Positions 1 through 64,000 of a stretch of DNA of 64,000 nucleotides are shown here, piece by piece (positions within the stretch are counted from its first letter, which is position 1; each line of letters begins with the position of its first letter). A program made the position numbers and the translations under genes. Source of the DNA: a virus; IMG/VR virus record IMGVR_UViG_3300031673_000012, positions 1-64,000 of that record. One strand, given 5' to 3'. The notes beneath the pieces are model-generated. The model saw only the letters and a program-made list of their open reading frames with translations, had not been told where the DNA came from and did no database searches.

Positions 1-106
1 GCGTAATAAGGTGTCTGAAGAGGAGAGATTTATCCTGTTCTTCCCCTGATTCTTGATACTTTAAAGATAGGAATGTAGCTCCCTGAGGTCTTGGTTTTCT
101 GATCAT
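1..106 (-). CDS. 5' part of a gene running off the window (MIRKPRPQGATFLSLKYQ...)
   Basis: ATG at 104-106 after an A-rich leader; frame open to position 1. Confidence 0.55.
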   Translation of the reverse strand, partial: MIRKPRPQGATFLSLKYQESGEEQDKSLLFRHLIT

Positions 107-276
107 GATTGGTATTTTTTATTTATTTTATGAGTGGTGGTCTAGTAAAAGCAATGCTGGGAATTTAACTATAGAGATACTAAAAAGGTATAACTATTTG
201 GTAGTTAGATAGTTATGCTAGCAATTATAAGTAATTAGCACTAGAATATATTAGGTAAGAAATGCAGTAATACTAG

Positions 277-678
277 CTATTTTCTGAAATTCCCCTCGTT
301 TTTAGCTTTTAAACGATATTTTGAACTACATGTATTAATCCGTCTTTGAAGATTATGTAACTTTATCCTTTTCTTTTTCTGTTTTATACTGTAGTTCTTA
401 ACTCCCTCAATCCCCTTACTTTCCAATGAATAGAAGTGAGTTTTACATTTCTCTAACATCTCCAAATCATGGCCAGGTTTCTCTATCCTAAACTCTTTAG
501 TTATACCAACTTCTTCTAAAATGTCTTCCTGAAAAGATATCTTATCATATTTAAAATACACAAATCTCACATAATAACCATGTCCTAAAGTTAATATTTG
601 TTGTATAGATAACCCTTCAAATTTTCCTAGATCAAAGACTGATTTCCTAGCCATTGTCCTTAATCTGATAATATCCAT
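277..678 (-). CDS. hypothetical protein
   Basis: 133 aa ORF, tightly packed in the early-gene array. Confidence 0.75.
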   Translation of the reverse strand: MDIIRLRTMARKSVFDLGKFEGLSIQQILTLGHGYYVRFVYFKYDKISFQEDILEEVGITKEFRIEKPGHDLEMLEKCKTHFYSLESKGIEGVKNYSIKQKKKRIKLHNLQRRINTCSSKYRLKAKNEGNFRK

Positions 679-680
679 GA

Positions 681-908
681 TTAGAATCTTTTAGAGGTTA
701 AACGTCTTGGTGGTAGAGTATAATTCTTCTGTTTTTTACGGATAGCATAAAGGATTCTAAGAGCAGATTTAATCTCATTTCTCTCACGGATATCTAGTGG
801 GTTATTGTTTTTAGGTTTCTTTAACGCTGCTTCTAGTTCCTTAATTCTGGTAACTACCTTGTCAGGTTTACTATTAACTGTTAAAGATTTTGGTTCTTTT
901 GTTTTCAT
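681..908 (-). CDS. hypothetical basic protein
   Basis: 75 aa ORF with an ATGA overlap with the upstream gene. Confidence 0.7.
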   Translation of the reverse strand: MKTKEPKSLTVNSKPDKVVTRIKELEAALKKPKNNNPLDIRERNEIKSALRILYAIRKKQKNYTLPPRRLTSKRF

Positions 909-1096
909 GGTTTATCTGTTTTAGTGATTAGTCGGATTAACCATAACGGTACCCAAGCTTTATATTGAGGTTGTGGCAAATGATACCCCACATCCATTTT
1001 AGTATGGAAAAAGGCAAAAGTATTATCTAAATGTTTTACCGCTCCTTGTACAGTATCAAAGGATTCTTTTGTTCTGACAAAATAAGATTTTTTCAT
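905..1096 (-). CDS. hypothetical protein
   Basis: 63 aa ORF, translationally coupled. Confidence 0.65.
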   Translation of the reverse strand: MKKSYFVRTKESFDTVQGAVKHLDNTFAFFHTKMDVGYHLPQPQYKAWVPLWLIRLITKTDKP

Positions 1097-1101
1097 GATT
1101 T

Positions 1102-1290
1102 CTAGATTACAGATAATAATAGATTCCTGTCTTGCATTAATTCTTCGATTTCTGATTCGATTTCGTTTCTTTTAAAATCTCCTGCAGCCATTCGTTTGTA
1201 ATCATTAAGCAAACCCTTAAGACTAATGATCCTTTCGTTAAGGTCATTAATCTCTTTTTTAACTGAGTAATCAACTATAATTTTATTCAT
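1102..1290 (-). CDS. hypothetical coiled-coil protein
   Basis: 62 aa ORF, packed between neighbours. Confidence 0.65.
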   Translation of the reverse strand: MNKIIVDYSVKKEINDLNERIISLKGLLNDYKRMAAGDFKRNEIESEIEELMQDRNLLLSVI

Positions 1291-1292
1291 AA

Positions 1293-1571
1293 TTAAAATA
1301 ATGAGTCGTAACGAGCAATATCTGAATTATAATATTCAAGGATTTGGTCATCGATTTCCTTAAAAGCAATTTTACTTTTGTCCTTTGGCAAAGATTCTAA
1401 GAATTTAACAGCATTGTTAAATTTAATTTGCCAAGGCTTTACATAGTCAATTTGTGGTGGTAATGTATTAAAGATAACAATATCTTTAATCGCTTCCTTT
1501 ATACAATCGCAAGGAGTTTGGTTAATAATCCCTTCTCCATGGCATTTCGAGCAATTTCTGTTTATTTCCAT
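1293..1571 (-). CDS. hypothetical protein with N-terminal Zn finger (CSKCHGEG...PCDC, DnaJ-like CxxCxGxG)
   Basis: Cys motif in the translation. Confidence 0.7.
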   Translation of the reverse strand: MEINRNCSKCHGEGIINQTPCDCIKEAIKDIVIFNTLPPQIDYVKPWQIKFNNAVKFLESLPKDKSKIAFKEIDDQILEYYNSDIARYDSLF

Positions 1572-1576
1572 GATCG

Positions 1577-1789
1577 TTAATTATAATGGTTAAAGCTCCT
1601 GTTATCTGAAAATATCCCCACTAATTCTGTAGGTTCAAATGTTTTAACTTGTTCAATCCATGAAGCCCAAAGGTCTGCATGTTCAGGATTTTTCCAGTTA
1701 AAAATTTTCCGTAAATGATTATAGGCAAGAAATGATTGCCATGAATCGACCCTATTAATAGGTCCGTCAGGTAATTTTAAATGTAACAT
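1577..1789 (-). CDS. hypothetical protein
   Basis: 70 aa ORF. Confidence 0.65.
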   Translation of the reverse strand: MLHLKLPDGPINRVDSWQSFLAYNHLRKIFNWKNPEHADLWASWIEQVKTFEPTELVGIFSDNRSFNHYN

Positions 1790-1801
1790 AGTTCTGATTT
1801 T

Positions 1802-1894
1802 TTAAGAATAAAGACAGATAAAAACTACCATAATTACCAAAATTAAAACCCATAATGTTGATTCTGAAATTTGGATTGATTTCTGTGGTTTCAT
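1802..1894 (-). CDS. small single-TM peptide, paralogue B (MKPQKSIQISESTLWVLILVIMVVFICLYS)
   Basis: 30 aa ORF read manually; fills the gap; paralogous to 1906..2004. Confidence 0.7.
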   Translation of the reverse strand: MKPQKSIQISESTLWVLILVIMVVFICLYS

Positions 1895-1905
1895 AATTCC
1901 AATCT

Positions 1906-2004
1906 TTAAAGATAATAGCAGGTAATAGATACTACTACTACCAAGATTATGAATATGATCCATAATCTTGATTCTGAAACTTGAATTTGATTCTGTGTTT
2001 TCAT
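1906..2004 (-). CDS. small single-TM peptide, paralogue A (MKTQNQIQVSESRLWIIFIILVVVVSITCYYL)
   Basis: 32 aa ORF read manually; ATGA overlap with 2001..2285. Confidence 0.7.
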   Translation of the reverse strand: MKTQNQIQVSESRLWIIFIILVVVVSITCYYL

Positions 2005-2285
2005 GATTCTGATTTTTTAGTGATTATTGTGGTGGATTTTATTAATTCATCAAGTTTGTTCTTTATCAGTGCATGGAGAAAAATTTTGACTGGGTGCTGG
2101 GATATCGGAATTATGTTTTCATAATTGCATTTATGTTTGAATAATCTGTGGATATCCCGTTTTACCCAAGGATTGATTCCCAATTGATGCAATATTTTAT
2201 TTAGCCTTCTTTCTTGTTTTTGCATAAGGTATTTTTCCCAGTGGTGGATTCCTTTATCGGCGGTGGATACTTTAATCGAGGGCAT
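2001..2285 (-). CDS. hypothetical protein
   Basis: 94 aa ORF downstream of the repeated promoter motif. Confidence 0.7.
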   Translation of the reverse strand: MPSIKVSTADKGIHHWEKYLMQKQERRLNKILHQLGINPWVKRDIHRLFKHKCNYENIIPISQHPVKIFLHALIKNKLDELIKSTTIITKKSES

Positions 2286-2317
2286 AGTCTGAGTTTTTAA
2301 ATTTGCATATATAATTA

Positions 2318-2346
2318 ATAATATAAATATAATAAATATAGTAACC
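2318..2346 (-). promoter_or_regulatory. putative early promoter (minus strand GGTTACTATATTTATTATATTTATATTAT)
   Basis: The 23-mer ATAATATAAATATAATAAATATA is identical at 2318 and 4224; it contains a TAnnTTTA variant of the Bacteroidota -7 box. Confidence 0.6.
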
Positions 2347-2396
2347 TGATTTTTCCATCCGGATATTTTTTATTACCAAAAATAATTAATTAATAA

Positions 2397-2428
2397 AATA
2401 ACCCCCTCCCACCACAGAAGGGGTTATT
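2397..2428 (-). terminator. rho-independent terminator
   Basis: Stem AATAACCCC/GGGGTTATT followed by a T-run on the minus strand, in an intergenic region. Confidence 0.65.
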
Positions 2429-2614
2429 CACCCACATAGCTCGAACACTACACCATGAAACTTATATCTTGCAAGTAATATCAAAAGGTATATTCAAAGA
2501 GCAAGTTTTATTAAATTCTAGCAACTTTTAACATATCAATAATGAACTAGTTCTTTTGCATTTCAAATGCACTAGAACTATTCATGGGAATAAGTACTTA
2601 ATAGATAATCTATA

Positions 2615-2899
2615 TCATAATTCATTAAAATCATGAGTTACAGTTTCAATAGAAGGGCAAAAATCAAATTCATATATCTCACTAGTTTCTTCTATACATT
2701 CACATATCCCATTTTCAATATCTGCTGTATTAAGATTACCACAGAAAATTACATTATCTAATTTTAGAGCTTCTATTGAAAGGAATAATATATTTCCATT
2801 CCTTTCATCCGACGTATATCCGATTTCATCCAAACAATTAGCCAATATAATGGCTTCTGTATTTGTTTTACAAGTGATTTTAAAAGCTGGTGTTTTCAT
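2615..2899 (-). CDS. hypothetical acidic protein
   Basis: 94 aa ORF. Confidence 0.7.
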   Translation of the reverse strand: MKTPAFKITCKTNTEAIILANCLDEIGYTSDERNGNILFLSIEALKLDNVIFCGNLNTADIENGICECIEETSEIYEFDFCPSIETVTHDFNEL

Positions 2900-3042
2900 T
2901 GTGAGTGGGTTTGTTTATAATAATTTTCAAAAGAAATCTTACCTCTTACATAAGCACTCATCGCACTATTAATAGGTCTCTTATTACGATTATATTTTTT
3001 AGCACCTTTAGTTCTACCTGAACCTTCTTTCTTTGCAGCCAT
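2896..3042 (-). CDS. small basic hypothetical protein (MAAKKEGSGRTKGAKKYNRNKRP...)
   Basis: 48 aa ORF read manually; its TGA overlaps the ATG of the next gene. Confidence 0.7.
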   Translation of the reverse strand: MAAKKEGSGRTKGAKKYNRNKRPINSAMSAYVRGKISFENYYKQTHSQ

Positions 3043-3049
3043 TATTAAA

Positions 3050-3281
3050 CTATTTATTAATTAGTGAAAATGCCCACAAATTGTTTTCAGTAAGATGACA
3101 ATAACTATACAATCCATATTTTCAATGGGATTGATATTCTTTTATCATCTCTAACCCAAGTAGTTATTTTGCCGTAAACTTTCCACCTACGTGGAGTTCC
3201 ATCAGCATTTTTTGCATTCATTTCATAAAGAATGTCACCATGCTTGAGTTGTTTTGCTTCTTCAATTGTTATTGGTTTCAT
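3050..3281 (-). pseudogene. hypothetical phage protein with an apparent +1 frameshift at AAAA 3119-3122
   Basis: MKPITIEEAK...RWKVYGKITTWVRD...IPLK. Removing one A continues YGLYSYCHLTENNLWAFSLINK* to 3050, ending 7 nt before the next start. Confidence 0.5.
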
Positions 3282-3282
3282 A

Positions 3283-3606
3283 TCAAGTATGTATTTGCCA
3301 TCCATTTGTTGGCTCCAAACAAACTGAAAATGTTGGGGCACCTCCATCCCCACCTCGATCATGAATTCCGTGAAATATTATTCCACCATTTCCTTTGAAC
3401 AATCCCGTAAGTTCGTCATGTCTAGAAAAATAAAATGAATAAGGAGCAAAATCAATTGAAATATATGTTTGAATAGGTCTCCCATCTATTTTATATGTCT
3501 CTTCTGTTTTTTTCAGACGATTTAAACAGTTTTGAAGACTATTATCCTTAATTTCCTTTGCAAATTTAAGGGCTTCATCAAGTTTACCTTCTGTAAGATC
3601 TTTCAT
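3283..3606 (-). CDS. DUF4120-like protein (Bacteroidota mobile-element family)
   Basis: LQNCLNRL...DFAPYSF...GGIIFHG...GWQIHT signature. Confidence 0.75.
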   Translation of the reverse strand: MKDLTEGKLDEALKFAKEIKDNSLQNCLNRLKKTEETYKIDGRPIQTYISIDFAPYSFYFSRHDELTGLFKGNGGIIFHGIHDRGGDGGAPTFSVCLEPTNGWQIHT

Positions 3607-3612
3607 TACTTA

Positions 3613-3801
3613 TTATTTTAAATATTTATCCCCACCATAAATCATAGCTCTCAAATACAATCTTACATCATTAGCAATTTGAGCTTTAGTAATTTCTTTA
3701 GCTAATTGTTTTCTTAACTCAGGATCAGCAATTCCACTTTCAGCTCTTTCCCGATATCTTAAAACTCTATCTCCAAGAGTTTTTAAATTACCTATTTCCA
3801 T
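3613..3801 (-). CDS. hypothetical protein
   Basis: 62 aa ORF. Confidence 0.7.
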   Translation of the reverse strand: MEIGNLKTLGDRVLRYRERAESGIADPELRKQLAKEITKAQIANDVRLYLRAMIYGGDKYLK

Positions 3802-3813
3802 AGTTTTAAGTGT

Positions 3814-3839
3814 AAAAAGGGAGCCACCACCCGCTCCCT
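3814..3839 (-). terminator. rho-independent terminator
   Basis: AGGGAGC-8 nt loop-GCTCCCT then TTTT on the minus strand, downstream of 3895..4191. Confidence 0.7.
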
Positions 3840-3894
3840 AATTAATCCAAGTTATGAAAACAACCGGACCCTTTGTGGTGAAGGGCTTTAGTCC

Positions 3895-4191
3895 TTAGCA
3901 AAGATTCTCCTGCAAGTAAGTTGCTAATTCAATTTTGAGAACCCTACGTTCTTCTCCTTTCAGAGTAGCAATTTTTCTTTCCATCGTTCTGATGGTATTC
4001 CTGACTTTCTGACGGAAAGATTTCCTTTTGAGAACTTCTTTGCAATCTCTTGGGTACTTATATTTAAGAACCCTGTGCATGATTACTTTTTGAACTGTAA
4101 CCGTTTTGTTGGCTTGATCCAAACTCCCCTTTGTAGTAGGTTTTGTAACCTTCTTAATGGTAGTTTTGGCTTCTTCTCTCTTTTTTGTCAT
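3895..4191 (-). CDS. basic protein with KYxYP motif
   Basis: 98 aa; KYKYPRDC...FRQKVR. Confidence 0.8.
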   Translation of the reverse strand: MTKKREEAKTTIKKVTKPTTKGSLDQANKTVTVQKVIMHRVLKYKYPRDCKEVLKRKSFRQKVRNTIRTMERKIATLKGEERRVLKIELATYLQENLC

Positions 4192-4223
4192 AGCCTTTGA
4201 ATTTGAGTTGCATTATTAAATTT

Positions 4224-4246
4224 ATAATATAAATATAATAAATATA
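4224..4246 (-). promoter_or_regulatory. putative early promoter
   Basis: Exact copy of the 23-mer at 2318, upstream of the start at 4191. Confidence 0.6.
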
Positions 4247-4286
4247 ATGACCCCAATTAACAGAACCTGAAAGTTTTTTTACCCTT

Positions 4287-5042
4287 TTAGTTTAAAGCTG
4301 CAGTTCCATTTCCTTTACTTCCTATTCCCTTATTAATTGCCATACTCCTACCATCACGATATCCAAGAGATTCCCCAACTTGTGCACTTAATATTGTCCT
4401 AGCCCTTCCATTTTTTAAATTTGGAAAAAAGTGAGTTACTGCATCATATAATTTGATATCATTAGCTAATACTAAGGCGTTAATTTGCTTTGATTCCCCC
4501 ATAGCTCGAACTTTAGCTTCTTTTAACTGAATATCAATTCCATGGCAAGCACCCATAAGATAAGCTCTCCTAAAAGCATTTCGTTTTTCACCATAATATT
4601 TACCTTCACTATCCCAAGCTTTTATTTCAAGTCTTCTTAACCTATTATCTAATTGATCTGCCAGAAATTTAACTACTATAACATTATCCTTAGTACCAAT
4701 TAAATTCACATACATATTAAACTTATTATTAGTATCGCGAAATCTACTAAAGATAACATCACAAAGATTATGTTTAGCAAGAACATCATATAATCTATAA
4801 ATCCATTTACCCTCATTCTTCTTAGCATAAACATCTCTATAAATCGCTCTTCCTATTTTTTGTTCCCTATCTGGATCATAAGCAGAAATATCTGCCATTT
4901 CCAAATTGTACTTTAAAAGTAAGGTTTGAACTTTCTCTGCAGCATTAGCAGCTTCTTTAAGAGACCCAATTACTTCAGCCCCCTTTTGAAGGCTAAGGAG
5001 TTTTTGAACCTTCTCAATAATTGATTTTGTTTGTTCTGTCAT
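4287..5042 (-). CDS. DUF2786-domain protein
   Basis: N-terminal IIEKVQKLLSL...EAANAAEKVQTLLLKYNL; C-terminal RNAFRRAYLMG and GYRDG. Confidence 0.8.
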   Translation of the reverse strand: MTEQTKSIIEKVQKLLSLQKGAEVIGSLKEAANAAEKVQTLLLKYNLEMADISAYDPDREQKIGRAIYRDVYAKKNEGKWIYRLYDVLAKHNLCDVIFSRFRDTNNKFNMYVNLIGTKDNVIVVKFLADQLDNRLRRLEIKAWDSEGKYYGEKRNAFRRAYLMGACHGIDIQLKEAKVRAMGESKQINALVLANDIKLYDAVTHFFPNLKNGRARTILSAQVGESLGYRDGRSMAINKGIGSKGNGTAALN

Positions 5043-5045
5043 AGT

Positions 5046-5381
5046 TTAATCTTTATCATTTTCAAGATCATATTCTTCACCCCAATATGTATCCTCCAAA
5101 TAATTAGGTATCTTTTTTTCTAGATATCTTTGTAGTTCCTTTTCCGTTACTCCTCGTTTTTTATTACCATTAGCTCGAGGTTGTTGAAATACATAAACCC
5201 ATGTTTCAGAATCAAAATCATAAAACATGGGTTGCCCTGGATCAGGACTTGGTGGAATTTGTGTTGAAGTACTCGGAATTGGGTTTTTATTATAAGTTAA
5301 ACCAATCCAAAGTCCTAACAGTAAACTTATAATTACACCAATCAATATTTTTAAACCTATCCCTACTTTCTTCATAATCAA
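5046..5381 (-). CDS. hypothetical membrane protein
   Basis: N-terminal TM helix followed by a Pro-rich linker. Confidence 0.7.
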   Translation of the reverse strand: MIMKKVGIGLKILIGVIISLLLGLWIGLTYNKNPIPSTSTQIPPSPDPGQPMFYDFDSETWVYVFQQPRANGNKKRGVTEKELQRYLEKKIPNYLEDTYWGEEYDLENDKD

Positions 5382-6178
5382 TACTTCAATAGGTATCCTA
5401 ATACTTCTTGATCCATTTCATCTTTCTTGCTTTCTTTAGCTTTTAATTCCTCATTATGATTTAATTGGTAATTGAAAGCATTATATACTAACCAATCATT
5501 GGGTTTTATCCCAGGCATCTGAATAAGTTCTTTTTCCATTCTCTCTACCACATCCTCCTGAAGAGATATGGGAAACATGGTTTCTTCTACTACTTCCTCT
5601 ATTCTCATCATCCAATCGGAAACTGGTTGATCTTGGAGTTCCCTATAAGTTTCTGATATCTCAGATGATTCAGCAAGAAATTCAGAAGTCATTCCTAAAA
5701 CAGCTTCAAACGAAGTTTCTTTTCCCAATTTAGGAGTGTGCATTGAAACTATTTCTTTGGTATCCCCAACAGAAACTGTTAATCCATTTGAACAAATTTG
5801 ACGAAAAAATCCCATTTGAAAATGGTAACGAATTGACCCATCATAGGAATTAATTACCGTAATTCTAGGGAATATTGCATCTTTAGGATTAATAATTAAT
5901 GTTTTATCTCTTAATATAAAATCAATAAAAAATCGAGCCCATCTCTGAACCCTTATTTTTTTATCAACCTTAAAGAATCGAGATATTTCTTGTTCAAATG
6001 CAGGAACAATTACCGCATTTGGAACAAGGTAATAAAGGTCAGAGCAGTATTGCACTACTCTTTTAATCCCATCAGGTTTAGTAACCACAATAGCATGGCT
6101 TAACCCAGAAGGATGTTCAAATCCAGGAGATACTTCCTCGATAGGAACTTTCACTACAGGAAAGAAAATGTCTGTCAT
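5378..6178 (-). CDS. DUF932/DUF945-family phage/plasmid protein
   Basis: INSYDGS...GFFRQICSNGL signature. Confidence 0.8.
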   Translation of the reverse strand: MTDIFFPVVKVPIEEVSPGFEHPSGLSHAIVVTKPDGIKRVVQYCSDLYYLVPNAVIVPAFEQEISRFFKVDKKIRVQRWARFFIDFILRDKTLIINPKDAIFPRITVINSYDGSIRYHFQMGFFRQICSNGLTVSVGDTKEIVSMHTPKLGKETSFEAVLGMTSEFLAESSEISETYRELQDQPVSDWMMRIEEVVEETMFPISLQEDVVERMEKELIQMPGIKPNDWLVYNAFNYQLNHNEELKAKESKKDEMDQEVLGYLLKY

Positions 6179-6204
6179 AGTTTTTGATTTGATTTAATTA
6201 ATTA

Positions 6205-6242
6205 ATAATATAAATATAATTAAAAAATAAACACAAAGCAAA
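6205..6242 (-). promoter_or_regulatory. Bacteroidota-type promoter TTTG-N20-TATATTTA
   Basis: On +, caaa at 6239-6242 and taaatata at 6211-6218; upstream of the start at 6178. Confidence 0.65.
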
Positions 6243-6318
6243 CTTTTAAGGTACAATCTTAACAATCGAGGTAAAAATTCTTTTAAGTATTTAGGTATAA
6301 ATAGATCTATAAATAGAC

Positions 6319-6558
6319 CTATTCAGCACTTTGTATTGGATCGACTTTTTTATAATTAATTCGTGGATTTTTTCTAATCTTTTCCGCAAAATATTTACCT
6401 TTACTTTTAGCCTTAATCAAAAGATTCCAACCGGTTATTGTAATAGGCCAATATTGATATATACCGCCATTAGTAAATTTTATCTCAAGTGTCTGAGAAT
6501 CATAGTTGTAACCTATTTCAGAAATATTACTTGACCCCTCAATTTTTTGCCTATCCAT
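6319..6558 (-). CDS. KTSC-domain protein
   Basis: SSNISEIGYNYDSQTLEIKFTNGGIYQY...AKSKGKYF; likely start ATG at 6558. Confidence 0.85.
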   Translation of the reverse strand: MDRQKIEGSSNISEIGYNYDSQTLEIKFTNGGIYQYWPITITGWNLLIKAKSKGKYFAEKIRKNPRINYKKVDPIQSAE

Positions 6559-6562
6559 AACT

Positions 6563-6940
6563 TTATTGTTTATTATATAATTCATTTGAAAAATCCCAGA
6601 TATATAATTTGTTCCATAAATTATAATAAGCTTTAGGATATCTATCCTGCCACTTATGAGCAAAATTGAAAAGAATGTATCTAAAGATTATCATATCTAA
6701 TTCATCAAAAGTAAAAAGTCTTTCTGGTTCTTTTTCTATTTCTCTGAACTTTTTAATAGTTTTTATTAATTCGATATCAAAATCCTTTCTGTCCAATCCC
6801 AATTCCATAAGTATATCTTCATATCTGTCTCCATCCACATCACTTCCCAAATCTACTTGGATTAAAATATCTTCCAAAGATTTAAATTGGATAGAACAAA
6901 TTTCCCTTATGATAATTTTCTGAGCATCAGTTAATAACAT
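6563..6940 (-). CDS. hypothetical protein
   Basis: 125 aa ORF. Confidence 0.75.
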   Translation of the reverse strand: MLLTDAQKIIIREICSIQFKSLEDILIQVDLGSDVDGDRYEDILMELGLDRKDFDIELIKTIKKFREIEKEPERLFTFDELDMIIFRYILFNFAHKWQDRYPKAYYNLWNKLYIWDFSNELYNKQ

Positions 6941-6977
6941 ATTTTTAAATTATAATACATTTTCCAAATTAAAAATT

Positions 6978-7013
6978 AAAATATCCCCCTATATTAACAT
7001 AGAGGGATATTTT
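6978..7013 (-). terminator. rho-independent terminator (possibly bidirectional)
   Basis: AAAATATCCC-CTAT...ATAG-GGGATATTTT inverted repeat after 7028..7450. Confidence 0.7.
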
Positions 7014-7027
7014 ATCAACCAGGATCG

Positions 7028-7450
7028 TTAGTCCTCTTCTTCCTCCTCGGATGCAGTTTTCTTTACTACTTTCTTTTTAGTAGATTTCTCAGCTTTCGGA
7101 TTTTTTTCCTCGGTCCCTTTCTTTGCCTCCCGACGCATTTTGGCACGATACTTTTTCTTGTCTTTGTCGGTTATGCAATCTGCAGGATACACATACTTGG
7201 TAGTACGTTCCTTATGAGGCTTGAGTTCCTTAGCATTTTCTTTTGCTGTTTCAAAAGCTTCACGGGCTTTTTCAATAGCAACTTCTTTCTTTTCCAAAGA
7301 TGCCTGAAGTTTTGGATCTTCAATCGGTTTGTTTCTTTTTACCTTGTTTTCCCTTTTAAATTCTCTGAGATCTTCTTTCAGAGCGGCAAGGTTTTCTTTA
7401 GCAGCATCTAACTGCAGAAGAGCTTCTTCGTAACTTTTTGGTTTTGACAT
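7028..7450 (-). CDS. highly charged coiled-coil protein with KYxYP motif
   Basis: 140 aa; KYVYPADC...YRAKMRR. Confidence 0.8.
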   Translation of the reverse strand: MSKPKSYEEALLQLDAAKENLAALKEDLREFKRENKVKRNKPIEDPKLQASLEKKEVAIEKAREAFETAKENAKELKPHKERTTKYVYPADCITDKDKKKYRAKMRREAKKGTEEKNPKAEKSTKKKVVKKTASEEEEED

Positions 7451-7523
7451 AGCATTAAAATTTAATTAAATTAAAGAACTGAATTTATATGGAATAGTAG
7501 ATTTCTCTACTAATCATTTCAAT

Positions 7524-7895
7524 TTAACTAGTTGTTATAATTATACCCGGTCTGATAAAAGTAATAGAATAATGTATAACATTTTTTACATGTAATTTTA
7601 CTAATGCAGATGCTTCTGTTTCTGTTATATTAATAAAATACAAATTAAATCTCTCTTGAACCAAGATTCTGGGATTCCTTATATGTGGTCTGGATCTTTT
7701 TCCTTGTACATGACAAATGTTCCCAAGCGTCCCGATTTCCTTAGCTTTTCTTTTAAGACCATCAAGTTTATTTATCAATTGTAATTTCCTTTTTTGATAA
7801 ATTTCCCCTTTAATCTGTTCAACATATTCCGAGTCCAAAGTTATTAATTCTTGTTGAACTATTTCATACTGTTGTACAATTTCAAAATACTTCAT
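7524..7895 (-). CDS. hypothetical protein
   Basis: 123 aa ORF. Confidence 0.7.
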   Translation of the reverse strand: MKYFEIVQQYEIVQQELITLDSEYVEQIKGEIYQKRKLQLINKLDGLKRKAKEIGTLGNICHVQGKRSRPHIRNPRILVQERFNLYFINITETEASALVKLHVKNVIHYSITFIRPGIIITTS

Positions 7896-8566
7896 AATAG
7901 CATTCTTTTATGGCAAAATTTAGTACTAATAGCATGGTAATATTCATGAACATCAGTATTATAGTTCTTATAATCTAATTTAAATTGTTCTTTAATTACA
8001 TTCTCTAACCAAAGAGTATATCCTAAATCAGGTACTAGTATTTTCTTTATAAAACTATATATTGTATCTCTTTGAATTTCAAGTAATTGACTAGCATAAG
8101 CTTTAACTTCTATATAATTTTGCCCTTTCGGCAACTTCTCTAAATCTATTTCATAAGAACATGAATTATTCCATTTATTTTTGATATGGGTTTCGTATGT
8201 AAAATGTCCCTTGAAAAAATAATTAGCAATATACATCCATAATTCCATATTTTCCTGTACCCCTATTACCCATAATCCCTTATAAATATCAAAAGGATCC
8301 TGAGTTATGAGATTTCTCCACATAAGTTTAACTTTACAAAGTTTTGCAAATATAAATAATATATTATAATAATCCTCTCTTAAAGGCCTATCATAAGGCA
8401 ATATCCATAGAGAATATTTGATTTCTGTTTTTGATGATAATTTCTTATAACTATTCTTATAAAATATCTTTACTGACTGGATAAATTTATGAGTAAATTT
8501 ATCGTCATAACATTCAGTGGGTTGAAAAAATTTAGTATATTTATTTAAATTTTTCATATAATGCAA
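7892..8566 (-). CDS. hypothetical protein (true start probably ATG at 8557)
   Basis: About 220 aa ORF; a TATATTTG -7 box overlaps the TTG start given in the track. Confidence 0.7.
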   Translation of the reverse strand: MHYMKNLNKYTKFFQPTECYDDKFTHKFIQSVKIFYKNSYKKLSSKTEIKYSLWILPYDRPLREDYYNILFIFAKLCKVKLMWRNLITQDPFDIYKGLWVIGVQENMELWMYIANYFFKGHFTYETHIKNKWNNSCSYEIDLEKLPKGQNYIEVKAYASQLLEIQRDTIYSFIKKILVPDLGYTLWLENVIKEQFKLDYKNYNTDVHEYYHAISTKFCHKRMLL

Positions 8567-8610
8567 ATATAATATAAATAGTAACCCGATAAAGGGAATC
8601 CAGAAAATAT

Positions 8611-8787
8611 TTATATCTGTATTGTCTCCAGATTATCCTGATTATCCTCTTTTCGTTTAGATTGCTCTTCCCTGATTTTATCAATTAGGATACTTAATTC
8701 ACTGTTGTTTAAATCAGTAACCAGAGCAAGAATCTGATTTATCTTGCCCTGGTCAAACTTAAAACCAGAATCTGCTTTTATTGACAT
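8611..8787 (-). CDS. small helical hypothetical protein (MSIKADSGFKFDQGKINQILALVTDLNNSELSILIDKIREEQSKRK...)
   Basis: 58 aa ORF read manually; fills the gap. Confidence 0.65.
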   Translation of the reverse strand: MSIKADSGFKFDQGKINQILALVTDLNNSELSILIDKIREEQSKRKEDNQDNLETIQI

Positions 8788-8791
8788 GAGA

Positions 8792-9421
8792 TTACTTTTT
8801 AATCACTTTCGGAGCTGTTATATCAATTTCTTTAGCGACAGCTCGACGGAATTTTTCTTCCTCATCTTCATCATAATCATTTGGATCCGTATCCAAATCA
8901 TTTTCGTCACAAAGATCAGATAATTCCTCAAAATCCATTTCAAGAAGATCCTCCCAGGTATACTTATCATCTTTCTCTTCTCCCGATTCTTTTTTCTCAG
9001 ACTCCTTCTCTTCTTTAGGAATTTCTACTTCAATTTCTTCAGCAACATCCTTTCTGAATTCCATTACCTCATCCTTATCCTCTTTATCATAATCCTTTGG
9101 ATCAGTATCCAAATCATTATCATCACAGAGTACCTTTAAATCCTTATACTCCATTTCAAGAAGATCTTTCCAAGTATAATTCTCTTCACTTGAATCCAAA
9201 GGCAATTCTGATTGAGAAGCTTCCTTTTCAGATTTAGGATTCTTTGCCTTGGATTTAATTTTTGATTCTGCAAGTTCATCCAATTTCATGAACTCCTTTA
9301 AATCTTCATCAAGCCCATCAGGAGTAATAATCTTCATAAAGGCCATATCACCATCATCGAATTTGGCAAGAATATAATTCTCCCCTAATTCAAGCGTTCT
9401 AACAATTGTTTTTCCTTCCAT
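8792..9421 (-). CDS. very acidic protein with two ~50 aa internal repeats
   Basis: YTWxDLLEMxxxxLxxLCDxNDLDTDPxDYD...FRxxVAxEI occurs twice. Confidence 0.85.
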   Translation of the reverse strand: MEGKTIVRTLELGENYILAKFDDGDMAFMKIITPDGLDEDLKEFMKLDELAESKIKSKAKNPKSEKEASQSELPLDSSEENYTWKDLLEMEYKDLKVLCDDNDLDTDPKDYDKEDKDEVMEFRKDVAEEIEVEIPKEEKESEKKESGEEKDDKYTWEDLLEMDFEELSDLCDENDLDTDPNDYDEDEEEKFRRAVAKEIDITAPKVIKK

Positions 9422-9433
9422 TTGTCTTTAATT

Positions 9434-9697
9434 TTATAGTTCAAAATCGATTTTAAAATCTTTGTTTTGAGGTAATGCTGCTATAACTTTAGATTTAAAA
9501 TGTTGATAACCATCAGGTTTACCAGTTAATTTTAACATAATAGCCAAAGCTAATTGTGCAGGACCCGATCCTCCATATCCCCAATTAAACCCATCTGGAG
9601 AATGATTATGATATTTCTGACTTGGTTTTGGGTCGAGAATTAAACCATCAAGTGAAACACTTCTTGTTTCTGCATCCCCAGCTAATGTATGTTTCAT
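9434..9697 (-). CDS. DUF6166-like protein
   Basis: HSPDGFNWGYGGSGPAQLALA signature. Confidence 0.75.
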   Translation of the reverse strand: MKHTLAGDAETRSVSLDGLILDPKPSQKYHNHSPDGFNWGYGGSGPAQLALAIMLKLTGKPDGYQHFKSKVIAALPQNKDFKIDFEL

Positions 9698-9766
9698 AAT
9701 TCATGTAATATATTATATAATAGTACCTATGTAGTAAGGCTATTTTTCTCTTTTCTAGTCCATTTA

Positions 9767-10642
9767 TTAAGTAACCCTATGGGCCTTTGTAAAACCCGGT
9801 ATACCCATTCCAGTCTGAAAATCAAATACATTATGATCATATAATTTACTATCTCTTCCAGCAAACCAGCATACTTCTGGATGGGCTAAAGTTGGTTTTA
9901 TACGTATAGATTCAATATAATTATCACCCTCATTAAACCCTATTTCAGATTTTTCCAAAAATCCTCTTGCTTTAAACTCTTTTATAACCTTATCTTCATC
10001 TATTGGGTTAGCTCGAAGGACATCACAATGCTTTTTAATCCTATGTTTCCATTTTTCATAAATAAACATAGCTACCTGAGCAGTATCATATAATCCCAGA
10101 TCATAATATTCTTTTAAAACCCTAACTATATTACAGATATGTCGGATATCTCTAGGCCAATCATAATGCTTTTCAAATTCATGTAACCCTTCTACAGGTT
10201 CTGAAAAAGCCCAGTGATTATCTCTATAATATTTTAACCTTGTAATAAATAATACTGGTTGATCATTCAATATCTCCCAAACAGCAGTTTCAGTAACTTT
10301 CGGTAATCTTTTTAATTGTTTCATTTTTTTTCGTTCTGTATTTCTATAAATCTGTCTTTGATGTTGGGTCTTATATTTAGATGGATAATTATATTTAGCT
10401 GTATGATGTTTATGCCTTTTCTTTTTATTTATAAAATCCCTAAGACCATATTTCATAGCCTCCTTCCAATTAATTACATCATAATATTTATTATAATATC
10501 TCTCCTTAAATTCTTCAGCCTGTTGTTTATTATCAAGATGTTTACGAACAAGAACTGGCTTATGAAAATTTCGTAAATCTACTAAATACCATTTCCATTT
10601 TTTAACCTTAAACCATTCGCCAAATAATTTATCCCGTGGCAT
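9767..10642 (-). CDS. hypothetical protein with KYxYP motif
   Basis: 291 aa; KYNYPSKY...YRNTERK. Confidence 0.8.
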   Translation of the reverse strand: MPRDKLFGEWFKVKKWKWYLVDLRNFHKPVLVRKHLDNKQQAEEFKERYYNKYYDVINWKEAMKYGLRDFINKKKRHKHHTAKYNYPSKYKTQHQRQIYRNTERKKMKQLKRLPKVTETAVWEILNDQPVLFITRLKYYRDNHWAFSEPVEGLHEFEKHYDWPRDIRHICNIVRVLKEYYDLGLYDTAQVAMFIYEKWKHRIKKHCDVLRANPIDEDKVIKEFKARGFLEKSEIGFNEGDNYIESIRIKPTLAHPEVCWFAGRDSKLYDHNVFDFQTGMGIPGFTKAHRVT

Positions 10643-10643
10643 A

Positions 10644-10829
10644 TCATTCTACTACTTCTCCCAATCCTTGGGATACTATATAATCAGCAGCCATATCAGC
10701 AGCCATTCTCATAGAATAGCAACTAGTAATAAAACTAATAATCTCTGAATCAGTCAATACCAATTCTATGTAACCATAGTCCTTATTCCATAATTCCTTA
10801 AATTCTTTTAATTTCTCTTCCATCCTCAT
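10644..10829 (-). CDS. hypothetical protein
   Basis: 61 aa ORF, coupled to neighbours. Confidence 0.65.
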   Translation of the reverse strand: MRMEEKLKEFKELWNKDYGYIELVLTDSEIISFITSCYSMRMAADMAADYIVSQGLGEVVE

Positions 10830-11392
10830 TCTATTTTTATTTTATGTAACTTACGAGATTTATTATACCATATCCCAATTGATTTCTCAGAAGCATCAGG
10901 GAATTGAGTCATTACCTTCTTTATTACTTCTTCTTTTGATAAACCTTTTTGTTGTGATTCAAAAGTAAAAGCTTTCTTAGTCCCTTTAAATATCCCATCA
11001 TTAGTTCTTTCCCTTTTCTTTTTCTTCCTTTTCACAATAGTACGAACCCTTTTTCTCTTGATAATATTTCCTTCTGCATCATTTTCAGCTATATACCCCA
11101 ATCTTAATGTAGGATGTAATAATACAGTAAAATCCTCACCTCTAGATTCCATAACTTGTCTTATCAACTCTTCTTGATAAGTATCAAACGCATCCAATAG
11201 CTCGAAATGAATAGTATCAGGAAAATGATTTCTTAACCAATTAACCAACTTAGGAATAGTCCCTTCTATAACCTTATCAAATTCCATCCCCCTAATCACA
11301 CATTCCCGTTTTATATCCTTATATTTTAAATTCCCTATAAATTTATCAGCATCAGGAATATTCATTTCATATTTTCTCTTTTTCCTACTCAT
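10826..11392 (-). CDS. putative DNA-binding protein (C-terminal HTH-like, basic linker)
   Basis: GLSKEEVIKKVMTQFPDASEKSIGIWYNK; Lys/Arg tract. Confidence 0.65.
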   Translation of the reverse strand: MSRKKRKYEMNIPDADKFIGNLKYKDIKRECVIRGMEFDKVIEGTIPKLVNWLRNHFPDTIHFELLDAFDTYQEELIRQVMESRGEDFTVLLHPTLRLGYIAENDAEGNIIKRKRVRTIVKRKKKKRERTNDGIFKGTKKAFTFESQQKGLSKEEVIKKVMTQFPDASEKSIGIWYNKSRKLHKIKIE

Positions 11393-11600
11393 CTTTATTA
11401 AGTATTATACAATATTCAAGAAGAGTTTCTACTAAATGATCATAATTACCACTCATACACTCTTTTAAAACTGCAGCTATTTCATCTTGATCCCAACCTT
11501 CTTTTCTAGCTTGTTTCTGAAAATGTCCCATTAAACTATAGGCATTACTATCTATAGAAGTAAGATCAAGGTTTACTGTTTTTTCTGTAATTTTACCCAT
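11385..11600 (-). CDS. conserved small phage protein
   Basis: DSNAYSLMG...SGNYDHL motif seen in small phage proteins. Confidence 0.75.
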   Translation of the reverse strand: MGKITEKTVNLDLTSIDSNAYSLMGHFQKQARKEGWDQDEIAAVLKECMSGNYDHLVETLLEYCIILNKDE

Positions 11601-11637
11601 AACTAGTTTGTTAAGTAATACTTATAATAAATAAATA

Positions 11638-11672
11638 AATATAAATATAATAAAAAAGAAACTACTAGCAAA
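11638..11672 (-). promoter_or_regulatory. Bacteroidota-type promoter TTTG-N19-TATATTTA
   Basis: On +, caaa at 11669-11672 and taaatata at 11642-11649. Confidence 0.6.
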
Positions 11673-11689
11673 ATAAAAAAGGCTCTTTT

Positions 11690-12700
11690 TTACTTCTCGG
11701 GATAAAAAAATTCATAGTCTTCAGCACGTTTCTCTCCAGGTTGGGGTTTTTCTTTTCGATTTTTTACAATCTGTTTATCCCTATCAAATAATGCGTTATC
11801 TAAATATGTCCTAGATTTATGAATATTTTCAAGTTCCTTATAATTTAATGACTTAGTAATCAAAACTCTAAATTCTGGCCAAAATCTTTGCCCAGTTTTA
11901 CAATTCTTAACAGAATTTAAAAAATATCCAGCAATTAATCTTGCAAAATTTTCAGCGTTAGCTCGATCAGTAAAAATAAATAATCCTATTTCTGTTATCT
12001 CATTAATTATACTAGTTTTTTTTCTAACCTTAATAATTTTATAATCATTCTCTAAATGTTCAGAAATTAATGGTAAATAAATCCTACGATATTTACCCGA
12101 ATAGGAATATTTTTCCACTACTTTCAATACAGAAAATTGAGGTAATGTTGTTATATTTCTTAAGTGTTTTACATTTCTAACTTTATTCCTTCTTTTAAAA
12201 GCCGAAGGTTCTTGGATTTCCAAAGGTAAAATCCTAAAATTATTCCATCGATCAAAATCCATTATTAAATTATAGAAATCTCTGGTAGATTCATTATCTA
12301 TCTCTCTTAATTTTTCTATTTGATTAATGATAAATTTATTCCTTCTACTAGCAATCCCATAAGAAGGATCCTCCATTTGTTTAACAGATTGAGATATATT
12401 TTTTCTTTCTAAAATTGTTAAAGTCAAATATTCCTTAAAAGCAAAAGAAATATATAAATCTTCTGGAAAAAATATACCATATTTCTCAAAATGATTTGTA
12501 AATATTTCTAAAAATTTCCTAGCCCTTTTCTGAATCTCTAAATATTTAAAATGAGCTTTACTCATTATCTCCCCTGCCTCCCAAGTCGATTTACTATGGC
12601 CAAGAGATAAAGATATTGCTGTTTTTTCATCATCATTCAATATGTTCCATGCTTCCTGATTTATTCTATCTTTCGCCATCTCCATATGAAATTTTAGCAT
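11690..12700 (-). CDS. hypothetical protein with sigma-region-4-like N-terminal HTH (start probably 12679 or 12685)
   Basis: LNDDEKTAISLSLGHSKSTWEAGEIM resembles a sigma-4 HTH; overlaps the NusG-like gene. Confidence 0.6.
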   Translation of the reverse strand: MLKFHMEMAKDRINQEAWNILNDDEKTAISLSLGHSKSTWEAGEIMSKAHFKYLEIQKRARKFLEIFTNHFEKYGIFFPEDLYISFAFKEYLTLTILERKNISQSVKQMEDPSYGIASRRNKFIINQIEKLREIDNESTRDFYNLIMDFDRWNNFRILPLEIQEPSAFKRRNKVRNVKHLRNITTLPQFSVLKVVEKYSYSGKYRRIYLPLISEHLENDYKIIKVRKKTSIINEITEIGLFIFTDRANAENFARLIAGYFLNSVKNCKTGQRFWPEFRVLITKSLNYKELENIHKSRTYLDNALFDRDKQIVKNRKEKPQPGEKRAEDYEFFYPEK

Positions 12701-13442
12701 AAATCCTATCTAAACTTCTCTTACCTTGTTCATTTATTTCATCCAAACTTTTTTCTTTACAAGATTTATCAAAATCAGCATAAACAGTATAAAATATATT
12801 TTCAAAACTCACTATCGCTGTAGTTATCATTGTTTCAAGTAATAATCTAACTTTTACCTGTTTTTTCTGTTTATTAACATTAACTACTTCAGCTGTCATT
12901 CCATCATAAGGATATCCCTGAAGAGTTAAAAAATCCCCTAACTGTAATTTTTCTATTAACTCATCTGAAAATACAGACATATTTTCTGCAGTTTTTAATA
13001 ATTCAACAATCTCTTCTTCAGTGGCTGTAGCAATTCTTACTTTTTTCCTTGATTTCTTTAAAATCTTAATCCCATTTTTATTAGTTTCTTCTTTAATTTT
13101 TGTATCCTTATTATCCATTCTAAGATTTGGTTTTCTAGAAAGAGTCTTAGCTGGATCAAGTACCCAACCATAAATTGCTGGAATCTCTTCTCTTAATTTT
13201 TTAAGAAATTCTATATCACAAGCTTTATTATAAGGAATCTGAAAAAACCCATAGTTAAATAATAATGGAACATATTCATATATATTTCTATTCTTAAATT
13301 GTTTCTTTAATATCCTTATAGTAGGAATATAAACTCTAATAGAACCAAATCCTTTTAATAACAAATCACTTTCTACCCTATGAATATGGTCTCTACTTAT
13401 ATAAGCCACTACCCAAATATAATCATACTTCTGTGGGGACAT
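12666..13442 (-). CDS. nusG: NusG/RfaH/UpxY-family transcription elongation factor
   Basis: NGN domain (WVVAY...VYIPT...PLLFNYGFF) plus KOW (LQLGDFLTLQGYPYDGMTAEVVNVNKQKKQVKV). Confidence 0.85.
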   Translation of the reverse strand: MSPQKYDYIWVVAYISRDHIHRVESDLLLKGFGSIRVYIPTIRILKKQFKNRNIYEYVPLLFNYGFFQIPYNKACDIEFLKKLREEIPAIYGWVLDPAKTLSRKPNLRMDNKDTKIKEETNKNGIKILKKSRKKVRIATATEEEIVELLKTAENMSVFSDELIEKLQLGDFLTLQGYPYDGMTAEVVNVNKQKKQVKVRLLLETMITTAIVSFENIFYTVYADFDKSCKEKSLDEINEQGKRSLDRIYAKISYGDGER

Positions 13443-13980
13443 TTTTTCTTACTTTCCTTCCTAACCTATAAATTATTTGGTAATCACTATTAAACAAATC
13501 CATTGAATTTATAATAGTAAAATTATGATCATTACTTGAATAATGAAGGATTCCATATTTACAATCCCATGGCTCTATCTGAGATAACCATAATAAAAAA
13601 AAATTCGTAGGCATAACTACGAAGTGCATTCCAGCTTTCATTCCGTTCCTACGCATAAATAAAATTGGGATCTTATTATATTGTTTAGCATCCCTTTCAC
13701 ATTGCTCCCAAAATAAGATTACTTTATTTGATTTTTTACCTATAGTATCATCTATTAGATGTAAAAGATCTAATTCTAAATGAAATTTAGCCTCTAATGA
13801 AAAGGGGAATCTTAATCCATGTTTATCATCTATACAAACTACATCTCCACATGTATGTTGTTTTTTCCAATGAAGTCCACCAGATTGGGGTGTTCTAGCA
13901 AATTCATAACCAGTCCATTTAAACATTAATCTAGCTACATCTCTTTCATTTTTAGAACCTTTTCTTCTTGAATTAACCAT
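13423..13980 (-). CDS. Holliday junction resolvase (Hjc-like PD-(D/E)XK)
   Basis: NSRRKGSKNERDV...RTPQSGG...GD...LEAK. Confidence 0.85.
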   Translation of the reverse strand: MVNSRRKGSKNERDVARLMFKWTGYEFARTPQSGGLHWKKQHTCGDVVCIDDKHGLRFPFSLEAKFHLELDLLHLIDDTIGKKSNKVILFWEQCERDAKQYNKIPILFMRRNGMKAGMHFVVMPTNFFLLWLSQIEPWDCKYGILHYSSNDHNFTIINSMDLFNSDYQIIYRLGRKVRKNVPTEV

Positions 13981-14026
13981 GGCTCTAAGGTATTTTTATA
14001 TAATAGTAGTTTTTACAATACTGGTA

Positions 14027-15853
14027 TTAGGCCAAACTAGTTATTCCATCTAAATAATCTATTAGGATAATGTTTGCATTAGTAGGATTAAATTCAGCTC
14101 TATGTGTTACTAGATATAAACATTTAGATTGGGCTTTATCCTGAATTAAATCAGTTATTATTTCAATATTATCCTTATCAAGAGATTCAAATATCTCATC
14201 CATAACTAATAAAGAACATTCCTTTGTATCTGAAACGACATCATGAATAGCAAAAGCAGAAACAATATCTACCGTTTGTTGTTGACCCCCAGACAGATCA
14301 TCATAGGGAACTGGCTCCTTATTTTTAAACACATAAGTTTCCAAATCTTTATTAGCTGATTTCATATCCATGAAGAAAAACACTTGAAAATCAATGAATT
14401 TGGTATAAAATTCCAATCGTTCATTTACATCATCAAGCATTCGATTAAAGATAAAAACTTTTAAACCAGCATTAGATAATGGATCGCGAATTAACCATTC
14501 ATAAGTTTTTACATCTCGTTGAATCCTTTTTAAATTAACTGCTTTAACTCTAAGCTGAATTTTTAAGTCCCTTAGCTCGACACTTAATTTTTCAATATTA
14601 TTTTCAAGCTTTCTTTCCTTGATTTCCTGTATTCTATTTTTATGTATTTCGACCTTATCATTAAGTTCTTCGATACTCTTTAAAATAACGTCTAGTTCTT
14701 TAATTGCACTTTTACAAGAAGTAATATTTTCTAGCAATTTATTTGCACTAGCAATATTCTTTTCTACCTCTTTTATTTGCCTCTTTAATGCACCAATAGT
14801 AGCAATTTTATTTTCATAGGTTTTTCTTAATTTTATCAAATCCAATTTAATTCTTGAAATTTGTTCTTCCTTTTCCTTACTACTATAAAAGCGCCCACAT
14901 TTATCACATTTTTCTGGTAAATATTTTAAATCTTCTTCAGAACTTTTTATATCTAATTTTATTTTATCTTTTTCTTCTCTATATCGATCAATTTCACTTT
15001 CCAATTTAGTTAAATTTTTTTCCAAAGCTAAGATTTCCTTATCTGATAAACAATCGTGTTCAAATATCTCCAATTCCAATTCAAATTCATGTTTTCTTAA
15101 ATCAGCTTCATCATTATTATCAAATATCTGCCTTAGCTCGATCCTCAAAGAAGTAATAATTTCCCTTTCTATTTTAATTTCCCTTTTCTTATTATTCTCA
15201 AAATTTTCAACCATTAATTTTTGAGACCCCAATTCTGATTCTTTACCCCTAACTTTTTCTTCAATTAAACTATAAGCGCCCCCAGTTTTTAATTCTTCTA
15301 TTCGAAATTCTTGAAGTTTTCCATCAGCAAGCTTTTTCGCTTTAGAAATATAAGCAATTTCGAAAGCTTCATCAAATATTTTCTTTTTATTAGGACCAGT
15401 TTCAGAGATAATTCTTTTAAGTTTTTGTCCAAATATAATACTGTTTTTAAATAAATCATAACTATATCCAATTATCTGTTCAATCCTCTTTTGTATATCC
15501 CTCTTATCCCCTTCTTCAGGATTTTCATTATCATTAATATAAAGTAATAAAGAATTTTTAAGCTTAGAAAAATTTTCATGCCTTATAATTTTAATTACAG
15601 TTGAATCCACATATATCATTTGCTTAACTCGAGTACCGCGATAGCTCGAAGGACGAATATGAGACCAAGGTTCTACTGATCCAGATAAAAGTTTTCCGTA
15701 TATACACCAAACCAAGGCATTGATAAATTTAGTTTTACCATAACCATTAGGAGCTTGGATTATATTCAATCCATGTAATCCCCAATCAAATTTCTCATTA
15801 GAAATAGAAGCAAACCCCTCTATTTCCATTGGCCCAAAATTAATCATATCCAA
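14027..15853 (-). CDS. sbcC: SbcC/Rad50-like ATPase (T4 gp46-like)
   Basis: Walker A APNGYGKT, Zn hook CDKC, signature LSGGQ, Walker B MDEIFESLD, H-loop VTH. Confidence 0.93.
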   Translation of the reverse strand: MDMINFGPMEIEGFASISNEKFDWGLHGLNIIQAPNGYGKTKFINALVWCIYGKLLSGSVEPWSHIRPSSYRGTRVKQMIYVDSTVIKIIRHENFSKLKNSLLLYINDNENPEEGDKRDIQKRIEQIIGYSYDLFKNSIIFGQKLKRIISETGPNKKKIFDEAFEIAYISKAKKLADGKLQEFRIEELKTGGAYSLIEEKVRGKESELGSQKLMVENFENNKKREIKIEREIITSLRIELRQIFDNNDEADLRKHEFELELEIFEHDCLSDKEILALEKNLTKLESEIDRYREEKDKIKLDIKSSEEDLKYLPEKCDKCGRFYSSKEKEEQISRIKLDLIKLRKTYENKIATIGALKRQIKEVEKNIASANKLLENITSCKSAIKELDVILKSIEELNDKVEIHKNRIQEIKERKLENNIEKLSVELRDLKIQLRVKAVNLKRIQRDVKTYEWLIRDPLSNAGLKVFIFNRMLDDVNERLEFYTKFIDFQVFFFMDMKSANKDLETYVFKNKEPVPYDDLSGGQQQTVDIVSAFAIHDVVSDTKECSLLVMDEIFESLDKDNIEIITDLIQDKAQSKCLYLVTHRAEFNPTNANIILIDYLDGITSLA

Positions 15854-15855
15854 TA

Positions 15856-16806
15856 TTATTCATCTGTTTTATTTAAAATATCTATTAAAGCACGTATTTT
15901 TCTTGAGCTTTTAATTCCCTTTTCTTCTGCATATCTTTTAGCCATTTCTGTTTTATCCATAGTAGATTTAAATTCAGCCTCTGAATGTTTTTTAATTTTT
16001 TTAGGTTTTGGAATTTCTATCCAAAAATCAAGAGTCCTTTCATGTTCTTCTCCTTCTTGATAAAACCTAAATTTAGGAGATTTATAAATTACTTGTTTTA
16101 CTGAAAAATCATCGTATATTTCTAAATATCCCATATCACATCCAGCATCTGATTTACGTTGTTGGTTAGGCGCCCCCACCATATAAACATTCTTTTCTAC
16201 TCGGGTAAACTTATGGACATGTCCTGCTAGAACTAAATTAAAGTCCTTAAATAGCGCGTTAAGTTGTCGTGGTAAATTTTGAGGTTCTGGAATATATCCG
16301 CTCGGATCAGGAGCCCCATAAAGTTCTGTGTGAAGAAGTAAAATTTTATTCCCACCAATTTTAGCAAACTCTTTTATTTTATCTACCAATCCTATATTTC
16401 TACGGATATATGGTATTCCTATAATACTATACCCATTAATTTCTAATACCTTATTATCAAGACATTCAAAAACTTCCGGAAAAGCATCACAAGCAGCTTG
16501 GAACAAAGAATATTTCCCATCAATTTCATGATTACCCGATATCCCATAAATTTTTACTCCATTAAATTCTCTAATAAACCCCCTCATGGTAGAATTAAAT
16601 AAACATAAAGTCTTAGTTGTAATGGATTTTGGGGTATGAAATAAATCTCCGGGAAAAAATATAGGAACCCTTAATGATTGGGCTCTTAAAAATAAATCAA
16701 ACATAAAATGAATCGTAATAAAGATACGCTCTTCATTTTCATTAAATTGTTTCCAATCATAAAAATGCCAATCTGCCGAAGCTAAACCTATAATTTTTTT
16801 ATCCAT
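15856..16806 (-). CDS. sbcD: SbcD/Mre11-like metallophosphoesterase nuclease (gp47-like)
   Basis: ADWH, GDLFH, GNHE, LLH and GHVH motifs. Confidence 0.92.
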   Translation of the reverse strand: MDKKIIGLASADWHFYDWKQFNENEERIFITIHFMFDLFLRAQSLRVPIFFPGDLFHTPKSITTKTLCLFNSTMRGFIREFNGVKIYGISGNHEIDGKYSLFQAACDAFPEVFECLDNKVLEINGYSIIGIPYIRRNIGLVDKIKEFAKIGGNKILLLHTELYGAPDPSGYIPEPQNLPRQLNALFKDFNLVLAGHVHKFTRVEKNVYMVGAPNQQRKSDAGCDMGYLEIYDDFSVKQVIYKSPKFRFYQEGEEHERTLDFWIEIPKPKKIKKHSEAEFKSTMDKTEMAKRYAEEKGIKSSRKIRALIDILNKTDE

Positions 16807-17366
16807 TTATCAACTTCTGTTATTCGAGATAAAAAATTCCATTGAGTTAATTCCAGAATAGGACAAATTCTAAAAACTATCATATCCTTAATTATCCAAT
16901 CTATTACTGCATCAGAATAAGCCTGATAAAAGGGGTTCATCATTCTTTTACCATCATCTTCAAGTTTTATGTCTCCATTCCATCTTATAAATATTAGACC
17001 ATTACATTTAACCATTCCAGTATTACAAGAAGTAATAAATTCCAGAGTTTCTGAATGATCCAAGCAATACCCCAGTTGCATCATAATATAAGCCATATTA
17101 TCAATTGGGCTTCTATCTGTAATATAAGATTCCCTATCCAATACCATAAGCCTTTGGTTAAGAATAGCTGCTTGATACATTACTCCTACCATCTTATCCT
17201 TTACTGATTTTTCATGAGCTTCTTGATGATTTTTAAATCCAAATCTAGGCCAGATTGCTTTAGCTGAACTAGTAACAAATGGTAAATCATATTGTTCTGA
17301 AATATGAGAAGCTAAAGTAGTTTTACCCACGCCGCTAGCTCCAGTTATCATTATTCTTTTATGCAT
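16788..17366 (-). CDS. P-loop nucleotide (dNMP) kinase, AAA_28-like
   Basis: GASGVGKTT and TDRSPID motifs. Confidence 0.8.
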   Translation of the reverse strand: MHKRIMITGASGVGKTTLASHISEQYDLPFVTSSAKAIWPRFGFKNHQEAHEKSVKDKMVGVMYQAAILNQRLMVLDRESYITDRSPIDNMAYIMMQLGYCLDHSETLEFITSCNTGMVKCNGLIFIRWNGDIKLEDDGKRMMNPFYQAYSDAVIDWIIKDMIVFRICPILELTQWNFLSRITEVDKWIKKL

Positions 17367-18270
17367 GTTTTAAATTTTTAAAGGTTTTTATAAATTGGGG
17401 TTTTAGAAATGAATTAATTTCATAGGTACTACATATTTTTTTTAATTTATCTTCATCAAATTTCTCAACAGGATTAATCCAAGGAATCTTTTCTCCCATT
17501 AAAAATTTTCTGTAAAAAAATTTTAAATCTATTAATTGTTTATTTAATTTCCAAATTCCCTTAAGTTTTTCTTTATCTATTTTCCCAAACTTATCTCCAG
17601 ACTTAAGAAAATTTTTAACACTACCATATTTATTTAATAAATCTAAAGCCCTTTTTGGACCTATTCCTGGGTACCCACTTATCTTATCTGATTTATCCCC
17701 AGTGATAGCCAGATAATCTACTGTTTGTTCAACAGTATACCCCACCAATTTAGGTAAAGTAGTATACCCAATCTCTTTTCCCTTTCCGGTATTATAGATT
17801 GTAATTTCCCCATGCAAACCCGGTTCAGGATATGATATAAGTTGGTTAAAATCTTTGTCACCCGAAACTATTATTACATCCCATTCCTTTTGAGAATATC
17901 TACGGGTTATCATAGCTATAAGATCATCGGCTTCCATATTTTTTTGATAAGCGATTAATAATCCCAGAGCCATAAAAATTTCTCTACCCATATCTTTTTG
18001 TCTAAAAAAGTCTTCCACATCAAATCCAAGTTTCTTATCCCTTTCTTTATAAGAAGGCAAAAGCCCTATTCTAAAAAGGCTTCTACCACCGTCAAAAACT
18101 ACGACAACTTTATCTGGACTTAATCGTCTAATCAAACTTTCTGTTATATAAGGCATACCATAAATTACCCCAGTCTTAGCTCCATCCAATGTTTGTAAAT
18201 TCATAAATTTATAATAAGCTCGATACGCTAAATGATTACCATCGAATATGACTAACCTATTATTCATCAT
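17359..18270 (-). CDS. 5'-3' exonuclease / flap endonuclease (stand-alone PolI N-terminal type)
   Basis: FDGNHLAYR, VFDG, EADD, SGDKDF, GDKSDKISGYPGIGPKRA. Confidence 0.93.
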   Translation of the reverse strand: MMNNRLVIFDGNHLAYRAYYKFMNLQTLDGAKTGVIYGMPYITESLIRRLSPDKVVVVFDGGRSLFRIGLLPSYKERDKKLGFDVEDFFRQKDMGREIFMALGLLIAYQKNMEADDLIAMITRRYSQKEWDVIIVSGDKDFNQLISYPEPGLHGEITIYNTGKGKEIGYTTLPKLVGYTVEQTVDYLAITGDKSDKISGYPGIGPKRALDLLNKYGSVKNFLKSGDKFGKIDKEKLKGIWKLNKQLIDLKFFYRKFLMGEKIPWINPVEKFDEDKLKKICSTYEINSFLKPQFIKTFKNLKHA

Positions 18271-19421
18271 TTTTCCATGTTATCTTTCTCTGTCCTTTTT
18301 GAATTTTTTCTTACTGATTTTTTAATAAGAACTGGATAACGATTTATTCCCATTGAATTAAGTTTTTCTATTTTCCTTTGAGTTTGAGATAATGTGTTCA
18401 CCTTAGCTCGACGAATAAATTTAGACCTTAACTCCTTATCTGATTCAAGTAATTCTTGAAAGTTTTCTTTTCCATTAGCAATATTTTCTCCCCGGTATTT
18501 ATATATACTTGATCCACTAGTTCTTTCCACAACCCCCGTGTTTTCCATTAACTCTACCAAATTCCCATATCTATCAAAACCCACCCTACCATATTCAGCA
18601 TTAAAATATATCTCAGTAGTAAAAGTAGGTCTCGGAGGAGCAACTTTATTTTTCTTCATCCTAACAGATACCTCATTACCCAACCATATCCTATTCTCCC
18701 TTTCCCCTTGTGTTATTTGTTTTTTCCTAAAAAAAGCCAATCTTTGATGAGCAAAAAATTTCATTGCCTCTCCACCAGGAGTAGTATCTGGATCCTCATA
18801 ACTAGTAACCCCTATTCTTTTTCTAAGCTGGTTAATAAAAATAACTATTATACCTAAATCAGCAAATAATTGGTTACGAGTCCTGATATATCTATAGAAT
18901 GCTTTAGCTCGATTCCCCATTTCAGCTTTAGCATCTGACTGTACAGAATTAATATTATCATTACAATCCAGAGCAGCTATGGAATCTGTTACTATTACTA
19001 TAGGCTCATTATTTTTTAATCTCGATCTCCAAGTTACTGCCATATCAGCAGACCAATCTGATATTAATTCAATAGATGTTTCATTATAAACTATTATTTT
19101 TTCTAAATCTAGCCCATTTTTTATAGCCCATCCAGGATCAAATGCTTGTTCTGCATCATTCCATAAAAGTATACCACCCAAATACTGAGCAGAATATCCA
19201 AAATCCATAGCCACTAAAGATTTACCAGAACTCTCTCCTCCAAATATCTCACAAATTTTCCCATAAGGTATTCCCCCACCCATAGTATAATTTAAATATA
19301 AATGACGTGAGGGTAACCAGAGAGCATCTTCTGGCATTACAGAAATCTTACTCGCTAATCCAGAACCCCTATATTTTTTTTCCAGTTCTGAATCAGAATA
19401 TACTTTCTTAGTATTACTCAT
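18267..19421 (-). CDS. recA: RecA/UvsX recombinase
   Basis: GGGIPYGKICEIFGGESSGKS, DSIAAL, FINQLR, TTPGGEAMKFFA, KNKVAPP. Confidence 0.96.
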   Translation of the reverse strand: MSNTKKVYSDSELEKKYRGSGLASKISVMPEDALWLPSRHLYLNYTMGGGIPYGKICEIFGGESSGKSLVAMDFGYSAQYLGGILLWNDAEQAFDPGWAIKNGLDLEKIIVYNETSIELISDWSADMAVTWRSRLKNNEPIVIVTDSIAALDCNDNINSVQSDAKAEMGNRAKAFYRYIRTRNQLFADLGIIVIFINQLRKRIGVTSYEDPDTTPGGEAMKFFAHQRLAFFRKKQITQGERENRIWLGNEVSVRMKKNKVAPPRPTFTTEIYFNAEYGRVGFDRYGNLVELMENTGVVERTSGSSIYKYRGENIANGKENFQELLESDKELRSKFIRRAKVNTLSQTQRKIEKLNSMGINRYPVLIKKSVRKNSKRTEKDNMEK

Positions 19422-20166
19422 CGAGATCGCTAGTTTTCTTTTTAATTATCTTTTTAATTCCCTTTTTTACCCTTTTCTTTCTCTTTCCCCCATTCCCTTC
19501 ATCCTCTGGGTCTAACCCTAAGAATTGTTCAATCATTTCTTTTGTTTTCTCATAGGTAGGCAAGATTTTTTTGATCTCTTCATCCAAATTATATGGGCCA
19601 CTAAATGCTTTTGATACAGGAGTATTTTTACAGGACATAACTGTATATTCTGTATCCATTTTTCCAGAACCAATCCTTTTAATTTTTATATCATACCCAT
19701 TTACTGGATCAGTCATATCTCCCCAATCTGATTCATCAAGATAAAGATCAAGAATTTCTTGATATACTCCACCAGTAACTAATAAAAATTTCGGAGATAA
19801 TTGCTCATCAATTTCTTTCCCCCTCTCATCCTTATAAAATAAACAAAATGCGAGATACCTATTACGTGGAAAAAACTTACCAGCAAGTTCCTTGTCATCA
19901 TCATTTTCTGAATTTTTTAATTCATCATACGATTCCATAATACCACAAGGCATACCATAAGTTGCAGGAGATATTACTCCCTTTAAATCTGGACCAAGAT
20001 AAAATTGAATTACTTCTTTTACAAATTCCTCTTCTTCTCCCATATTTAAAATCCTTACCCGAATTGTAGTATCAGGTTTTTGAAAAAAGATAGCTCCCTG
20101 TTGGCTTTTGGCCTTTAGTTCTAGTTTCTTTTTTCTTAATCTCTCTTTTAAATTTTCTTTTACCAT
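19414..20166 (-). CDS. single-stranded DNA-binding protein (gp32-like)
   Basis: DMTDPVNGYDIKIKRIGSGKMDTEY motif, acidic C-terminus, position next to RecA. Confidence 0.7.
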   Translation of the reverse strand: MVKENLKERLRKKKLELKAKSQQGAIFFQKPDTTIRVRILNMGEEEEFVKEVIQFYLGPDLKGVISPATYGMPCGIMESYDELKNSENDDDKELAGKFFPRNRYLAFCLFYKDERGKEIDEQLSPKFLLVTGGVYQEILDLYLDESDWGDMTDPVNGYDIKIKRIGSGKMDTEYTVMSCKNTPVSKAFSGPYNLDEEIKKILPTYEKTKEMIEQFLGLDPEDEGNGGKRKKRVKKGIKKIIKKKTSDLDE

Positions 20167-20168
20167 AG

Positions 20169-20642
20169 TTAATTATTTTTACGTATATTAGCCGAAAGTG
20201 TTTGTATTAATGAAGACCTTTGTTCAAATGATTTAACACATACTTCTAAAATCTCAGACTCATGTTGAGCTTCTATATATTCTATAACAGCCTTCTGATA
20301 TCTTGAAGATACGATTGCTTGTTCTTTAGCTAAATCATTAGCAGTAGGACGATTTGTTTGAAGATCAGTTTGACTTTTAAATTTAATAAACATAATCCCA
20401 TAAGTTTTTTCCATCTCCCTTTTCTTATCCTGTGCTTTTCTGACTAACTTTTTATACAGCATACCCAAAAAAGCATAAGCTGAAGGCTGGTCCTGTATCT
20501 CTTGATTTATCTTATTTTCATTAACAACTACCTCTGAATTTAAATTAAATTTAAAAGTTTCATCACCGAAAAAAATCGATATATTCATCAAGTTCGATAA
20601 TCTAGCATATTTAATTATTTCACCCTTATTCATGATATCCAT
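20169..20642 (-). CDS. UvsY-like recombination mediator
   Basis: Helical 157 aa protein ending SFEQRSSLIQTLSANIR; sits between the polymerase and SSB. Confidence 0.6.
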   Translation of the reverse strand: MDIMNKGEIIKYARLSNLMNISIFFGDETFKFNLNSEVVVNENKINQEIQDQPSAYAFLGMLYKKLVRKAQDKKREMEKTYGIMFIKFKSQTDLQTNRPTANDLAKEQAIVSSRYQKAVIEYIEAQHESEILEVCVKSFEQRSSLIQTLSANIRKNN

Positions 20643-20659
20643 TTTATATTAATAGTACA

Positions 20660-22840
20660 TTAAGTAACCCATGTCAAGTAATTTTCTTGTGGATCATACT
20701 TAAATAATTCCCCCCAATTTTTCCCAATTTCAAAATCTACCTTCATTTCTATTCCCTTAACTTCAAAATTAAACCATGTTTTAGTTTCAGGATTACGACA
20801 TATACTATATAATTTAGGAACAGCTTCATGAATATCTATAGGATCAATATAAAATTTTAAAGAATCATGAACTGTCCCTACTTGTTCAAGCGATAATGGT
20901 AACGACTGTCTAATAATATGTTCTCTTATAAGTATTGAACTAAATAAAGCAAAATCCGAAGCCGTTCCTTGGATTGGAGCATTAACTGCTTGTCGTAAAG
21001 CTTCTGATTTTTGTCCCCAATTACTTGAACTAACATTAAGGAGTCTTCGTTTTCTTCCAAATAAACTATAAACATAACCATGTTCTTCAGCAAATTTATG
21101 CTGAACTTTAATATATCTTTTTACTCTTGGGAAATCAGCAAACCATTCTTTTAAAAATTCTTCAGCTTCATATAAAGAAGTTGGGATACCTTCATCAGAA
21201 AGAGTTTGCGCAAGTTTTCTAGCACTTTGCTCATAGACTATACCAAAATTAGTAGTCTTAGCTTTCTTTCTTCTTTTTTTCCATTTAATAAACTCTTTAT
21301 GATTTTCATCAGCCAAAATTTCTTTAACCTCATCATAATCCCCCCCAAATTTTTTACAAGCTACTGCTAAATGTATATCTTTACCTTCAGAAAACCATTC
21401 AATCATTGTATTCTCTTTTGCTTGATAAGCAAGAACTCTAAGTTCAGCCTGAGAATAATCTAGTTGTAATATAAGTTTTCCTTTAGGGGCTACAAACATA
21501 CGTTTAATATCACTAGAAGTAGTATCACGTGGGATATTTTGCAGATTAGGATTACGACTACTAAGTCTACCAGTAACTGTACCATGCAATAAAAAACTTG
21601 CATGTACCCTATTATCAGAAGTTAATCTTTCCCACATACCTACAATATAGGTAGAATTTAATTTCGTTAAACCCCTTAGCTCGAGAAGATCATTAATAAA
21701 ACCAGAGTCATCTAATTCCTTTAATTCAATCAACACTGCTTCATCCGTAGATGCAGTTTCAGTTTTCTTTCTAGTCTCTTTATTTTCAGTAAATTTTACT
21801 ACATCAAATTTAAACCCATCCGGACTATCAAATAATAAATCTATCATTTGTTTAGGACTACCAAAATTTGTAGGAGCTACCATTTTTTGCTCTTTTTTAT
21901 TAATGTAATCCCCAGCTATATATCGCGAAATTTTTTCCTCTCTTCTTTTTATAACCCTCTCATCATCATAACCTTGATTCCTAATAGTCCTGATTTCTTT
22001 TTTTAAATCAGAAATCATTTTTCTTTTAACAGATTCCATTCTGGATTTTTCATATTGAATTATAATAGGATTATTTCTTAATCTTTTTTCGCAATCAATA
22101 ATTTTAATTTCATATATTTTTATTAATTCCCTTAAATAATCCCTATCAATATTATTCCCCCGCCATTCCACTTCAGCAAGAACTCTAGAAGCCATCATCA
22201 TCATATTCCTAAACAAAGTATAAAAACCACTATCTATTAAACGCCTTTCAAAAAAAATCCATAATCTTAAACAAAGATCAGCATCAAAAGCACAGTATAA
22301 AGATAAATCCTTGAGAGGAACATTAGACCAAAATTCTATTAATTTATCAATCCCAGCTTTAGCTGAAGGTTGTCCTGGTAAATCATAACCCGAAAATTTT
22401 GGAATAAAACGAGTTACCATTTCTTTCAAACCATGAGGACGTTCCTCATCTAATAAATATTTAGCAAGCATAGTATCAAATATTCTTCCAACCATAATTA
22501 TACCATACTTATACCACCAATTTATTTCAAATTTAATATTTTGACCAACTTTTATTATATCTGGGTTCTCAATAACTTCACGGCCAAAATATCTTAACAC
22601 CAATTTCCATTTTTCATTTTTTAAAAAAGGGGATTCCTTATGAGCTAAAGGTATTATCCAAGCACTACCTGGTTGAAATGATACACCTAATATAGTAGGT
22701 TTACTACCCGGATACATAGCACTAGTTCCAGTAGATTCATAATCAGTAGAAGCATACTTTGTTTGTTTACAGTATACCACTAACTGTTTAAGTTCCTCCC
22801 AGTTCGTAACGAGTTTATATTTATAATTTAATGTCTTCAA
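20660..22840 (-). CDS. polA: family A DNA polymerase with 3'-5' exonuclease
   Basis: ExoI DYEST, TGRLSSRNPNLQNIP, motif A DYSQAELR, motif B KAKTTNFGIVY (Phe at the 762 position), motif C VHDS. Confidence 0.97.
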   Translation of the reverse strand: MKTLNYKYKLVTNWEELKQLVVYCKQTKYASTDYESTGTSAMYPGSKPTILGVSFQPGSAWIIPLAHKESPFLKNEKWKLVLRYFGREVIENPDIIKVGQNIKFEINWWYKYGIIMVGRIFDTMLAKYLLDEERPHGLKEMVTRFIPKFSGYDLPGQPSAKAGIDKLIEFWSNVPLKDLSLYCAFDADLCLRLWIFFERRLIDSGFYTLFRNMMMMASRVLAEVEWRGNNIDRDYLRELIKIYEIKIIDCEKRLRNNPIIIQYEKSRMESVKRKMISDLKKEIRTIRNQGYDDERVIKRREEKISRYIAGDYINKKEQKMVAPTNFGSPKQMIDLLFDSPDGFKFDVVKFTENKETRKKTETASTDEAVLIELKELDDSGFINDLLELRGLTKLNSTYIVGMWERLTSDNRVHASFLLHGTVTGRLSSRNPNLQNIPRDTTSSDIKRMFVAPKGKLILQLDYSQAELRVLAYQAKENTMIEWFSEGKDIHLAVACKKFGGDYDEVKEILADENHKEFIKWKKRRKKAKTTNFGIVYEQSARKLAQTLSDEGIPTSLYEAEEFLKEWFADFPRVKRYIKVQHKFAEEHGYVYSLFGRKRRLLNVSSSNWGQKSEALRQAVNAPIQGTASDFALFSSILIREHIIRQSLPLSLEQVGTVHDSLKFYIDPIDIHEAVPKLYSICRNPETKTWFNFEVKGIEMKVDFEIGKNWGELFKYDPQENYLTWVT

Positions 22841-23537
22841 TACACCTTTTCAATGTTGGCCAATCTTTTTTATAAGCATGAAGAGAACCTATATTGTGGA
22901 ATAAATAACCGGGTCTCATTTCTATTTCAGCTGCTATATATAACATTAATCTCCAAGCTAAATAAACATCATTACCGAAATGGGTTACCACATCTGCGCT
23001 ACGTTGATTATATATAAGGTTAACTTTATTATCTCTAATAAGTACCTGATAATACATAGAACATGGGATTCTTTTTTTACCCCCCAAATTAAGGGAGTCT
23101 ATTTGAGCATTCCATATTGAGATAATAGCCTGTCTAGAATCAGGATTACATCGTAATTCTTTTACAACAGCATTTATTGAGAACCGCATTCTATTATTAT
23201 AGGAATAATCAAATCTACCTTCTTCATTAAGAAATTCTTTCCAAATATATTCTCTTAATTTCCAAGCTAAACCAGGATTTATATAATTAGGATCAATCCT
23301 ATCAGCAAATTCTGCATCTGCCCATGTTCTAGCTTTTGGATCAGCAAAAAATAAATAATCAACCTTATAAAGATTGGTTAAAGAATAAGAATAATTAGTT
23401 ATTTCCCTTGTAGAATAGTTATCATCATCCTTTACTATCTTATTTTGCATAGAATAAGGATGTACAATATGCCCCATCTCCCATACCTCACGAAAGATTT
23501 CTGACATAAGTTCATAACAATTAGAATAAATTCTCAT
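22821..23537 (-). CDS. thymidylate-synthase-family enzyme, probable dCMP hydroxymethylase/methylase
   Basis: SRQAIISIW, catalytic PC, RSADVVTHFGND (Asp at the ThyA Asn177 position), GSLHAY. Confidence 0.85.
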   Translation of the reverse strand: MRIYSNCYELMSEIFREVWEMGHIVHPYSMQNKIVKDDDNYSTREITNYSYSLTNLYKVDYLFFADPKARTWADAEFADRIDPNYINPGLAWKLREYIWKEFLNEEGRFDYSYNNRMRFSINAVVKELRCNPDSRQAIISIWNAQIDSLNLGGKKRIPCSMYYQVLIRDNKVNLIYNQRSADVVTHFGNDVYLAWRLMLYIAAEIEMRPGYLFHNIGSLHAYKKDWPTLKRCIEDIKL

Positions 23538-23848
23538 TAGTCTATTAATCTTACAATAGCCATAATATCCAACTGGTTCATGATTTTATAAACCTGTTCT
23601 CCATAAGGATTAATATTAAGTTTAACTTCTACCCCAGCATACTGACTATATATTACTTTTTGACCCACAGAATATTCCATAGGGTTATCACTAGACCCAG
23701 TTCCAGTAACAATTACTTCAGCCACTTCAGGCTTATTATCTGCAACAGAAGGAGGAATAATAATCCCCGATTCTCGAAGAGTAGCTTTTTGTTTTTCCGG
23801 GAGTACTATTACCCTTTGTTCAGCAGGATAAATTAACATTTTCTTCAT
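23537..23848 (-). CDS. groES: GroES/Cpn10 co-chaperonin
   Basis: PAEQRVIV, mobile loop ESGIIIP, VGQKVIYSQYAGVEVK, DIMAIV. Confidence 0.9.
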   Translation of the reverse strand: MKKMLIYPAEQRVIVLPEKQKATLRESGIIIPPSVADNKPEVAEVIVTGTGSSDNPMEYSVGQKVIYSQYAGVEVKLNINPYGEQVYKIMNQLDIMAIVRLID

Positions 23849-23878
23849 AATCTTTTAATTTTAAATAGTATATAGGAT

Positions 23879-24631
23879 TCAAAGTAATAATTCTTTTGCC
23901 TTAAGAGAAGTAGTTTCTACTTTCTGAATTCTTTTTACAGCTCGAAGATGAACTTTATAAGCTATTTTCATCGATTCTGGTTTTTGAAATTTTTCAAGTA
24001 TATCCATAATCTTTTTTTCCATAATACTATGATCAGGATTAATAAATGTAATTAAAGATTTATGATTATGATACATTACAAAATTCTCTGCAGTAATATA
24101 AAGATTACTACAATATAATTTAATACTTACACTAATTTGTGGCCCATAAATATACTCAGCAATTCTTTGTACTAAAAGGAAATCCATAAGTAATCTTTTA
24201 GTTACTTCTGATGATCTGATATTAATTATAATAATAGGATTATCTTGTGTATACCTTCGTTGGAATACCAAAGAGATTAAACAACCATGTCCAGAACCAT
24301 GAGTATTAGAAAATTTAAAAGCTAAATTATAATTTTGTGTTTTCTTTTTTTCCCTCTCTAATATTTCGCTTTTAACCAAATCAAGCATATTCATATCAAT
24401 ATAGTTACTCTTAAGAATACTCCACTTCTGTTTTTTATAACCAAACATTAATCCAAAATTAAATTCTGGATCAACCCAAGCTTTATTTATCTCCATAAAA
24501 TGATCATAAGAAATCATTTGTGGTCCGTTACGAACACCACCCCTATTTTTAATCCGCCTTTCCTGTGTGGCTAGGAACTCATTAATCCATTCCCAGCATT
24601 CTTGACTAGTAGCATGTTTACTTTTAATCAC
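23879..24631 (-). CDS. divergent thymidylate-synthase-fold paralogue
   Basis: GCLISLVF...IRSSEVTKRLLMDF aligns to the TS C...RSxD.......N/D core; lacks HxY. Confidence 0.65.
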   Translation of the reverse strand: MIKSKHATSQECWEWINEFLATQERRIKNRGGVRNGPQMISYDHFMEINKAWVDPEFNFGLMFGYKKQKWSILKSNYIDMNMLDLVKSEILEREKKKTQNYNLAFKFSNTHGSGHGCLISLVFQRRYTQDNPIIIINIRSSEVTKRLLMDFLLVQRIAEYIYGPQISVSIKLYCSNLYITAENFVMYHNHKSLITFINPDHSIMEKKIMDILEKFQKPESMKIAYKVHLRAVKRIQKVETTSLKAKELLL

Positions 24632-25437
24632 TAATATTTTGATTTAATGCGGAATTGGTTCACCTTATTTTTTTTATAATAAATTTCATAAAGAGATTCT
24701 GGAGTAAACCCAGCAAAATAAAAGAATTTAAATAAGGCTAAAGTAGTATCTCTTATAGCCACCTCATATTGTCTGGTATCAGTCATCATCTCAGTTTGTT
24801 TCCAGGGTTTATTTTTAAGAGTATTTCTAGCTATTTGAAGATGGTAAGTTATATCCCAAAGATACTGTTTCATTATATCCCTTCTATTACTCCCCAATTG
24901 TCTTCCACCCCTAAGAAATTCGTCTTCAAGCATGTGATCCTTTATTACCCATCTACATGGAATTTTCTTTGCAGCAACTTCTGAGTTAACTACCAAGCCC
25001 CCAAAATCATACCATGATTTAAATAAATCAGATACCACAACGTATTCATCCATAACATAGGATAACCAATTCTCAAGTATTTCTGTTTCATAACCAGAAT
25101 AAAGCATTAATTCCAACCAAAAATGAATGGCATCTGAAATTTCTTCATTAAAATTTTGTAAATGAGGGATCATTTCTTTTTCATCTATTCCCTGATGAAA
25201 CATGTCCATCATGATTAAATAAGATTCAAAACCTTCACCGAGTTCCTCAATAATCCTACCAGTAAAATCTTTTATCAATACCTGAGATTCCCGAGTATTA
25301 ATATCAACAGGATAAAAAGGTAAATGTCCTTCTATCCCAGCATAATGATCTATAAGTACTTTTTGTAGATCAAAGATATCCTTAAAGGCTGATGCTCCAG
25401 GATATTTTACATTTTCTCTAATGTCTCGTACATCCAT
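24631..25437 (-). CDS. all-alpha NTP pyrophosphatase (dimeric dUTPase / T4 gp56 dCTPase-like)
   Basis: EELGE, EEISDAIHF, KPWK, YYKKNKVNQFR. Confidence 0.85.
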   Translation of the reverse strand: MDVRDIRENVKYPGASAFKDIFDLQKVLIDHYAGIEGHLPFYPVDINTRESQVLIKDFTGRIIEELGEGFESYLIMMDMFHQGIDEKEMIPHLQNFNEEISDAIHFWLELMLYSGYETEILENWLSYVMDEYVVVSDLFKSWYDFGGLVVNSEVAAKKIPCRWVIKDHMLEDEFLRGGRQLGSNRRDIMKQYLWDITYHLQIARNTLKNKPWKQTEMMTDTRQYEVAIRDTTLALFKFFYFAGFTPESLYEIYYKKNKVNQFRIKSKY

Positions 25438-25442
25438 AATAA

Positions 25443-25841
25443 TTAATTTTGATCATAAATTTGTTTGATTATATTTTTGGGTAAATTTAACTCATGAGCA
25501 ACAAGAATTATGGTTTTTAATCTTTTATACCCTTTTTTCTTATACTCCTCAATGATTCCTTTTACTCGTTCTTTTTTCTTTAATATTTCCTCATCTGCTT
25601 CTTCAATATCCTTAAATCTTTGTTTAGATTCTATTTCAATCCTTTCCTTATGTAATCCCTGAGCCTTAACTATTGCACAAAAATCTGCATCACCACACTC
25701 TTTACATTCTGCAGCAAGTAAATCATGATACTTTCCAAAACATGGATCATCATCAGACCCCAAAGATAATACATCTAATGGTTTTAAAAAATCATAATCA
25801 TCTTTATTTATTTCTTCTCTTGGTGTTCTTTCTTTTGCCAT
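25443..25841 (-). CDS. hypothetical Cys-cluster protein
   Basis: PCFG...ECKECGD...C, possible Zn site. Confidence 0.75.
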   Translation of the reverse strand: MAKERTPREEINKDDYDFLKPLDVLSLGSDDDPCFGKYHDLLAAECKECGDADFCAIVKAQGLHKERIEIESKQRFKDIEEADEEILKKKERVKGIIEEYKKKGYKRLKTIILVAHELNLPKNIIKQIYDQN

Positions 25842-25867
25842 ATTAATTATTTATAATTAATAGTCTT

Positions 25868-27274
25868 TTAAGATTTCCAGAGTTCTATCACCTTAAACCT
25901 CTGGTGTTTATAATATTGCAATCTATGTTTACTATGTCTTTTAAGATAGTATCCATCATCCCAAAAATCCTCATAATAAACTTTTTTCTTAGATTTATGA
26001 ATCCTGATAGCTCGACCAATTAATTGTAAAGCATTGATTTGAGAATCTCCACCAGCTGCATTCTGCATATATTTTATCAATGGCATATTCTGACCAAGTT
26101 TTACTATTAAAGAAGAAATAAGAATATCAATTTTACCATCTTTAAAACGATCCAAAATTTCCTTTCTATTTCTAATTTTATGATGAATGAATTCGATACT
26201 ATATTTATTTCCAAATCTAATTTGGAAACTATGATAAAGTCTCTCAATATGTTCATGATATTTTCCAACAATAAGAATCGGATAGCATCCACGCTGTAAA
26301 TAAAAATCTGCCCTTTGCATTGACATCCGAGTTCGTTCACAGGATAAAGTAATTCCTTCTCTATATTCTGCATCATAATCACCTCCTATTATAACTTTAG
26401 TATTTCCTTTAACTATTTTAATTATAATAGGAGTAGAAAATCCCATATACATAAGTTTAATATTAGATATGGTATAAGTTATTTCCCCAAAAAAAGATCT
26501 AACATCCATATTCTTAGTTTGATCTTTATGCCCAAAAGCAGTACCTGATAACCCAACTCTGATAACTGTATTATATAAAGTTGTGACTACCTTTTTATTT
26601 GTTGCACTAGTTATCAAATGGCATTCATCAAAGATAACCATATTATATCTAGCTAGTTTATGAGAAAATTCACTTAATCTATTTCGTAAAGTAGGAGTCA
26701 TACATACCATAATATCCGCCCATTTAATATTTTGCCCTTGCATATACCCCCATTTATCCCCAAACATTTTAGGCATATCATCTAAAAACTGTTGATATAA
26801 ATCTTTATTATTAACCAATATCAAAGCTCTTGCTTCAGGAAATGATTTATAAATCATAGCAGCTATTAAAGTTTTTCCCGCATTAGTAGCTGCTCCGATA
26901 ATACCCCTTTGAAATTGTATTCCACCTACTTCATTATATATTATACTTTTTACTGCTTTTACCTGATAATCTCTAGCTTTAAACTCACCTACTTTTATAG
27001 GTATCTCATTAAATTCTAGTACATTACGTCTATCTATTATATCATATTCTTCTTTATATTTTTCTATTAAACTAATAACCATAGGAAAAAGTCCAGTCTT
27101 ACTATACCCTTGATCGGTTAAATATTTGATCTTACCATCCCATCCAGGTTCCATATAAGGACGAAGATACCATTGATTTGGGTGTCTGACTTTCATATCT
27201 TCATACACTTTATTCAATACTTTCATATTCCCCGAAAGTTTAAATTTATTATTATTTAATTCTATCCGAATCAT
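25868..27274 (-). CDS. superfamily 2 helicase (UvsW-like)
   Basis: RDYQ, ATNAGKT, DECH, GLSGT, QLIGRAIR. Confidence 0.93.
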   Translation of the reverse strand: MIRIELNNNKFKLSGNMKVLNKVYEDMKVRHPNQWYLRPYMEPGWDGKIKYLTDQGYSKTGLFPMVISLIEKYKEEYDIIDRRNVLEFNEIPIKVGEFKARDYQVKAVKSIIYNEVGGIQFQRGIIGAATNAGKTLIAAMIYKSFPEARALILVNNKDLYQQFLDDMPKMFGDKWGYMQGQNIKWADIMVCMTPTLRNRLSEFSHKLARYNMVIFDECHLITSATNKKVVTTLYNTVIRVGLSGTAFGHKDQTKNMDVRSFFGEITYTISNIKLMYMGFSTPIIIKIVKGNTKVIIGGDYDAEYREGITLSCERTRMSMQRADFYLQRGCYPILIVGKYHEHIERLYHSFQIRFGNKYSIEFIHHKIRNRKEILDRFKDGKIDILISSLIVKLGQNMPLIKYMQNAAGGDSQINALQLIGRAIRIHKSKKKVYYEDFWDDGYYLKRHSKHRLQYYKHQRFKVIELWKS

Positions 27275-27473
27275 TCCTTATTTTATATTCTTCAAGATTT
27301 TTTATCAATATTTTATTATCTTTTAACCATTTCACTACTTCTTTTTCTGTCGTATCCGAATTTCTTGAAAGACAATAGATTAATATATTCCTACCTTCTT
27401 CATAATAAATAGCTGTATTTTTTATACTACTCTGTAATCTATTAAAAGCCATTTCAATTGCAAACGATTTCAT
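27252..27473 (-). CDS. hypothetical protein
   Basis: 73 aa ORF, coupled to neighbours. Confidence 0.6.
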   Translation of the reverse strand: MKSFAIEMAFNRLQSSIKNTAIYYEEGRNILIYCLSRNSDTTEKEVVKWLKDNKILIKNLEEYKIRNDSDRIK

Positions 27474-28255
27474 TTTTTATTAACTTTAATACCATGTGTA
27501 AAGCAATACCTAATCACTCTTTCAATTGCTTTAGTCCCCACTAACTGTGTTGGGTGGGGTATTCCTTTAGAAAAATCAAACCCATCAAATTGAGCTTGCA
27601 TATATATTTTAACTGACACATTTAATTTTTCAGCCTGTTCTCTAGCCCTTACAAACCAAACATATCTTTCTGGTAATTGTTCTAAAACATCATGCATACC
27701 TGTATTTTCAATAACCCTCTGAGCATAAGCTCTATACATTAAGTTTGTCATTTCTGTATCCTTATCTTTTTCTATTTCCAACATAGCTTGATAAGTCTCA
27801 TAAATTCCCTCATACATTACAGGAAATTTATTTATATTAAATTTTTTCATCTTAGATAACCCTATCTGTATATATTTTAAAAAACCATATCTACGAGTAA
27901 GGTTAAATTCATTAGTAAAATTTAAGGCGTGAGCAGTTATTTCTTTAAGAACCCCCCAATCTCTACTACCAACTTTAATTGGAGTTATCCCTCGGTGTTT
28001 CATTCTCTTTCGAGTAGCATAAATTAATTGGGCAAGAAGATCTGCATCACGCCTTGATGATTGAACTAATCTTTTAGCTTTCTTTTCCATGTGTTCTGTA
28101 CTAATAGAAATAGTTCTTGTATGTAAAGAATAAGGTTTTGCTATAAAGAAAAATTTATTAGTTAATCCTTCGATATCTACTCCAATAGGCATTAACTCTT
28201 TCATAAGATTAAAAAAATCTTTTTTGGTTATATGTATACTTGGTTCACGATGCAT
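27470..28255 (-). CDS. hypothetical protein in the replisome block (possible helicase loader or initiator)
   Basis: 261 aa ORF directly downstream of primase; function inferred from position only. Confidence 0.7.
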   Translation of the reverse strand: MHREPSIHITKKDFFNLMKELMPIGVDIEGLTNKFFFIAKPYSLHTRTISISTEHMEKKAKRLVQSSRRDADLLAQLIYATRKRMKHRGITPIKVGSRDWGVLKEITAHALNFTNEFNLTRRYGFLKYIQIGLSKMKKFNINKFPVMYEGIYETYQAMLEIEKDKDTEMTNLMYRAYAQRVIENTGMHDVLEQLPERYVWFVRAREQAEKLNVSVKIYMQAQFDGFDFSKGIPHPTQLVGTKAIERVIRYCFTHGIKVNKK

Positions 28256-29183
28256 GTTTCATCTTTATTAAATCATTATAATTTAACCACCGAGATCTAT
28301 TCACATATCGTAATGTTCTTTTTTGTCCTATATCATTTACATCCTTACCTTCTGGTAATTCAATAAGTTTCAAATTTTTATGATAAGTTAATTCTAATGA
28401 TACTTTAATGGCATCCTCCATAGCATCTGGATCAAGTAATATAATAACATTCTCAACATCTGATTTGATCAACATAGAAATCTGATAATGTGATATCTTC
28501 TTACCACCTGTTGCTACTCCCTGATCTCCCATTGTCTGAGCATTAATGACCCCTTCTACTAAATATATAGTTTGGTATAAAGCAAGAGCATCTATATTAT
28601 ACATAATAAGAGATTTACCTAATCCAAAATCCTCTATCTTAGGATTCATATACTTAGGACCCATACCTACAAATCTTCTACCATTAAAATATATTAATTT
28701 ACCACCTGCATAAAATGGTATTATTATATAACCAAAATAATCCCCTCTAGTCCCATAACCCCAACCTTTATATGCCATCTCTTCTGGATCAAATCCCCTT
28801 CCACTTACATAATTTCTTGCAGTCTTTGCTAACCTACTATCTCCTAATACCAAACTCTTAAATCCATCTGGTAATACAGTATCTATTCTTTCAATCCTTT
28901 CAATTATAGGTTCTAAGTATTCCCTTCCTTCATACGCTTCAAGATAATTCCAAGTCTCTTGAAAATTTGAAAATCCTTCCATATCCATTACTAATCTAAC
29001 AGGTGAAGGATGAAATCCGCATACAAAACAATTAGTTCTATTCCGTGAAAGGTTCATTCCAAATTTATCTATTCTTCCACAGTCAGGACAATTACCCTTT
29101 AACCATCCTCTACGGTATTCCCTTAACCCCAATCTTTTTAGAGCATACGAATAAAGCTTAGTTCTTATAATTTTATTCAGCAT
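28245..29183 (-). CDS. dnaG: DNA primase (Zn finger + TOPRIM)
   Basis: CPDCG...CFVCG, LVEG, LDPDA, KDVND. Confidence 0.92.
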   Translation of the reverse strand: MLNKIIRTKLYSYALKRLGLREYRRGWLKGNCPDCGRIDKFGMNLSRNRTNCFVCGFHPSPVRLVMDMEGFSNFQETWNYLEAYEGREYLEPIIERIERIDTVLPDGFKSLVLGDSRLAKTARNYVSGRGFDPEEMAYKGWGYGTRGDYFGYIIIPFYAGGKLIYFNGRRFVGMGPKYMNPKIEDFGLGKSLIMYNIDALALYQTIYLVEGVINAQTMGDQGVATGGKKISHYQISMLIKSDVENVIILLDPDAMEDAIKVSLELTYHKNLKLIELPEGKDVNDIGQKRTLRYVNRSRWLNYNDLIKMKHAS

Positions 29184-30603
29184 CTTCTAAATCTTTATTT
29201 CTTAATTTTCTTCTTGAACCTTCATAACTATTATCTCTCGTATCTGAACCATCAGAAGGGTATGATTTATTATACTCTTCTAATTCTTTTTTCGATAACG
29301 GTCTTAATAATTGTATTACTGGATCAATCTTAAAAATTACTTTACCATGTGGTGGTCCATCTCTTTGATCTATAATAGTTAATCTTTGATACCCATTTGT
29401 TTCTTCTCTTTCAGATCTATTCAATCCATATAAAGCTTGAACATGTCTAGTGATATCAATAGCTCCAGCAACATCAGTAGATTCATAAATCTTTCCTTCC
29501 CTTTGTTTAGCAGCTTCTCTAGTAACATGTTGAGCAGTCCAAACTAAATCAATATTTTTTTCCAAAGCCAAATTCCCCATATCAATATAAGCTTCTGATA
29601 TCCTTTCATGAAGAGAATCTTTACCAGATATACAACCCATTTTAGAAACATAATCTATAACAAGAATATCAACTTGAAAACCATATTCCCGATACAAATA
29701 ATCTATATAATTCCCAATATCTGTAGCTGTAGTTACAAGTGAAGGCATTCTTTTAACTATAATCTCACCACCATGCCTTTTACTTTTACGTAATGATTCC
29801 CTTACTACCTGATCTACATCACCATCTTCATCTAATAACTCCTTTTTAGTTACACCGGCTACACATTGTTCAATCCTCATTAAAATTTCATCCTCCCCAT
29901 TATCCAAATCTATAATCAGAACATTCTTTTTATACCTTTGCATATATCTTAAAGATATATTAATAAGTACCCCTGTTTTAAATTTCTTAGCTCGATCAAG
30001 AACAACCAATATACTCCCTTTAGAATATCCTCCAGCATTTGTTAACCTATTTAATTGTTCCCATGGCATAGTAATAATAGAACCTTTTTCTTTTCTTTTA
30101 ACTTGCCTTAATCTTACATCACGAACTAAAAATGTTCCCTTTTCTTCTATCTTCTGAATACGAGGGGCAATAGCTTTTTGAACCTTTCTAGAAAATATAT
30201 CATATTGTTCATAATCCAATAAATTAATATTTTCTATCTCATGTTTTAAATCTACGTATTGTGCAAATTTTTCTGTACTAGCTAAGATTTCGTCACCATC
30301 TTTAATTATACCTTTAAATAAATCAGAAGCAATAGATAATATTTCTTTTCTATCATTATCAGTAAGATTATTAACAAATTCTCGATTATCAAATGTTTTA
30401 TGTAATTCTTCAAATAAAATAGTTTTTCCAGGAATTGTTTTTCGCCTTTTATAATAAGACTTTAAAGTAAAAGCTATTACAGCATGTTCAACTAAAGTAA
30501 AATAAGAATCATCATATAATTCTATTACCTTATAACCGTTTTTATCCTGAACTGTATATTTTAATAAATCTAATTGAAAATCAGTAGTGAATTTGAATTT
30601 CAT
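29173..30603 (-). CDS. dnaB: DnaB-like replicative helicase
   Basis: Degenerate Walker A DRAKKFKT, VIDY, WTAQH, DQRDG; adjacent to primase; ATG at 30603 (the track starts at GTG 30609). Confidence 0.88.
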   Translation of the reverse strand: MKFKFTTDFQLDLLKYTVQDKNGYKVIELYDDSYFTLVEHAVIAFTLKSYYKRRKTIPGKTILFEELHKTFDNREFVNNLTDNDRKEILSIASDLFKGIIKDGDEILASTEKFAQYVDLKHEIENINLLDYEQYDIFSRKVQKAIAPRIQKIEEKGTFLVRDVRLRQVKRKEKGSIITMPWEQLNRLTNAGGYSKGSILVVLDRAKKFKTGVLINISLRYMQRYKKNVLIIDLDNGEDEILMRIEQCVAGVTKKELLDEDGDVDQVVRESLRKSKRHGGEIIVKRMPSLVTTATDIGNYIDYLYREYGFQVDILVIDYVSKMGCISGKDSLHERISEAYIDMGNLALEKNIDLVWTAQHVTREAAKQREGKIYESTDVAGAIDITRHVQALYGLNRSEREETNGYQRLTIIDQRDGPPHGKVIFKIDPVIQLLRPLSKKELEEYNKSYPSDGSDTRDNSYEGSRRKLRNKDLEDAE

Positions 30604-30696
30604 AATCACCCAATTAACTTATGCAACATTATTATATAGTATATAGTATAATCCCAAAGAACTAGTAACCTTGTTAAAAGAATTTGCCTTAATGTA

Positions 30697-30728
30697 TTTG
30701 CATATTAAATAAATATATATTATATTTG
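30697..30728 (+). promoter_or_regulatory. canonical Bacteroidota primary-sigma promoter TTTG-N20-TATATTTG
   Basis: TTTG at 30697-30700 and TATATTTG at 30721-30728, ending 23 nt before ATG 30752. Confidence 0.8.
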
Positions 30729-30751
30729 AATTACAATACTAATTATAAAAA

Positions 30752-31402
30752 ATGGAAATACATAGATTAGTACCCATGAAAGAAGGTTATGATCAAAACC
30801 TTTTCAACAAATTATACAAAGAAACTGAGGGCTTAAGGAATTTATTAACTTATCAAATCGATGCTAGAAGATATGGAGTAACTCCAGATATTATACACTC
30901 TTGGTTTGATGATAAATTTATCTGGGTATTTAATAAATATTATGGGGAATTATCAGAAGGCCAATTAAAAGGTAGATTAATTAATTCCCTTAAAACATTT
31001 AAATTTAGGATATTAAGAAAAGCATATTCTAAATATAATATCCATATTAACGAAGTCAGATTAGAAGGAGAAATGAATCTAATAAATATTATCCAAATAG
31101 AAGAAGAAATATCAAATCATGATTTGTTTTTAGAAATGGCATTAAAATACCTTAAGAAAAATTTATGTGATGATGCTTATTTAATTTTAGAATTGGAATT
31201 AAATCCCCCACCATATATACTTAAAAGAATTAGTTCATCCAAAACGAAAATACCCAGCAAATTACTTGCTGAGTATTTAGATTTAGAACCTATTAAAAAT
31301 AGTTCTTTATATATAAATGAACTTAGATCTGAAATAGGTTCATGTATTGAATGCGCTAAAAATTATTTTTCTAAACAGTCGTTTGCCATGCAAGTACAGT
31401 AA
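30752..31402 (+). CDS. phage-encoded ECF/sigma70-like RNA polymerase sigma factor
   Basis: DQNLFNKLYKE...DIIHSWFDDKFIWVFNKY...RILRK resembles sigma region 2; C-terminal KLLAEYLDL is HTH-like; only credible plus-strand gene. Confidence 0.7.
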   Translation: MEIHRLVPMKEGYDQNLFNKLYKETEGLRNLLTYQIDARRYGVTPDIIHSWFDDKFIWVFNKYYGELSEGQLKGRLINSLKTFKFRILRKAYSKYNIHINEVRLEGEMNLINIIQIEEEISNHDLFLEMALKYLKKNLCDDAYLILELELNPPPYILKRISSSKTKIPSKLLAEYLDLEPIKNSSLYINELRSEIGSCIECAKNYFSKQSFAMQVQ

Positions 31403-32651
31403 CACTTATTGTAACTAAATGTGTAGCCGGTGTTCCCGCAACTACAAACCAATAAAGGGTCTTATTAGTTTTAAGTCCTATTATACTACTTTCAAAAGCA
31501 TTTGTACCTTCATTTACCCCAGATGCAGCTAATTCTATATTAACTGATCCCCCAACTGTAACATCCTTTTTAAATCCTAATATTACTTTATCAGTTGCGA
31601 TTGTATATTGAGAAGCTAAAACTATTCTAAGCCAAGCTATCTCACAATCACTGGGTACTATAGCAGAAAGATCAAGATAACCAGTACTACTTGCAAAACT
31701 ACCAAAATCAGACATATCAAAATCTGATATTATAGGTGTATCTCTCCAATATAATCTTTTACCTAAAGGAGTTGCCCAATCCCCCTCACCATTTAAAAAC
31801 TCTGAAGCTATATTAGAAAGTTTTGGTAATAACCCATGTCTTGTATCAGTAGCATCAAGATCGGTATTATCATCAGGAACTCCCCAATCATCAAGTTTAG
31901 TTGCTTGAAGAATGATTATATCATCTTCATTATCTTTTGCGATTTGATCCAGAGCATCTAATGAATCAGAAATAGATTGAAGATTAGTTATAAAATTTTG
32001 TTCAGAAAATTGACGATCCCCAATAGCTCCATCTGCAGGAATTGTTCCTACTGCACCATCTACAGTTTCATCCAAAAATTTAACAGCAGTACCACTACCC
32101 CAAAGTTTAGCAGCTATATTCTGATCACCATAGTTTTGGGATACATTAGCCTTATAATAAATTAAATCAGCAAAGTCATTAGCCCCCGGAACTTCTTCAA
32201 TATATCCTATTGGAACTTGTTTTGTAGGATAATCAAGGGTAGGTATTCCTCCACCATCACTTCCAGCTTTAACCCCATAAGTAGCATTATTAGCCCCAGG
32301 TACTGAAGGATAATAAGCATGTTCAAAATAAAGTATATGCCATTTAATACCAGTAGGAGCAGATACAACAATTGTAAAATCTATATCACCATCTTCAGTA
32401 ATAATCTGACCTTGAGTACTAATAAGAATCCCGCGGTTAGCTTCAATAACAGGAGTAGGATAAGTTTTATCATATTTAGCTATACCCCCACCAGATACCC
32501 TACAATAAACATTATTACCTGATTGAGCTTGATATTCAGTCATCGCATTAAATCCATAATACCTACCAGGGTTTAATATCCCTATCAAGGCATCTCTTAG
32601 CTCGAAAGAGAGAATATCTGCTTGATAAGTTGTGTATTGACGTTGACTCAT
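31371..32651 (-). CDS. baseplate-attached tail fibre protein
   Basis: Last gene of the baseplate operon; fibre-type HGLLPKLS...FLNGEGDWATP motif. Confidence 0.7.
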   Translation of the reverse strand: MSQRQYTTYQADILSFELRDALIGILNPGRYYGFNAMTEYQAQSGNNVYCRVSGGGIAKYDKTYPTPVIEANRGILISTQGQIITEDGDIDFTIVVSAPTGIKWHILYFEHAYYPSVPGANNATYGVKAGSDGGGIPTLDYPTKQVPIGYIEEVPGANDFADLIYYKANVSQNYGDQNIAAKLWGSGTAVKFLDETVDGAVGTIPADGAIGDRQFSEQNFITNLQSISDSLDALDQIAKDNEDDIIILQATKLDDWGVPDDNTDLDATDTRHGLLPKLSNIASEFLNGEGDWATPLGKRLYWRDTPIISDFDMSDFGSFASSTGYLDLSAIVPSDCEIAWLRIVLASQYTIATDKVILGFKKDVTVGGSVNIELAASGVNEGTNAFESSIIGLKTNKTLYWFVVAGTPATHLVTISVTVLAWQTTV

Positions 32652-32785
32652 GACTTTAAATTATTATCTAGTTTATAAATTTTATTAATTATATAGAATA
32701 TAGTTAAATAAGTAATTAGGTTGCTAGAAAGTATATAAAATTAATTAAGAAGTATACCTTTTAACTAATCTAGTAGATAGTTTAA

Positions 32786-33451
32786 TTAAGTTGTGTAAGT
32801 TAATGACTCTAACTGAGCCCATATAGGATTAATGAAATTTTGAATAGTTGGTTTTAAATAATTATCAAGCCAAGCTTGAGGAGGGTTCTTAGACCCTGTT
32901 CCCGGTAAATCAGTTATGACTAAATCATAACCAGAATAAAATGTAAAACCTATGTCATAAAGAGGACCATCATCATAAAGCAAAGGATCAGGATATTCAT
33001 CATAACTTGTTAATGTTACCTCATTTTCTGTAAAGGTATCTATCATATATCCATATATTGCTAAAAAATATTCTAATGATTTCTTAGTACCTTTAGTTCT
33101 TAATATATGAGTTATATATCTTATTAAAATAATATACTCATCTTCACCACCACTATAAGATTGACCTATTCCTACATCTGGAGGGTTACCAAATAATGCT
33201 GAAATATAAATAAGAAGTTCTGTAGGGTTATCCCGAGTTAAACCAGATAAAGCTTCGGCATTTGTAATATCCAAAACCTCATCTATAGAAGGGCTAAATT
33301 TATTATCTATTTCAAGACAAAAAATTTCCAAATACCTTTCCAATAAACCTTCCCCATTCACATCTTTATAAGAATCATTTTCTTTAAAATAATTTGGAAA
33401 TTTCCCAAATAAGAAATTGGGTTTAGTAACTGTCTTTGCTAATGTGATCAT
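32786..33451 (-). CDS. baseplate wedge / P2 gpI-like tail protein
   Basis: LLERYLEIF...KGTKKSLEYFL; follows baseplate J. Confidence 0.8.
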   Translation of the reverse strand: MITLAKTVTKPNFLFGKFPNYFKENDSYKDVNGEGLLERYLEIFCLEIDNKFSPSIDEVLDITNAEALSGLTRDNPTELLIYISALFGNPPDVGIGQSYSGGEDEYIILIRYITHILRTKGTKKSLEYFLAIYGYMIDTFTENEVTLTSYDEYPDPLLYDDGPLYDIGFTFYSGYDLVITDLPGTGSKNPPQAWLDNYLKPTIQNFINPIWAQLESLTYTT

Positions 33452-35181
33452 ACCCCTATTTGTTCATTAACAACTAATGTTAATTCATCAACATCATATA
33501 CTGGAATAGTATAATCTTCAAATTCCATATCTTGATTATAAGGATAAGTTATAAATCTCCATTCATCTGCTACACTAAACGATCCCCACATTCCGATCTT
33601 TAAACTTCCGTCATTAGAAGTATAATCTGTATCTCCAGGATCAGTAACATGAATAGTAATTTGACCATCAAATGATTCTACCCCAGATGGACCAGTTCTA
33701 TATACCCTTGCAATAGTACTACTAATAACAACTAATCTCCAACTTGCAATTTGAACAGAACTAGATGTAATTTCTACATACCAATTATCTTCTAAAGGAT
33801 TAGAACCATTAAATATTCGAGGATATGGTTTACTAGAAACTAGATCTAATTTAAGATAATCTATTTTATCTAGGTTATCTATTAAAGCAATTATATCTGA
33901 CCTTCTTACCGATCTATTAATATCTGAATTATTAAACCCAAATTCATTTTGAAGAGCTGCTTTTATATCAGATTCTGCTTGGCTTGTATTTCTTCTAAAC
34001 TTAACAGTTGCAGTTATACCTAATCTTAATTTTGTTTCCCCAGCAGCATAAGCCTCAACTGAAGTAGAAATCATTTTTTTATCAGCAAAATAATCTTTTA
34101 CATCTAACAGCAATTGTGACGGAGCAGTTCCCCCTTCATTTGGAGCAACATAAAAAATAATTTTCTTTAGATTAGCCTTAAATTCTACAGCTGCTTTTCC
34201 TACACCAGGAACTAATAAACACATATCCTTATGATCCTGAAGAGTAACTGCCCTGTTTAAAGTTCGTAAACTTAAAGCAGCATGTTTCCTGATATCTTCT
34301 AAACCCTCTTCATCTAAACCTCCAACAGCGGGTAATTCATTGGTTATATCGTAATGATCAATAGTTGGAGTTTGAACTGGTGGTGTTGGAGCCGAATCCC
34401 ATATTATTAATGTATTGGCTTCTACATTACCAGCTACTCCCTCACATATATAAAAGGTCCCATAAACTGTTTGTCCACTTGGAGGTATAGCGCCATGAAC
34501 ATTATCCCCGAATACTACCCAGGCCTGTTTATTCTGATCTACTTCTACAATAAAATGGGTATCTTGTGGACCAGAAAAAGTAAAAGTATCCCTTAACTCC
34601 CAGGTTATAGAATTGATTTCAATCTGCAATGTCCCATCTTGATAATCATCAGGTAGTTCAAAAGATTGATCTGGAGATGAACTAGTCATGCCTAAATTTT
34701 CATCTATAACTTCTACCCGTTGTCTAGCTCCTACTACTGCATAAGATGCCCCCAAAAAAATAGTAATACTAGATTGTGTAATGAATTCTACCCCAGCTGC
34801 ATTCTTAACTATATACCCTTCACTAATAGTTTCATTAGCCTGTAATGGAACTGGATCCCCACTTGTATCTACTGCAGTTATTTTAAGATCAACTACTGAT
34901 CCAATTTTAGCTTTAATTCGATAATCAATTAACCTTGTTAACTTAACCAGAGAACTATATTTTCTAGCAGTAGTAACAAAAGATTCTCTAGCTACACTAT
35001 CTACATAATAATTTAATTGTTCTACCAAACCAGCAAAGGCATTGATAATTATTACAAAGATATTACTCTCACTATGATCGGTTATCTCTGGAACTTCAGT
35101 CTGCATCCTGGTCAGAATAGAAGCCTTAATACTTTTATAACTACGATGTAAGTATGTTACCCATGTATTTTCTAAAGCCAT
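33448..35181 (-). CDS. baseplate J / gp6-like wedge protein
   Basis: TDHSES, ARESFVTTA, FGDNVHGAIP, GGLDEE, RAVTLQD. Confidence 0.92.
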   Translation of the reverse strand: MALENTWVTYLHRSYKSIKASILTRMQTEVPEITDHSESNIFVIIINAFAGLVEQLNYYVDSVARESFVTTARKYSSLVKLTRLIDYRIKAKIGSVVDLKITAVDTSGDPVPLQANETISEGYIVKNAAGVEFITQSSITIFLGASYAVVGARQRVEVIDENLGMTSSSPDQSFELPDDYQDGTLQIEINSITWELRDTFTFSGPQDTHFIVEVDQNKQAWVVFGDNVHGAIPPSGQTVYGTFYICEGVAGNVEANTLIIWDSAPTPPVQTPTIDHYDITNELPAVGGLDEEGLEDIRKHAALSLRTLNRAVTLQDHKDMCLLVPGVGKAAVEFKANLKKIIFYVAPNEGGTAPSQLLLDVKDYFADKKMISTSVEAYAAGETKLRLGITATVKFRRNTSQAESDIKAALQNEFGFNNSDINRSVRRSDIIALIDNLDKIDYLKLDLVSSKPYPRIFNGSNPLEDNWYVEITSSSVQIASWRLVVISSTIARVYRTGPSGVESFDGQITIHVTDPGDTDYTSNDGSLKIGMWGSFSVADEWRFITYPYNQDMEFEDYTIPVYDVDELTLVVNEQIGV

Positions 35182-35193
35182 GATATGGGATTA

Positions 35194-35568
35194 TTAATTA
35201 GTATAGAATGTATAGTTAAGGGTATCCTCAATATTAATATCCTTAATAAGATATAGGAGATCAACAATTAGTCTTTCATTATTTGGTCTTTCAAAAACCA
35301 TTTTCTTTAGCTCAACTCGTTTCTCCCATTTAGTAATTGAATCTATAATAAACTTCTTAATCAAAGTAATTAAAACTTCATCATTCTGATCTTCTAATGC
35401 CTCATGGATACGTGATCCAAAATCATCTTGATATTCACGAGTATATAGTGGCCATGAAAGAATTATTCTTATAGAAGATTTTATAAGATCATCTCCTTCA
35501 GATATCACATGTTTACCAGATGATAATAAGAGAGGGAAAATTAACCCCTGAGTTCTTATTTGAGCCAT
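35194..35568 (-). CDS. gp25/GPW-like baseplate protein
   Basis: GLIFP...IKSSIRIIL...DFGS...ITKWEKRV. Confidence 0.92.
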   Translation of the reverse strand: MAQIRTQGLIFPLLLSSGKHVISEGDDLIKSSIRIILSWPLYTREYQDDFGSRIHEALEDQNDEVLITLIKKFIIDSITKWEKRVELKKMVFERPNNERLIVDLLYLIKDINIEDTLNYTFYTN

Positions 35569-35897
35569 TATTCTTTTTCAATAAAAATTTCAAGAAATTT
35601 TTGAAGATCAGCATGTCGTATCATCCATCTTGATAAATTAACTATGCGCTTTAAATTTTTCCAATCGGCATCTTCAAAATGAATTATTTTATCTTTAGAT
35701 TTTCGATCCTTATCAATCGCAGTTTGTATTCTATTTCTATCCCTTATTTCTGAAGGACTAAATCCTCCTTGTGGAACTATATCTAAGGATACTTCTAAAA
35801 GGTCAACATAATCCATAATAGAATCTTCAGCTTCTTTAATCCCAAATTTAACTTGAGAAACTTTAATATTAGTCTTTTCGATTTTTAATTCTTGCAT
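35568..35897 (-). CDS. hypothetical protein (possible fibre chaperone)
   Basis: 109 aa ORF directly downstream of the long fibre. Confidence 0.65.
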   Translation of the reverse strand: MQELKIEKTNIKVSQVKFGIKEAEDSIMDYVDLLEVSLDIVPQGGFSPSEIRDRNRIQTAIDKDRKSKDKIIHFEDADWKNLKRIVNLSRWMIRHADLQKFLEIFIEKE

Positions 35898-35963
35898 AAT
35901 TATCTCTATTATATATAACTAGTGTTGTTAAATAATAGTACTAGGGAATACTAGTCATTAAAA

Positions 35964-38900
35964 CTATGGTGTTCCATAACTTAATTTCCCAGTACTAGGA
36001 TTATAATAAACTATATATGTTTCAGTAGTTTTAGCAGGTAGATATCCAGCACTACCATTACCAAAATATATATTACCTCTTATCCCAGAACCATTAGGAG
36101 ACCCACCATATAAATAAAGATTACCACCATCATTATTACCTATACCATAACCTGTACCTCCCCTAACAGTAAGATTATATCCTATAGGATGCCCACTATA
36201 TCCCATAGACCCATAAACTTGTCCATTTATTGCAGCCCATGATATCCAACCATCACTAAGTAAATTTACAGGATTTAAAATACCTGCTATGATAACTGAA
36301 GCATTAGCATTACCTAAATAAATTCCTTGATTCCCTGATATTGTACCCAATACAATAGACCCATCAGCCCCTGACATAATAGTCATATCTGGACTTGCTA
36401 CAGGTGTATATATGTTATTAGTATATAACCTTGACGCATAAAAATATCCATTATAATTTAATCTTGTTGTAGCTGTTGTATCTGTTGTACCTGTATAAAA
36501 TTCTCCACCTGATTGTTTTGACCCATAAGCCTGATACCTATCAGTAACCCAATCGAGTAAAGTAGAATCAACTGGAGTAGTACCTCCTCCACCTGCAGGT
36601 ACAGCCCAATTACCATCAGCTCGAAGAAAATAAGTAACACCTAAATTACTTGACCCGGGAACTAACCCTTTCAGATTACTGGTAGTTGAAAATAGATTAA
36701 GTAATGAAGTAGCTTGAGTAGCATTTAAAGCTTCTACATCACCAAAACCTACAGTAATACGGCCTAGAAATGAAGCTGTGGCTACCTGAGCCATTTTAAC
36801 AAGGGTTACTTTATTTGTTCCTATTGCAACAACTCCAGAACCATTAATTGTTATATCACCTGAAACTGTAGTGAAACCATAAGTTGTAGCAGCCGTAGCT
36901 AATAAAATTTGTCCTGCTGTTTTACCCGAAATAGTATGAAATGAGCTATCCAATACATGAGGTAATGCAGTTTGAGCATCTCCTAATAATCCTCCCAAAC
37001 CCACTACTGATATTTCATCTGAACCACCATCTTGGTGAGAAGTAGCATGTGCATCCGGGGTTCCTGCTGTAGGTATATCATACCATCCTTTTATTCCAGA
37101 ACTATTAGTACCATATAATTTACTATTACCTGGAGCATCAGCATCATTTACAAAATTAACATAATTACTGGATTCTACTAAAGAATATCTAAAAGTATAA
37201 ACAGTTCCACCTCCAACACCTAAATCAATAGTAGATCCATTTATCCTTGCATACGCACTTGTAGTAGTAGTCCATATATCACCATTAACTGGAGATGCCG
37301 GAGCAGCTCCATGTGGTAATCTTAATCCAGCATAAGACGTAGTAGATGCTGGTGTTATTACTCTATGACCAAAAGTTATACCATCTCCTACAGTAAATTC
37401 ATTAATTAGATTCGTTTTAAAAATATAATCTGTTCCTACCCACTCTGAATAAAGTTCCATATTACCCTCTAAAAGATACCTATCATTAATACCTAATCTA
37501 AATTGATAATTTACATTAGCAGAATATAAAGTTACATAATTTCCTATTAAAAGATTAAAAGAACCCGTAGTAAAATTATGCCCTGCAGTATAACCTATAA
37601 ATAAATTATATGATCCTGTTGATTGTCCATCTATTCCAAAACCTGCTTGAGCTCCTAAAAATGTATTAATTTCTCCAGTAGCATAATATCCACTACAATA
37701 ACCAATTGCTGTTAAACTAACAGATGTAGTTATTTTATGTCCTGCTTGATAACCTACTGCTACATTAGAATGACCTGTAGATATATTATATAAGGATTGA
37801 AATCCTATTCCTACATTACTAAGTGCATTATTAGATAAATTTGTACCTTTACCTGCCCCACCCCCTATATATACATTATAATAACCACTTGAATTATACC
37901 GTCCTGCCTCTGATCCTATTGCTACATTACCTGCTCCAGTAATTGTATATGAATCAGAACCAGCCATAGAAAATGCACCCACTACTGTATTACTTGTTCC
38001 CGTAGAATGATACCAACCTGCAGAATACCCTATTAAAACATTAAGATCACCCGTAATAGAAGCTGATACTATTCCTGTTCCTGCACCATATCCTACAAAT
38101 ACATTATATTCACCAATTGAATAATAACCAGCATCAACACCTATAGCTACAGAATATTCCCCATCAATTAAACTTCTTAAAGAATTATTCCCTATGGCTA
38201 TATTACCCTCTCCACTATTCAAACTTACTAAACTATTGACTCCTATACCTAAATTATTATTACCTGTAGTTATAGCATATAAAGCACTAGTACCTATTCC
38301 TATATTAGCTGCTCCCGTACTTGTTGTCTCAACACCAAACCCAGCTGCATAACCTATAAACACATTATTAGCTCCTACAATATGATGTCCAGCTGCATAA
38401 CCTATATAAACTATAGTTCCATAATTAGCATCCATACCTGCAGCATACCCTATTATTACACTATCTGATACATTATTAGAGCTTCTAAGGGTATTATACC
38501 CTATCACTACATTACGACTCCCCTCAGAAATATTAATAAATGATTCTGCCCCTATTATTATATTTGATGATCCACTTGTTATATTATTTCCAGCTAAATA
38601 CCCAATTAAAATATTATCCAATCCTGTTATAGAATCATTACCTGCAGATTCAGCTATTCTTATTACCCTATTAATAGAACTATAAAATATTATTTTAGTT
38701 GAATCTTCTCTTATATCAAGAGCATCAGGGAAACTAATATAATTATCCTTATGAAATATACCTTCTATTTCAACTCCATAATCAAGAGTATATTCTTCAA
38801 TAATATCAACCAATATTTTACCACTAGTAGCTATATTATCACCTAAAGTAAATGGACTTAAAACTATACCATTTTTTTGCCAATACTGAGTAGTAGTAAA

Positions 38901-40304
38901 TGCCAATTCAGCTAAAGTTTTGGTACCAGTAACTTCATCAGTAAAAGATAAATTACCCCCAAGGTCTTTCCATATTTGAACTGTTGATAAAATTTGTCCT
39001 AACCCTACTGTTTCCCCTACATAACTAAATATAATATCATTAGCAGAAGAATTATCAACATTCATATTAAGTCTTAAATCATTACCTAAAATATCCCCAG
39101 TAACTGTTAATCCTATATCATCAGCATCCCAGATATGTGATATCTCAATAGCTGACATTTTATTTAGTAAAATTATTTCCCCCTGTTGATATAAAGAACC
39201 TCTTTTTGCTGTATAATTAATAATTACCGTTGCATCATCTATTCTACCCCCGACCACTAAATTAGTAATAGAATTATATGGCAATGTTTCATGGTAAGTA
39301 ATAATACCATATTGAGTACCACCACCAGAAACTATTCTTGCCCCAAAACCAATAGACTCATCTCTAAGAAGCATACCTTCTATTTCAACCCCATAATCAA
39401 GGGTATACTCATTAATAGTATCAACATTAATCGTAGAAGGTAATTCATAAGGAGGTACCCAAGATCTAATCCCCGCAATAGTAGAAGATAATAATCTACC
39501 ATCAACAGTTGGATTACCCAAAGCTTCCTCTGCCCCAACATCAAGATAACCCAAACCATGAAATGCAAACCCAAAAGTAGTAGTACTTAATGATTTTAAA
39601 AAATACCCCACAGTAAGTCCCGAAACAGTATGATAAGTTGAGCTATCTAATTGATGACTTAAAGGTTCGTAAGCAGATGGTTTCCCAGTAATATTATCCC
39701 ATACTAAATAATAATTTGGTAACTGACTACCTAATCTCTCTGAATCATCTACTACCCCATTTTCATCAGTATCGTAAGTAGACTTTAACATATTACCTAC
39801 ACCACCCCCTGAAACTGCCTGAATAGCCGAGTCAACATATACTTTTACTGCTCTAGATGTAGGAGCCATATTATTTCCCCCGACCAATAAAGGACTTGTT
39901 TCAGCATTAAACATTAAATCATTTCCTTGCATATAAAGGAAAGGTTGGGCTCCCACTTGAACTCCCCCTACTTTAATATTAGTGGCTAAAGGAATAATAT
40001 CAACATAAAGTTTATAATTATTAAGGTTTAATTTTATAGTTTCATCATCAATTTTATCCGCCAAATATCCCGGTAAAATATCATCAAAATCCCCCCTTAC
40101 TTGATATGAGGGTTCTAACATTGTGGGATCTAAAACATAAGATTCTAATAAAGTATATATAGGATTAGCTAATCTCTCCATAGAATCTTTCATCTCATTA
40201 TACATAGACATAGGCATAGGCTGACCAGCTAAGATTGGGTAACGTGAGTTAACCACCATAGCTTGAAAAATAGCCTCTAAAAATTCTAACCTAGTCTGTG
40301 CCAT
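35964..40304 (-). CDS. long tail fibre / adhesin with trimeric beta-roll repeats
   Basis: 1446 aa; many NxxIGxxAG repeats; Gly-rich; duplicated EYTLDYGVEIEG block. Confidence 0.85.
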   Translation of the reverse strand: MAQTRLEFLEAIFQAMVVNSRYPILAGQPMPMSMYNEMKDSMERLANPIYTLLESYVLDPTMLEPSYQVRGDFDDILPGYLADKIDDETIKLNLNNYKLYVDIIPLATNIKVGGVQVGAQPFLYMQGNDLMFNAETSPLLVGGNNMAPTSRAVKVYVDSAIQAVSGGGVGNMLKSTYDTDENGVVDDSERLGSQLPNYYLVWDNITGKPSAYEPLSHQLDSSTYHTVSGLTVGYFLKSLSTTTFGFAFHGLGYLDVGAEEALGNPTVDGRLLSSTIAGIRSWVPPYELPSTINVDTINEYTLDYGVEIEGMLLRDESIGFGARIVSGGGTQYGIITYHETLPYNSITNLVVGGRIDDATVIINYTAKRGSLYQQGEIILLNKMSAIEISHIWDADDIGLTVTGDILGNDLRLNMNVDNSSANDIIFSYVGETVGLGQILSTVQIWKDLGGNLSFTDEVTGTKTLAELAFTTTQYWQKNGIVLSPFTLGDNIATSGKILVDIIEEYTLDYGVEIEGIFHKDNYISFPDALDIREDSTKIIFYSSINRVIRIAESAGNDSITGLDNILIGYLAGNNITSGSSNIIIGAESFINISEGSRNVVIGYNTLRSSNNVSDSVIIGYAAGMDANYGTIVYIGYAAGHHIVGANNVFIGYAAGFGVETTSTGAANIGIGTSALYAITTGNNNLGIGVNSLVSLNSGEGNIAIGNNSLRSLIDGEYSVAIGVDAGYYSIGEYNVFVGYGAGTGIVSASITGDLNVLIGYSAGWYHSTGTSNTVVGAFSMAGSDSYTITGAGNVAIGSEAGRYNSSGYYNVYIGGGAGKGTNLSNNALSNVGIGFQSLYNISTGHSNVAVGYQAGHKITTSVSLTAIGYCSGYYATGEINTFLGAQAGFGIDGQSTGSYNLFIGYTAGHNFTTGSFNLLIGNYVTLYSANVNYQFRLGINDRYLLEGNMELYSEWVGTDYIFKTNLINEFTVGDGITFGHRVITPASTTSYAGLRLPHGAAPASPVNGDIWTTTTSAYARINGSTIDLGVGGGTVYTFRYSLVESSNYVNFVNDADAPGNSKLYGTNSSGIKGWYDIPTAGTPDAHATSHQDGGSDEISVVGLGGLLGDAQTALPHVLDSSFHTISGKTAGQILLATAATTYGFTTVSGDITINGSGVVAIGTNKVTLVKMAQVATASFLGRITVGFGDVEALNATQATSLLNLFSTTSNLKGLVPGSSNLGVTYFLRADGNWAVPAGGGGTTPVDSTLLDWVTDRYQAYGSKQSGGEFYTGTTDTTATTRLNYNGYFYASRLYTNNIYTPVASPDMTIMSGADGSIVLGTISGNQGIYLGNANASVIIAGILNPVNLLSDGWISWAAINGQVYGSMGYSGHPIGYNLTVRGGTGYGIGNNDGGNLYLYGGSPNGSGIRGNIYFGNGSAGYLPAKTTETYIVYYNPSTGKLSYGTP

Positions 40305-40933
40305 TAATGTAATACTCTTTCATTTTCAATATAAGGTTGATCTGTTTCTGATACATCTTCTGGTGCAGGATTACTCGGATCTAATGGACCAGCAAAACCA
40401 GAAATTGGGTCTATCAAATTATGTAACCTATAATGAGCTAAAAAATCATTTAACTTTTGTTCTATCTTATTTAACATTTCTGTTAGCTCGATCACTTTTA
40501 CTAACCCCACATTCTCCCCATGATTTATTATGATCTGATTATTTATATCATCAACAACAATTGTTTGACCTTTAGGAGATCTAAAACCATAAATTTTAGT
40601 TGAAGTAAATTCTTCAGGCTTCTCCCCCTTAGCTCGATGCCCAAAATTCCAAATAGGAAACCTTGTATCGCCATGCTCAAATTCAATCCATACTATTTCT
40701 CCCTTAAGAGGTAATAATTGAATCCCATAATTATTCCCACCCCATTGAGTTTTAGGATAAGCCCATGATGGGTGTAATTTATTTTTTGTAACAGATGGAA
40801 TTTTAACTTGAATTCTTCCTAAACCTATTGGATCATCATTATCAATCACATAACCCCGATAAGAAGAATAGTATTTTCCTATTGATTCAAAACCATAATA
40901 AAGTATATTATCAAAAACTTCTCGTAAGGTCAT
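40304..40933 (-). CDS. baseplate spike (gpV/gp5/VgrG OB-fold)
   Basis: YRGYVIDNDDPIGLGRIQVKIP...PLKGEIVWIEFEHGD. Confidence 0.92.
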   Translation of the reverse strand: MTLREVFDNILYYGFESIGKYYSSYRGYVIDNDDPIGLGRIQVKIPSVTKNKLHPSWAYPKTQWGGNNYGIQLLPLKGEIVWIEFEHGDTRFPIWNFGHRAKGEKPEEFTSTKIYGFRSPKGQTIVVDDINNQIIINHGENVGLVKVIELTEMLNKIEQKLNDFLAHYRLHNLIDPISGFAGPLDPSNPAPEDVSETDQPYIENERVLH

Positions 40934-42804
40934 TTGTTTTCTGGTTTAAAATCCACGATTGATTTTGGGTCACTAGCCAATCTAATTAACCTATCAATAG
41001 CCTCATCGGGTTCATATTTATCAAATAAATCTCGAAGAGTAATAGTTTTATATTGTGATTGTAATATTGGGGATTTTAATTCCACTCCAGGTATAGCTAC
41101 AAAATCTCTTTCCTCCATCCAATAAGTAACACTAATATTGGATCCAAATATATACTGTTCTCTTTTATACTGTTCTTTAATAAGTTCTTTAACCTCTTCA
41201 GACATTGCTTCATACTCTTCTTTTGAAAAATTAGTTATAATAGTCATCATAGCTTCAGGAACAACCTTAATACAATCCAATTCTACTTTATATCCCTGAT
41301 TAGTGATTATATGTTCACATACTTTTACATAATAATGGCCCTCATGTTGTTTATGTACATTTGTTATCCTAAGAGTTAATTCACTTTTCATCCAAGGATC
41401 ACCCTCGAGAATAACATTCCCTTCTTCTTTATCCATAGCTAATTCCCTTTGACGATTATTAGTTACATTAACTGCTTCTTCATAAGTCATCATAGGTAAT
41501 GTATACCACAAAGCCCTTAATATTACATCATGTATATATGGATCAAATTGTGGACCTTCACTACTTCTTACAAAAGGATCTGGATTTACTACTCTTGTAT
41601 TATCTGGAACTGCTAACCCAGGATACCCATCTTTTAATTTAAAAGGTTTATCAAAATGTCCTGGCCAGAATCTTTGTTCTGGAGTACCAGGATTAAAATA
41701 AGCCCCTTCTATTTCTGTAACCCCAAACTTTCCATAAGGAACATTTCTTAAATTTAAATATTTTTCGATCTCGTATTTTTTCATTTCATCCGAAATCTTC
41801 CTATCTTTTAATACTTCTTTTGGTGTTCTTAATTCATATAAAGCTTTTCTATAATCATCTATAAAAAAGTTTTTACGATCTTGAGGATCCATACCAGCAT
41901 AAGATATAACTTCTTTATCAAAATTTTCAAATTTTGTTTTAGCTGTAAAGTCAATTAATCCTATTTCTTCTGATTTATATTTATATTGTTTATAAACCCC
42001 TTTCCCCAAATTTCTATTATGAATTAATAATGTATCACCTCGACCTGTTATAAACCAAGGACCTCTAGGACATTTTTTAAATATATCTTGCATTACTATA
42101 AAAGTAGATCTATTAGAAGTTGGTATACTTTGTTTCTCTTCTAAAAATACTCTTACAGGATGATCAACATCAACAAACCAAGTCCCAGCTTGAGTAGGTT
42201 TTTGGTTTATTAAAATACTTTTTGATCCCTCTGGTGCTTCATCAATAGGGTCAAAAAATATTCCTTCATATGGCGGTCCGTAATCTGGAACATTAACTGG
42301 AACTAATCTATCCTCACTTTGATATTCTTTTCTTCTAACTTGAGCATAAATCCTTTCCCCCCTATCCTTAATTACAATATTATATCTCCCATAAACTTGA
42401 GCCCTAATATAATCGATAAAAGCCCCCTCACCAATATCATCTGACCTAGTAACTTTAAGATATGCTAAATAATCTGTACATATCAATTCTGTATAAATTA
42501 CTTCCCTACCATATTTACTTGTTAAATCCCTAACTACTACTGTTGTAACAGGACTTATAGGATTACCAATATACCCCCAAACACATTGTAATTTTGTTCC
42601 ACGTTCCACCCTAAATTTATTTAAAGCTTTTGGATTTCTCATTTGTAACTTTATCGTACAAATATCTTCATCCTCATCATCATATTTATATCTAAAAGAC
42701 ACAACTGACACATCATCTTGATCTTCAGTTGTGGCTAATTGATTACCCAACATATCAAAAATAGATACAAAAATAGTTTTTATTGGTCTATCTAGCTCCG
42801 CCAT
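40930..42804 (-). CDS. baseplate hub (gpD/gp27-like)
   Basis: WGY, GDP and GHYYVKVCEH motifs; position between the LysM and spike genes. Confidence 0.8.
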   Translation of the reverse strand: MAELDRPIKTIFVSIFDMLGNQLATTEDQDDVSVVSFRYKYDDEDEDICTIKLQMRNPKALNKFRVERGTKLQCVWGYIGNPISPVTTVVVRDLTSKYGREVIYTELICTDYLAYLKVTRSDDIGEGAFIDYIRAQVYGRYNIVIKDRGERIYAQVRRKEYQSEDRLVPVNVPDYGPPYEGIFFDPIDEAPEGSKSILINQKPTQAGTWFVDVDHPVRVFLEEKQSIPTSNRSTFIVMQDIFKKCPRGPWFITGRGDTLLIHNRNLGKGVYKQYKYKSEEIGLIDFTAKTKFENFDKEVISYAGMDPQDRKNFFIDDYRKALYELRTPKEVLKDRKISDEMKKYEIEKYLNLRNVPYGKFGVTEIEGAYFNPGTPEQRFWPGHFDKPFKLKDGYPGLAVPDNTRVVNPDPFVRSSEGPQFDPYIHDVILRALWYTLPMMTYEEAVNVTNNRQRELAMDKEEGNVILEGDPWMKSELTLRITNVHKQHEGHYYVKVCEHIITNQGYKVELDCIKVVPEAMMTIITNFSKEEYEAMSEEVKELIKEQYKREQYIFGSNISVTYWMEERDFVAIPGVELKSPILQSQYKTITLRDLFDKYEPDEAIDRLIRLASDPKSIVDFKPENK

Positions 42805-43087
42805 ATAAAGACTGGATTAATGGAATACTTGGAATTAGAATAATTTCCCCTACAGGTAAATCAAATATATCTTCTATATTATCATTAACATCAGCTATCA
42901 TAAACCATAAAGAAGAATAACCATAATATTTTCTAGCAATAAAATGAAGTGTATCACTATATGAGATAGTATGATAAATATCTGATACTGATTGTTTATA
43001 AAAAATATTATTTCTAAATAAGGTCAATTCCCCAGAACCAAAATCCACCAAATATCCCCTATCATATAACCCTTCTGAAATTACCAT
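42788..43087 (-). CDS. LysM / gpX-like baseplate protein
   Basis: YHTISYSDTLHFIARKYYG...WFMIADVN...LPVGEIILIP. Confidence 0.88.
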   Translation of the reverse strand: MVISEGLYDRGYLVDFGSGELTLFRNNIFYKQSVSDIYHTISYSDTLHFIARKYYGYSSLWFMIADVNDNIEDIFDLPVGEIILIPSIPLIQSLYGGAR

Positions 43088-43096
43088 AGCTTTATA

Positions 43097-43942
43097 TTAT
43101 TTACTAGTAGGTGAAGCATTCCCAACATATTCTATTTCAACTTTAGTTAAATTATTTCTAGTAATTCTTCCTAATGTTATCGTTTGATATGCCTGTATTG
43201 GTAACATATATGTAGATTCTAATTGACCTTGTAAATTAATATTACCCTTATTAAAATTAGACAATCTATAAGGTGCAGATAATACTATAAATTCATGATC
43301 AGAGAATAATACATTTTCTTTTCCCCACATAAGTTTTACTCTATGTGGATCACCTGTATAACCGTCTGCCTTAGTAAGAGATTCTATTCTTCTACAATTT
43401 TCAATAACTTGTCTCCTCCCCCAATCAAAAGCATACCAATCTATTTCGAATTCCAGTTTATCTTGACTCCCAGTATAATGATATATAGGATTATTTCTAC
43501 CCATAGGTTGGATAGTAGCAAAAGCAGACTCACAATTATATTCTAATTCCTTAGGAATAAAAGGTAACCTAATAACTTCATATTGATTATCTTTTCCTTT
43601 AGCATCCAAATCAATAATAGATATATAATCCCTTAATTCTAAACCCTTATTAGGAACAAATTTACTATGACCAGAAACATCTGGTGAATTTTCACCTAAT
43701 ACTGGGATTTTTCTTTTTTCCTCGAGTTCTTTAGAATATGGGGTAATTATACTATGATCCCTAGTATCTGGAGAAAAAGTTCCAAATATTTTTATATCTG
43801 GATCTTCACCTACATTTTTAACCCTACGAAAAAATACTATAGCTCTACGAGCATCCATACTCCATTGTATTACCTGACTAACTGGTTTAGGAGGAATAAA
43901 AGTATGGTAATTTGTAAATAAAGGATTAGTAATTATAGCCAT
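43097..43942 (-). CDS. tail tube initiator / CIS-tube-like protein
   Basis: PKELEY...GRNNPIYHYTGS; follows the TMP. Confidence 0.75.
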   Translation of the reverse strand: MAIITNPLFTNYHTFIPPKPVSQVIQWSMDARRAIVFFRRVKNVGEDPDIKIFGTFSPDTRDHSIITPYSKELEEKRKIPVLGENSPDVSGHSKFVPNKGLELRDYISIIDLDAKGKDNQYEVIRLPFIPKELEYNCESAFATIQPMGRNNPIYHYTGSQDKLEFEIDWYAFDWGRRQVIENCRRIESLTKADGYTGDPHRVKLMWGKENVLFSDHEFIVLSAPYRLSNFNKGNINLQGQLESTYMLPIQAYQTITLGRITRNNLTKVEIEYVGNASPTSK

Positions 43943-46023
43943 TATTGTAATCTACTTAATGAATCCATCATATTACGTTCAATCATTTTCTGAACAGTAA
44001 GTTCATTATCAATATAAATATTTATTGGTTGAGTCTGTTTAATTGTTAACATTTTTTCCAATTGATTAGCTAACTGGGATAAAACTTCTGTACTAACCCC
44101 CCTATTAGTTTCACCAACCCTTGTTTGTCCCACCATAGTTACCGGAGGAGCATTCAAATCTTGGAATTGAATCATGTGACCAATCTGTGAATATTTTGTT
44201 TCTGACCTTATCTGGGCTCTATTAGCTTCTTCTAATTTTTTTGTGTTTTGGTTAGTGGCTTCTTTATTACTTCTAATGGCATTTGTTAAAGCCCCAATTA
44301 ATCCAGGTAATACAAATGCTAAAGTCATACCTAAAGGTCCACCCAAGACTCCTAAAAATTTTCCTAATACCCCCCCAACCATAGCTCGAGTTCCAGTTCC
44401 AGTAGCCATTTTAGATAACCCAAACATAGTAGCACTTGCTCCAGCTCCTCTAGCATATCCAGCCCCTCTAGCTGCTTGAGCTGCAGCACTTGCTCCTTTA
44501 TAAGCTTTATACCCACCACCAGGAGCCCTAACATAATATCCTCCAGTTCCCCTAAATAATCTTTGATTAAACCCAAACATACCCCCAGCTCCTGCTACTG
44601 AAGCCACCCCAGCTCCTCTAGCCGCAACTGTATATCTCATAGCTGCAGCCGTCATAGAATTATATGCAGTATTTGCAGCTGCAGCCATTGTAGTTGCAGA
44701 AGTCCCAGTTTGTAAGTGCATTACTCTTAACCCCAAAACTACTGCTCGATATGCAAATGTTGCCGTTTTTAAAACCAAAAATCCTGTTATCCCTGCAGCT
44801 AAAAATCCCCCTAAAAGTTTACTATCAAAAATCTTTTCTAATATCGCAAAAGTTTTTGTTAACATTTTTAATAATACCGTAAATACAGGAGTCATTTTTT
44901 CAGTAAATGAAACCCACATAGCTTGCCATGCAGACCCAGTTTTATATATCCATCCTTGAAGTGTACTCATCATATCTCCCATAATCCTAGCAGAATGGCC
45001 AGCAGACTTAGTAGTGATCTCCCCAGAAAATCTTTCAAATTCTTGTAAATTTCTTAAAAATAAAGAACCTGCCCTTTTTCCCCTAACTCCAAATACTGAT
45101 TGTAAAATTGCTTGTTTTTCAACATTCATCCCTTCTCCAAAATGTTCATCTATAGCTACACCCATTTTCTTCATGACTTCAGTCATGGTTAATAAATTCC
45201 CAGTTTGATCTGTAACATCTGTTACATTCATTCCTAATTCTGCAAGAGCTTTTCTACTAGGTCCAGAAGCAAATGAAGAAAATGCTCTAGCCAAATATCT
45301 CATAGAGTTTTCCATAGCAACCCCTGCCATAGAACCTTGCATCCCTGCATTACCTAATGCCATTACCATAGCAGTAGATTCAGCAAGTGTAATATTAAGG
45401 TCCATCGCAGTAGCACCCCCATATTTAAGAGCCTCCCCTAAGTCAAATAAATTAGTATTAGCTCGAGTTACTGCATAAGATAATAAGTCAGCAACATCAT
45501 TAGTATATTGAAACCCGATTCTAAACTGCTTCATAACATTAGTCATGATATCAGCAGCTCCACCTTTTCCTCCTAATAATGATTTAGTAGCACCAGCAAG
45601 ATTAACAGCACCTTCAATATTCTTTTCAGTTTCCGTAGCTGACATCCCAGCCATTGCCATAAATCTCATACCCTCAGCAATATCCTGAGGATAAAACATT
45701 GTCTCTCTACCTAACCTTTTAGATATATTTGTTAATCTTTTTTGTTCTTCTGAAGTAGCATCAGTGATTGATTTAACAAACTCCATTTCATAACTAAATT
45801 CGGCAGCTTTTTTAACCATCCTACCCATACCACGTAAAGCCATGGCTCCTGCAAAAGCTAACCCAGCATACATATTACGTTGTTGCTTAAGCTGAGCTTC
45901 TTGCATTCTTATAAACTCCTGTTCTGTTTGAACAGCAGAAGTCCTAATTCTAGCCGCAGGACCTGAAAATTGATCTCTAAGGAACATGGTTACACCAATT
46001 CCCAGAGTACTTCCACCCATCAT
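43942..46023 (-). CDS. tape measure protein (TP901-type core)
   Basis: EGMRFMAMAG, ANTNLFDLGEALKY, GMQGSMAG; Ala/Gly-rich with TM segments. Confidence 0.92.
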   Translation of the reverse strand: MMGGSTLGIGVTMFLRDQFSGPAARIRTSAVQTEQEFIRMQEAQLKQQRNMYAGLAFAGAMALRGMGRMVKKAAEFSYEMEFVKSITDATSEEQKRLTNISKRLGRETMFYPQDIAEGMRFMAMAGMSATETEKNIEGAVNLAGATKSLLGGKGGAADIMTNVMKQFRIGFQYTNDVADLLSYAVTRANTNLFDLGEALKYGGATAMDLNITLAESTAMVMALGNAGMQGSMAGVAMENSMRYLARAFSSFASGPSRKALAELGMNVTDVTDQTGNLLTMTEVMKKMGVAIDEHFGEGMNVEKQAILQSVFGVRGKRAGSLFLRNLQEFERFSGEITTKSAGHSARIMGDMMSTLQGWIYKTGSAWQAMWVSFTEKMTPVFTVLLKMLTKTFAILEKIFDSKLLGGFLAAGITGFLVLKTATFAYRAVVLGLRVMHLQTGTSATTMAAAANTAYNSMTAAAMRYTVAARGAGVASVAGAGGMFGFNQRLFRGTGGYYVRAPGGGYKAYKGASAAAQAARGAGYARGAGASATMFGLSKMATGTGTRAMVGGVLGKFLGVLGGPLGMTLAFVLPGLIGALTNAIRSNKEATNQNTKKLEEANRAQIRSETKYSQIGHMIQFQDLNAPPVTMVGQTRVGETNRGVSTEVLSQLANQLEKMLTIKQTQPINIYIDNELTVQKMIERNMMDSLSRLQ

Positions 46024-46025
46024 AG

Positions 46026-46957
46026 TTATTTAAGTTTATTTAGTTCTTCATCAAATTCTTTGGATAATTCAACAAATCTTTTTCTTCGCTTAACATTTAA
46101 TTTTATAAACTCAGAAAAAGGGATATGAATATGGTGTTGAGAAACATAGAAGTATTCCCCTTCTATATCCCCCGTGGATAAAAAAAATCCGCGGTACCAA
46201 TTATAGGATATTCAAATTTTTCTTTAGTTTCAGGATGTTCTAGTATAGTTATTAGATTAATTATTCGATCATTTTCAGTAACATCTTTTCTAATCTCCAT
46301 CATATCAATTGAAGAAAATGTTTTAAAATTCTGAATTTTAACCCAATTATTATTAACATTTAATTCGATTCCCCTAGCTTTAAGTTCAGCATTTATACTT
46401 TGTTGATCCATTGGTAAATTCATCAAATATCTTTCTCCATGACCATTCATAAAATAATAACGTATCAATTTACCAGAACTTAATTTTATTTCTTTAGATT
46501 TATCTTTTCCAAATTTATGGGGTTTAATACGAAATTCATAATAATCTGGACTACCTTTTTCCGGAAATGGTTTATCTGGATTACCATATTCCCAAATAAG
46601 TAATCCAAGATCCTCTTCATAATCAACTTCCAAATTATCAGGCCATTTATATGAAAATTTAATATATTGCCCTATAGAAAATATCCTACTGGCAACCATA
46701 ATAAAATATTTATCACATAACTTTAAATCTCTTGCATCATCCAGATTAAATTTTTTATTTTCTGTTATATTAGTAGATACTACAATCTCTTTAACAAATT
46801 TATTTGAAGATGTCCCATCAGCTACATTTCCCGCATTAGAAAGTATATCATCATCTTCCCCATTTTGTTGTCTAATAACAACTTCATAACCAGAAGGAGT
46901 AATAAGAGATAATAAGCTCCCATGAATTTCTTCAAGTTTACTTAAGTCTGATTTCAT
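46026..46957 (-). CDS. tail assembly chaperone: short form 46163..46957, plus a long form to 46026 via -1 frameshift at GAT TTT TTT (46180-46189)
   Basis: T8 slippery run just before the stop; the -1 frame is open for 51 aa and ends 2 nt before the TMP ATG. Confidence 0.8.
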
Positions 46958-46998
46958 AATTTTATTTTTAATAGTATTTCCCGAATCTAGTAAACTAT

Positions 46999-47030
46999 AA
47001 AAAAGGGTACAACCTATTAGTTTGTACCCC
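46999..47030 (-). terminator. rho-independent terminator after the tail tube gene
   Basis: GGGTACAA/TTGTACCC stem followed by T6 on the minus strand. Confidence 0.75.
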
Positions 47031-47063
47031 CTTTATTAACTATGGACCAAAAATCGAGAGAAG

Positions 47064-47525
47064 CTATATCTTTGTTAATTTATCAATCGAAAATTCAACA
47101 TGTTCAATTGTATTATCAGATGATTGACGATCCTGTTCTTGACCAGATACTGAAGCAGGCCATACCCCCAATGCAATCCATGTATTAAGAACAGTAACAC
47201 CATCCTCAGCAAATTCCACAACGGTTATAACCTTTTTATAAACATCTGGAGGAGCTCCTCCACCGAGCATTGAACTTTGACAAGTATCATGCCATGACCA
47301 TATATAAGCATCACCCTGGCTCGAAGATAAAAGTTTATCACAGGCAATCTCACCATAAGTAACCCTTCCCGCTGTTTTAATATCATGATTGGTATCCCCA
47401 TGAGCTACCTTCTCAATATCTGAATCTGGTAATGTTACCTTTTGAAATAAAAAAGGATTAATGGGGTCTGGGCTAATCTGAATAGACCAGTTAAATTTTT
47501 TTCTTGGATTAGCAAATTTTGCCAT
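47064..47525 (-). CDS. tail tube protein (T4 gp19-like)
   Basis: NPRKKFNW...AGRVTYG...W...GVWP...SSDNTIE; follows the sheath gene. Confidence 0.9.
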   Translation of the reverse strand: MAKFANPRKKFNWSIQISPDPINPFLFQKVTLPDSDIEKVAHGDTNHDIKTAGRVTYGEIACDKLLSSSQGDAYIWSWHDTCQSSMLGGGAPPDVYKKVITVVEFAEDGVTVLNTWIALGVWPASVSGQEQDRQSSDNTIEHVEFSIDKLTKI

Positions 47526-47546
47526 GTTATTAAATTTAATATGTTA

Positions 47547-49073
47547 TTAATCGATATATACACCTTCACCCTGAACAAGCATCAGATTAAATATTAATTC
47601 CTGAAGAGATGGGATTGGCCATATTTTCAAGTTAATTTTATATTTCCCATTCTGAACATCAACAGGATCATTAACTTGAAGATCATCTATAGTATTTGCA
47701 AACTGGTCTCCATAATATTCGTATTTATAGATTGCCCTATAAGCCGGAGAAGATAATTTATCCAGATAAGGTTTTAGATGATAATAGATTTTATTAAAAG
47801 TAATGGGATCTGTCGGTTCTTCCAAATAGGATTCCAGAATTGGTTTTAAAGTTTTTTTCATCCAGAGAACCAACATAACTACACTTAAAAATTTCTCTTG
47901 ATTATTTGCAAACTGAGCTGAAAAATTACCAGAAAGTTGAACTATCCCATTTTTCTGAACCATCATATTAATTTGAGAATTTGCTAATAAATTAAGATCA
48001 GCAAAAGAAGCAGGAGTACCAAAATTATTCACAACCCCAATAGCATCCTGAACAGCCCCTTTAGTTTGACCGGCAAGAGAATACCATTCACCAAAATTAT
48101 TATGAACATAAGCAGCTATTCCAAGAATATCCCCCATTTCTGACATAGCTTTTTCCTGAAGAGTTTTTTCTTCTCTAATCCTAATTCCCCCACCATAGAT
48201 AGCTCCATATTTAGAATCACTAGCAATAACTACTCTTTCTGCTACTAAGGTAGTTGCAGTAACAAGAGAATTTGGTAAATGAGCAAAGAATACCAGATCT
48301 TTTCTAGCAGTAGCATAAGTAATTCCCGCAGCATTCACACCATCATCATCCTGTTCAGGAGCAGCTAAAATAAGACCATCATCAACCCCATCAAATGTAA
48401 CCATAGCATTTGTATAATCCCCAGCTACATGCCCAGTAGGATCAACTCCACCCGTAAATGCAGAAGCAGCAGCTACAGCTGGAATAAGTAATACAGCAGC
48501 AGAAGCATCAGCATAAGTAAAATCAAAATTTTGAGACATTGCCTTAACCTCATCCAAACAGGTCTGATTATTCGCAGTAGATGCAATAAAAGAACCAATA
48601 TTTACATATACCTCATTAAGTTCAGGTTCAACATCATGGATAATTTCCATATTCCAATAATCAGATGACCCATTAGAAGCAGCTTTAATTTCAATCTTAA
48701 AGCTATTATAATTAACTCCTTTGTATTTTGGTTGAACAGAGAAAAGAGTAACTGGAGTACCATCACCGTTTGCTATATTCTTTGAAGAAGCTTTAACAGC
48801 TGGAGTTGCAGCTGCATCTACTCTACATACTCTCAATCTAGCACCCCGTACTAATGACCTTTTACAAAGATATGGAAAATCAGAAGTTTCCATGAAACCA
48901 CCAAAAACTCTCTCAAATTGAGGCCAACTATTTATTAGTGAAACGTTCAAAACTGGTTGTTCTACAGGACCCCTCTTAGTTATCCCTAATACGTAAAAAA
49001 TACCCGGAGCAGGTGTAGATACACCAGGTGTAAAATTCTTCACGTTAAATTGAACTTTAGCTGCGTCTGGCAT
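47547..49073 (-). CDS. tail sheath protein
   Basis: GITKRGP, SWPQFERVFGG, WYSLAG, EPTD; C-terminal sheath pattern. Confidence 0.92.
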   Translation of the reverse strand: MPDAAKVQFNVKNFTPGVSTPAPGIFYVLGITKRGPVEQPVLNVSLINSWPQFERVFGGFMETSDFPYLCKRSLVRGARLRVCRVDAAATPAVKASSKNIANGDGTPVTLFSVQPKYKGVNYNSFKIEIKAASNGSSDYWNMEIIHDVEPELNEVYVNIGSFIASTANNQTCLDEVKAMSQNFDFTYADASAAVLLIPAVAAASAFTGGVDPTGHVAGDYTNAMVTFDGVDDGLILAAPEQDDDGVNAAGITYATARKDLVFFAHLPNSLVTATTLVAERVVIASDSKYGAIYGGGIRIREEKTLQEKAMSEMGDILGIAAYVHNNFGEWYSLAGQTKGAVQDAIGVVNNFGTPASFADLNLLANSQINMMVQKNGIVQLSGNFSAQFANNQEKFLSVVMLVLWMKKTLKPILESYLEEPTDPITFNKIYYHLKPYLDKLSSPAYRAIYKYEYYGDQFANTIDDLQVNDPVDVQNGKYKINLKIWPIPSLQELIFNLMLVQGEGVYID

Positions 49074-49134
49074 AATTATTAAATTTTATGATTTTAAATC
49101 TTTTTATTTAATATATAAAACTATGGTATTGTAC

Positions 49135-49851
49135 TCAAGTAATAACCATGGGGTCAGAATCATAACCCCAACTTCCATCCATATATTTCTGTAAATTAAT
49201 ATTTAATGTTATTTCACTTATCTTAGCAATAGTACCAGCCAATTCTATATCCTCTCTATCCCAAGCATCCGGTATTTCATAAGCATAAACATGTTCAATT
49301 ATACCTTGTTGTATATCGCTTTGATCAAAATAGTTTAAATATCTTATAAAAAATAAATTAGACAAACTATTATACCATGGTAAATAACCTCTTCTTGGAA
49401 TAGCCAAAGCTAATAAAGAATTTAATATTCTAGACTGAGCTATAGTATTTGATATAAGATGAAAATTAATATAAAAATCTACAGTTTGAGGGGGAGTGAC
49501 CAAGGCTTTATATGGTTCCCCAATACCTTGATCCAAGAAGTACTTACGAGGGTCTCCCCCTAAAGCCCCGGATAAAAAATTACCAGAATCCATAACAATT
49601 CTTGGTATCTTTTCTATACCCCTAGACTCACTGCTACCCCCGCTAAAAATTTCTATAGCAAACCCCTTAGCTCCATCTGCTATTGTTTTAATATCTGCCT
49701 TCCATTTATCCCAACCTATTTGTGTATTTGGATAAGTAACATTATCAGCAATATCTGGTAAATATAATTTATCAACCAATTCTACACGAATAGCCTCAAA
49801 TAAACTTCTTTCAATTATTTCTTGAACGGTTGCTAAAGCTGTATCAGACAT
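49135..49851 (-). CDS. tail terminator/completion protein
   Basis: Position upstream of the sheath; PRI motif. Confidence 0.6.
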   Translation of the reverse strand: MSDTALATVQEIIERSLFEAIRVELVDKLYLPDIADNVTYPNTQIGWDKWKADIKTIADGAKGFAIEIFSGGSSESRGIEKIPRIVMDSGNFLSGALGGDPRKYFLDQGIGEPYKALVTPPQTVDFYINFHLISNTIAQSRILNSLLALAIPRRGYLPWYNSLSNLFFIRYLNYFDQSDIQQGIIEHVYAYEIPDAWDREDIELAGTIAKISEITLNINLQKYMDGSWGYDSDPMVIT

Positions 49852-50429
49852 TATATAATAGGAGTTATATTAATCCCTTTTCTTTTTAAATTCCTAATTA
49901 AATGAAATTGCAAAAAACTTTTTAAACCAGCCATCCCTTTCATATCACGTTTAAAAGTATCAGCAAAAATTGGCCTAGCTGGTATCCCCATACTCCAAGC
50001 TCCATGTTCAAGTATATTTGCATATTCACTAATAGTTAAAAGTTCACCCTCATGGGAATGATAAGGTACTCTCATTAACCCTCTAGGTATTCCAATTCCA
50101 AGTCTCCCACCCGGTAAACCCATTATCCCAACTGCATTGTGCATAGCTCCACTCCAATAAAATAATCGAGCAGGACCACCGTACCTGGTTTTATATTGTT
50201 TATATTTAACTGAATGTCCAGGGTACCCAAATCTTTTACCACCAGTTCTTATATTTGTTTTTACACGATCTCGATATTCTTCAGCAAATTTTCTTTGAGC
50301 TGATTTAGCTGCCAACATTAAATTAAGATCAATAGAACCCACCATCTGATTAAATCTTAACCAGTCTCCCTCCAATCTAATCCCTACATCAAATGCCCCT
50401 CTGGTTCTTACACCATGTCGTACAGCCAT
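49851..50429 (-). CDS. neck / virion morphogenesis protein
   Basis: YANILEHG...IPARPIF motif. Confidence 0.75.
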   Translation of the reverse strand: MAVRHGVRTRGAFDVGIRLEGDWLRFNQMVGSIDLNLMLAAKSAQRKFAEEYRDRVKTNIRTGGKRFGYPGHSVKYKQYKTRYGGPARLFYWSGAMHNAVGIMGLPGGRLGIGIPRGLMRVPYHSHEGELLTISEYANILEHGAWSMGIPARPIFADTFKRDMKGMAGLKSFLQFHLIRNLKRKGINITPII

Positions 50430-50441
50430 AATAATTATAAA

Positions 50442-50900
50442 TTAATATTTAGCATCCCCAGTTTTAGTTTCTTCTCTTTTAAGAATTATATAAAATAATA
50501 ATGATTCATCACCTGCCTGAGCTACTGGAGTTTCTCCTGCTGAACGGTATTTGATACCCATGTGAAAAAATTCATCTTGACCAGGGTCTAGAGCAAAAAA
50601 TCCATCGGCATTCAAATAACCATTATCAGCAAGATATTTTTTATTTAATATTATTACTGTGTTTTCCTTATCAATAGCTCCACCTATATTTTCATCTGTC
50701 ATTGGCCGAGTAAAGAAAAAGTTATAAGCCATTAAACATTTTAATGGGATATCAACATAAACTTCATTAGATTGTATATCTTCCCCATACCTTTGAAAAC
50801 CACGGGTATACCTACGCCATGTAACAGTAGCCTGATTAAAAGAGTCATGAACACCATTAATGATATCTTTATATTGTTGCCATTGAGCTGTAGTTAACAT
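50442..50900 (-). CDS. head-closure / head-tail adaptor protein
   Basis: Size and synteny; beta-rich. Confidence 0.6.
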   Translation of the reverse strand: MLTTAQWQQYKDIINGVHDSFNQATVTWRRYTRGFQRYGEDIQSNEVYVDIPLKCLMAYNFFFTRPMTDENIGGAIDKENTVIILNKKYLADNGYLNADGFFALDPGQDEFFHMGIKYRSAGETPVAQAGDESLLFYIILKREETKTGDAKY

Positions 50901-51316
50901 TAACTGTTACCCTTTCTTAAGATTAAACTTAATCCCACACATAATGCAAGAAATTGAAACATAGCCAGAAATTGAACGTGATCAATTCCCGACCAGTTAA
51001 AAAACCACTGCCATACCTGATCATATAATTTTGTTTTGCCAATATAAAATAGATCGAGTCTGGCACATTTATTTAATATCAAATTAAATAACGCAAATCG
51101 TAAAAGCACGTAACCAATAATAACCCTTACAAAAATAGGTTTATATTCATACATTCTCAATCCAGTTTTCCAAGCAAATAAACCCAGAGTGGTACCCGAC
51201 AGATAAATAAAATAAAATACTCCTGCAAGTGTCTTATGCCCCGCTAGCGCAAGTCCATCAGGGACAGCCTTAAAAACTATCAAAAAAAGAGCAAGAATAA
51301 AAATCTGCCAATTCAT
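50900..51316 (-). CDS. multi-TM membrane protein
   Basis: Four hydrophobic segments. Confidence 0.75.
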   Translation of the reverse strand: MNWQIFILALFLIVFKAVPDGLALAGHKTLAGVFYFIYLSGTTLGLFAWKTGLRMYEYKPIFVRVIIGYVLLRFALFNLILNKCARLDLFYIGKTKLYDQVWQWFFNWSGIDHVQFLAMFQFLALCVGLSLILRKGNS

Positions 51317-51717
51317 TATCTTTTTTTAATAATTAAAAACTTATATTTTTCAATTACACTTGGATCAATAACTCCAAGTGTATCAAAAGCAACTAATATA
51401 ATGGTATTCATTGAATAACTAAACATCACATACGCTGCATAACCTTCTGTATCTGCAAAAATAAATGGTAAAGGATACCATGCCTCATCTATAAAAAAAA
51501 ATCCTAAAACAGTTCCATTATTAACAACATCTTCATCTATCGCTGTATTTACAAGAGCATAAACATTAGCTACCCTCCCCATAAATTCACCTTCAATCCA
51601 TGAAATAGAAGTTGCTAATAAAATAAAAGTTGTAATTCCAGGTATACCGAGAACCGTCTTGAGTGCGGAATTTGTAGCACCATCCAATTCAGATGGTTTC
51701 TTTCCAATTAAAGTCAT
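51316..51717 (-). CDS. hypothetical protein
   Basis: 133 aa ORF. Confidence 0.7.
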   Translation of the reverse strand: MTLIGKKPSELDGATNSALKTVLGIPGITTFILLATSISWIEGEFMGRVANVYALVNTAIDEDVVNNGTVLGFFFIDEAWYPLPFIFADTEGYAAYVMFSYSMNTIILVAFDTLGVIDPSVIEKYKFLIIKKR

Positions 51718-51729
51718 AATATTAATTTA

Positions 51730-51843
51730 TTAAATTAATAATTTTATATAAAACTGACCATCTTCAGTACTGATATAAAACTGACCATCCTCAGTTAATA
51801 AAGCTATACCAATAAATTGAAAATTAGTTATAATGAATTTCAT
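51730..51843 (-). CDS. small peptide with tandem TEDGQFYI repeat
   Basis: 37 aa ORF read manually; DNA repeat with 27-bp period. Confidence 0.6.
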   Translation of the reverse strand: MKFIITNFQFIGIALLTEDGQFYISTEDGQFYIKLLI

Positions 51844-51848
51844 ATCTT

Positions 51849-52715
51849 TTATCCTTGTGATGGTTCAAACTCTGAAGTTGAATCAGAGAGAGTAGGGTAA
51901 ACCCAATCTGGATTTTGAAAATACTTTGGAGTAATTATCATATTTCTCTCTGCACACATTGGTAATTTAACCTGAAGAAATTCTGAGAGCCCACAAATAT
52001 CTTCTTTAAAAGTATCAAGAGCACTTACTCCTTGAGCATTTCGTTTAAACATAGTTTCAATAGTATCCCCAACTGGAAAATATTCCACTCTAGTTGGACC
52101 AGTTTCTATACTCTTAACTCCTCCCTGACCAGTAGATTCTGAAGAAGTGAATGAACCACCAAAGAACCCAATTAAATTTCCCTTAGCTGCTAAAATTAAG
52201 GCATCATAAACAACCAATTTAGCTAATAAAGCATTTACTAATATAGGCCATTTTTCTTCAATATTCAAATCCTGGTCAGCAATATTAAAAGCTGATTGTA
52301 ATATCTTTCTCCAAAAGAAAATTCTTTGATTACGATAATCCTCGGATAATACTATGTTAGCGGGTAATTCTGCATTTAAATAAGCCTGAATAGTTTCAGA
52401 GAAAGGAACATAATCCAATACAGTTATGTTTCCTTTTACTAAAGGTATAACTTCTGTCGATACTTTTGTTTCTTCTATAATATATTCAAAAGTCCCATTA
52501 ATAGCAGAATGAGTAATAGTAAATGGTACTGTAATTTTACCGTTTATTTCATCTACATTACAAACTATTTCAATTGGAGTTAGGGTTAGATAGAGTAAAC
52601 ACTTAGCTGTACTATCAACCATATTATAAATAGTCCCATCAAAATTAGTAAACTTAAATACTTTACTCTCTGCTTTACCTTTTATTAATTTAAAATCAAT
52701 TTCCTTTACAGTCAT
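51849..52715 (-). CDS. head-tail connector-like protein with N-terminal Ig/BppU-like domain
   Basis: VKSIETGPTRVEY; position in the neck cluster. Confidence 0.6.
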   Translation of the reverse strand: MTVKEIDFKLIKGKAESKVFKFTNFDGTIYNMVDSTAKCLLYLTLTPIEIVCNVDEINGKITVPFTITHSAINGTFEYIIEETKVSTEVIPLVKGNITVLDYVPFSETIQAYLNAELPANIVLSEDYRNQRIFFWRKILQSAFNIADQDLNIEEKWPILVNALLAKLVVYDALILAAKGNLIGFFGGSFTSSESTGQGGVKSIETGPTRVEYFPVGDTIETMFKRNAQGVSALDTFKEDICGLSEFLQVKLPMCAERNMIITPKYFQNPDWVYPTLSDSTSEFEPSQG

Positions 52716-52748
52716 AATTATATATTTATTATATAAACTATAGTGTTG

Positions 52749-53024
52749 TTATTGTGTTTCGGTCTCTAAAATAACAATAGTTATAAATTCTGATTCCTTA
52801 GTTACAGGAGTTTCTTTCTGAACCATTTCAACATTAAGATCTGAATCCCCTACTTGAACCTCCATTGGCTCGAGTTCATCAACCATGATAGCTTCTAATT
52901 CTAATACTTCAACATCGAATTCCTGCCCATAAATAATACTCCCAGTTGAAATATTTAAGAAATGTTCTAAAGCTGTTCCTGTAGTTAAAGTTGATATTTC
53001 GACTAACCTTTCTCCTGTTGTCAT
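52749..53024 (-). CDS. acidic virion-associated hypothetical protein
   Basis: 91 aa ORF. Confidence 0.7.
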   Translation of the reverse strand: MTTGERLVEISTLTTGTALEHFLNISTGSIIYGQEFDVEVLELEAIMVDELEPMEVQVGDSDLNVEMVQKETPVTKESEFITIVILETETQ

Positions 53025-53494
53025 TATGGTAATACTTTATCCCAAACAGCATCGGCATTTCCAGAAGCATCAGGTATACCCATTAATTGATCATGTTCTT
53101 CAATAGATAATCCACTTCCAATAGTTTTAACAATTAACCCGGCTGAATTTGTTGGAATAACCTGTACTTGATTCTGAACTAATATACCACCTACCGCATC
53201 AAAGATATTATTATTACTTCCTATTAATATTACAGTATATTGACCATCCTCATATTCAACAGAGTATGGTGGTAATATTGATATTGCTCTTGCGTATGTA
53301 ATTCCTGCTACTGTAACTTCTGTATTATGATTATGTGTTTTTTGTTGAACAATTCCCTCTTCACTATCTTCCCATGATTTAAGTTGTAATCTAAAAGTAT
53401 TTGTATCATGATTATATAATGTTCCAGATATAAAAATTAAATCTACTTTTGGTACGAAAATCACATGGGTTAAAGGATTAACAGAAATTGCCAT
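53024..53494 (-). CDS. virion-associated hypothetical protein
   Basis: 156 aa ORF ending ADAVWD. Confidence 0.7.
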   Translation of the reverse strand: MAISVNPLTHVIFVPKVDLIFISGTLYNHDTNTFRLQLKSWEDSEEGIVQQKTHNHNTEVTVAGITYARAISILPPYSVEYEDGQYTVILIGSNNNIFDAVGGILVQNQVQVIPTNSAGLIVKTIGSGLSIEEHDQLMGIPDASGNADAVWDKVLP

Positions 53495-53739
53495 TATTCA
53501 GTTCCTCCACTAAATAATTTTGTTTGAACTCCAGCTAATTGAATTTTAAATTGTTCTATTTGTGCTTTTTGTGCTCTTAATTCTGCTTCTAATGAAAAAA
53601 TTTTTTCCCGCATCTCTCTCAATTCTCTTCGAGTTTCTTTTGAATAAGCAATTACTGTCATTACATTTCTCGTAGTAACTTCTTCAAAAGCTTTTTTTAA
53701 TTCTTTTTCTCCTGATTGGAATATTTCATCTTTACTCAT
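53494..53739 (-). CDS. coiled-coil hypothetical protein
   Basis: 81 aa ORF. Confidence 0.7.
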   Translation of the reverse strand: MSKDEIFQSGEKELKKAFEEVTTRNVMTVIAYSKETRRELREMREKIFSLEAELRAQKAQIEQFKIQLAGVQTKLFSGGTE

Positions 53740-55552
53740 CTGGTATCATTTGAATTATTTGATTAAGTCCTGTAACACTATCTACGGTTCCTACTATTGG
53801 ACTTTGCTGATATAAAATACCTGAAGTAGCCCTTCTAACTCTTCCTATTACTGGTTGATCTATACCTACAATTCTCACATCTTCAATTTCTCCAATAGAA
53901 TCAGTTATCCCATTAATAAAAGCAAAAGTTGCTAATATTGTTCCAGTAGCAGGAGAACTTGCAGACTCAACCATTGTATATGAATATGAATTATCACTTA
54001 TATAGGTAATTTCATATGCTCCATTATATGCTTCTTCATTAGCTCCAAGTATAATTATATTATCTCCTGAACTTAAACCATGATCTGTATGAGTTACAGT
54101 TGCAGTTGTTCCCGAGCTTACTATTGTAACTAAATCTTGATAAGGAAAATTAGTATCATCAGTAACCCATAAAAGAACTCTTGCTCCTATAACTTCATCT
54201 CCTGAAAGAATATCTTTTACTATTATCTTTGTTGTAACAGATGCTCCAAGAAATGTAACTGTACTACCAGTATAAGTACTTGGATCGGATCCATCATTTT
54301 TATAAATCCCAATAGCACTACCTGATGTATTATTTACAGCATAAGTATTACCTGAAAAAGTTAAATTATAATATGCAAATGGACTTCCAGTTGCACTTGG
54401 GTGTTGGACTCCTGCTCCAGTTGTATTAGCAATAAATTTAGAGTTTTTAATATTAGTACTACTACTCCAAAGTAATGCTCCAAGTGTACTTGTAGTTTCA
54501 GAAAAAGTAATATTTCTTGCTACTACCGCTCCAATATCTATTTGTCCACACGCTTGAAATACTACACCTGCAAGTATATGAGATGTATCAGAACCAAAAT
54601 CTATTCCTTGATCAACTAACTGAAACTTAGTATTATATAATTCTAATACATCTAAATTAGAATCAGTAAAATCAACATATAATTCTGGACCAGCACTAAG
54701 ATAAGTTGATCCTGATCGACCATTTATTGTATCTCCACTACCTACAACAACTCCATCAATAAATGTATTAGTTCCTGTAGAATTTCCTACTGCTGATATA
54801 TTATAAGTTAAGGCACCACTATCAAGAAATACTACTGTAGCATTTTGATCTTTAAAATATGTTGTAGTAGTACCACTATTATCTCCAAATGTTATATCTC
54901 CTTGTACTCCATAAACACCAGGTTGATATTCCATTACTATTCCATAAGCCTTACCTGCTGATGTACTTGCATCATCAGCTGCTATTTCTGCCCATATACC
55001 AGGATCACCTGATGTTCCTCCTTTTATATTAAGTCCTGTTCCATGACGAGCTATATCAATAAAACAGTTTTCTGTACCCCCTAGAGATTTAGCAAGTGTT
55101 TTAAATCCAACTCCAACTTGAGTAATAGAACCCCATACCATTGAACCCTCACTACCTGCTAATGTTGACTTATAAGTAGGCAAATTATTAGCATCAAGCA
55201 TATAACAAGTCCAACCACCAACGTTAAATGCTGGATAATAATTACTACCTCCTACATGATATGCCATCCTATTTGTCCCATCTCCTACAACAATTCTTAC
55301 CCCACCATTTTCAATAGTATCCATCTGTCCTCTTGGAGACATCCAAATATATATCTTTCTATTTAAAGCATTAAATGAAGAAACAGTTTGATATCCCTGT
55401 ACGGTGGAATTAGAAACAACAACACCTAAACAGTTCGTACCTTCCCTCTGAAATCCTGCAAAAGTATCAAATGTTATACCTACCCAAGTGCCAATGGTAT
55501 CAGCATCCCAAAGTTCTGTCATTGTTTCTGTTATGGTTATACTTACTGCCAT
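53732..55552 (-). CDS. virion accessory protein (beta-rich, FCCH-like small domain near the C-terminus)
   Basis: 606 aa, Thr/Gly/Ser-rich; TATVTHTDHGLSSGD...YNG motif. Confidence 0.75.
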   Translation of the reverse strand: MAVSITITETMTELWDADTIGTWVGITFDTFAGFQREGTNCLGVVVSNSTVQGYQTVSSFNALNRKIYIWMSPRGQMDTIENGGVRIVVGDGTNRMAYHVGGSNYYPAFNVGGWTCYMLDANNLPTYKSTLAGSEGSMVWGSITQVGVGFKTLAKSLGGTENCFIDIARHGTGLNIKGGTSGDPGIWAEIAADDASTSAGKAYGIVMEYQPGVYGVQGDITFGDNSGTTTTYFKDQNATVVFLDSGALTYNISAVGNSTGTNTFIDGVVVGSGDTINGRSGSTYLSAGPELYVDFTDSNLDVLELYNTKFQLVDQGIDFGSDTSHILAGVVFQACGQIDIGAVVARNITFSETTSTLGALLWSSSTNIKNSKFIANTTGAGVQHPSATGSPFAYYNLTFSGNTYAVNNTSGSAIGIYKNDGSDPSTYTGSTVTFLGASVTTKIIVKDILSGDEVIGARVLLWVTDDTNFPYQDLVTIVSSGTTATVTHTDHGLSSGDNIIILGANEEAYNGAYEITYISDNSYSYTMVESASSPATGTILATFAFINGITDSIGEIEDVRIVGIDQPVIGRVRRATSGILYQQSPIVGTVDSVTGLNQIIQMIPDE

Positions 55553-55959
55553 GACTTTTTAAACCTATCATATAAAATTATTGATGCCGTATGTATCCCC
55601 TGCATAAGACCAGAATCTCTTGGAGTTTCAACCTTTAAAGAAATATCAATTCCTCTCTTTAAAAGTGGAGTTAAATTTACTCCACTTTTACCAAAAATAT
55701 ATAAAACATTTTCTGGGTGTATAAAATCTTTTAATCTAACACTTCCTTTTTCATGCAAAAATATAATATTTAAATCCCTATTTTCTTCAAGAACTTCTTG
55801 CATTGTCTGACGTTCTGTAAGATATTGATTTAATATTCCAGAAACAGGAACCATATAAAATTGATCAACAAGAAATTCCCTTACTAACAATTCCCACACA
55901 TTTATTTCCATAAGAGGAGCATTCCAAGTCCTCTCCCACATTCCTGCAATCTTAATCAT
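55543..55959 (-). CDS. SPOUT-fold (TrmL/SpoU-like) methyltransferase-like protein
   Basis: HPENVLYIFG...ISLKVETP...TASIILYDR resembles the SPOUT knot. Confidence 0.6.
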   Translation of the reverse strand: MIKIAGMWERTWNAPLMEINVWELLVREFLVDQFYMVPVSGILNQYLTERQTMQEVLEENRDLNIIFLHEKGSVRLKDFIHPENVLYIFGKSGVNLTPLLKRGIDISLKVETPRDSGLMQGIHTASIILYDRFKKSWQ

Positions 55960-57731
55960 TAAGCATCTGTTGTTCTAATTACTGATATACTTTGACCTGA
56001 TGATAAAAAAGTCCAAGCAGAAATAAACTGCTTAATTGGACTTCCACCACCATCTCTTACAATTACTACAAGATTTCTATCTGAAACATAAGTACCTTGA
56101 TAAGATAATGAACCTGAATCTGCCAACTTATCTATATATGCTATATAAACATCATTACCAATAGAAGCATTAACAGAAAGAAAATCTTCATTACCATCAG
56201 TAGTATCAATAGTAAAATAATTAGGAGTACCATTCTCCCAACCTGAATAATGAAGCCTACGTTCAAAACCATTATTATCAATTACTCTAATATATCCTGT
56301 TGAAGGAGTATCTAATGGGATTGATTCTGTAACTTCTACCTGAGTAATATCATTAATAGTAAGAGCAAGATCAAGTGAAAGTTGATCTTTTTTAATCGCT
56401 GGATCACCATTAGTATCATAACTTGTACCATCCCAAGGAGCAACAAGAACATAATCTTCTCCTGATACAAGACCAGTGACAGAGTTTGTTACAAGATTAG
56501 GTGGACTCCATTGAACATTAGCAAGATCAAATAATTTATCTCCTGAATTTATATCTGATGGTTGAATACCTATACCATAGGCACCAATTATTTGTGTACC
56601 TGTAGAAACACCAATAAATGGTTTAGATATAAGAGCAGAACGATCTGTTACAGTTCCTTGTACTGCTGTTGCAGAAGCTCCATTTATAGTTACTCCACCA
56701 GAAGGAGCTTGTCCTGTAAGTATTTGTATCCACATTTTTGTTCCTGCTGTTGTACTATCAATAGCAAGTAACTGTCCTGTTCCAGGTGTTGCTCCTGCCC
56801 AATCTAATTCTTCTGGTTCAACAAAAGTTCCAGTTGGAGATGATATAGCAATTTCATGAGTAATTCCTCTAAATAATTCTCCATTTAACCCATAAAGAGT
56901 TGAACTTGACCCATCTCTTGTTAACCACTTCATTCTTTCATAGAAATTATTAATAGTCCTACTTGGATAATTAGTATTCCATTCAGAATAAAAATACTCA
57001 AGAGTAGAATCATCATTAATATCTAAACCTTTATATCCCTCAGTTACAAGAGTAATTCCCGTCCATCCTGAAACAGTAGCTTCTATTGTTTGATTATTCA
57101 AATCTGTAGCATCCGCAAGAGCTAATACGTTATTACCTCTAGATGAGCCATTAATCTTAAATTCCTGATAAGTATAATTAAATCTACGAGCAGTACCAAT
57201 TATTCTTCTACCATCAATATCTCCACCATCAACTGCATAATCATGAACTTTAAGCATAAATCTATGAGAAATACCTGAATTATCATTATAGTTAAGACCA
57301 CCATCCCCTTGAACTTTATCCCTACAATTCCACCAATCATCTGCTAATACTTCACCATTCTGAATAATTTGGATCTGCACATCAGAATTACCAAAGTTTA
57401 CTATACCATCCCATATTATCTGATCTACACCTATCGTTCCTTGTATAACAGAACCATCATACAAATGTTCGGGAGCATTCACATCAAGCTTATAACTATT
57501 TATTAGAGTTATAATATTATCAGTAGATCTTCTTGAAGGATCAACATTGGTAATATCAAGTTCATCACTACTAGAGGGTACAGCCACAGCATCGTCTGCC
57601 AAAGATTGTAACCATCTATGGAACTCAATAACTGTTGCATAAGAAGGAGCTGAACCTGTATGGTCATCTCCTATATATGAGATAACCTTAGTATCCCTAT
57701 CAATTGTCCAATCAGCTGCTACTATAGCCAT
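55959..57731 (-). CDS. virion accessory protein
   Basis: 590 aa, acidic and beta-rich. Confidence 0.75.
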   Translation of the reverse strand: MAIVAADWTIDRDTKVISYIGDDHTGSAPSYATVIEFHRWLQSLADDAVAVPSSSDELDITNVDPSRRSTDNIITLINSYKLDVNAPEHLYDGSVIQGTIGVDQIIWDGIVNFGNSDVQIQIIQNGEVLADDWWNCRDKVQGDGGLNYNDNSGISHRFMLKVHDYAVDGGDIDGRRIIGTARRFNYTYQEFKINGSSRGNNVLALADATDLNNQTIEATVSGWTGITLVTEGYKGLDINDDSTLEYFYSEWNTNYPSRTINNFYERMKWLTRDGSSSTLYGLNGELFRGITHEIAISSPTGTFVEPEELDWAGATPGTGQLLAIDSTTAGTKMWIQILTGQAPSGGVTINGASATAVQGTVTDRSALISKPFIGVSTGTQIIGAYGIGIQPSDINSGDKLFDLANVQWSPPNLVTNSVTGLVSGEDYVLVAPWDGTSYDTNGDPAIKKDQLSLDLALTINDITQVEVTESIPLDTPSTGYIRVIDNNGFERRLHYSGWENGTPNYFTIDTTDGNEDFLSVNASIGNDVYIAYIDKLADSGSLSYQGTYVSDRNLVVIVRDGGGSPIKQFISAWTFLSSGQSISVIRTTDA

Positions 57732-57895
57732 AATTTTATAATTTTATATATTAATTAAAGTTAAAAGTTATACCGGAAAGAATAAAAAATTTACGAATAT
57801 AAAAATCATAACCCACACCAAAATTTAAATGTTGAAAAACTGTAACCACTCCGACATTCTCAAACCTAACCTAAAACCCATGAAAAAAAGTTTCC

Positions 57896-64000: not shown

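Follow-up and report, generated by a model that had tools for sequence, protein, structure and literature searches.

Why does the genome of one soil phage carry the same eight letters, TAGCTCGA, again and again on a single strand and mostly within genes? The question arose from an initial annotation of the window, a stretch of 64,000 nt forming the first part of a whole phage genome (G000; 85,418 bp, one contig). The repeats were regarded there as a cis-acting DNA signal, and several machines were named as possible readers.

Counts, polarity and over-representation

An exact search of the window gave 19 copies of TAGCTCGA on the + strand and none on the − strand, all at the positions first listed (Table 1). 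Four further copies of AGCTCGA were also present, the polarity of this 7-mer in the window being 23/23 on + with no TCGAGCT on that strand. The near-matches TGGCTCGA at 47317 and 52866 proved real, and two more lie past the window at 84568 and 84592. Over the whole genome no abundance was found on the reverse strand (octamer, 21 on + and 1 on −; 7-mer, 27:1).

Dinucleotide shuffles of the window gave a mean of 0.46 copies and a largest value of 3, against 19 observed, and in an unbiased k-mer scan TAGCTCGA ranked first for over-representation among octamers. When synonymous codons were shuffled within genes (n = 1000), which leaves the inflated CGA pool and the two copies between genes in place, the shuffled genomes had 3.1 copies on average and never more than 7; the genome itself has 21. 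The dense half of the genome held 18 copies versus 0.66 expected (codon-shuffle z scan, z = 22), and the dense part has a copy every 2.3 kb. Although 90 of the 1141 Arg codons are CGA, CGA-GCT encodes 18 of the 65 Arg-Ala dipeptides; the word is written into genes at the expense of rare codons.

The 19 octamers are read as nnT-CGA-GCT (11), nTC-GAG-CTA (6) and TCG-AGC-TA (1), the remaining one being intergenic, as was tallied at the outset. Twenty-five of the 27 copies of the 7-mer fall inside ORFs, at any relative position, and all copies except one or two per genome have the sense-strand placement. From 98 distinct CGAGCTA sites the coding-strand consensus c-n-T-CGAGCTA-W-K-G-S was obtained, which is informative over about 12 nt and has its extra information on the 3' flank; the extended consensus S-W-TAGCTCGA of the initial annotation was roughly right but too short. 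Beyond these 12 nt or so the logo of the 98 sites contained no conserved structure or flank.

A DNA signal rather than a peptide motif is thus borne out by the codon shuffles, by the rank among k-mers, by the occurrence in three frames and by the conservation among relatives. The word is a positively selected, strand-specific cis signal which would be read as DNA, and analogy marks it as the kind of word carried by Chi-rich or nicked phages. It had been put forward as undescribed, and among the literature matches listed only cloning primers were found.

Table 1. Copies of the word and associated features in the window
Feature	Position	Strand	Remarks
Terminator-like hairpin, 9-bp stem and T run	2396..2428	−	Sense-downstream neighbour of the intergenic copy; read from sequence; missed by the terminator scan, its T run being under 5
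TAGCTCGA, intergenic	2437..2444	+	On the sense strand, 8 nt upstream of terminator-like hairpin; same arrangement in G006 at 33925
TAGCTCGA in gene 4287-5042 (DUF2786/DUF7168)	4502..4509	+	Arg-Ala
TAGCTCGA in gene 5046-5381	5171..5178	+	TCGAGCTA at aligned place in G003 and G002 too
7-mer AGCTCGA	8840..8846	+	Full word at aligned place in G003
TAGCTCGA in gene 9767-10642	10009..10016	+	Position not conserved
TAGCTCGA in gene 10826-11392	11198..11205	+	x-Glu-Leu
TAGCTCGA in gene 11690-12700	11959..11966	+	Word at aligned place in G002, G003
NusG/Spt5-family protein (NGN + insertion + KOW)	12666..13442	−	Predicted from fold; candidate reader
TAGCTCGA in SbcC-like gene	14573..14580	+	Conserved in G002, G003
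TAGCTCGA in SbcC-like gene	15134..15141	+	Not conserved
TAGCTCGA in SbcC-like gene	15642..15649	+	Ser-Ser-Tyr; conserved in G001, G002
7-mer AGCTCGA in 5'-3' exonuclease gene	18217..18223	+	
TAGCTCGA in UvsX-like gene	18404..18411	+	Not conserved
TAGCTCGA in UvsX-like gene	18905..18912	+	Conserved in G001, G002, G003; aligned place reads AGG-GCT in G005, CCGAGCTA in G004
TAGCTCGA in family A DNA polymerase gene	21677..21684	+	Conserved in G001, G003
7-mer AGCTCGA	23939..23945	+	
TAGCTCGA in SF2 helicase gene	26008..26015	+	Conserved in G001
TAGCTCGA in DnaB-like helicase gene	29988..29995	+	
TAGCTCGA in gene 31371-32651	32598..32605	+	
7-mer AGCTCGA in 1446-aa tail fibre/spike-like gene	36618..36624	+	
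TAGCTCGA in baseplate-hub-like gene	40484..40491	+	
TAGCTCGA in baseplate-hub-like gene	40630..40637	+	G006 orthologue carries one at a roughly equal offset (71845), offsets compared by hand
TAGCTCGA in tape-measure gene	44382..44389	+	
TAGCTCGA in tape-measure gene	45459..45466	+	Last copy before 31-kb empty stretch (head module)

Relatives, genome landmarks and host

The phage and its closest relatives carry about 13 to 21 copies of TCGAGCTA per complete genome, and within the word-bearing clade polarity was 69:2 across six records and 21:0 in six fragments. The eight word-rich rows of the comparison formed one clade (support 96/90), the other 20 rows having 0-1 copies; the trait arose once. 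The motif is conserved in related genomes, at 26 of 70 aligned-position comparisons against a background of 5-9% (a five- to six-fold excess), and the sites without positional conservation turn over. Sister phages that share the core genes and are of like composition do not carry the word. A codon-shuffle z scan gave no substitute word in the word-less G005, G008 and G009, and no clade-specific gene was found within the stretch common to the word-less G005. The only genes common to G000 and G006 that were seen in none of the word-less relatives encode proteins of 75-94 aa. Single origin, no clade-specific gene and no substitute word together make the pattern expected of a reader encoded outside the phage.

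Past the window, at 84434-84755 of G000, lies a GC-rich, non-coding iteron cluster. Away from it the copies per 10 kb numbered 4, 8, 2, 2, 4, 0, 0, 1 in G000 and 7, 3, 1, 1, 1, 0, 0, 0 in G006, density peaking at the cluster and falling over about 45 kb through the miscellaneous, replication and tail modules. Within the cluster three copies were found in G006, and one copy with two GGCTCGA variants in G000. There the word is joined to family-wide iterons, as TCGAGCTAaaGAGCTaTAGGGCC in G000 and as TCGAGCTAatGAGCTaTAAGGCC in G006, and TAGGGCC repeats occupy the corresponding place in the word-less G008 and G009. These family-wide TAGGGCC/TAAGGCC iterons are similar to the word in its 3' half, and TAAGGC is similar to the W-K-G-S that flanks the dispersed copies on the 3' side.

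Permissive peptide contexts were realised in 18 of 51 cases at 0-46 kb versus 1 of 22 at 46-77 kb (Fisher p = 0.0075), and the CGA share of Arg codons outside the word was 7.2% versus 6.5% in the same intervals; the empty head module is therefore not due to missing opportunity or codon avoidance. Tail genes carry the word in G000 and hardly in G006 and G007. The early-gene block beside the cluster has no copy. Opposite-strand genes (18.6 kb over six records) had zero copies in either orientation despite equal opportunity, so that transcription-linked and DNA-linked polarity are inseparable.

UvsX, SbcCD, gp32-like and FEN proteins are encoded by the phage. Its T4-type replication genes suggest a virulent phage, and the proteins scanned (about 50 of 108 ORFs, against family libraries) included neither a repressor nor an integrase. 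An SD-like tetramer was found in 6 of 107 genes and upstream regions are A-rich, from which we infer a Bacteroidota-like host. In the non-phage contigs of the 2.6-Mb bin that contains G006, which is probably not that host, the 7-mer was not enriched (251 copies, both strands together).

Candidate readers of the word

The explanation adopted tentatively as the best is that the word may be a Chi-like site for a helicase-nuclease. An enzyme of the host AddAB/RecBCD type would enter at a double-strand end at or adjoining the iteron cluster, would move against transcription and would reach the word from its 3' side. The word would then switch it from degradation to recombination or protection, sites close to the entry point counting most and distant ones not at all. 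The position of the end and the identity of the enzyme are what we infer here. The polarity of 21:1, the rank as top octamer and the spacing in the dense part match the statistics of experimentally studied Chi-rich phages. Among these, the lambdoid E. coli phage LLS is reported to have Chi at 23 places (20:3), with a spacing of one per 1.86 kb and half of them in the rightmost 22%, and MD8 of P. aeruginosa to have 32:0, Chi being the most frequent octamer in LLS and P1 (PMC12315714); of the machines first proposed, a Chi-like one has this best statistical analogue. The one-sided decay from the cluster, the head module empty despite opportunity, the single-clade origin with neither clade-specific gene nor substitute word, and the information on the 3' flank also speak for it, flank dependence having been reported for E. 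coli Chi (PMC5041463). Against it stand the phage's own UvsX, SbcCD and gp32 genes, the Chi-rich lambdoid phages being, according to PMC12315714, those without Rec modules. Polarity moreover coincides with transcription, the early-gene block beside the proposed entry point is empty, and the likeness of the word's 3' half to the iterons hints instead at a binder that the phage encodes. The known AddAB Chi words are, besides, reportedly shorter than this one. A word of 5 bp is cited for AddAB in PMC2887965.

Possibly, though doubtfully, the word is instead a localized nick site, at or beside which a phage enzyme would nick one strand of the mature DNA. In Pseudomonas phage tf a 9-mer consensus occurs in 14 copies on the top strand only, 14/14 having been shown to be nicked, 11/14 lying in the left half and similar positions being found in three relatives (PMC3517423). 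The same signature is seen here: an exact word on one strand, one per 2-4 kb, skewed in distribution and conserved in position. Phages of the tf, T5 and phiKMV type are, like this one, lytic with their own DNA metabolism. The T5-type nicks considered at the outset fit about as well as a Chi-like site, but the roughly 50 of 108 ORFs scanned against family libraries yielded no candidate nickase peculiar to the word-bearing clade: the clade-shared genes encode only the small proteins mentioned above, and the PDDEXK_15 nuclease of the phage occurs in word-less relatives too.

A third proposal, an ops-like elongation signal on the non-template strand at which the phage's own NusG-family paralogue would be loaded, or loaded again, as an antitermination or pausing factor, is unlikely. 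The paralogue itself exists by fold. The structure model of gene 12666-13442, of moderate quality (mean pLDDT 57.6, NGN part about 80), had NusG, Spt5 or RfaH chains as all of its 17 best Foldseek matches (E 7e-6 to 2e-3), and this confirms a predicted NusG/Spt5 fold. Its five profile matches to solved structures were all Spt5/NusG KOW domains (E 0.02-0.3), and three distant homologues are named NusG by JGI; Pfam NusG (PF02357) gave no match in the genome at E <= 0.001. The non-template placement of nearly all copies and an informative length equal to that of ops (PMC11685472) agree with such a role, as do two intergenic copies, in G000 and G006, that are followed after 8-12 nt by a terminator-like hairpin. 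The copies nevertheless lie mostly in ORFs and not in operon leaders. Distances from an intergenic gap to the next copy range from 46 to >29,000 nt in G000 and up to about 34,500 in G006, the first gene of the array in G006 lacks a copy, and 11 copies occupy 19 kb in which there are no gaps. Near most terminators the word is missing, the logo shows neither a G at −10 nor any other elemental-pause pattern, and all the word-less relatives have the paralogue conserved too.

It is likewise improbable that the word is a site for a phage DNA-binding protein with the cluster (origin, pac or regulatory) as its primary target and the dispersed copies as polar roadblocks or secondary, stoperator-like sites. 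The cluster does link the word with family-wide iterons (TCGAGCTAaaGAGCTaTAGGGCC, TCGAGCTAatGAGCTaTAAGGCC, TAGGGCC), the density maximum lies there, and the W-K-G-S flank is like TAAGGC. Cluster A mycobacteriophages have stoperators in multiple copies, asymmetric and running in the direction of transcription; these sites are found in temperate phages that encode a cognate repressor, mostly between genes. The ORFs scanned here gave no such repressor and no integrase, the replication genes suggest virulence, and TAGGGCC in G009 is not polar (24 vs 26).

An RNA-level signal in mRNAs (UCGAGCUA), recognised for example by a nuclease, an RNA-binding protein or an antisense RNA, would suit the sense orientation but is very improbable: conserved structure is lacking beyond the 12 nt, the window, the remainder of G000 and the cluster locus of G006 matched no Rfam family, and the copies are distributed by their distance from a landmark in the DNA rather than by the class of gene, as the tail genes of G000 versus G006 and G007 illustrate. 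The primase, packaging or ejection signals also suggested at first found no specific support. Single-substitution relatives such as TGGAGCTA (13:0) are polar too and are explicable by common codons, but a functionless by-product of codon, dipeptide or mutational bias is hardly credible given the shuffle maximum, the z of the dense half, the rare CGA, the three frames, the intergenic copies, the positional conservation and the word-less sister phages of like composition.

Comparison with known systems

Stoperators share with the word its asymmetry, tens of copies and orientation with transcription; they differ in that here the ORFs scanned gave no repressor and 25/27 copies are in genes. KOPS/SRS of FtsK/SpoIIIE (PMC3384302) are likewise polar, over-represented octamers, there guiding a DNA translocase, but KOPS invert at ori and dif, whereas here no inversion occurs and about half of the genome is free of the word. 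The ops/opsX elements of RfaH and Bacteroides UpxY (PMC11685472, PMC5995543) are also asymmetric, of about 12 nt, on the non-template strand and accompanied by a NusG paralogue in the same genome, but are described as occurring once per operon leader at a consensus pause; the present word is mostly inside ORFs, in 13-21 copies per complete genome and with no pause consensus, the paralogue occurring also without it. With phage tf and the T5 and phiKMV-like phages it has in common an exact word (there a 9-mer) on one strand, with 14 copies there, 11 in one genome half, similar positions among related phages and a lytic habit. The nicks of tf are physically demonstrated, whereas the word here is known from sequence alone, and the tf word keeps to one strand across two convergent units, whereas here strand equals direction of transcription (PMC3517423). 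The word is not G-rich, which separates it from Chi. In the Chi-rich phages LLS, P1 and MD8, moreover, the words are the known Chi of the host and recombination modules are lacking (PMC12315714), whereas here UvsX/SbcCD/gp32-like genes are present; with these phages the word nevertheless shares the rank of top octamer, the orientation bias (20:3 and 32:0 versus 21:1 here), about one copy per 2 kb, the clustering to one part of the genome and the location inside genes.

Over-representation and placement of the octamer

The strand-polar octamer (TAGCTCGA on the + strand, TCGAGCTA on the coding strand, with AGCTCGA as its core 7-mer) is a genuine one-strand signal under selection, acquired on a single occasion by one clade of soil myoviruses. 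Copies were counted on both strands of the window and of the source record, a single contig of 85,418 bp whose first 64 kb make up the window. All 19 octamer positions claimed in the initial annotation were exact and lay on the + strand; the - strand had no copy, and dinucleotide-preserving shuffles gave a mean of 0.46. Its manual tallies also stood: AGCTCGA was polarised 23:0 in the window, and by frame the octamers comprised 11 Arg-Ala, six x-Glu-Leu, one Ser-Ser and one intergenic copy. Over the whole genome (G000) the 7-mer was polarised 27:1, and 21 sense octamers were observed where 0.3-0.5 were expected, making this a short asymmetric word that is strongly over-represented, as is demanded of Chi. 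When every 6- to 9-mer was scored without bias against a dinucleotide model, the word and its overlapping sub-words came out at rank 1.

The codon-preserving shuffle proposed in the same annotation bore the claim out. Shuffling synonymous codons within genes 1000 times gave a mean of 3.1 and a maximum of 7 octamers against 21 observed, in a design that left both intergenic copies in place and kept the CGA codons contributed by the word itself. A second shuffle of the dense half of the genome gave 0.66 against 18 observed (z = 22). CGA is a minor arginine codon (90/1141), yet CGA-GCT encodes 18 of the 65 Arg-Ala dipeptides.

A site logo was built from 98 distinct CGAGCTA sites in twelve related records. 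T was present at -1 in 81 sites, C at -3 in 41 and G at +9 in 66, with W at +7, K at +8 and S at +10. Positions further out in the logo showed no conservation, so the site is an asymmetric word of about 12 positions.

Density was counted away from a GC-rich non-coding region, against the direction of transcription. Successive 10-kb intervals held 4, 8, 2, 2, 4, 0, 0 and 1 copies in G000 and 7, 3, 1, 1, 1, 0, 0 and 0 in G006, a complete relative; a third word-bearing relative, G007, showed a like preference for the replication and miscellaneous modules. The head module carried no copies, though permissive peptide contexts exist there. Of the permissive contexts between 0 and 46 kb, 18/51 were realised, versus 1/22 between 46 and 77 kb (p = 0.0075), while CGA outside the word was used equally in the two parts (7.2% versus 6.5% of arginine codons). 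All word-carrying genes in six records share one strand. The opposite-strand genes of those records, 18.6 kb in all, lacked the 7-mer in either orientation, and the polarity of transcription and that of the DNA are therefore inseparable here.

Conservation among relatives

Related viral contigs were found by searches with the DNA polymerase and the NusG-like protein. The phage collection contained no near-identical record and, by protein, just distant gut phage records; the first 50 kb of MT121964 contained 0 copies of the word. Sense and reversed octamers were counted as 21:1 in G000, 13:1 in G006, 13:0 in G007, 6:0 in each of G001 and G002, and 10:0 in G003, or 69:2 for the six word-bearing records together. 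Six further fragments gave 21:0 (L001, 1; L005, 2; L016, 3; L039, 3; L040, 4; L042, 8). When the NusG-like protein was placed in a tree of 28 rows, the 8 word-rich rows formed one clade (support 96/90), and the remaining 20 rows had 0 or 1 copy. The nearest word-less relatives (G005, G004, G008 and the complete G009) have the core genes in common at 40-70% identity. Codon-shuffle z scores gave no polar word, at lengths of 5 to 8 letters, that could stand in for the octamer in these relatives.

Site conservation, suggested earlier as a test of the signal, was then scored in codon alignments of G000 genes with the word-bearing relatives. The exact octamer was kept in 26 of 70 aligned site comparisons (6/18, 6/17, 4/11, 5/13 and 5/11), versus 4.9-9.3% for any octamer in the same alignments; some sites are thus held in place and most turn over, with the copy number per genome maintained. 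The word-less relatives had the octamer at 0/47 aligned sites; at such sites they encode the same arginine by AGG or AGA. Within the stretch shared by the two groups, no reader gene specific to the word-bearing clade was found.

Very strong one-strand words were also seen in the distant relatives L053, L066, L067, L049 and L057, for example GAGGACGA, with 22-23 copies per 11-21 kb. These may be stretches of repeated acidic codons within one gene or a few.

The phage genome, its host and the GC-rich cluster

Family searches identified a contractile-tailed phage (tail sheath, baseplate, tape measure, large terminase, portal and major head protein). Genes of replication and recombination found in the same way encode a family A DNA polymerase, a DnaB-like helicase, a primase, a UvsX-like recombinase, an SbcC/SbcD-like nuclease, a gp32-like protein, a 5'-3' exonuclease and an SF2 helicase. 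Other genes encode a PDDEXK_15 nuclease, a thymidylate-synthase-fold enzyme, a dUTPase_2-fold enzyme and a C5 cytosine methyltransferase. Nearly all genes are on the - strand, in an array that starts at about 77.3 kb, descends to position 1 and continues over the contig ends to 84.0 kb; a block of small genes is on the + strand. Feature coordinates are collected in the table.

Features of the phage genome (G000) and of the complete relative G006
Feature	Genome	Position	Strand	Remarks
Gene with sigma-4-like reading	G000	11690-12700		
NusG-like gene	G000	12666-13442	-	
Thymidylate-synthase-fold gene	G000	22821-23537	-	With the next gene, adjoins DNA polymerase gene
dUTPase_2-fold gene	G000	24631-25437	-	
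Opposite-strand gene	G000	30752-31402	+	Sole sizeable opposite-strand gene within the long array
C5 cytosine DNA methyltransferase gene	G000	76283-77296 (L068 10283-11296)	-	PF00145, E 1.3e-11; opens the long gene array
Block of small genes	G000	77354-83661	+	
Five tandem AATCCT units	G000	about 83840-83875 (L038 about 7840-7875)		Just after terminator of the small gene 83996-84433
Small gene adjoining the cluster	G000	83996-84433		Has its own terminator
GC-rich cluster	G000	84434-84755 (L038 8434-8755)		Non-coding
Hairpin	G000	85355-85418		Stem about 21 bp, exactly at contig end
GC-rich region	G006	about 36.7-37.1 kb		
ATCCTTAATCCCTG repeats, similar to the AATCCT units of G000	G006	37.9-38.0 kb		

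The thymidylate-synthase-fold and dUTPase_2-fold genes may belong to a base-modification pathway. The presence of the C5 methyltransferase gene argues against full cytosine replacement in the phage DNA. The lone opposite-strand gene was 52-75% identical across the relatives covering it and had no family match. A sigma-4-like reading of the gene next to that of the NusG-like protein was rejected, as neither Pfam nor solved structures gave a match. Searches of the window, of the remainder of G000 and of the G006 cluster locus gave no Rfam match at gathering score, and no tRNA genes were found.

SD-like tetramers lay upstream of just 6/107 genes, and the upstream regions were A-rich; both traits are typical of Bacteroidota, and we infer that the host probably belongs to that phylum. 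Phage DNA was found in six soil metagenome runs. A tblastn search of plasmids with the amidase, aimed at those of Bacteroidota, gave no match. The relative G006 (contig 2, L032-L036) is complete and circularly assembled at 83,107 bp; its bin is a 2.6-Mb metagenome-assembled genome that carries the label 'uncultured archaeon'. This bin showed no SusD family and no enrichment of the 7-mer, and is therefore probably not the host. The phage encodes a relative of peptidoglycan amidases: the G000 gene matches Amidase_2, and its G006 orthologue is 68% identical; the archaeal binning is accordingly probably wrong. G006 is contiguous across the place of the terminal hairpin, so the contig end of G000 probably reflects a break in the assembly rather than the terminus of the genome.

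The GC-rich cluster carries the word fused to other repeats. The G000 cluster contains TCGAGCTAaaGAGCTaTAGGGCC, two GGCTCGA variants and three GGCCCTAWAGCT repeats, and that of G006 contains three full copies of the word within 260 bp. TAGGGCC- or AAGGCC-type repeats occur at the same map position in the word-less G008 and G009, which makes the repeats a family trait and the word one clade's addition. An origin, a pac site or a genome end are candidate roles for the region, and the density gradient predicts such a place, be it a physical DNA end, an origin or a pac site, at 83.7-84.8 kb.

Candidate functions and comparison with known systems

Few sequence signals tell which machines travel phage genomes, and from where; strand-polar words are among them. 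The readings considered here were ranked with a Chi-like word first and a nick site second, followed by a signal for the NusG paralogue and an iteron or roadblock site at the same level, an RNA-level signal, and no function; the remainder was left to something not thought of.

A Chi-like function is the leading reading, though a tentative one. Published Chi-rich phages share these statistics and this terminal clustering (PMC12315714). The Chi of B. fragilis AddAB was given as unknown in a 2010 article (PMC2887965), and literature searches found no more recent description. Literature searches for the word itself matched 674 and 2,016 papers; among those listed it stood in cloning-primer contexts, and nothing useful emerged. 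If Chi-like, the word would be a concrete candidate for the recombination hotspot of a host that lives in soil and probably belongs to the Bacteroidota.

It is also possible, if doubtful, that the word marks nick sites. In phage tf a 9-mer occurs 14 times on a single strand, with 11 copies in one genome half, and its positions are similar in relatives (PMC3517423); this signature fits the present word as well as Chi does. As in tf, T5 and phiKMV, a consensus word lies on one strand at positions common to relatives (26/70). Against nicking, the shared stretch yielded no clade-specific nuclease. Were these nick marks, the enigmatic tf/T5 phenomenon would extend to myoviruses of another phylum.

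The initial annotation had also offered an ops-like site for the phage NusG paralogue. The paralogue itself proved real by fold and KOW profile; the ops-like properties failed in position, spacing, pausing and the word-less relatives. The protein consists of an NGN domain, an insertion of roughly 60 residues and a KOW domain, and is conserved, with 190 homologues at E <= 0.001, in phage contigs of about 75-85 kb that form a large family. Pfam, including Pfam NusG, gave no match. A profile of 23 homologues matched among solved structures just the Spt5/NusG KOW domains, weakly (E 0.02-0.3), and a structure model of moderate quality (mean pLDDT 57.6) had NusG, Spt5 and RfaH as its 17 best fold matches. 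The word would then be a genome-wide code on the non-template strand of genes, read by this protein on transcribing RNA polymerase, ops-like yet present 13-21 times per genome and not once per operon, and gained once by one clade when the factor changed its DNA specificity. This is unlikely. The word does lie on the non-template strand, as ops does, and two intergenic copies, one each in the complete G000 and G006, are followed by terminator-like hairpins, which keeps the idea alive. However, 25 of 27 copies lay within ORFs at relative positions of 0.04-0.91 and not in leaders, distances from gaps or promoter-like sites were irregular, and the paralogue is also conserved in word-less relatives. 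The logo had no pause-like pattern, with no preference for G at what would be -10/-11 of the elemental pause consensus; that consensus is mentioned in PMC11685472. An association of the word with leaders or terminators was rejected on irregular gap-to-site distances and a scan of the terminators. Should a NusG-family protein read the word, this would be a new use of the only universally conserved transcription factor.

An iteron or roadblock site was judged just as unlikely; for its stoperator-type form, no repressor was seen among about 50 proteins scanned of 108 ORFs. For a primase, packaging or ejection signal nothing specific was found for or against. A signal at the RNA level is improbable, and a word without function hardly credible.

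Unlike KOPS and SRS, which invert at the origin and terminus, the word keeps a single orientation throughout. The Chi-rich phages of PMC12315714 are described there as being without Rec modules of their own, whereas this phage has UvsX-like, SbcC/SbcD-like, gp32-like and 5'-3' exonuclease genes. A Chi-like word would show that the Chi strategy persists in a phage that has T4-type recombination genes of its own.
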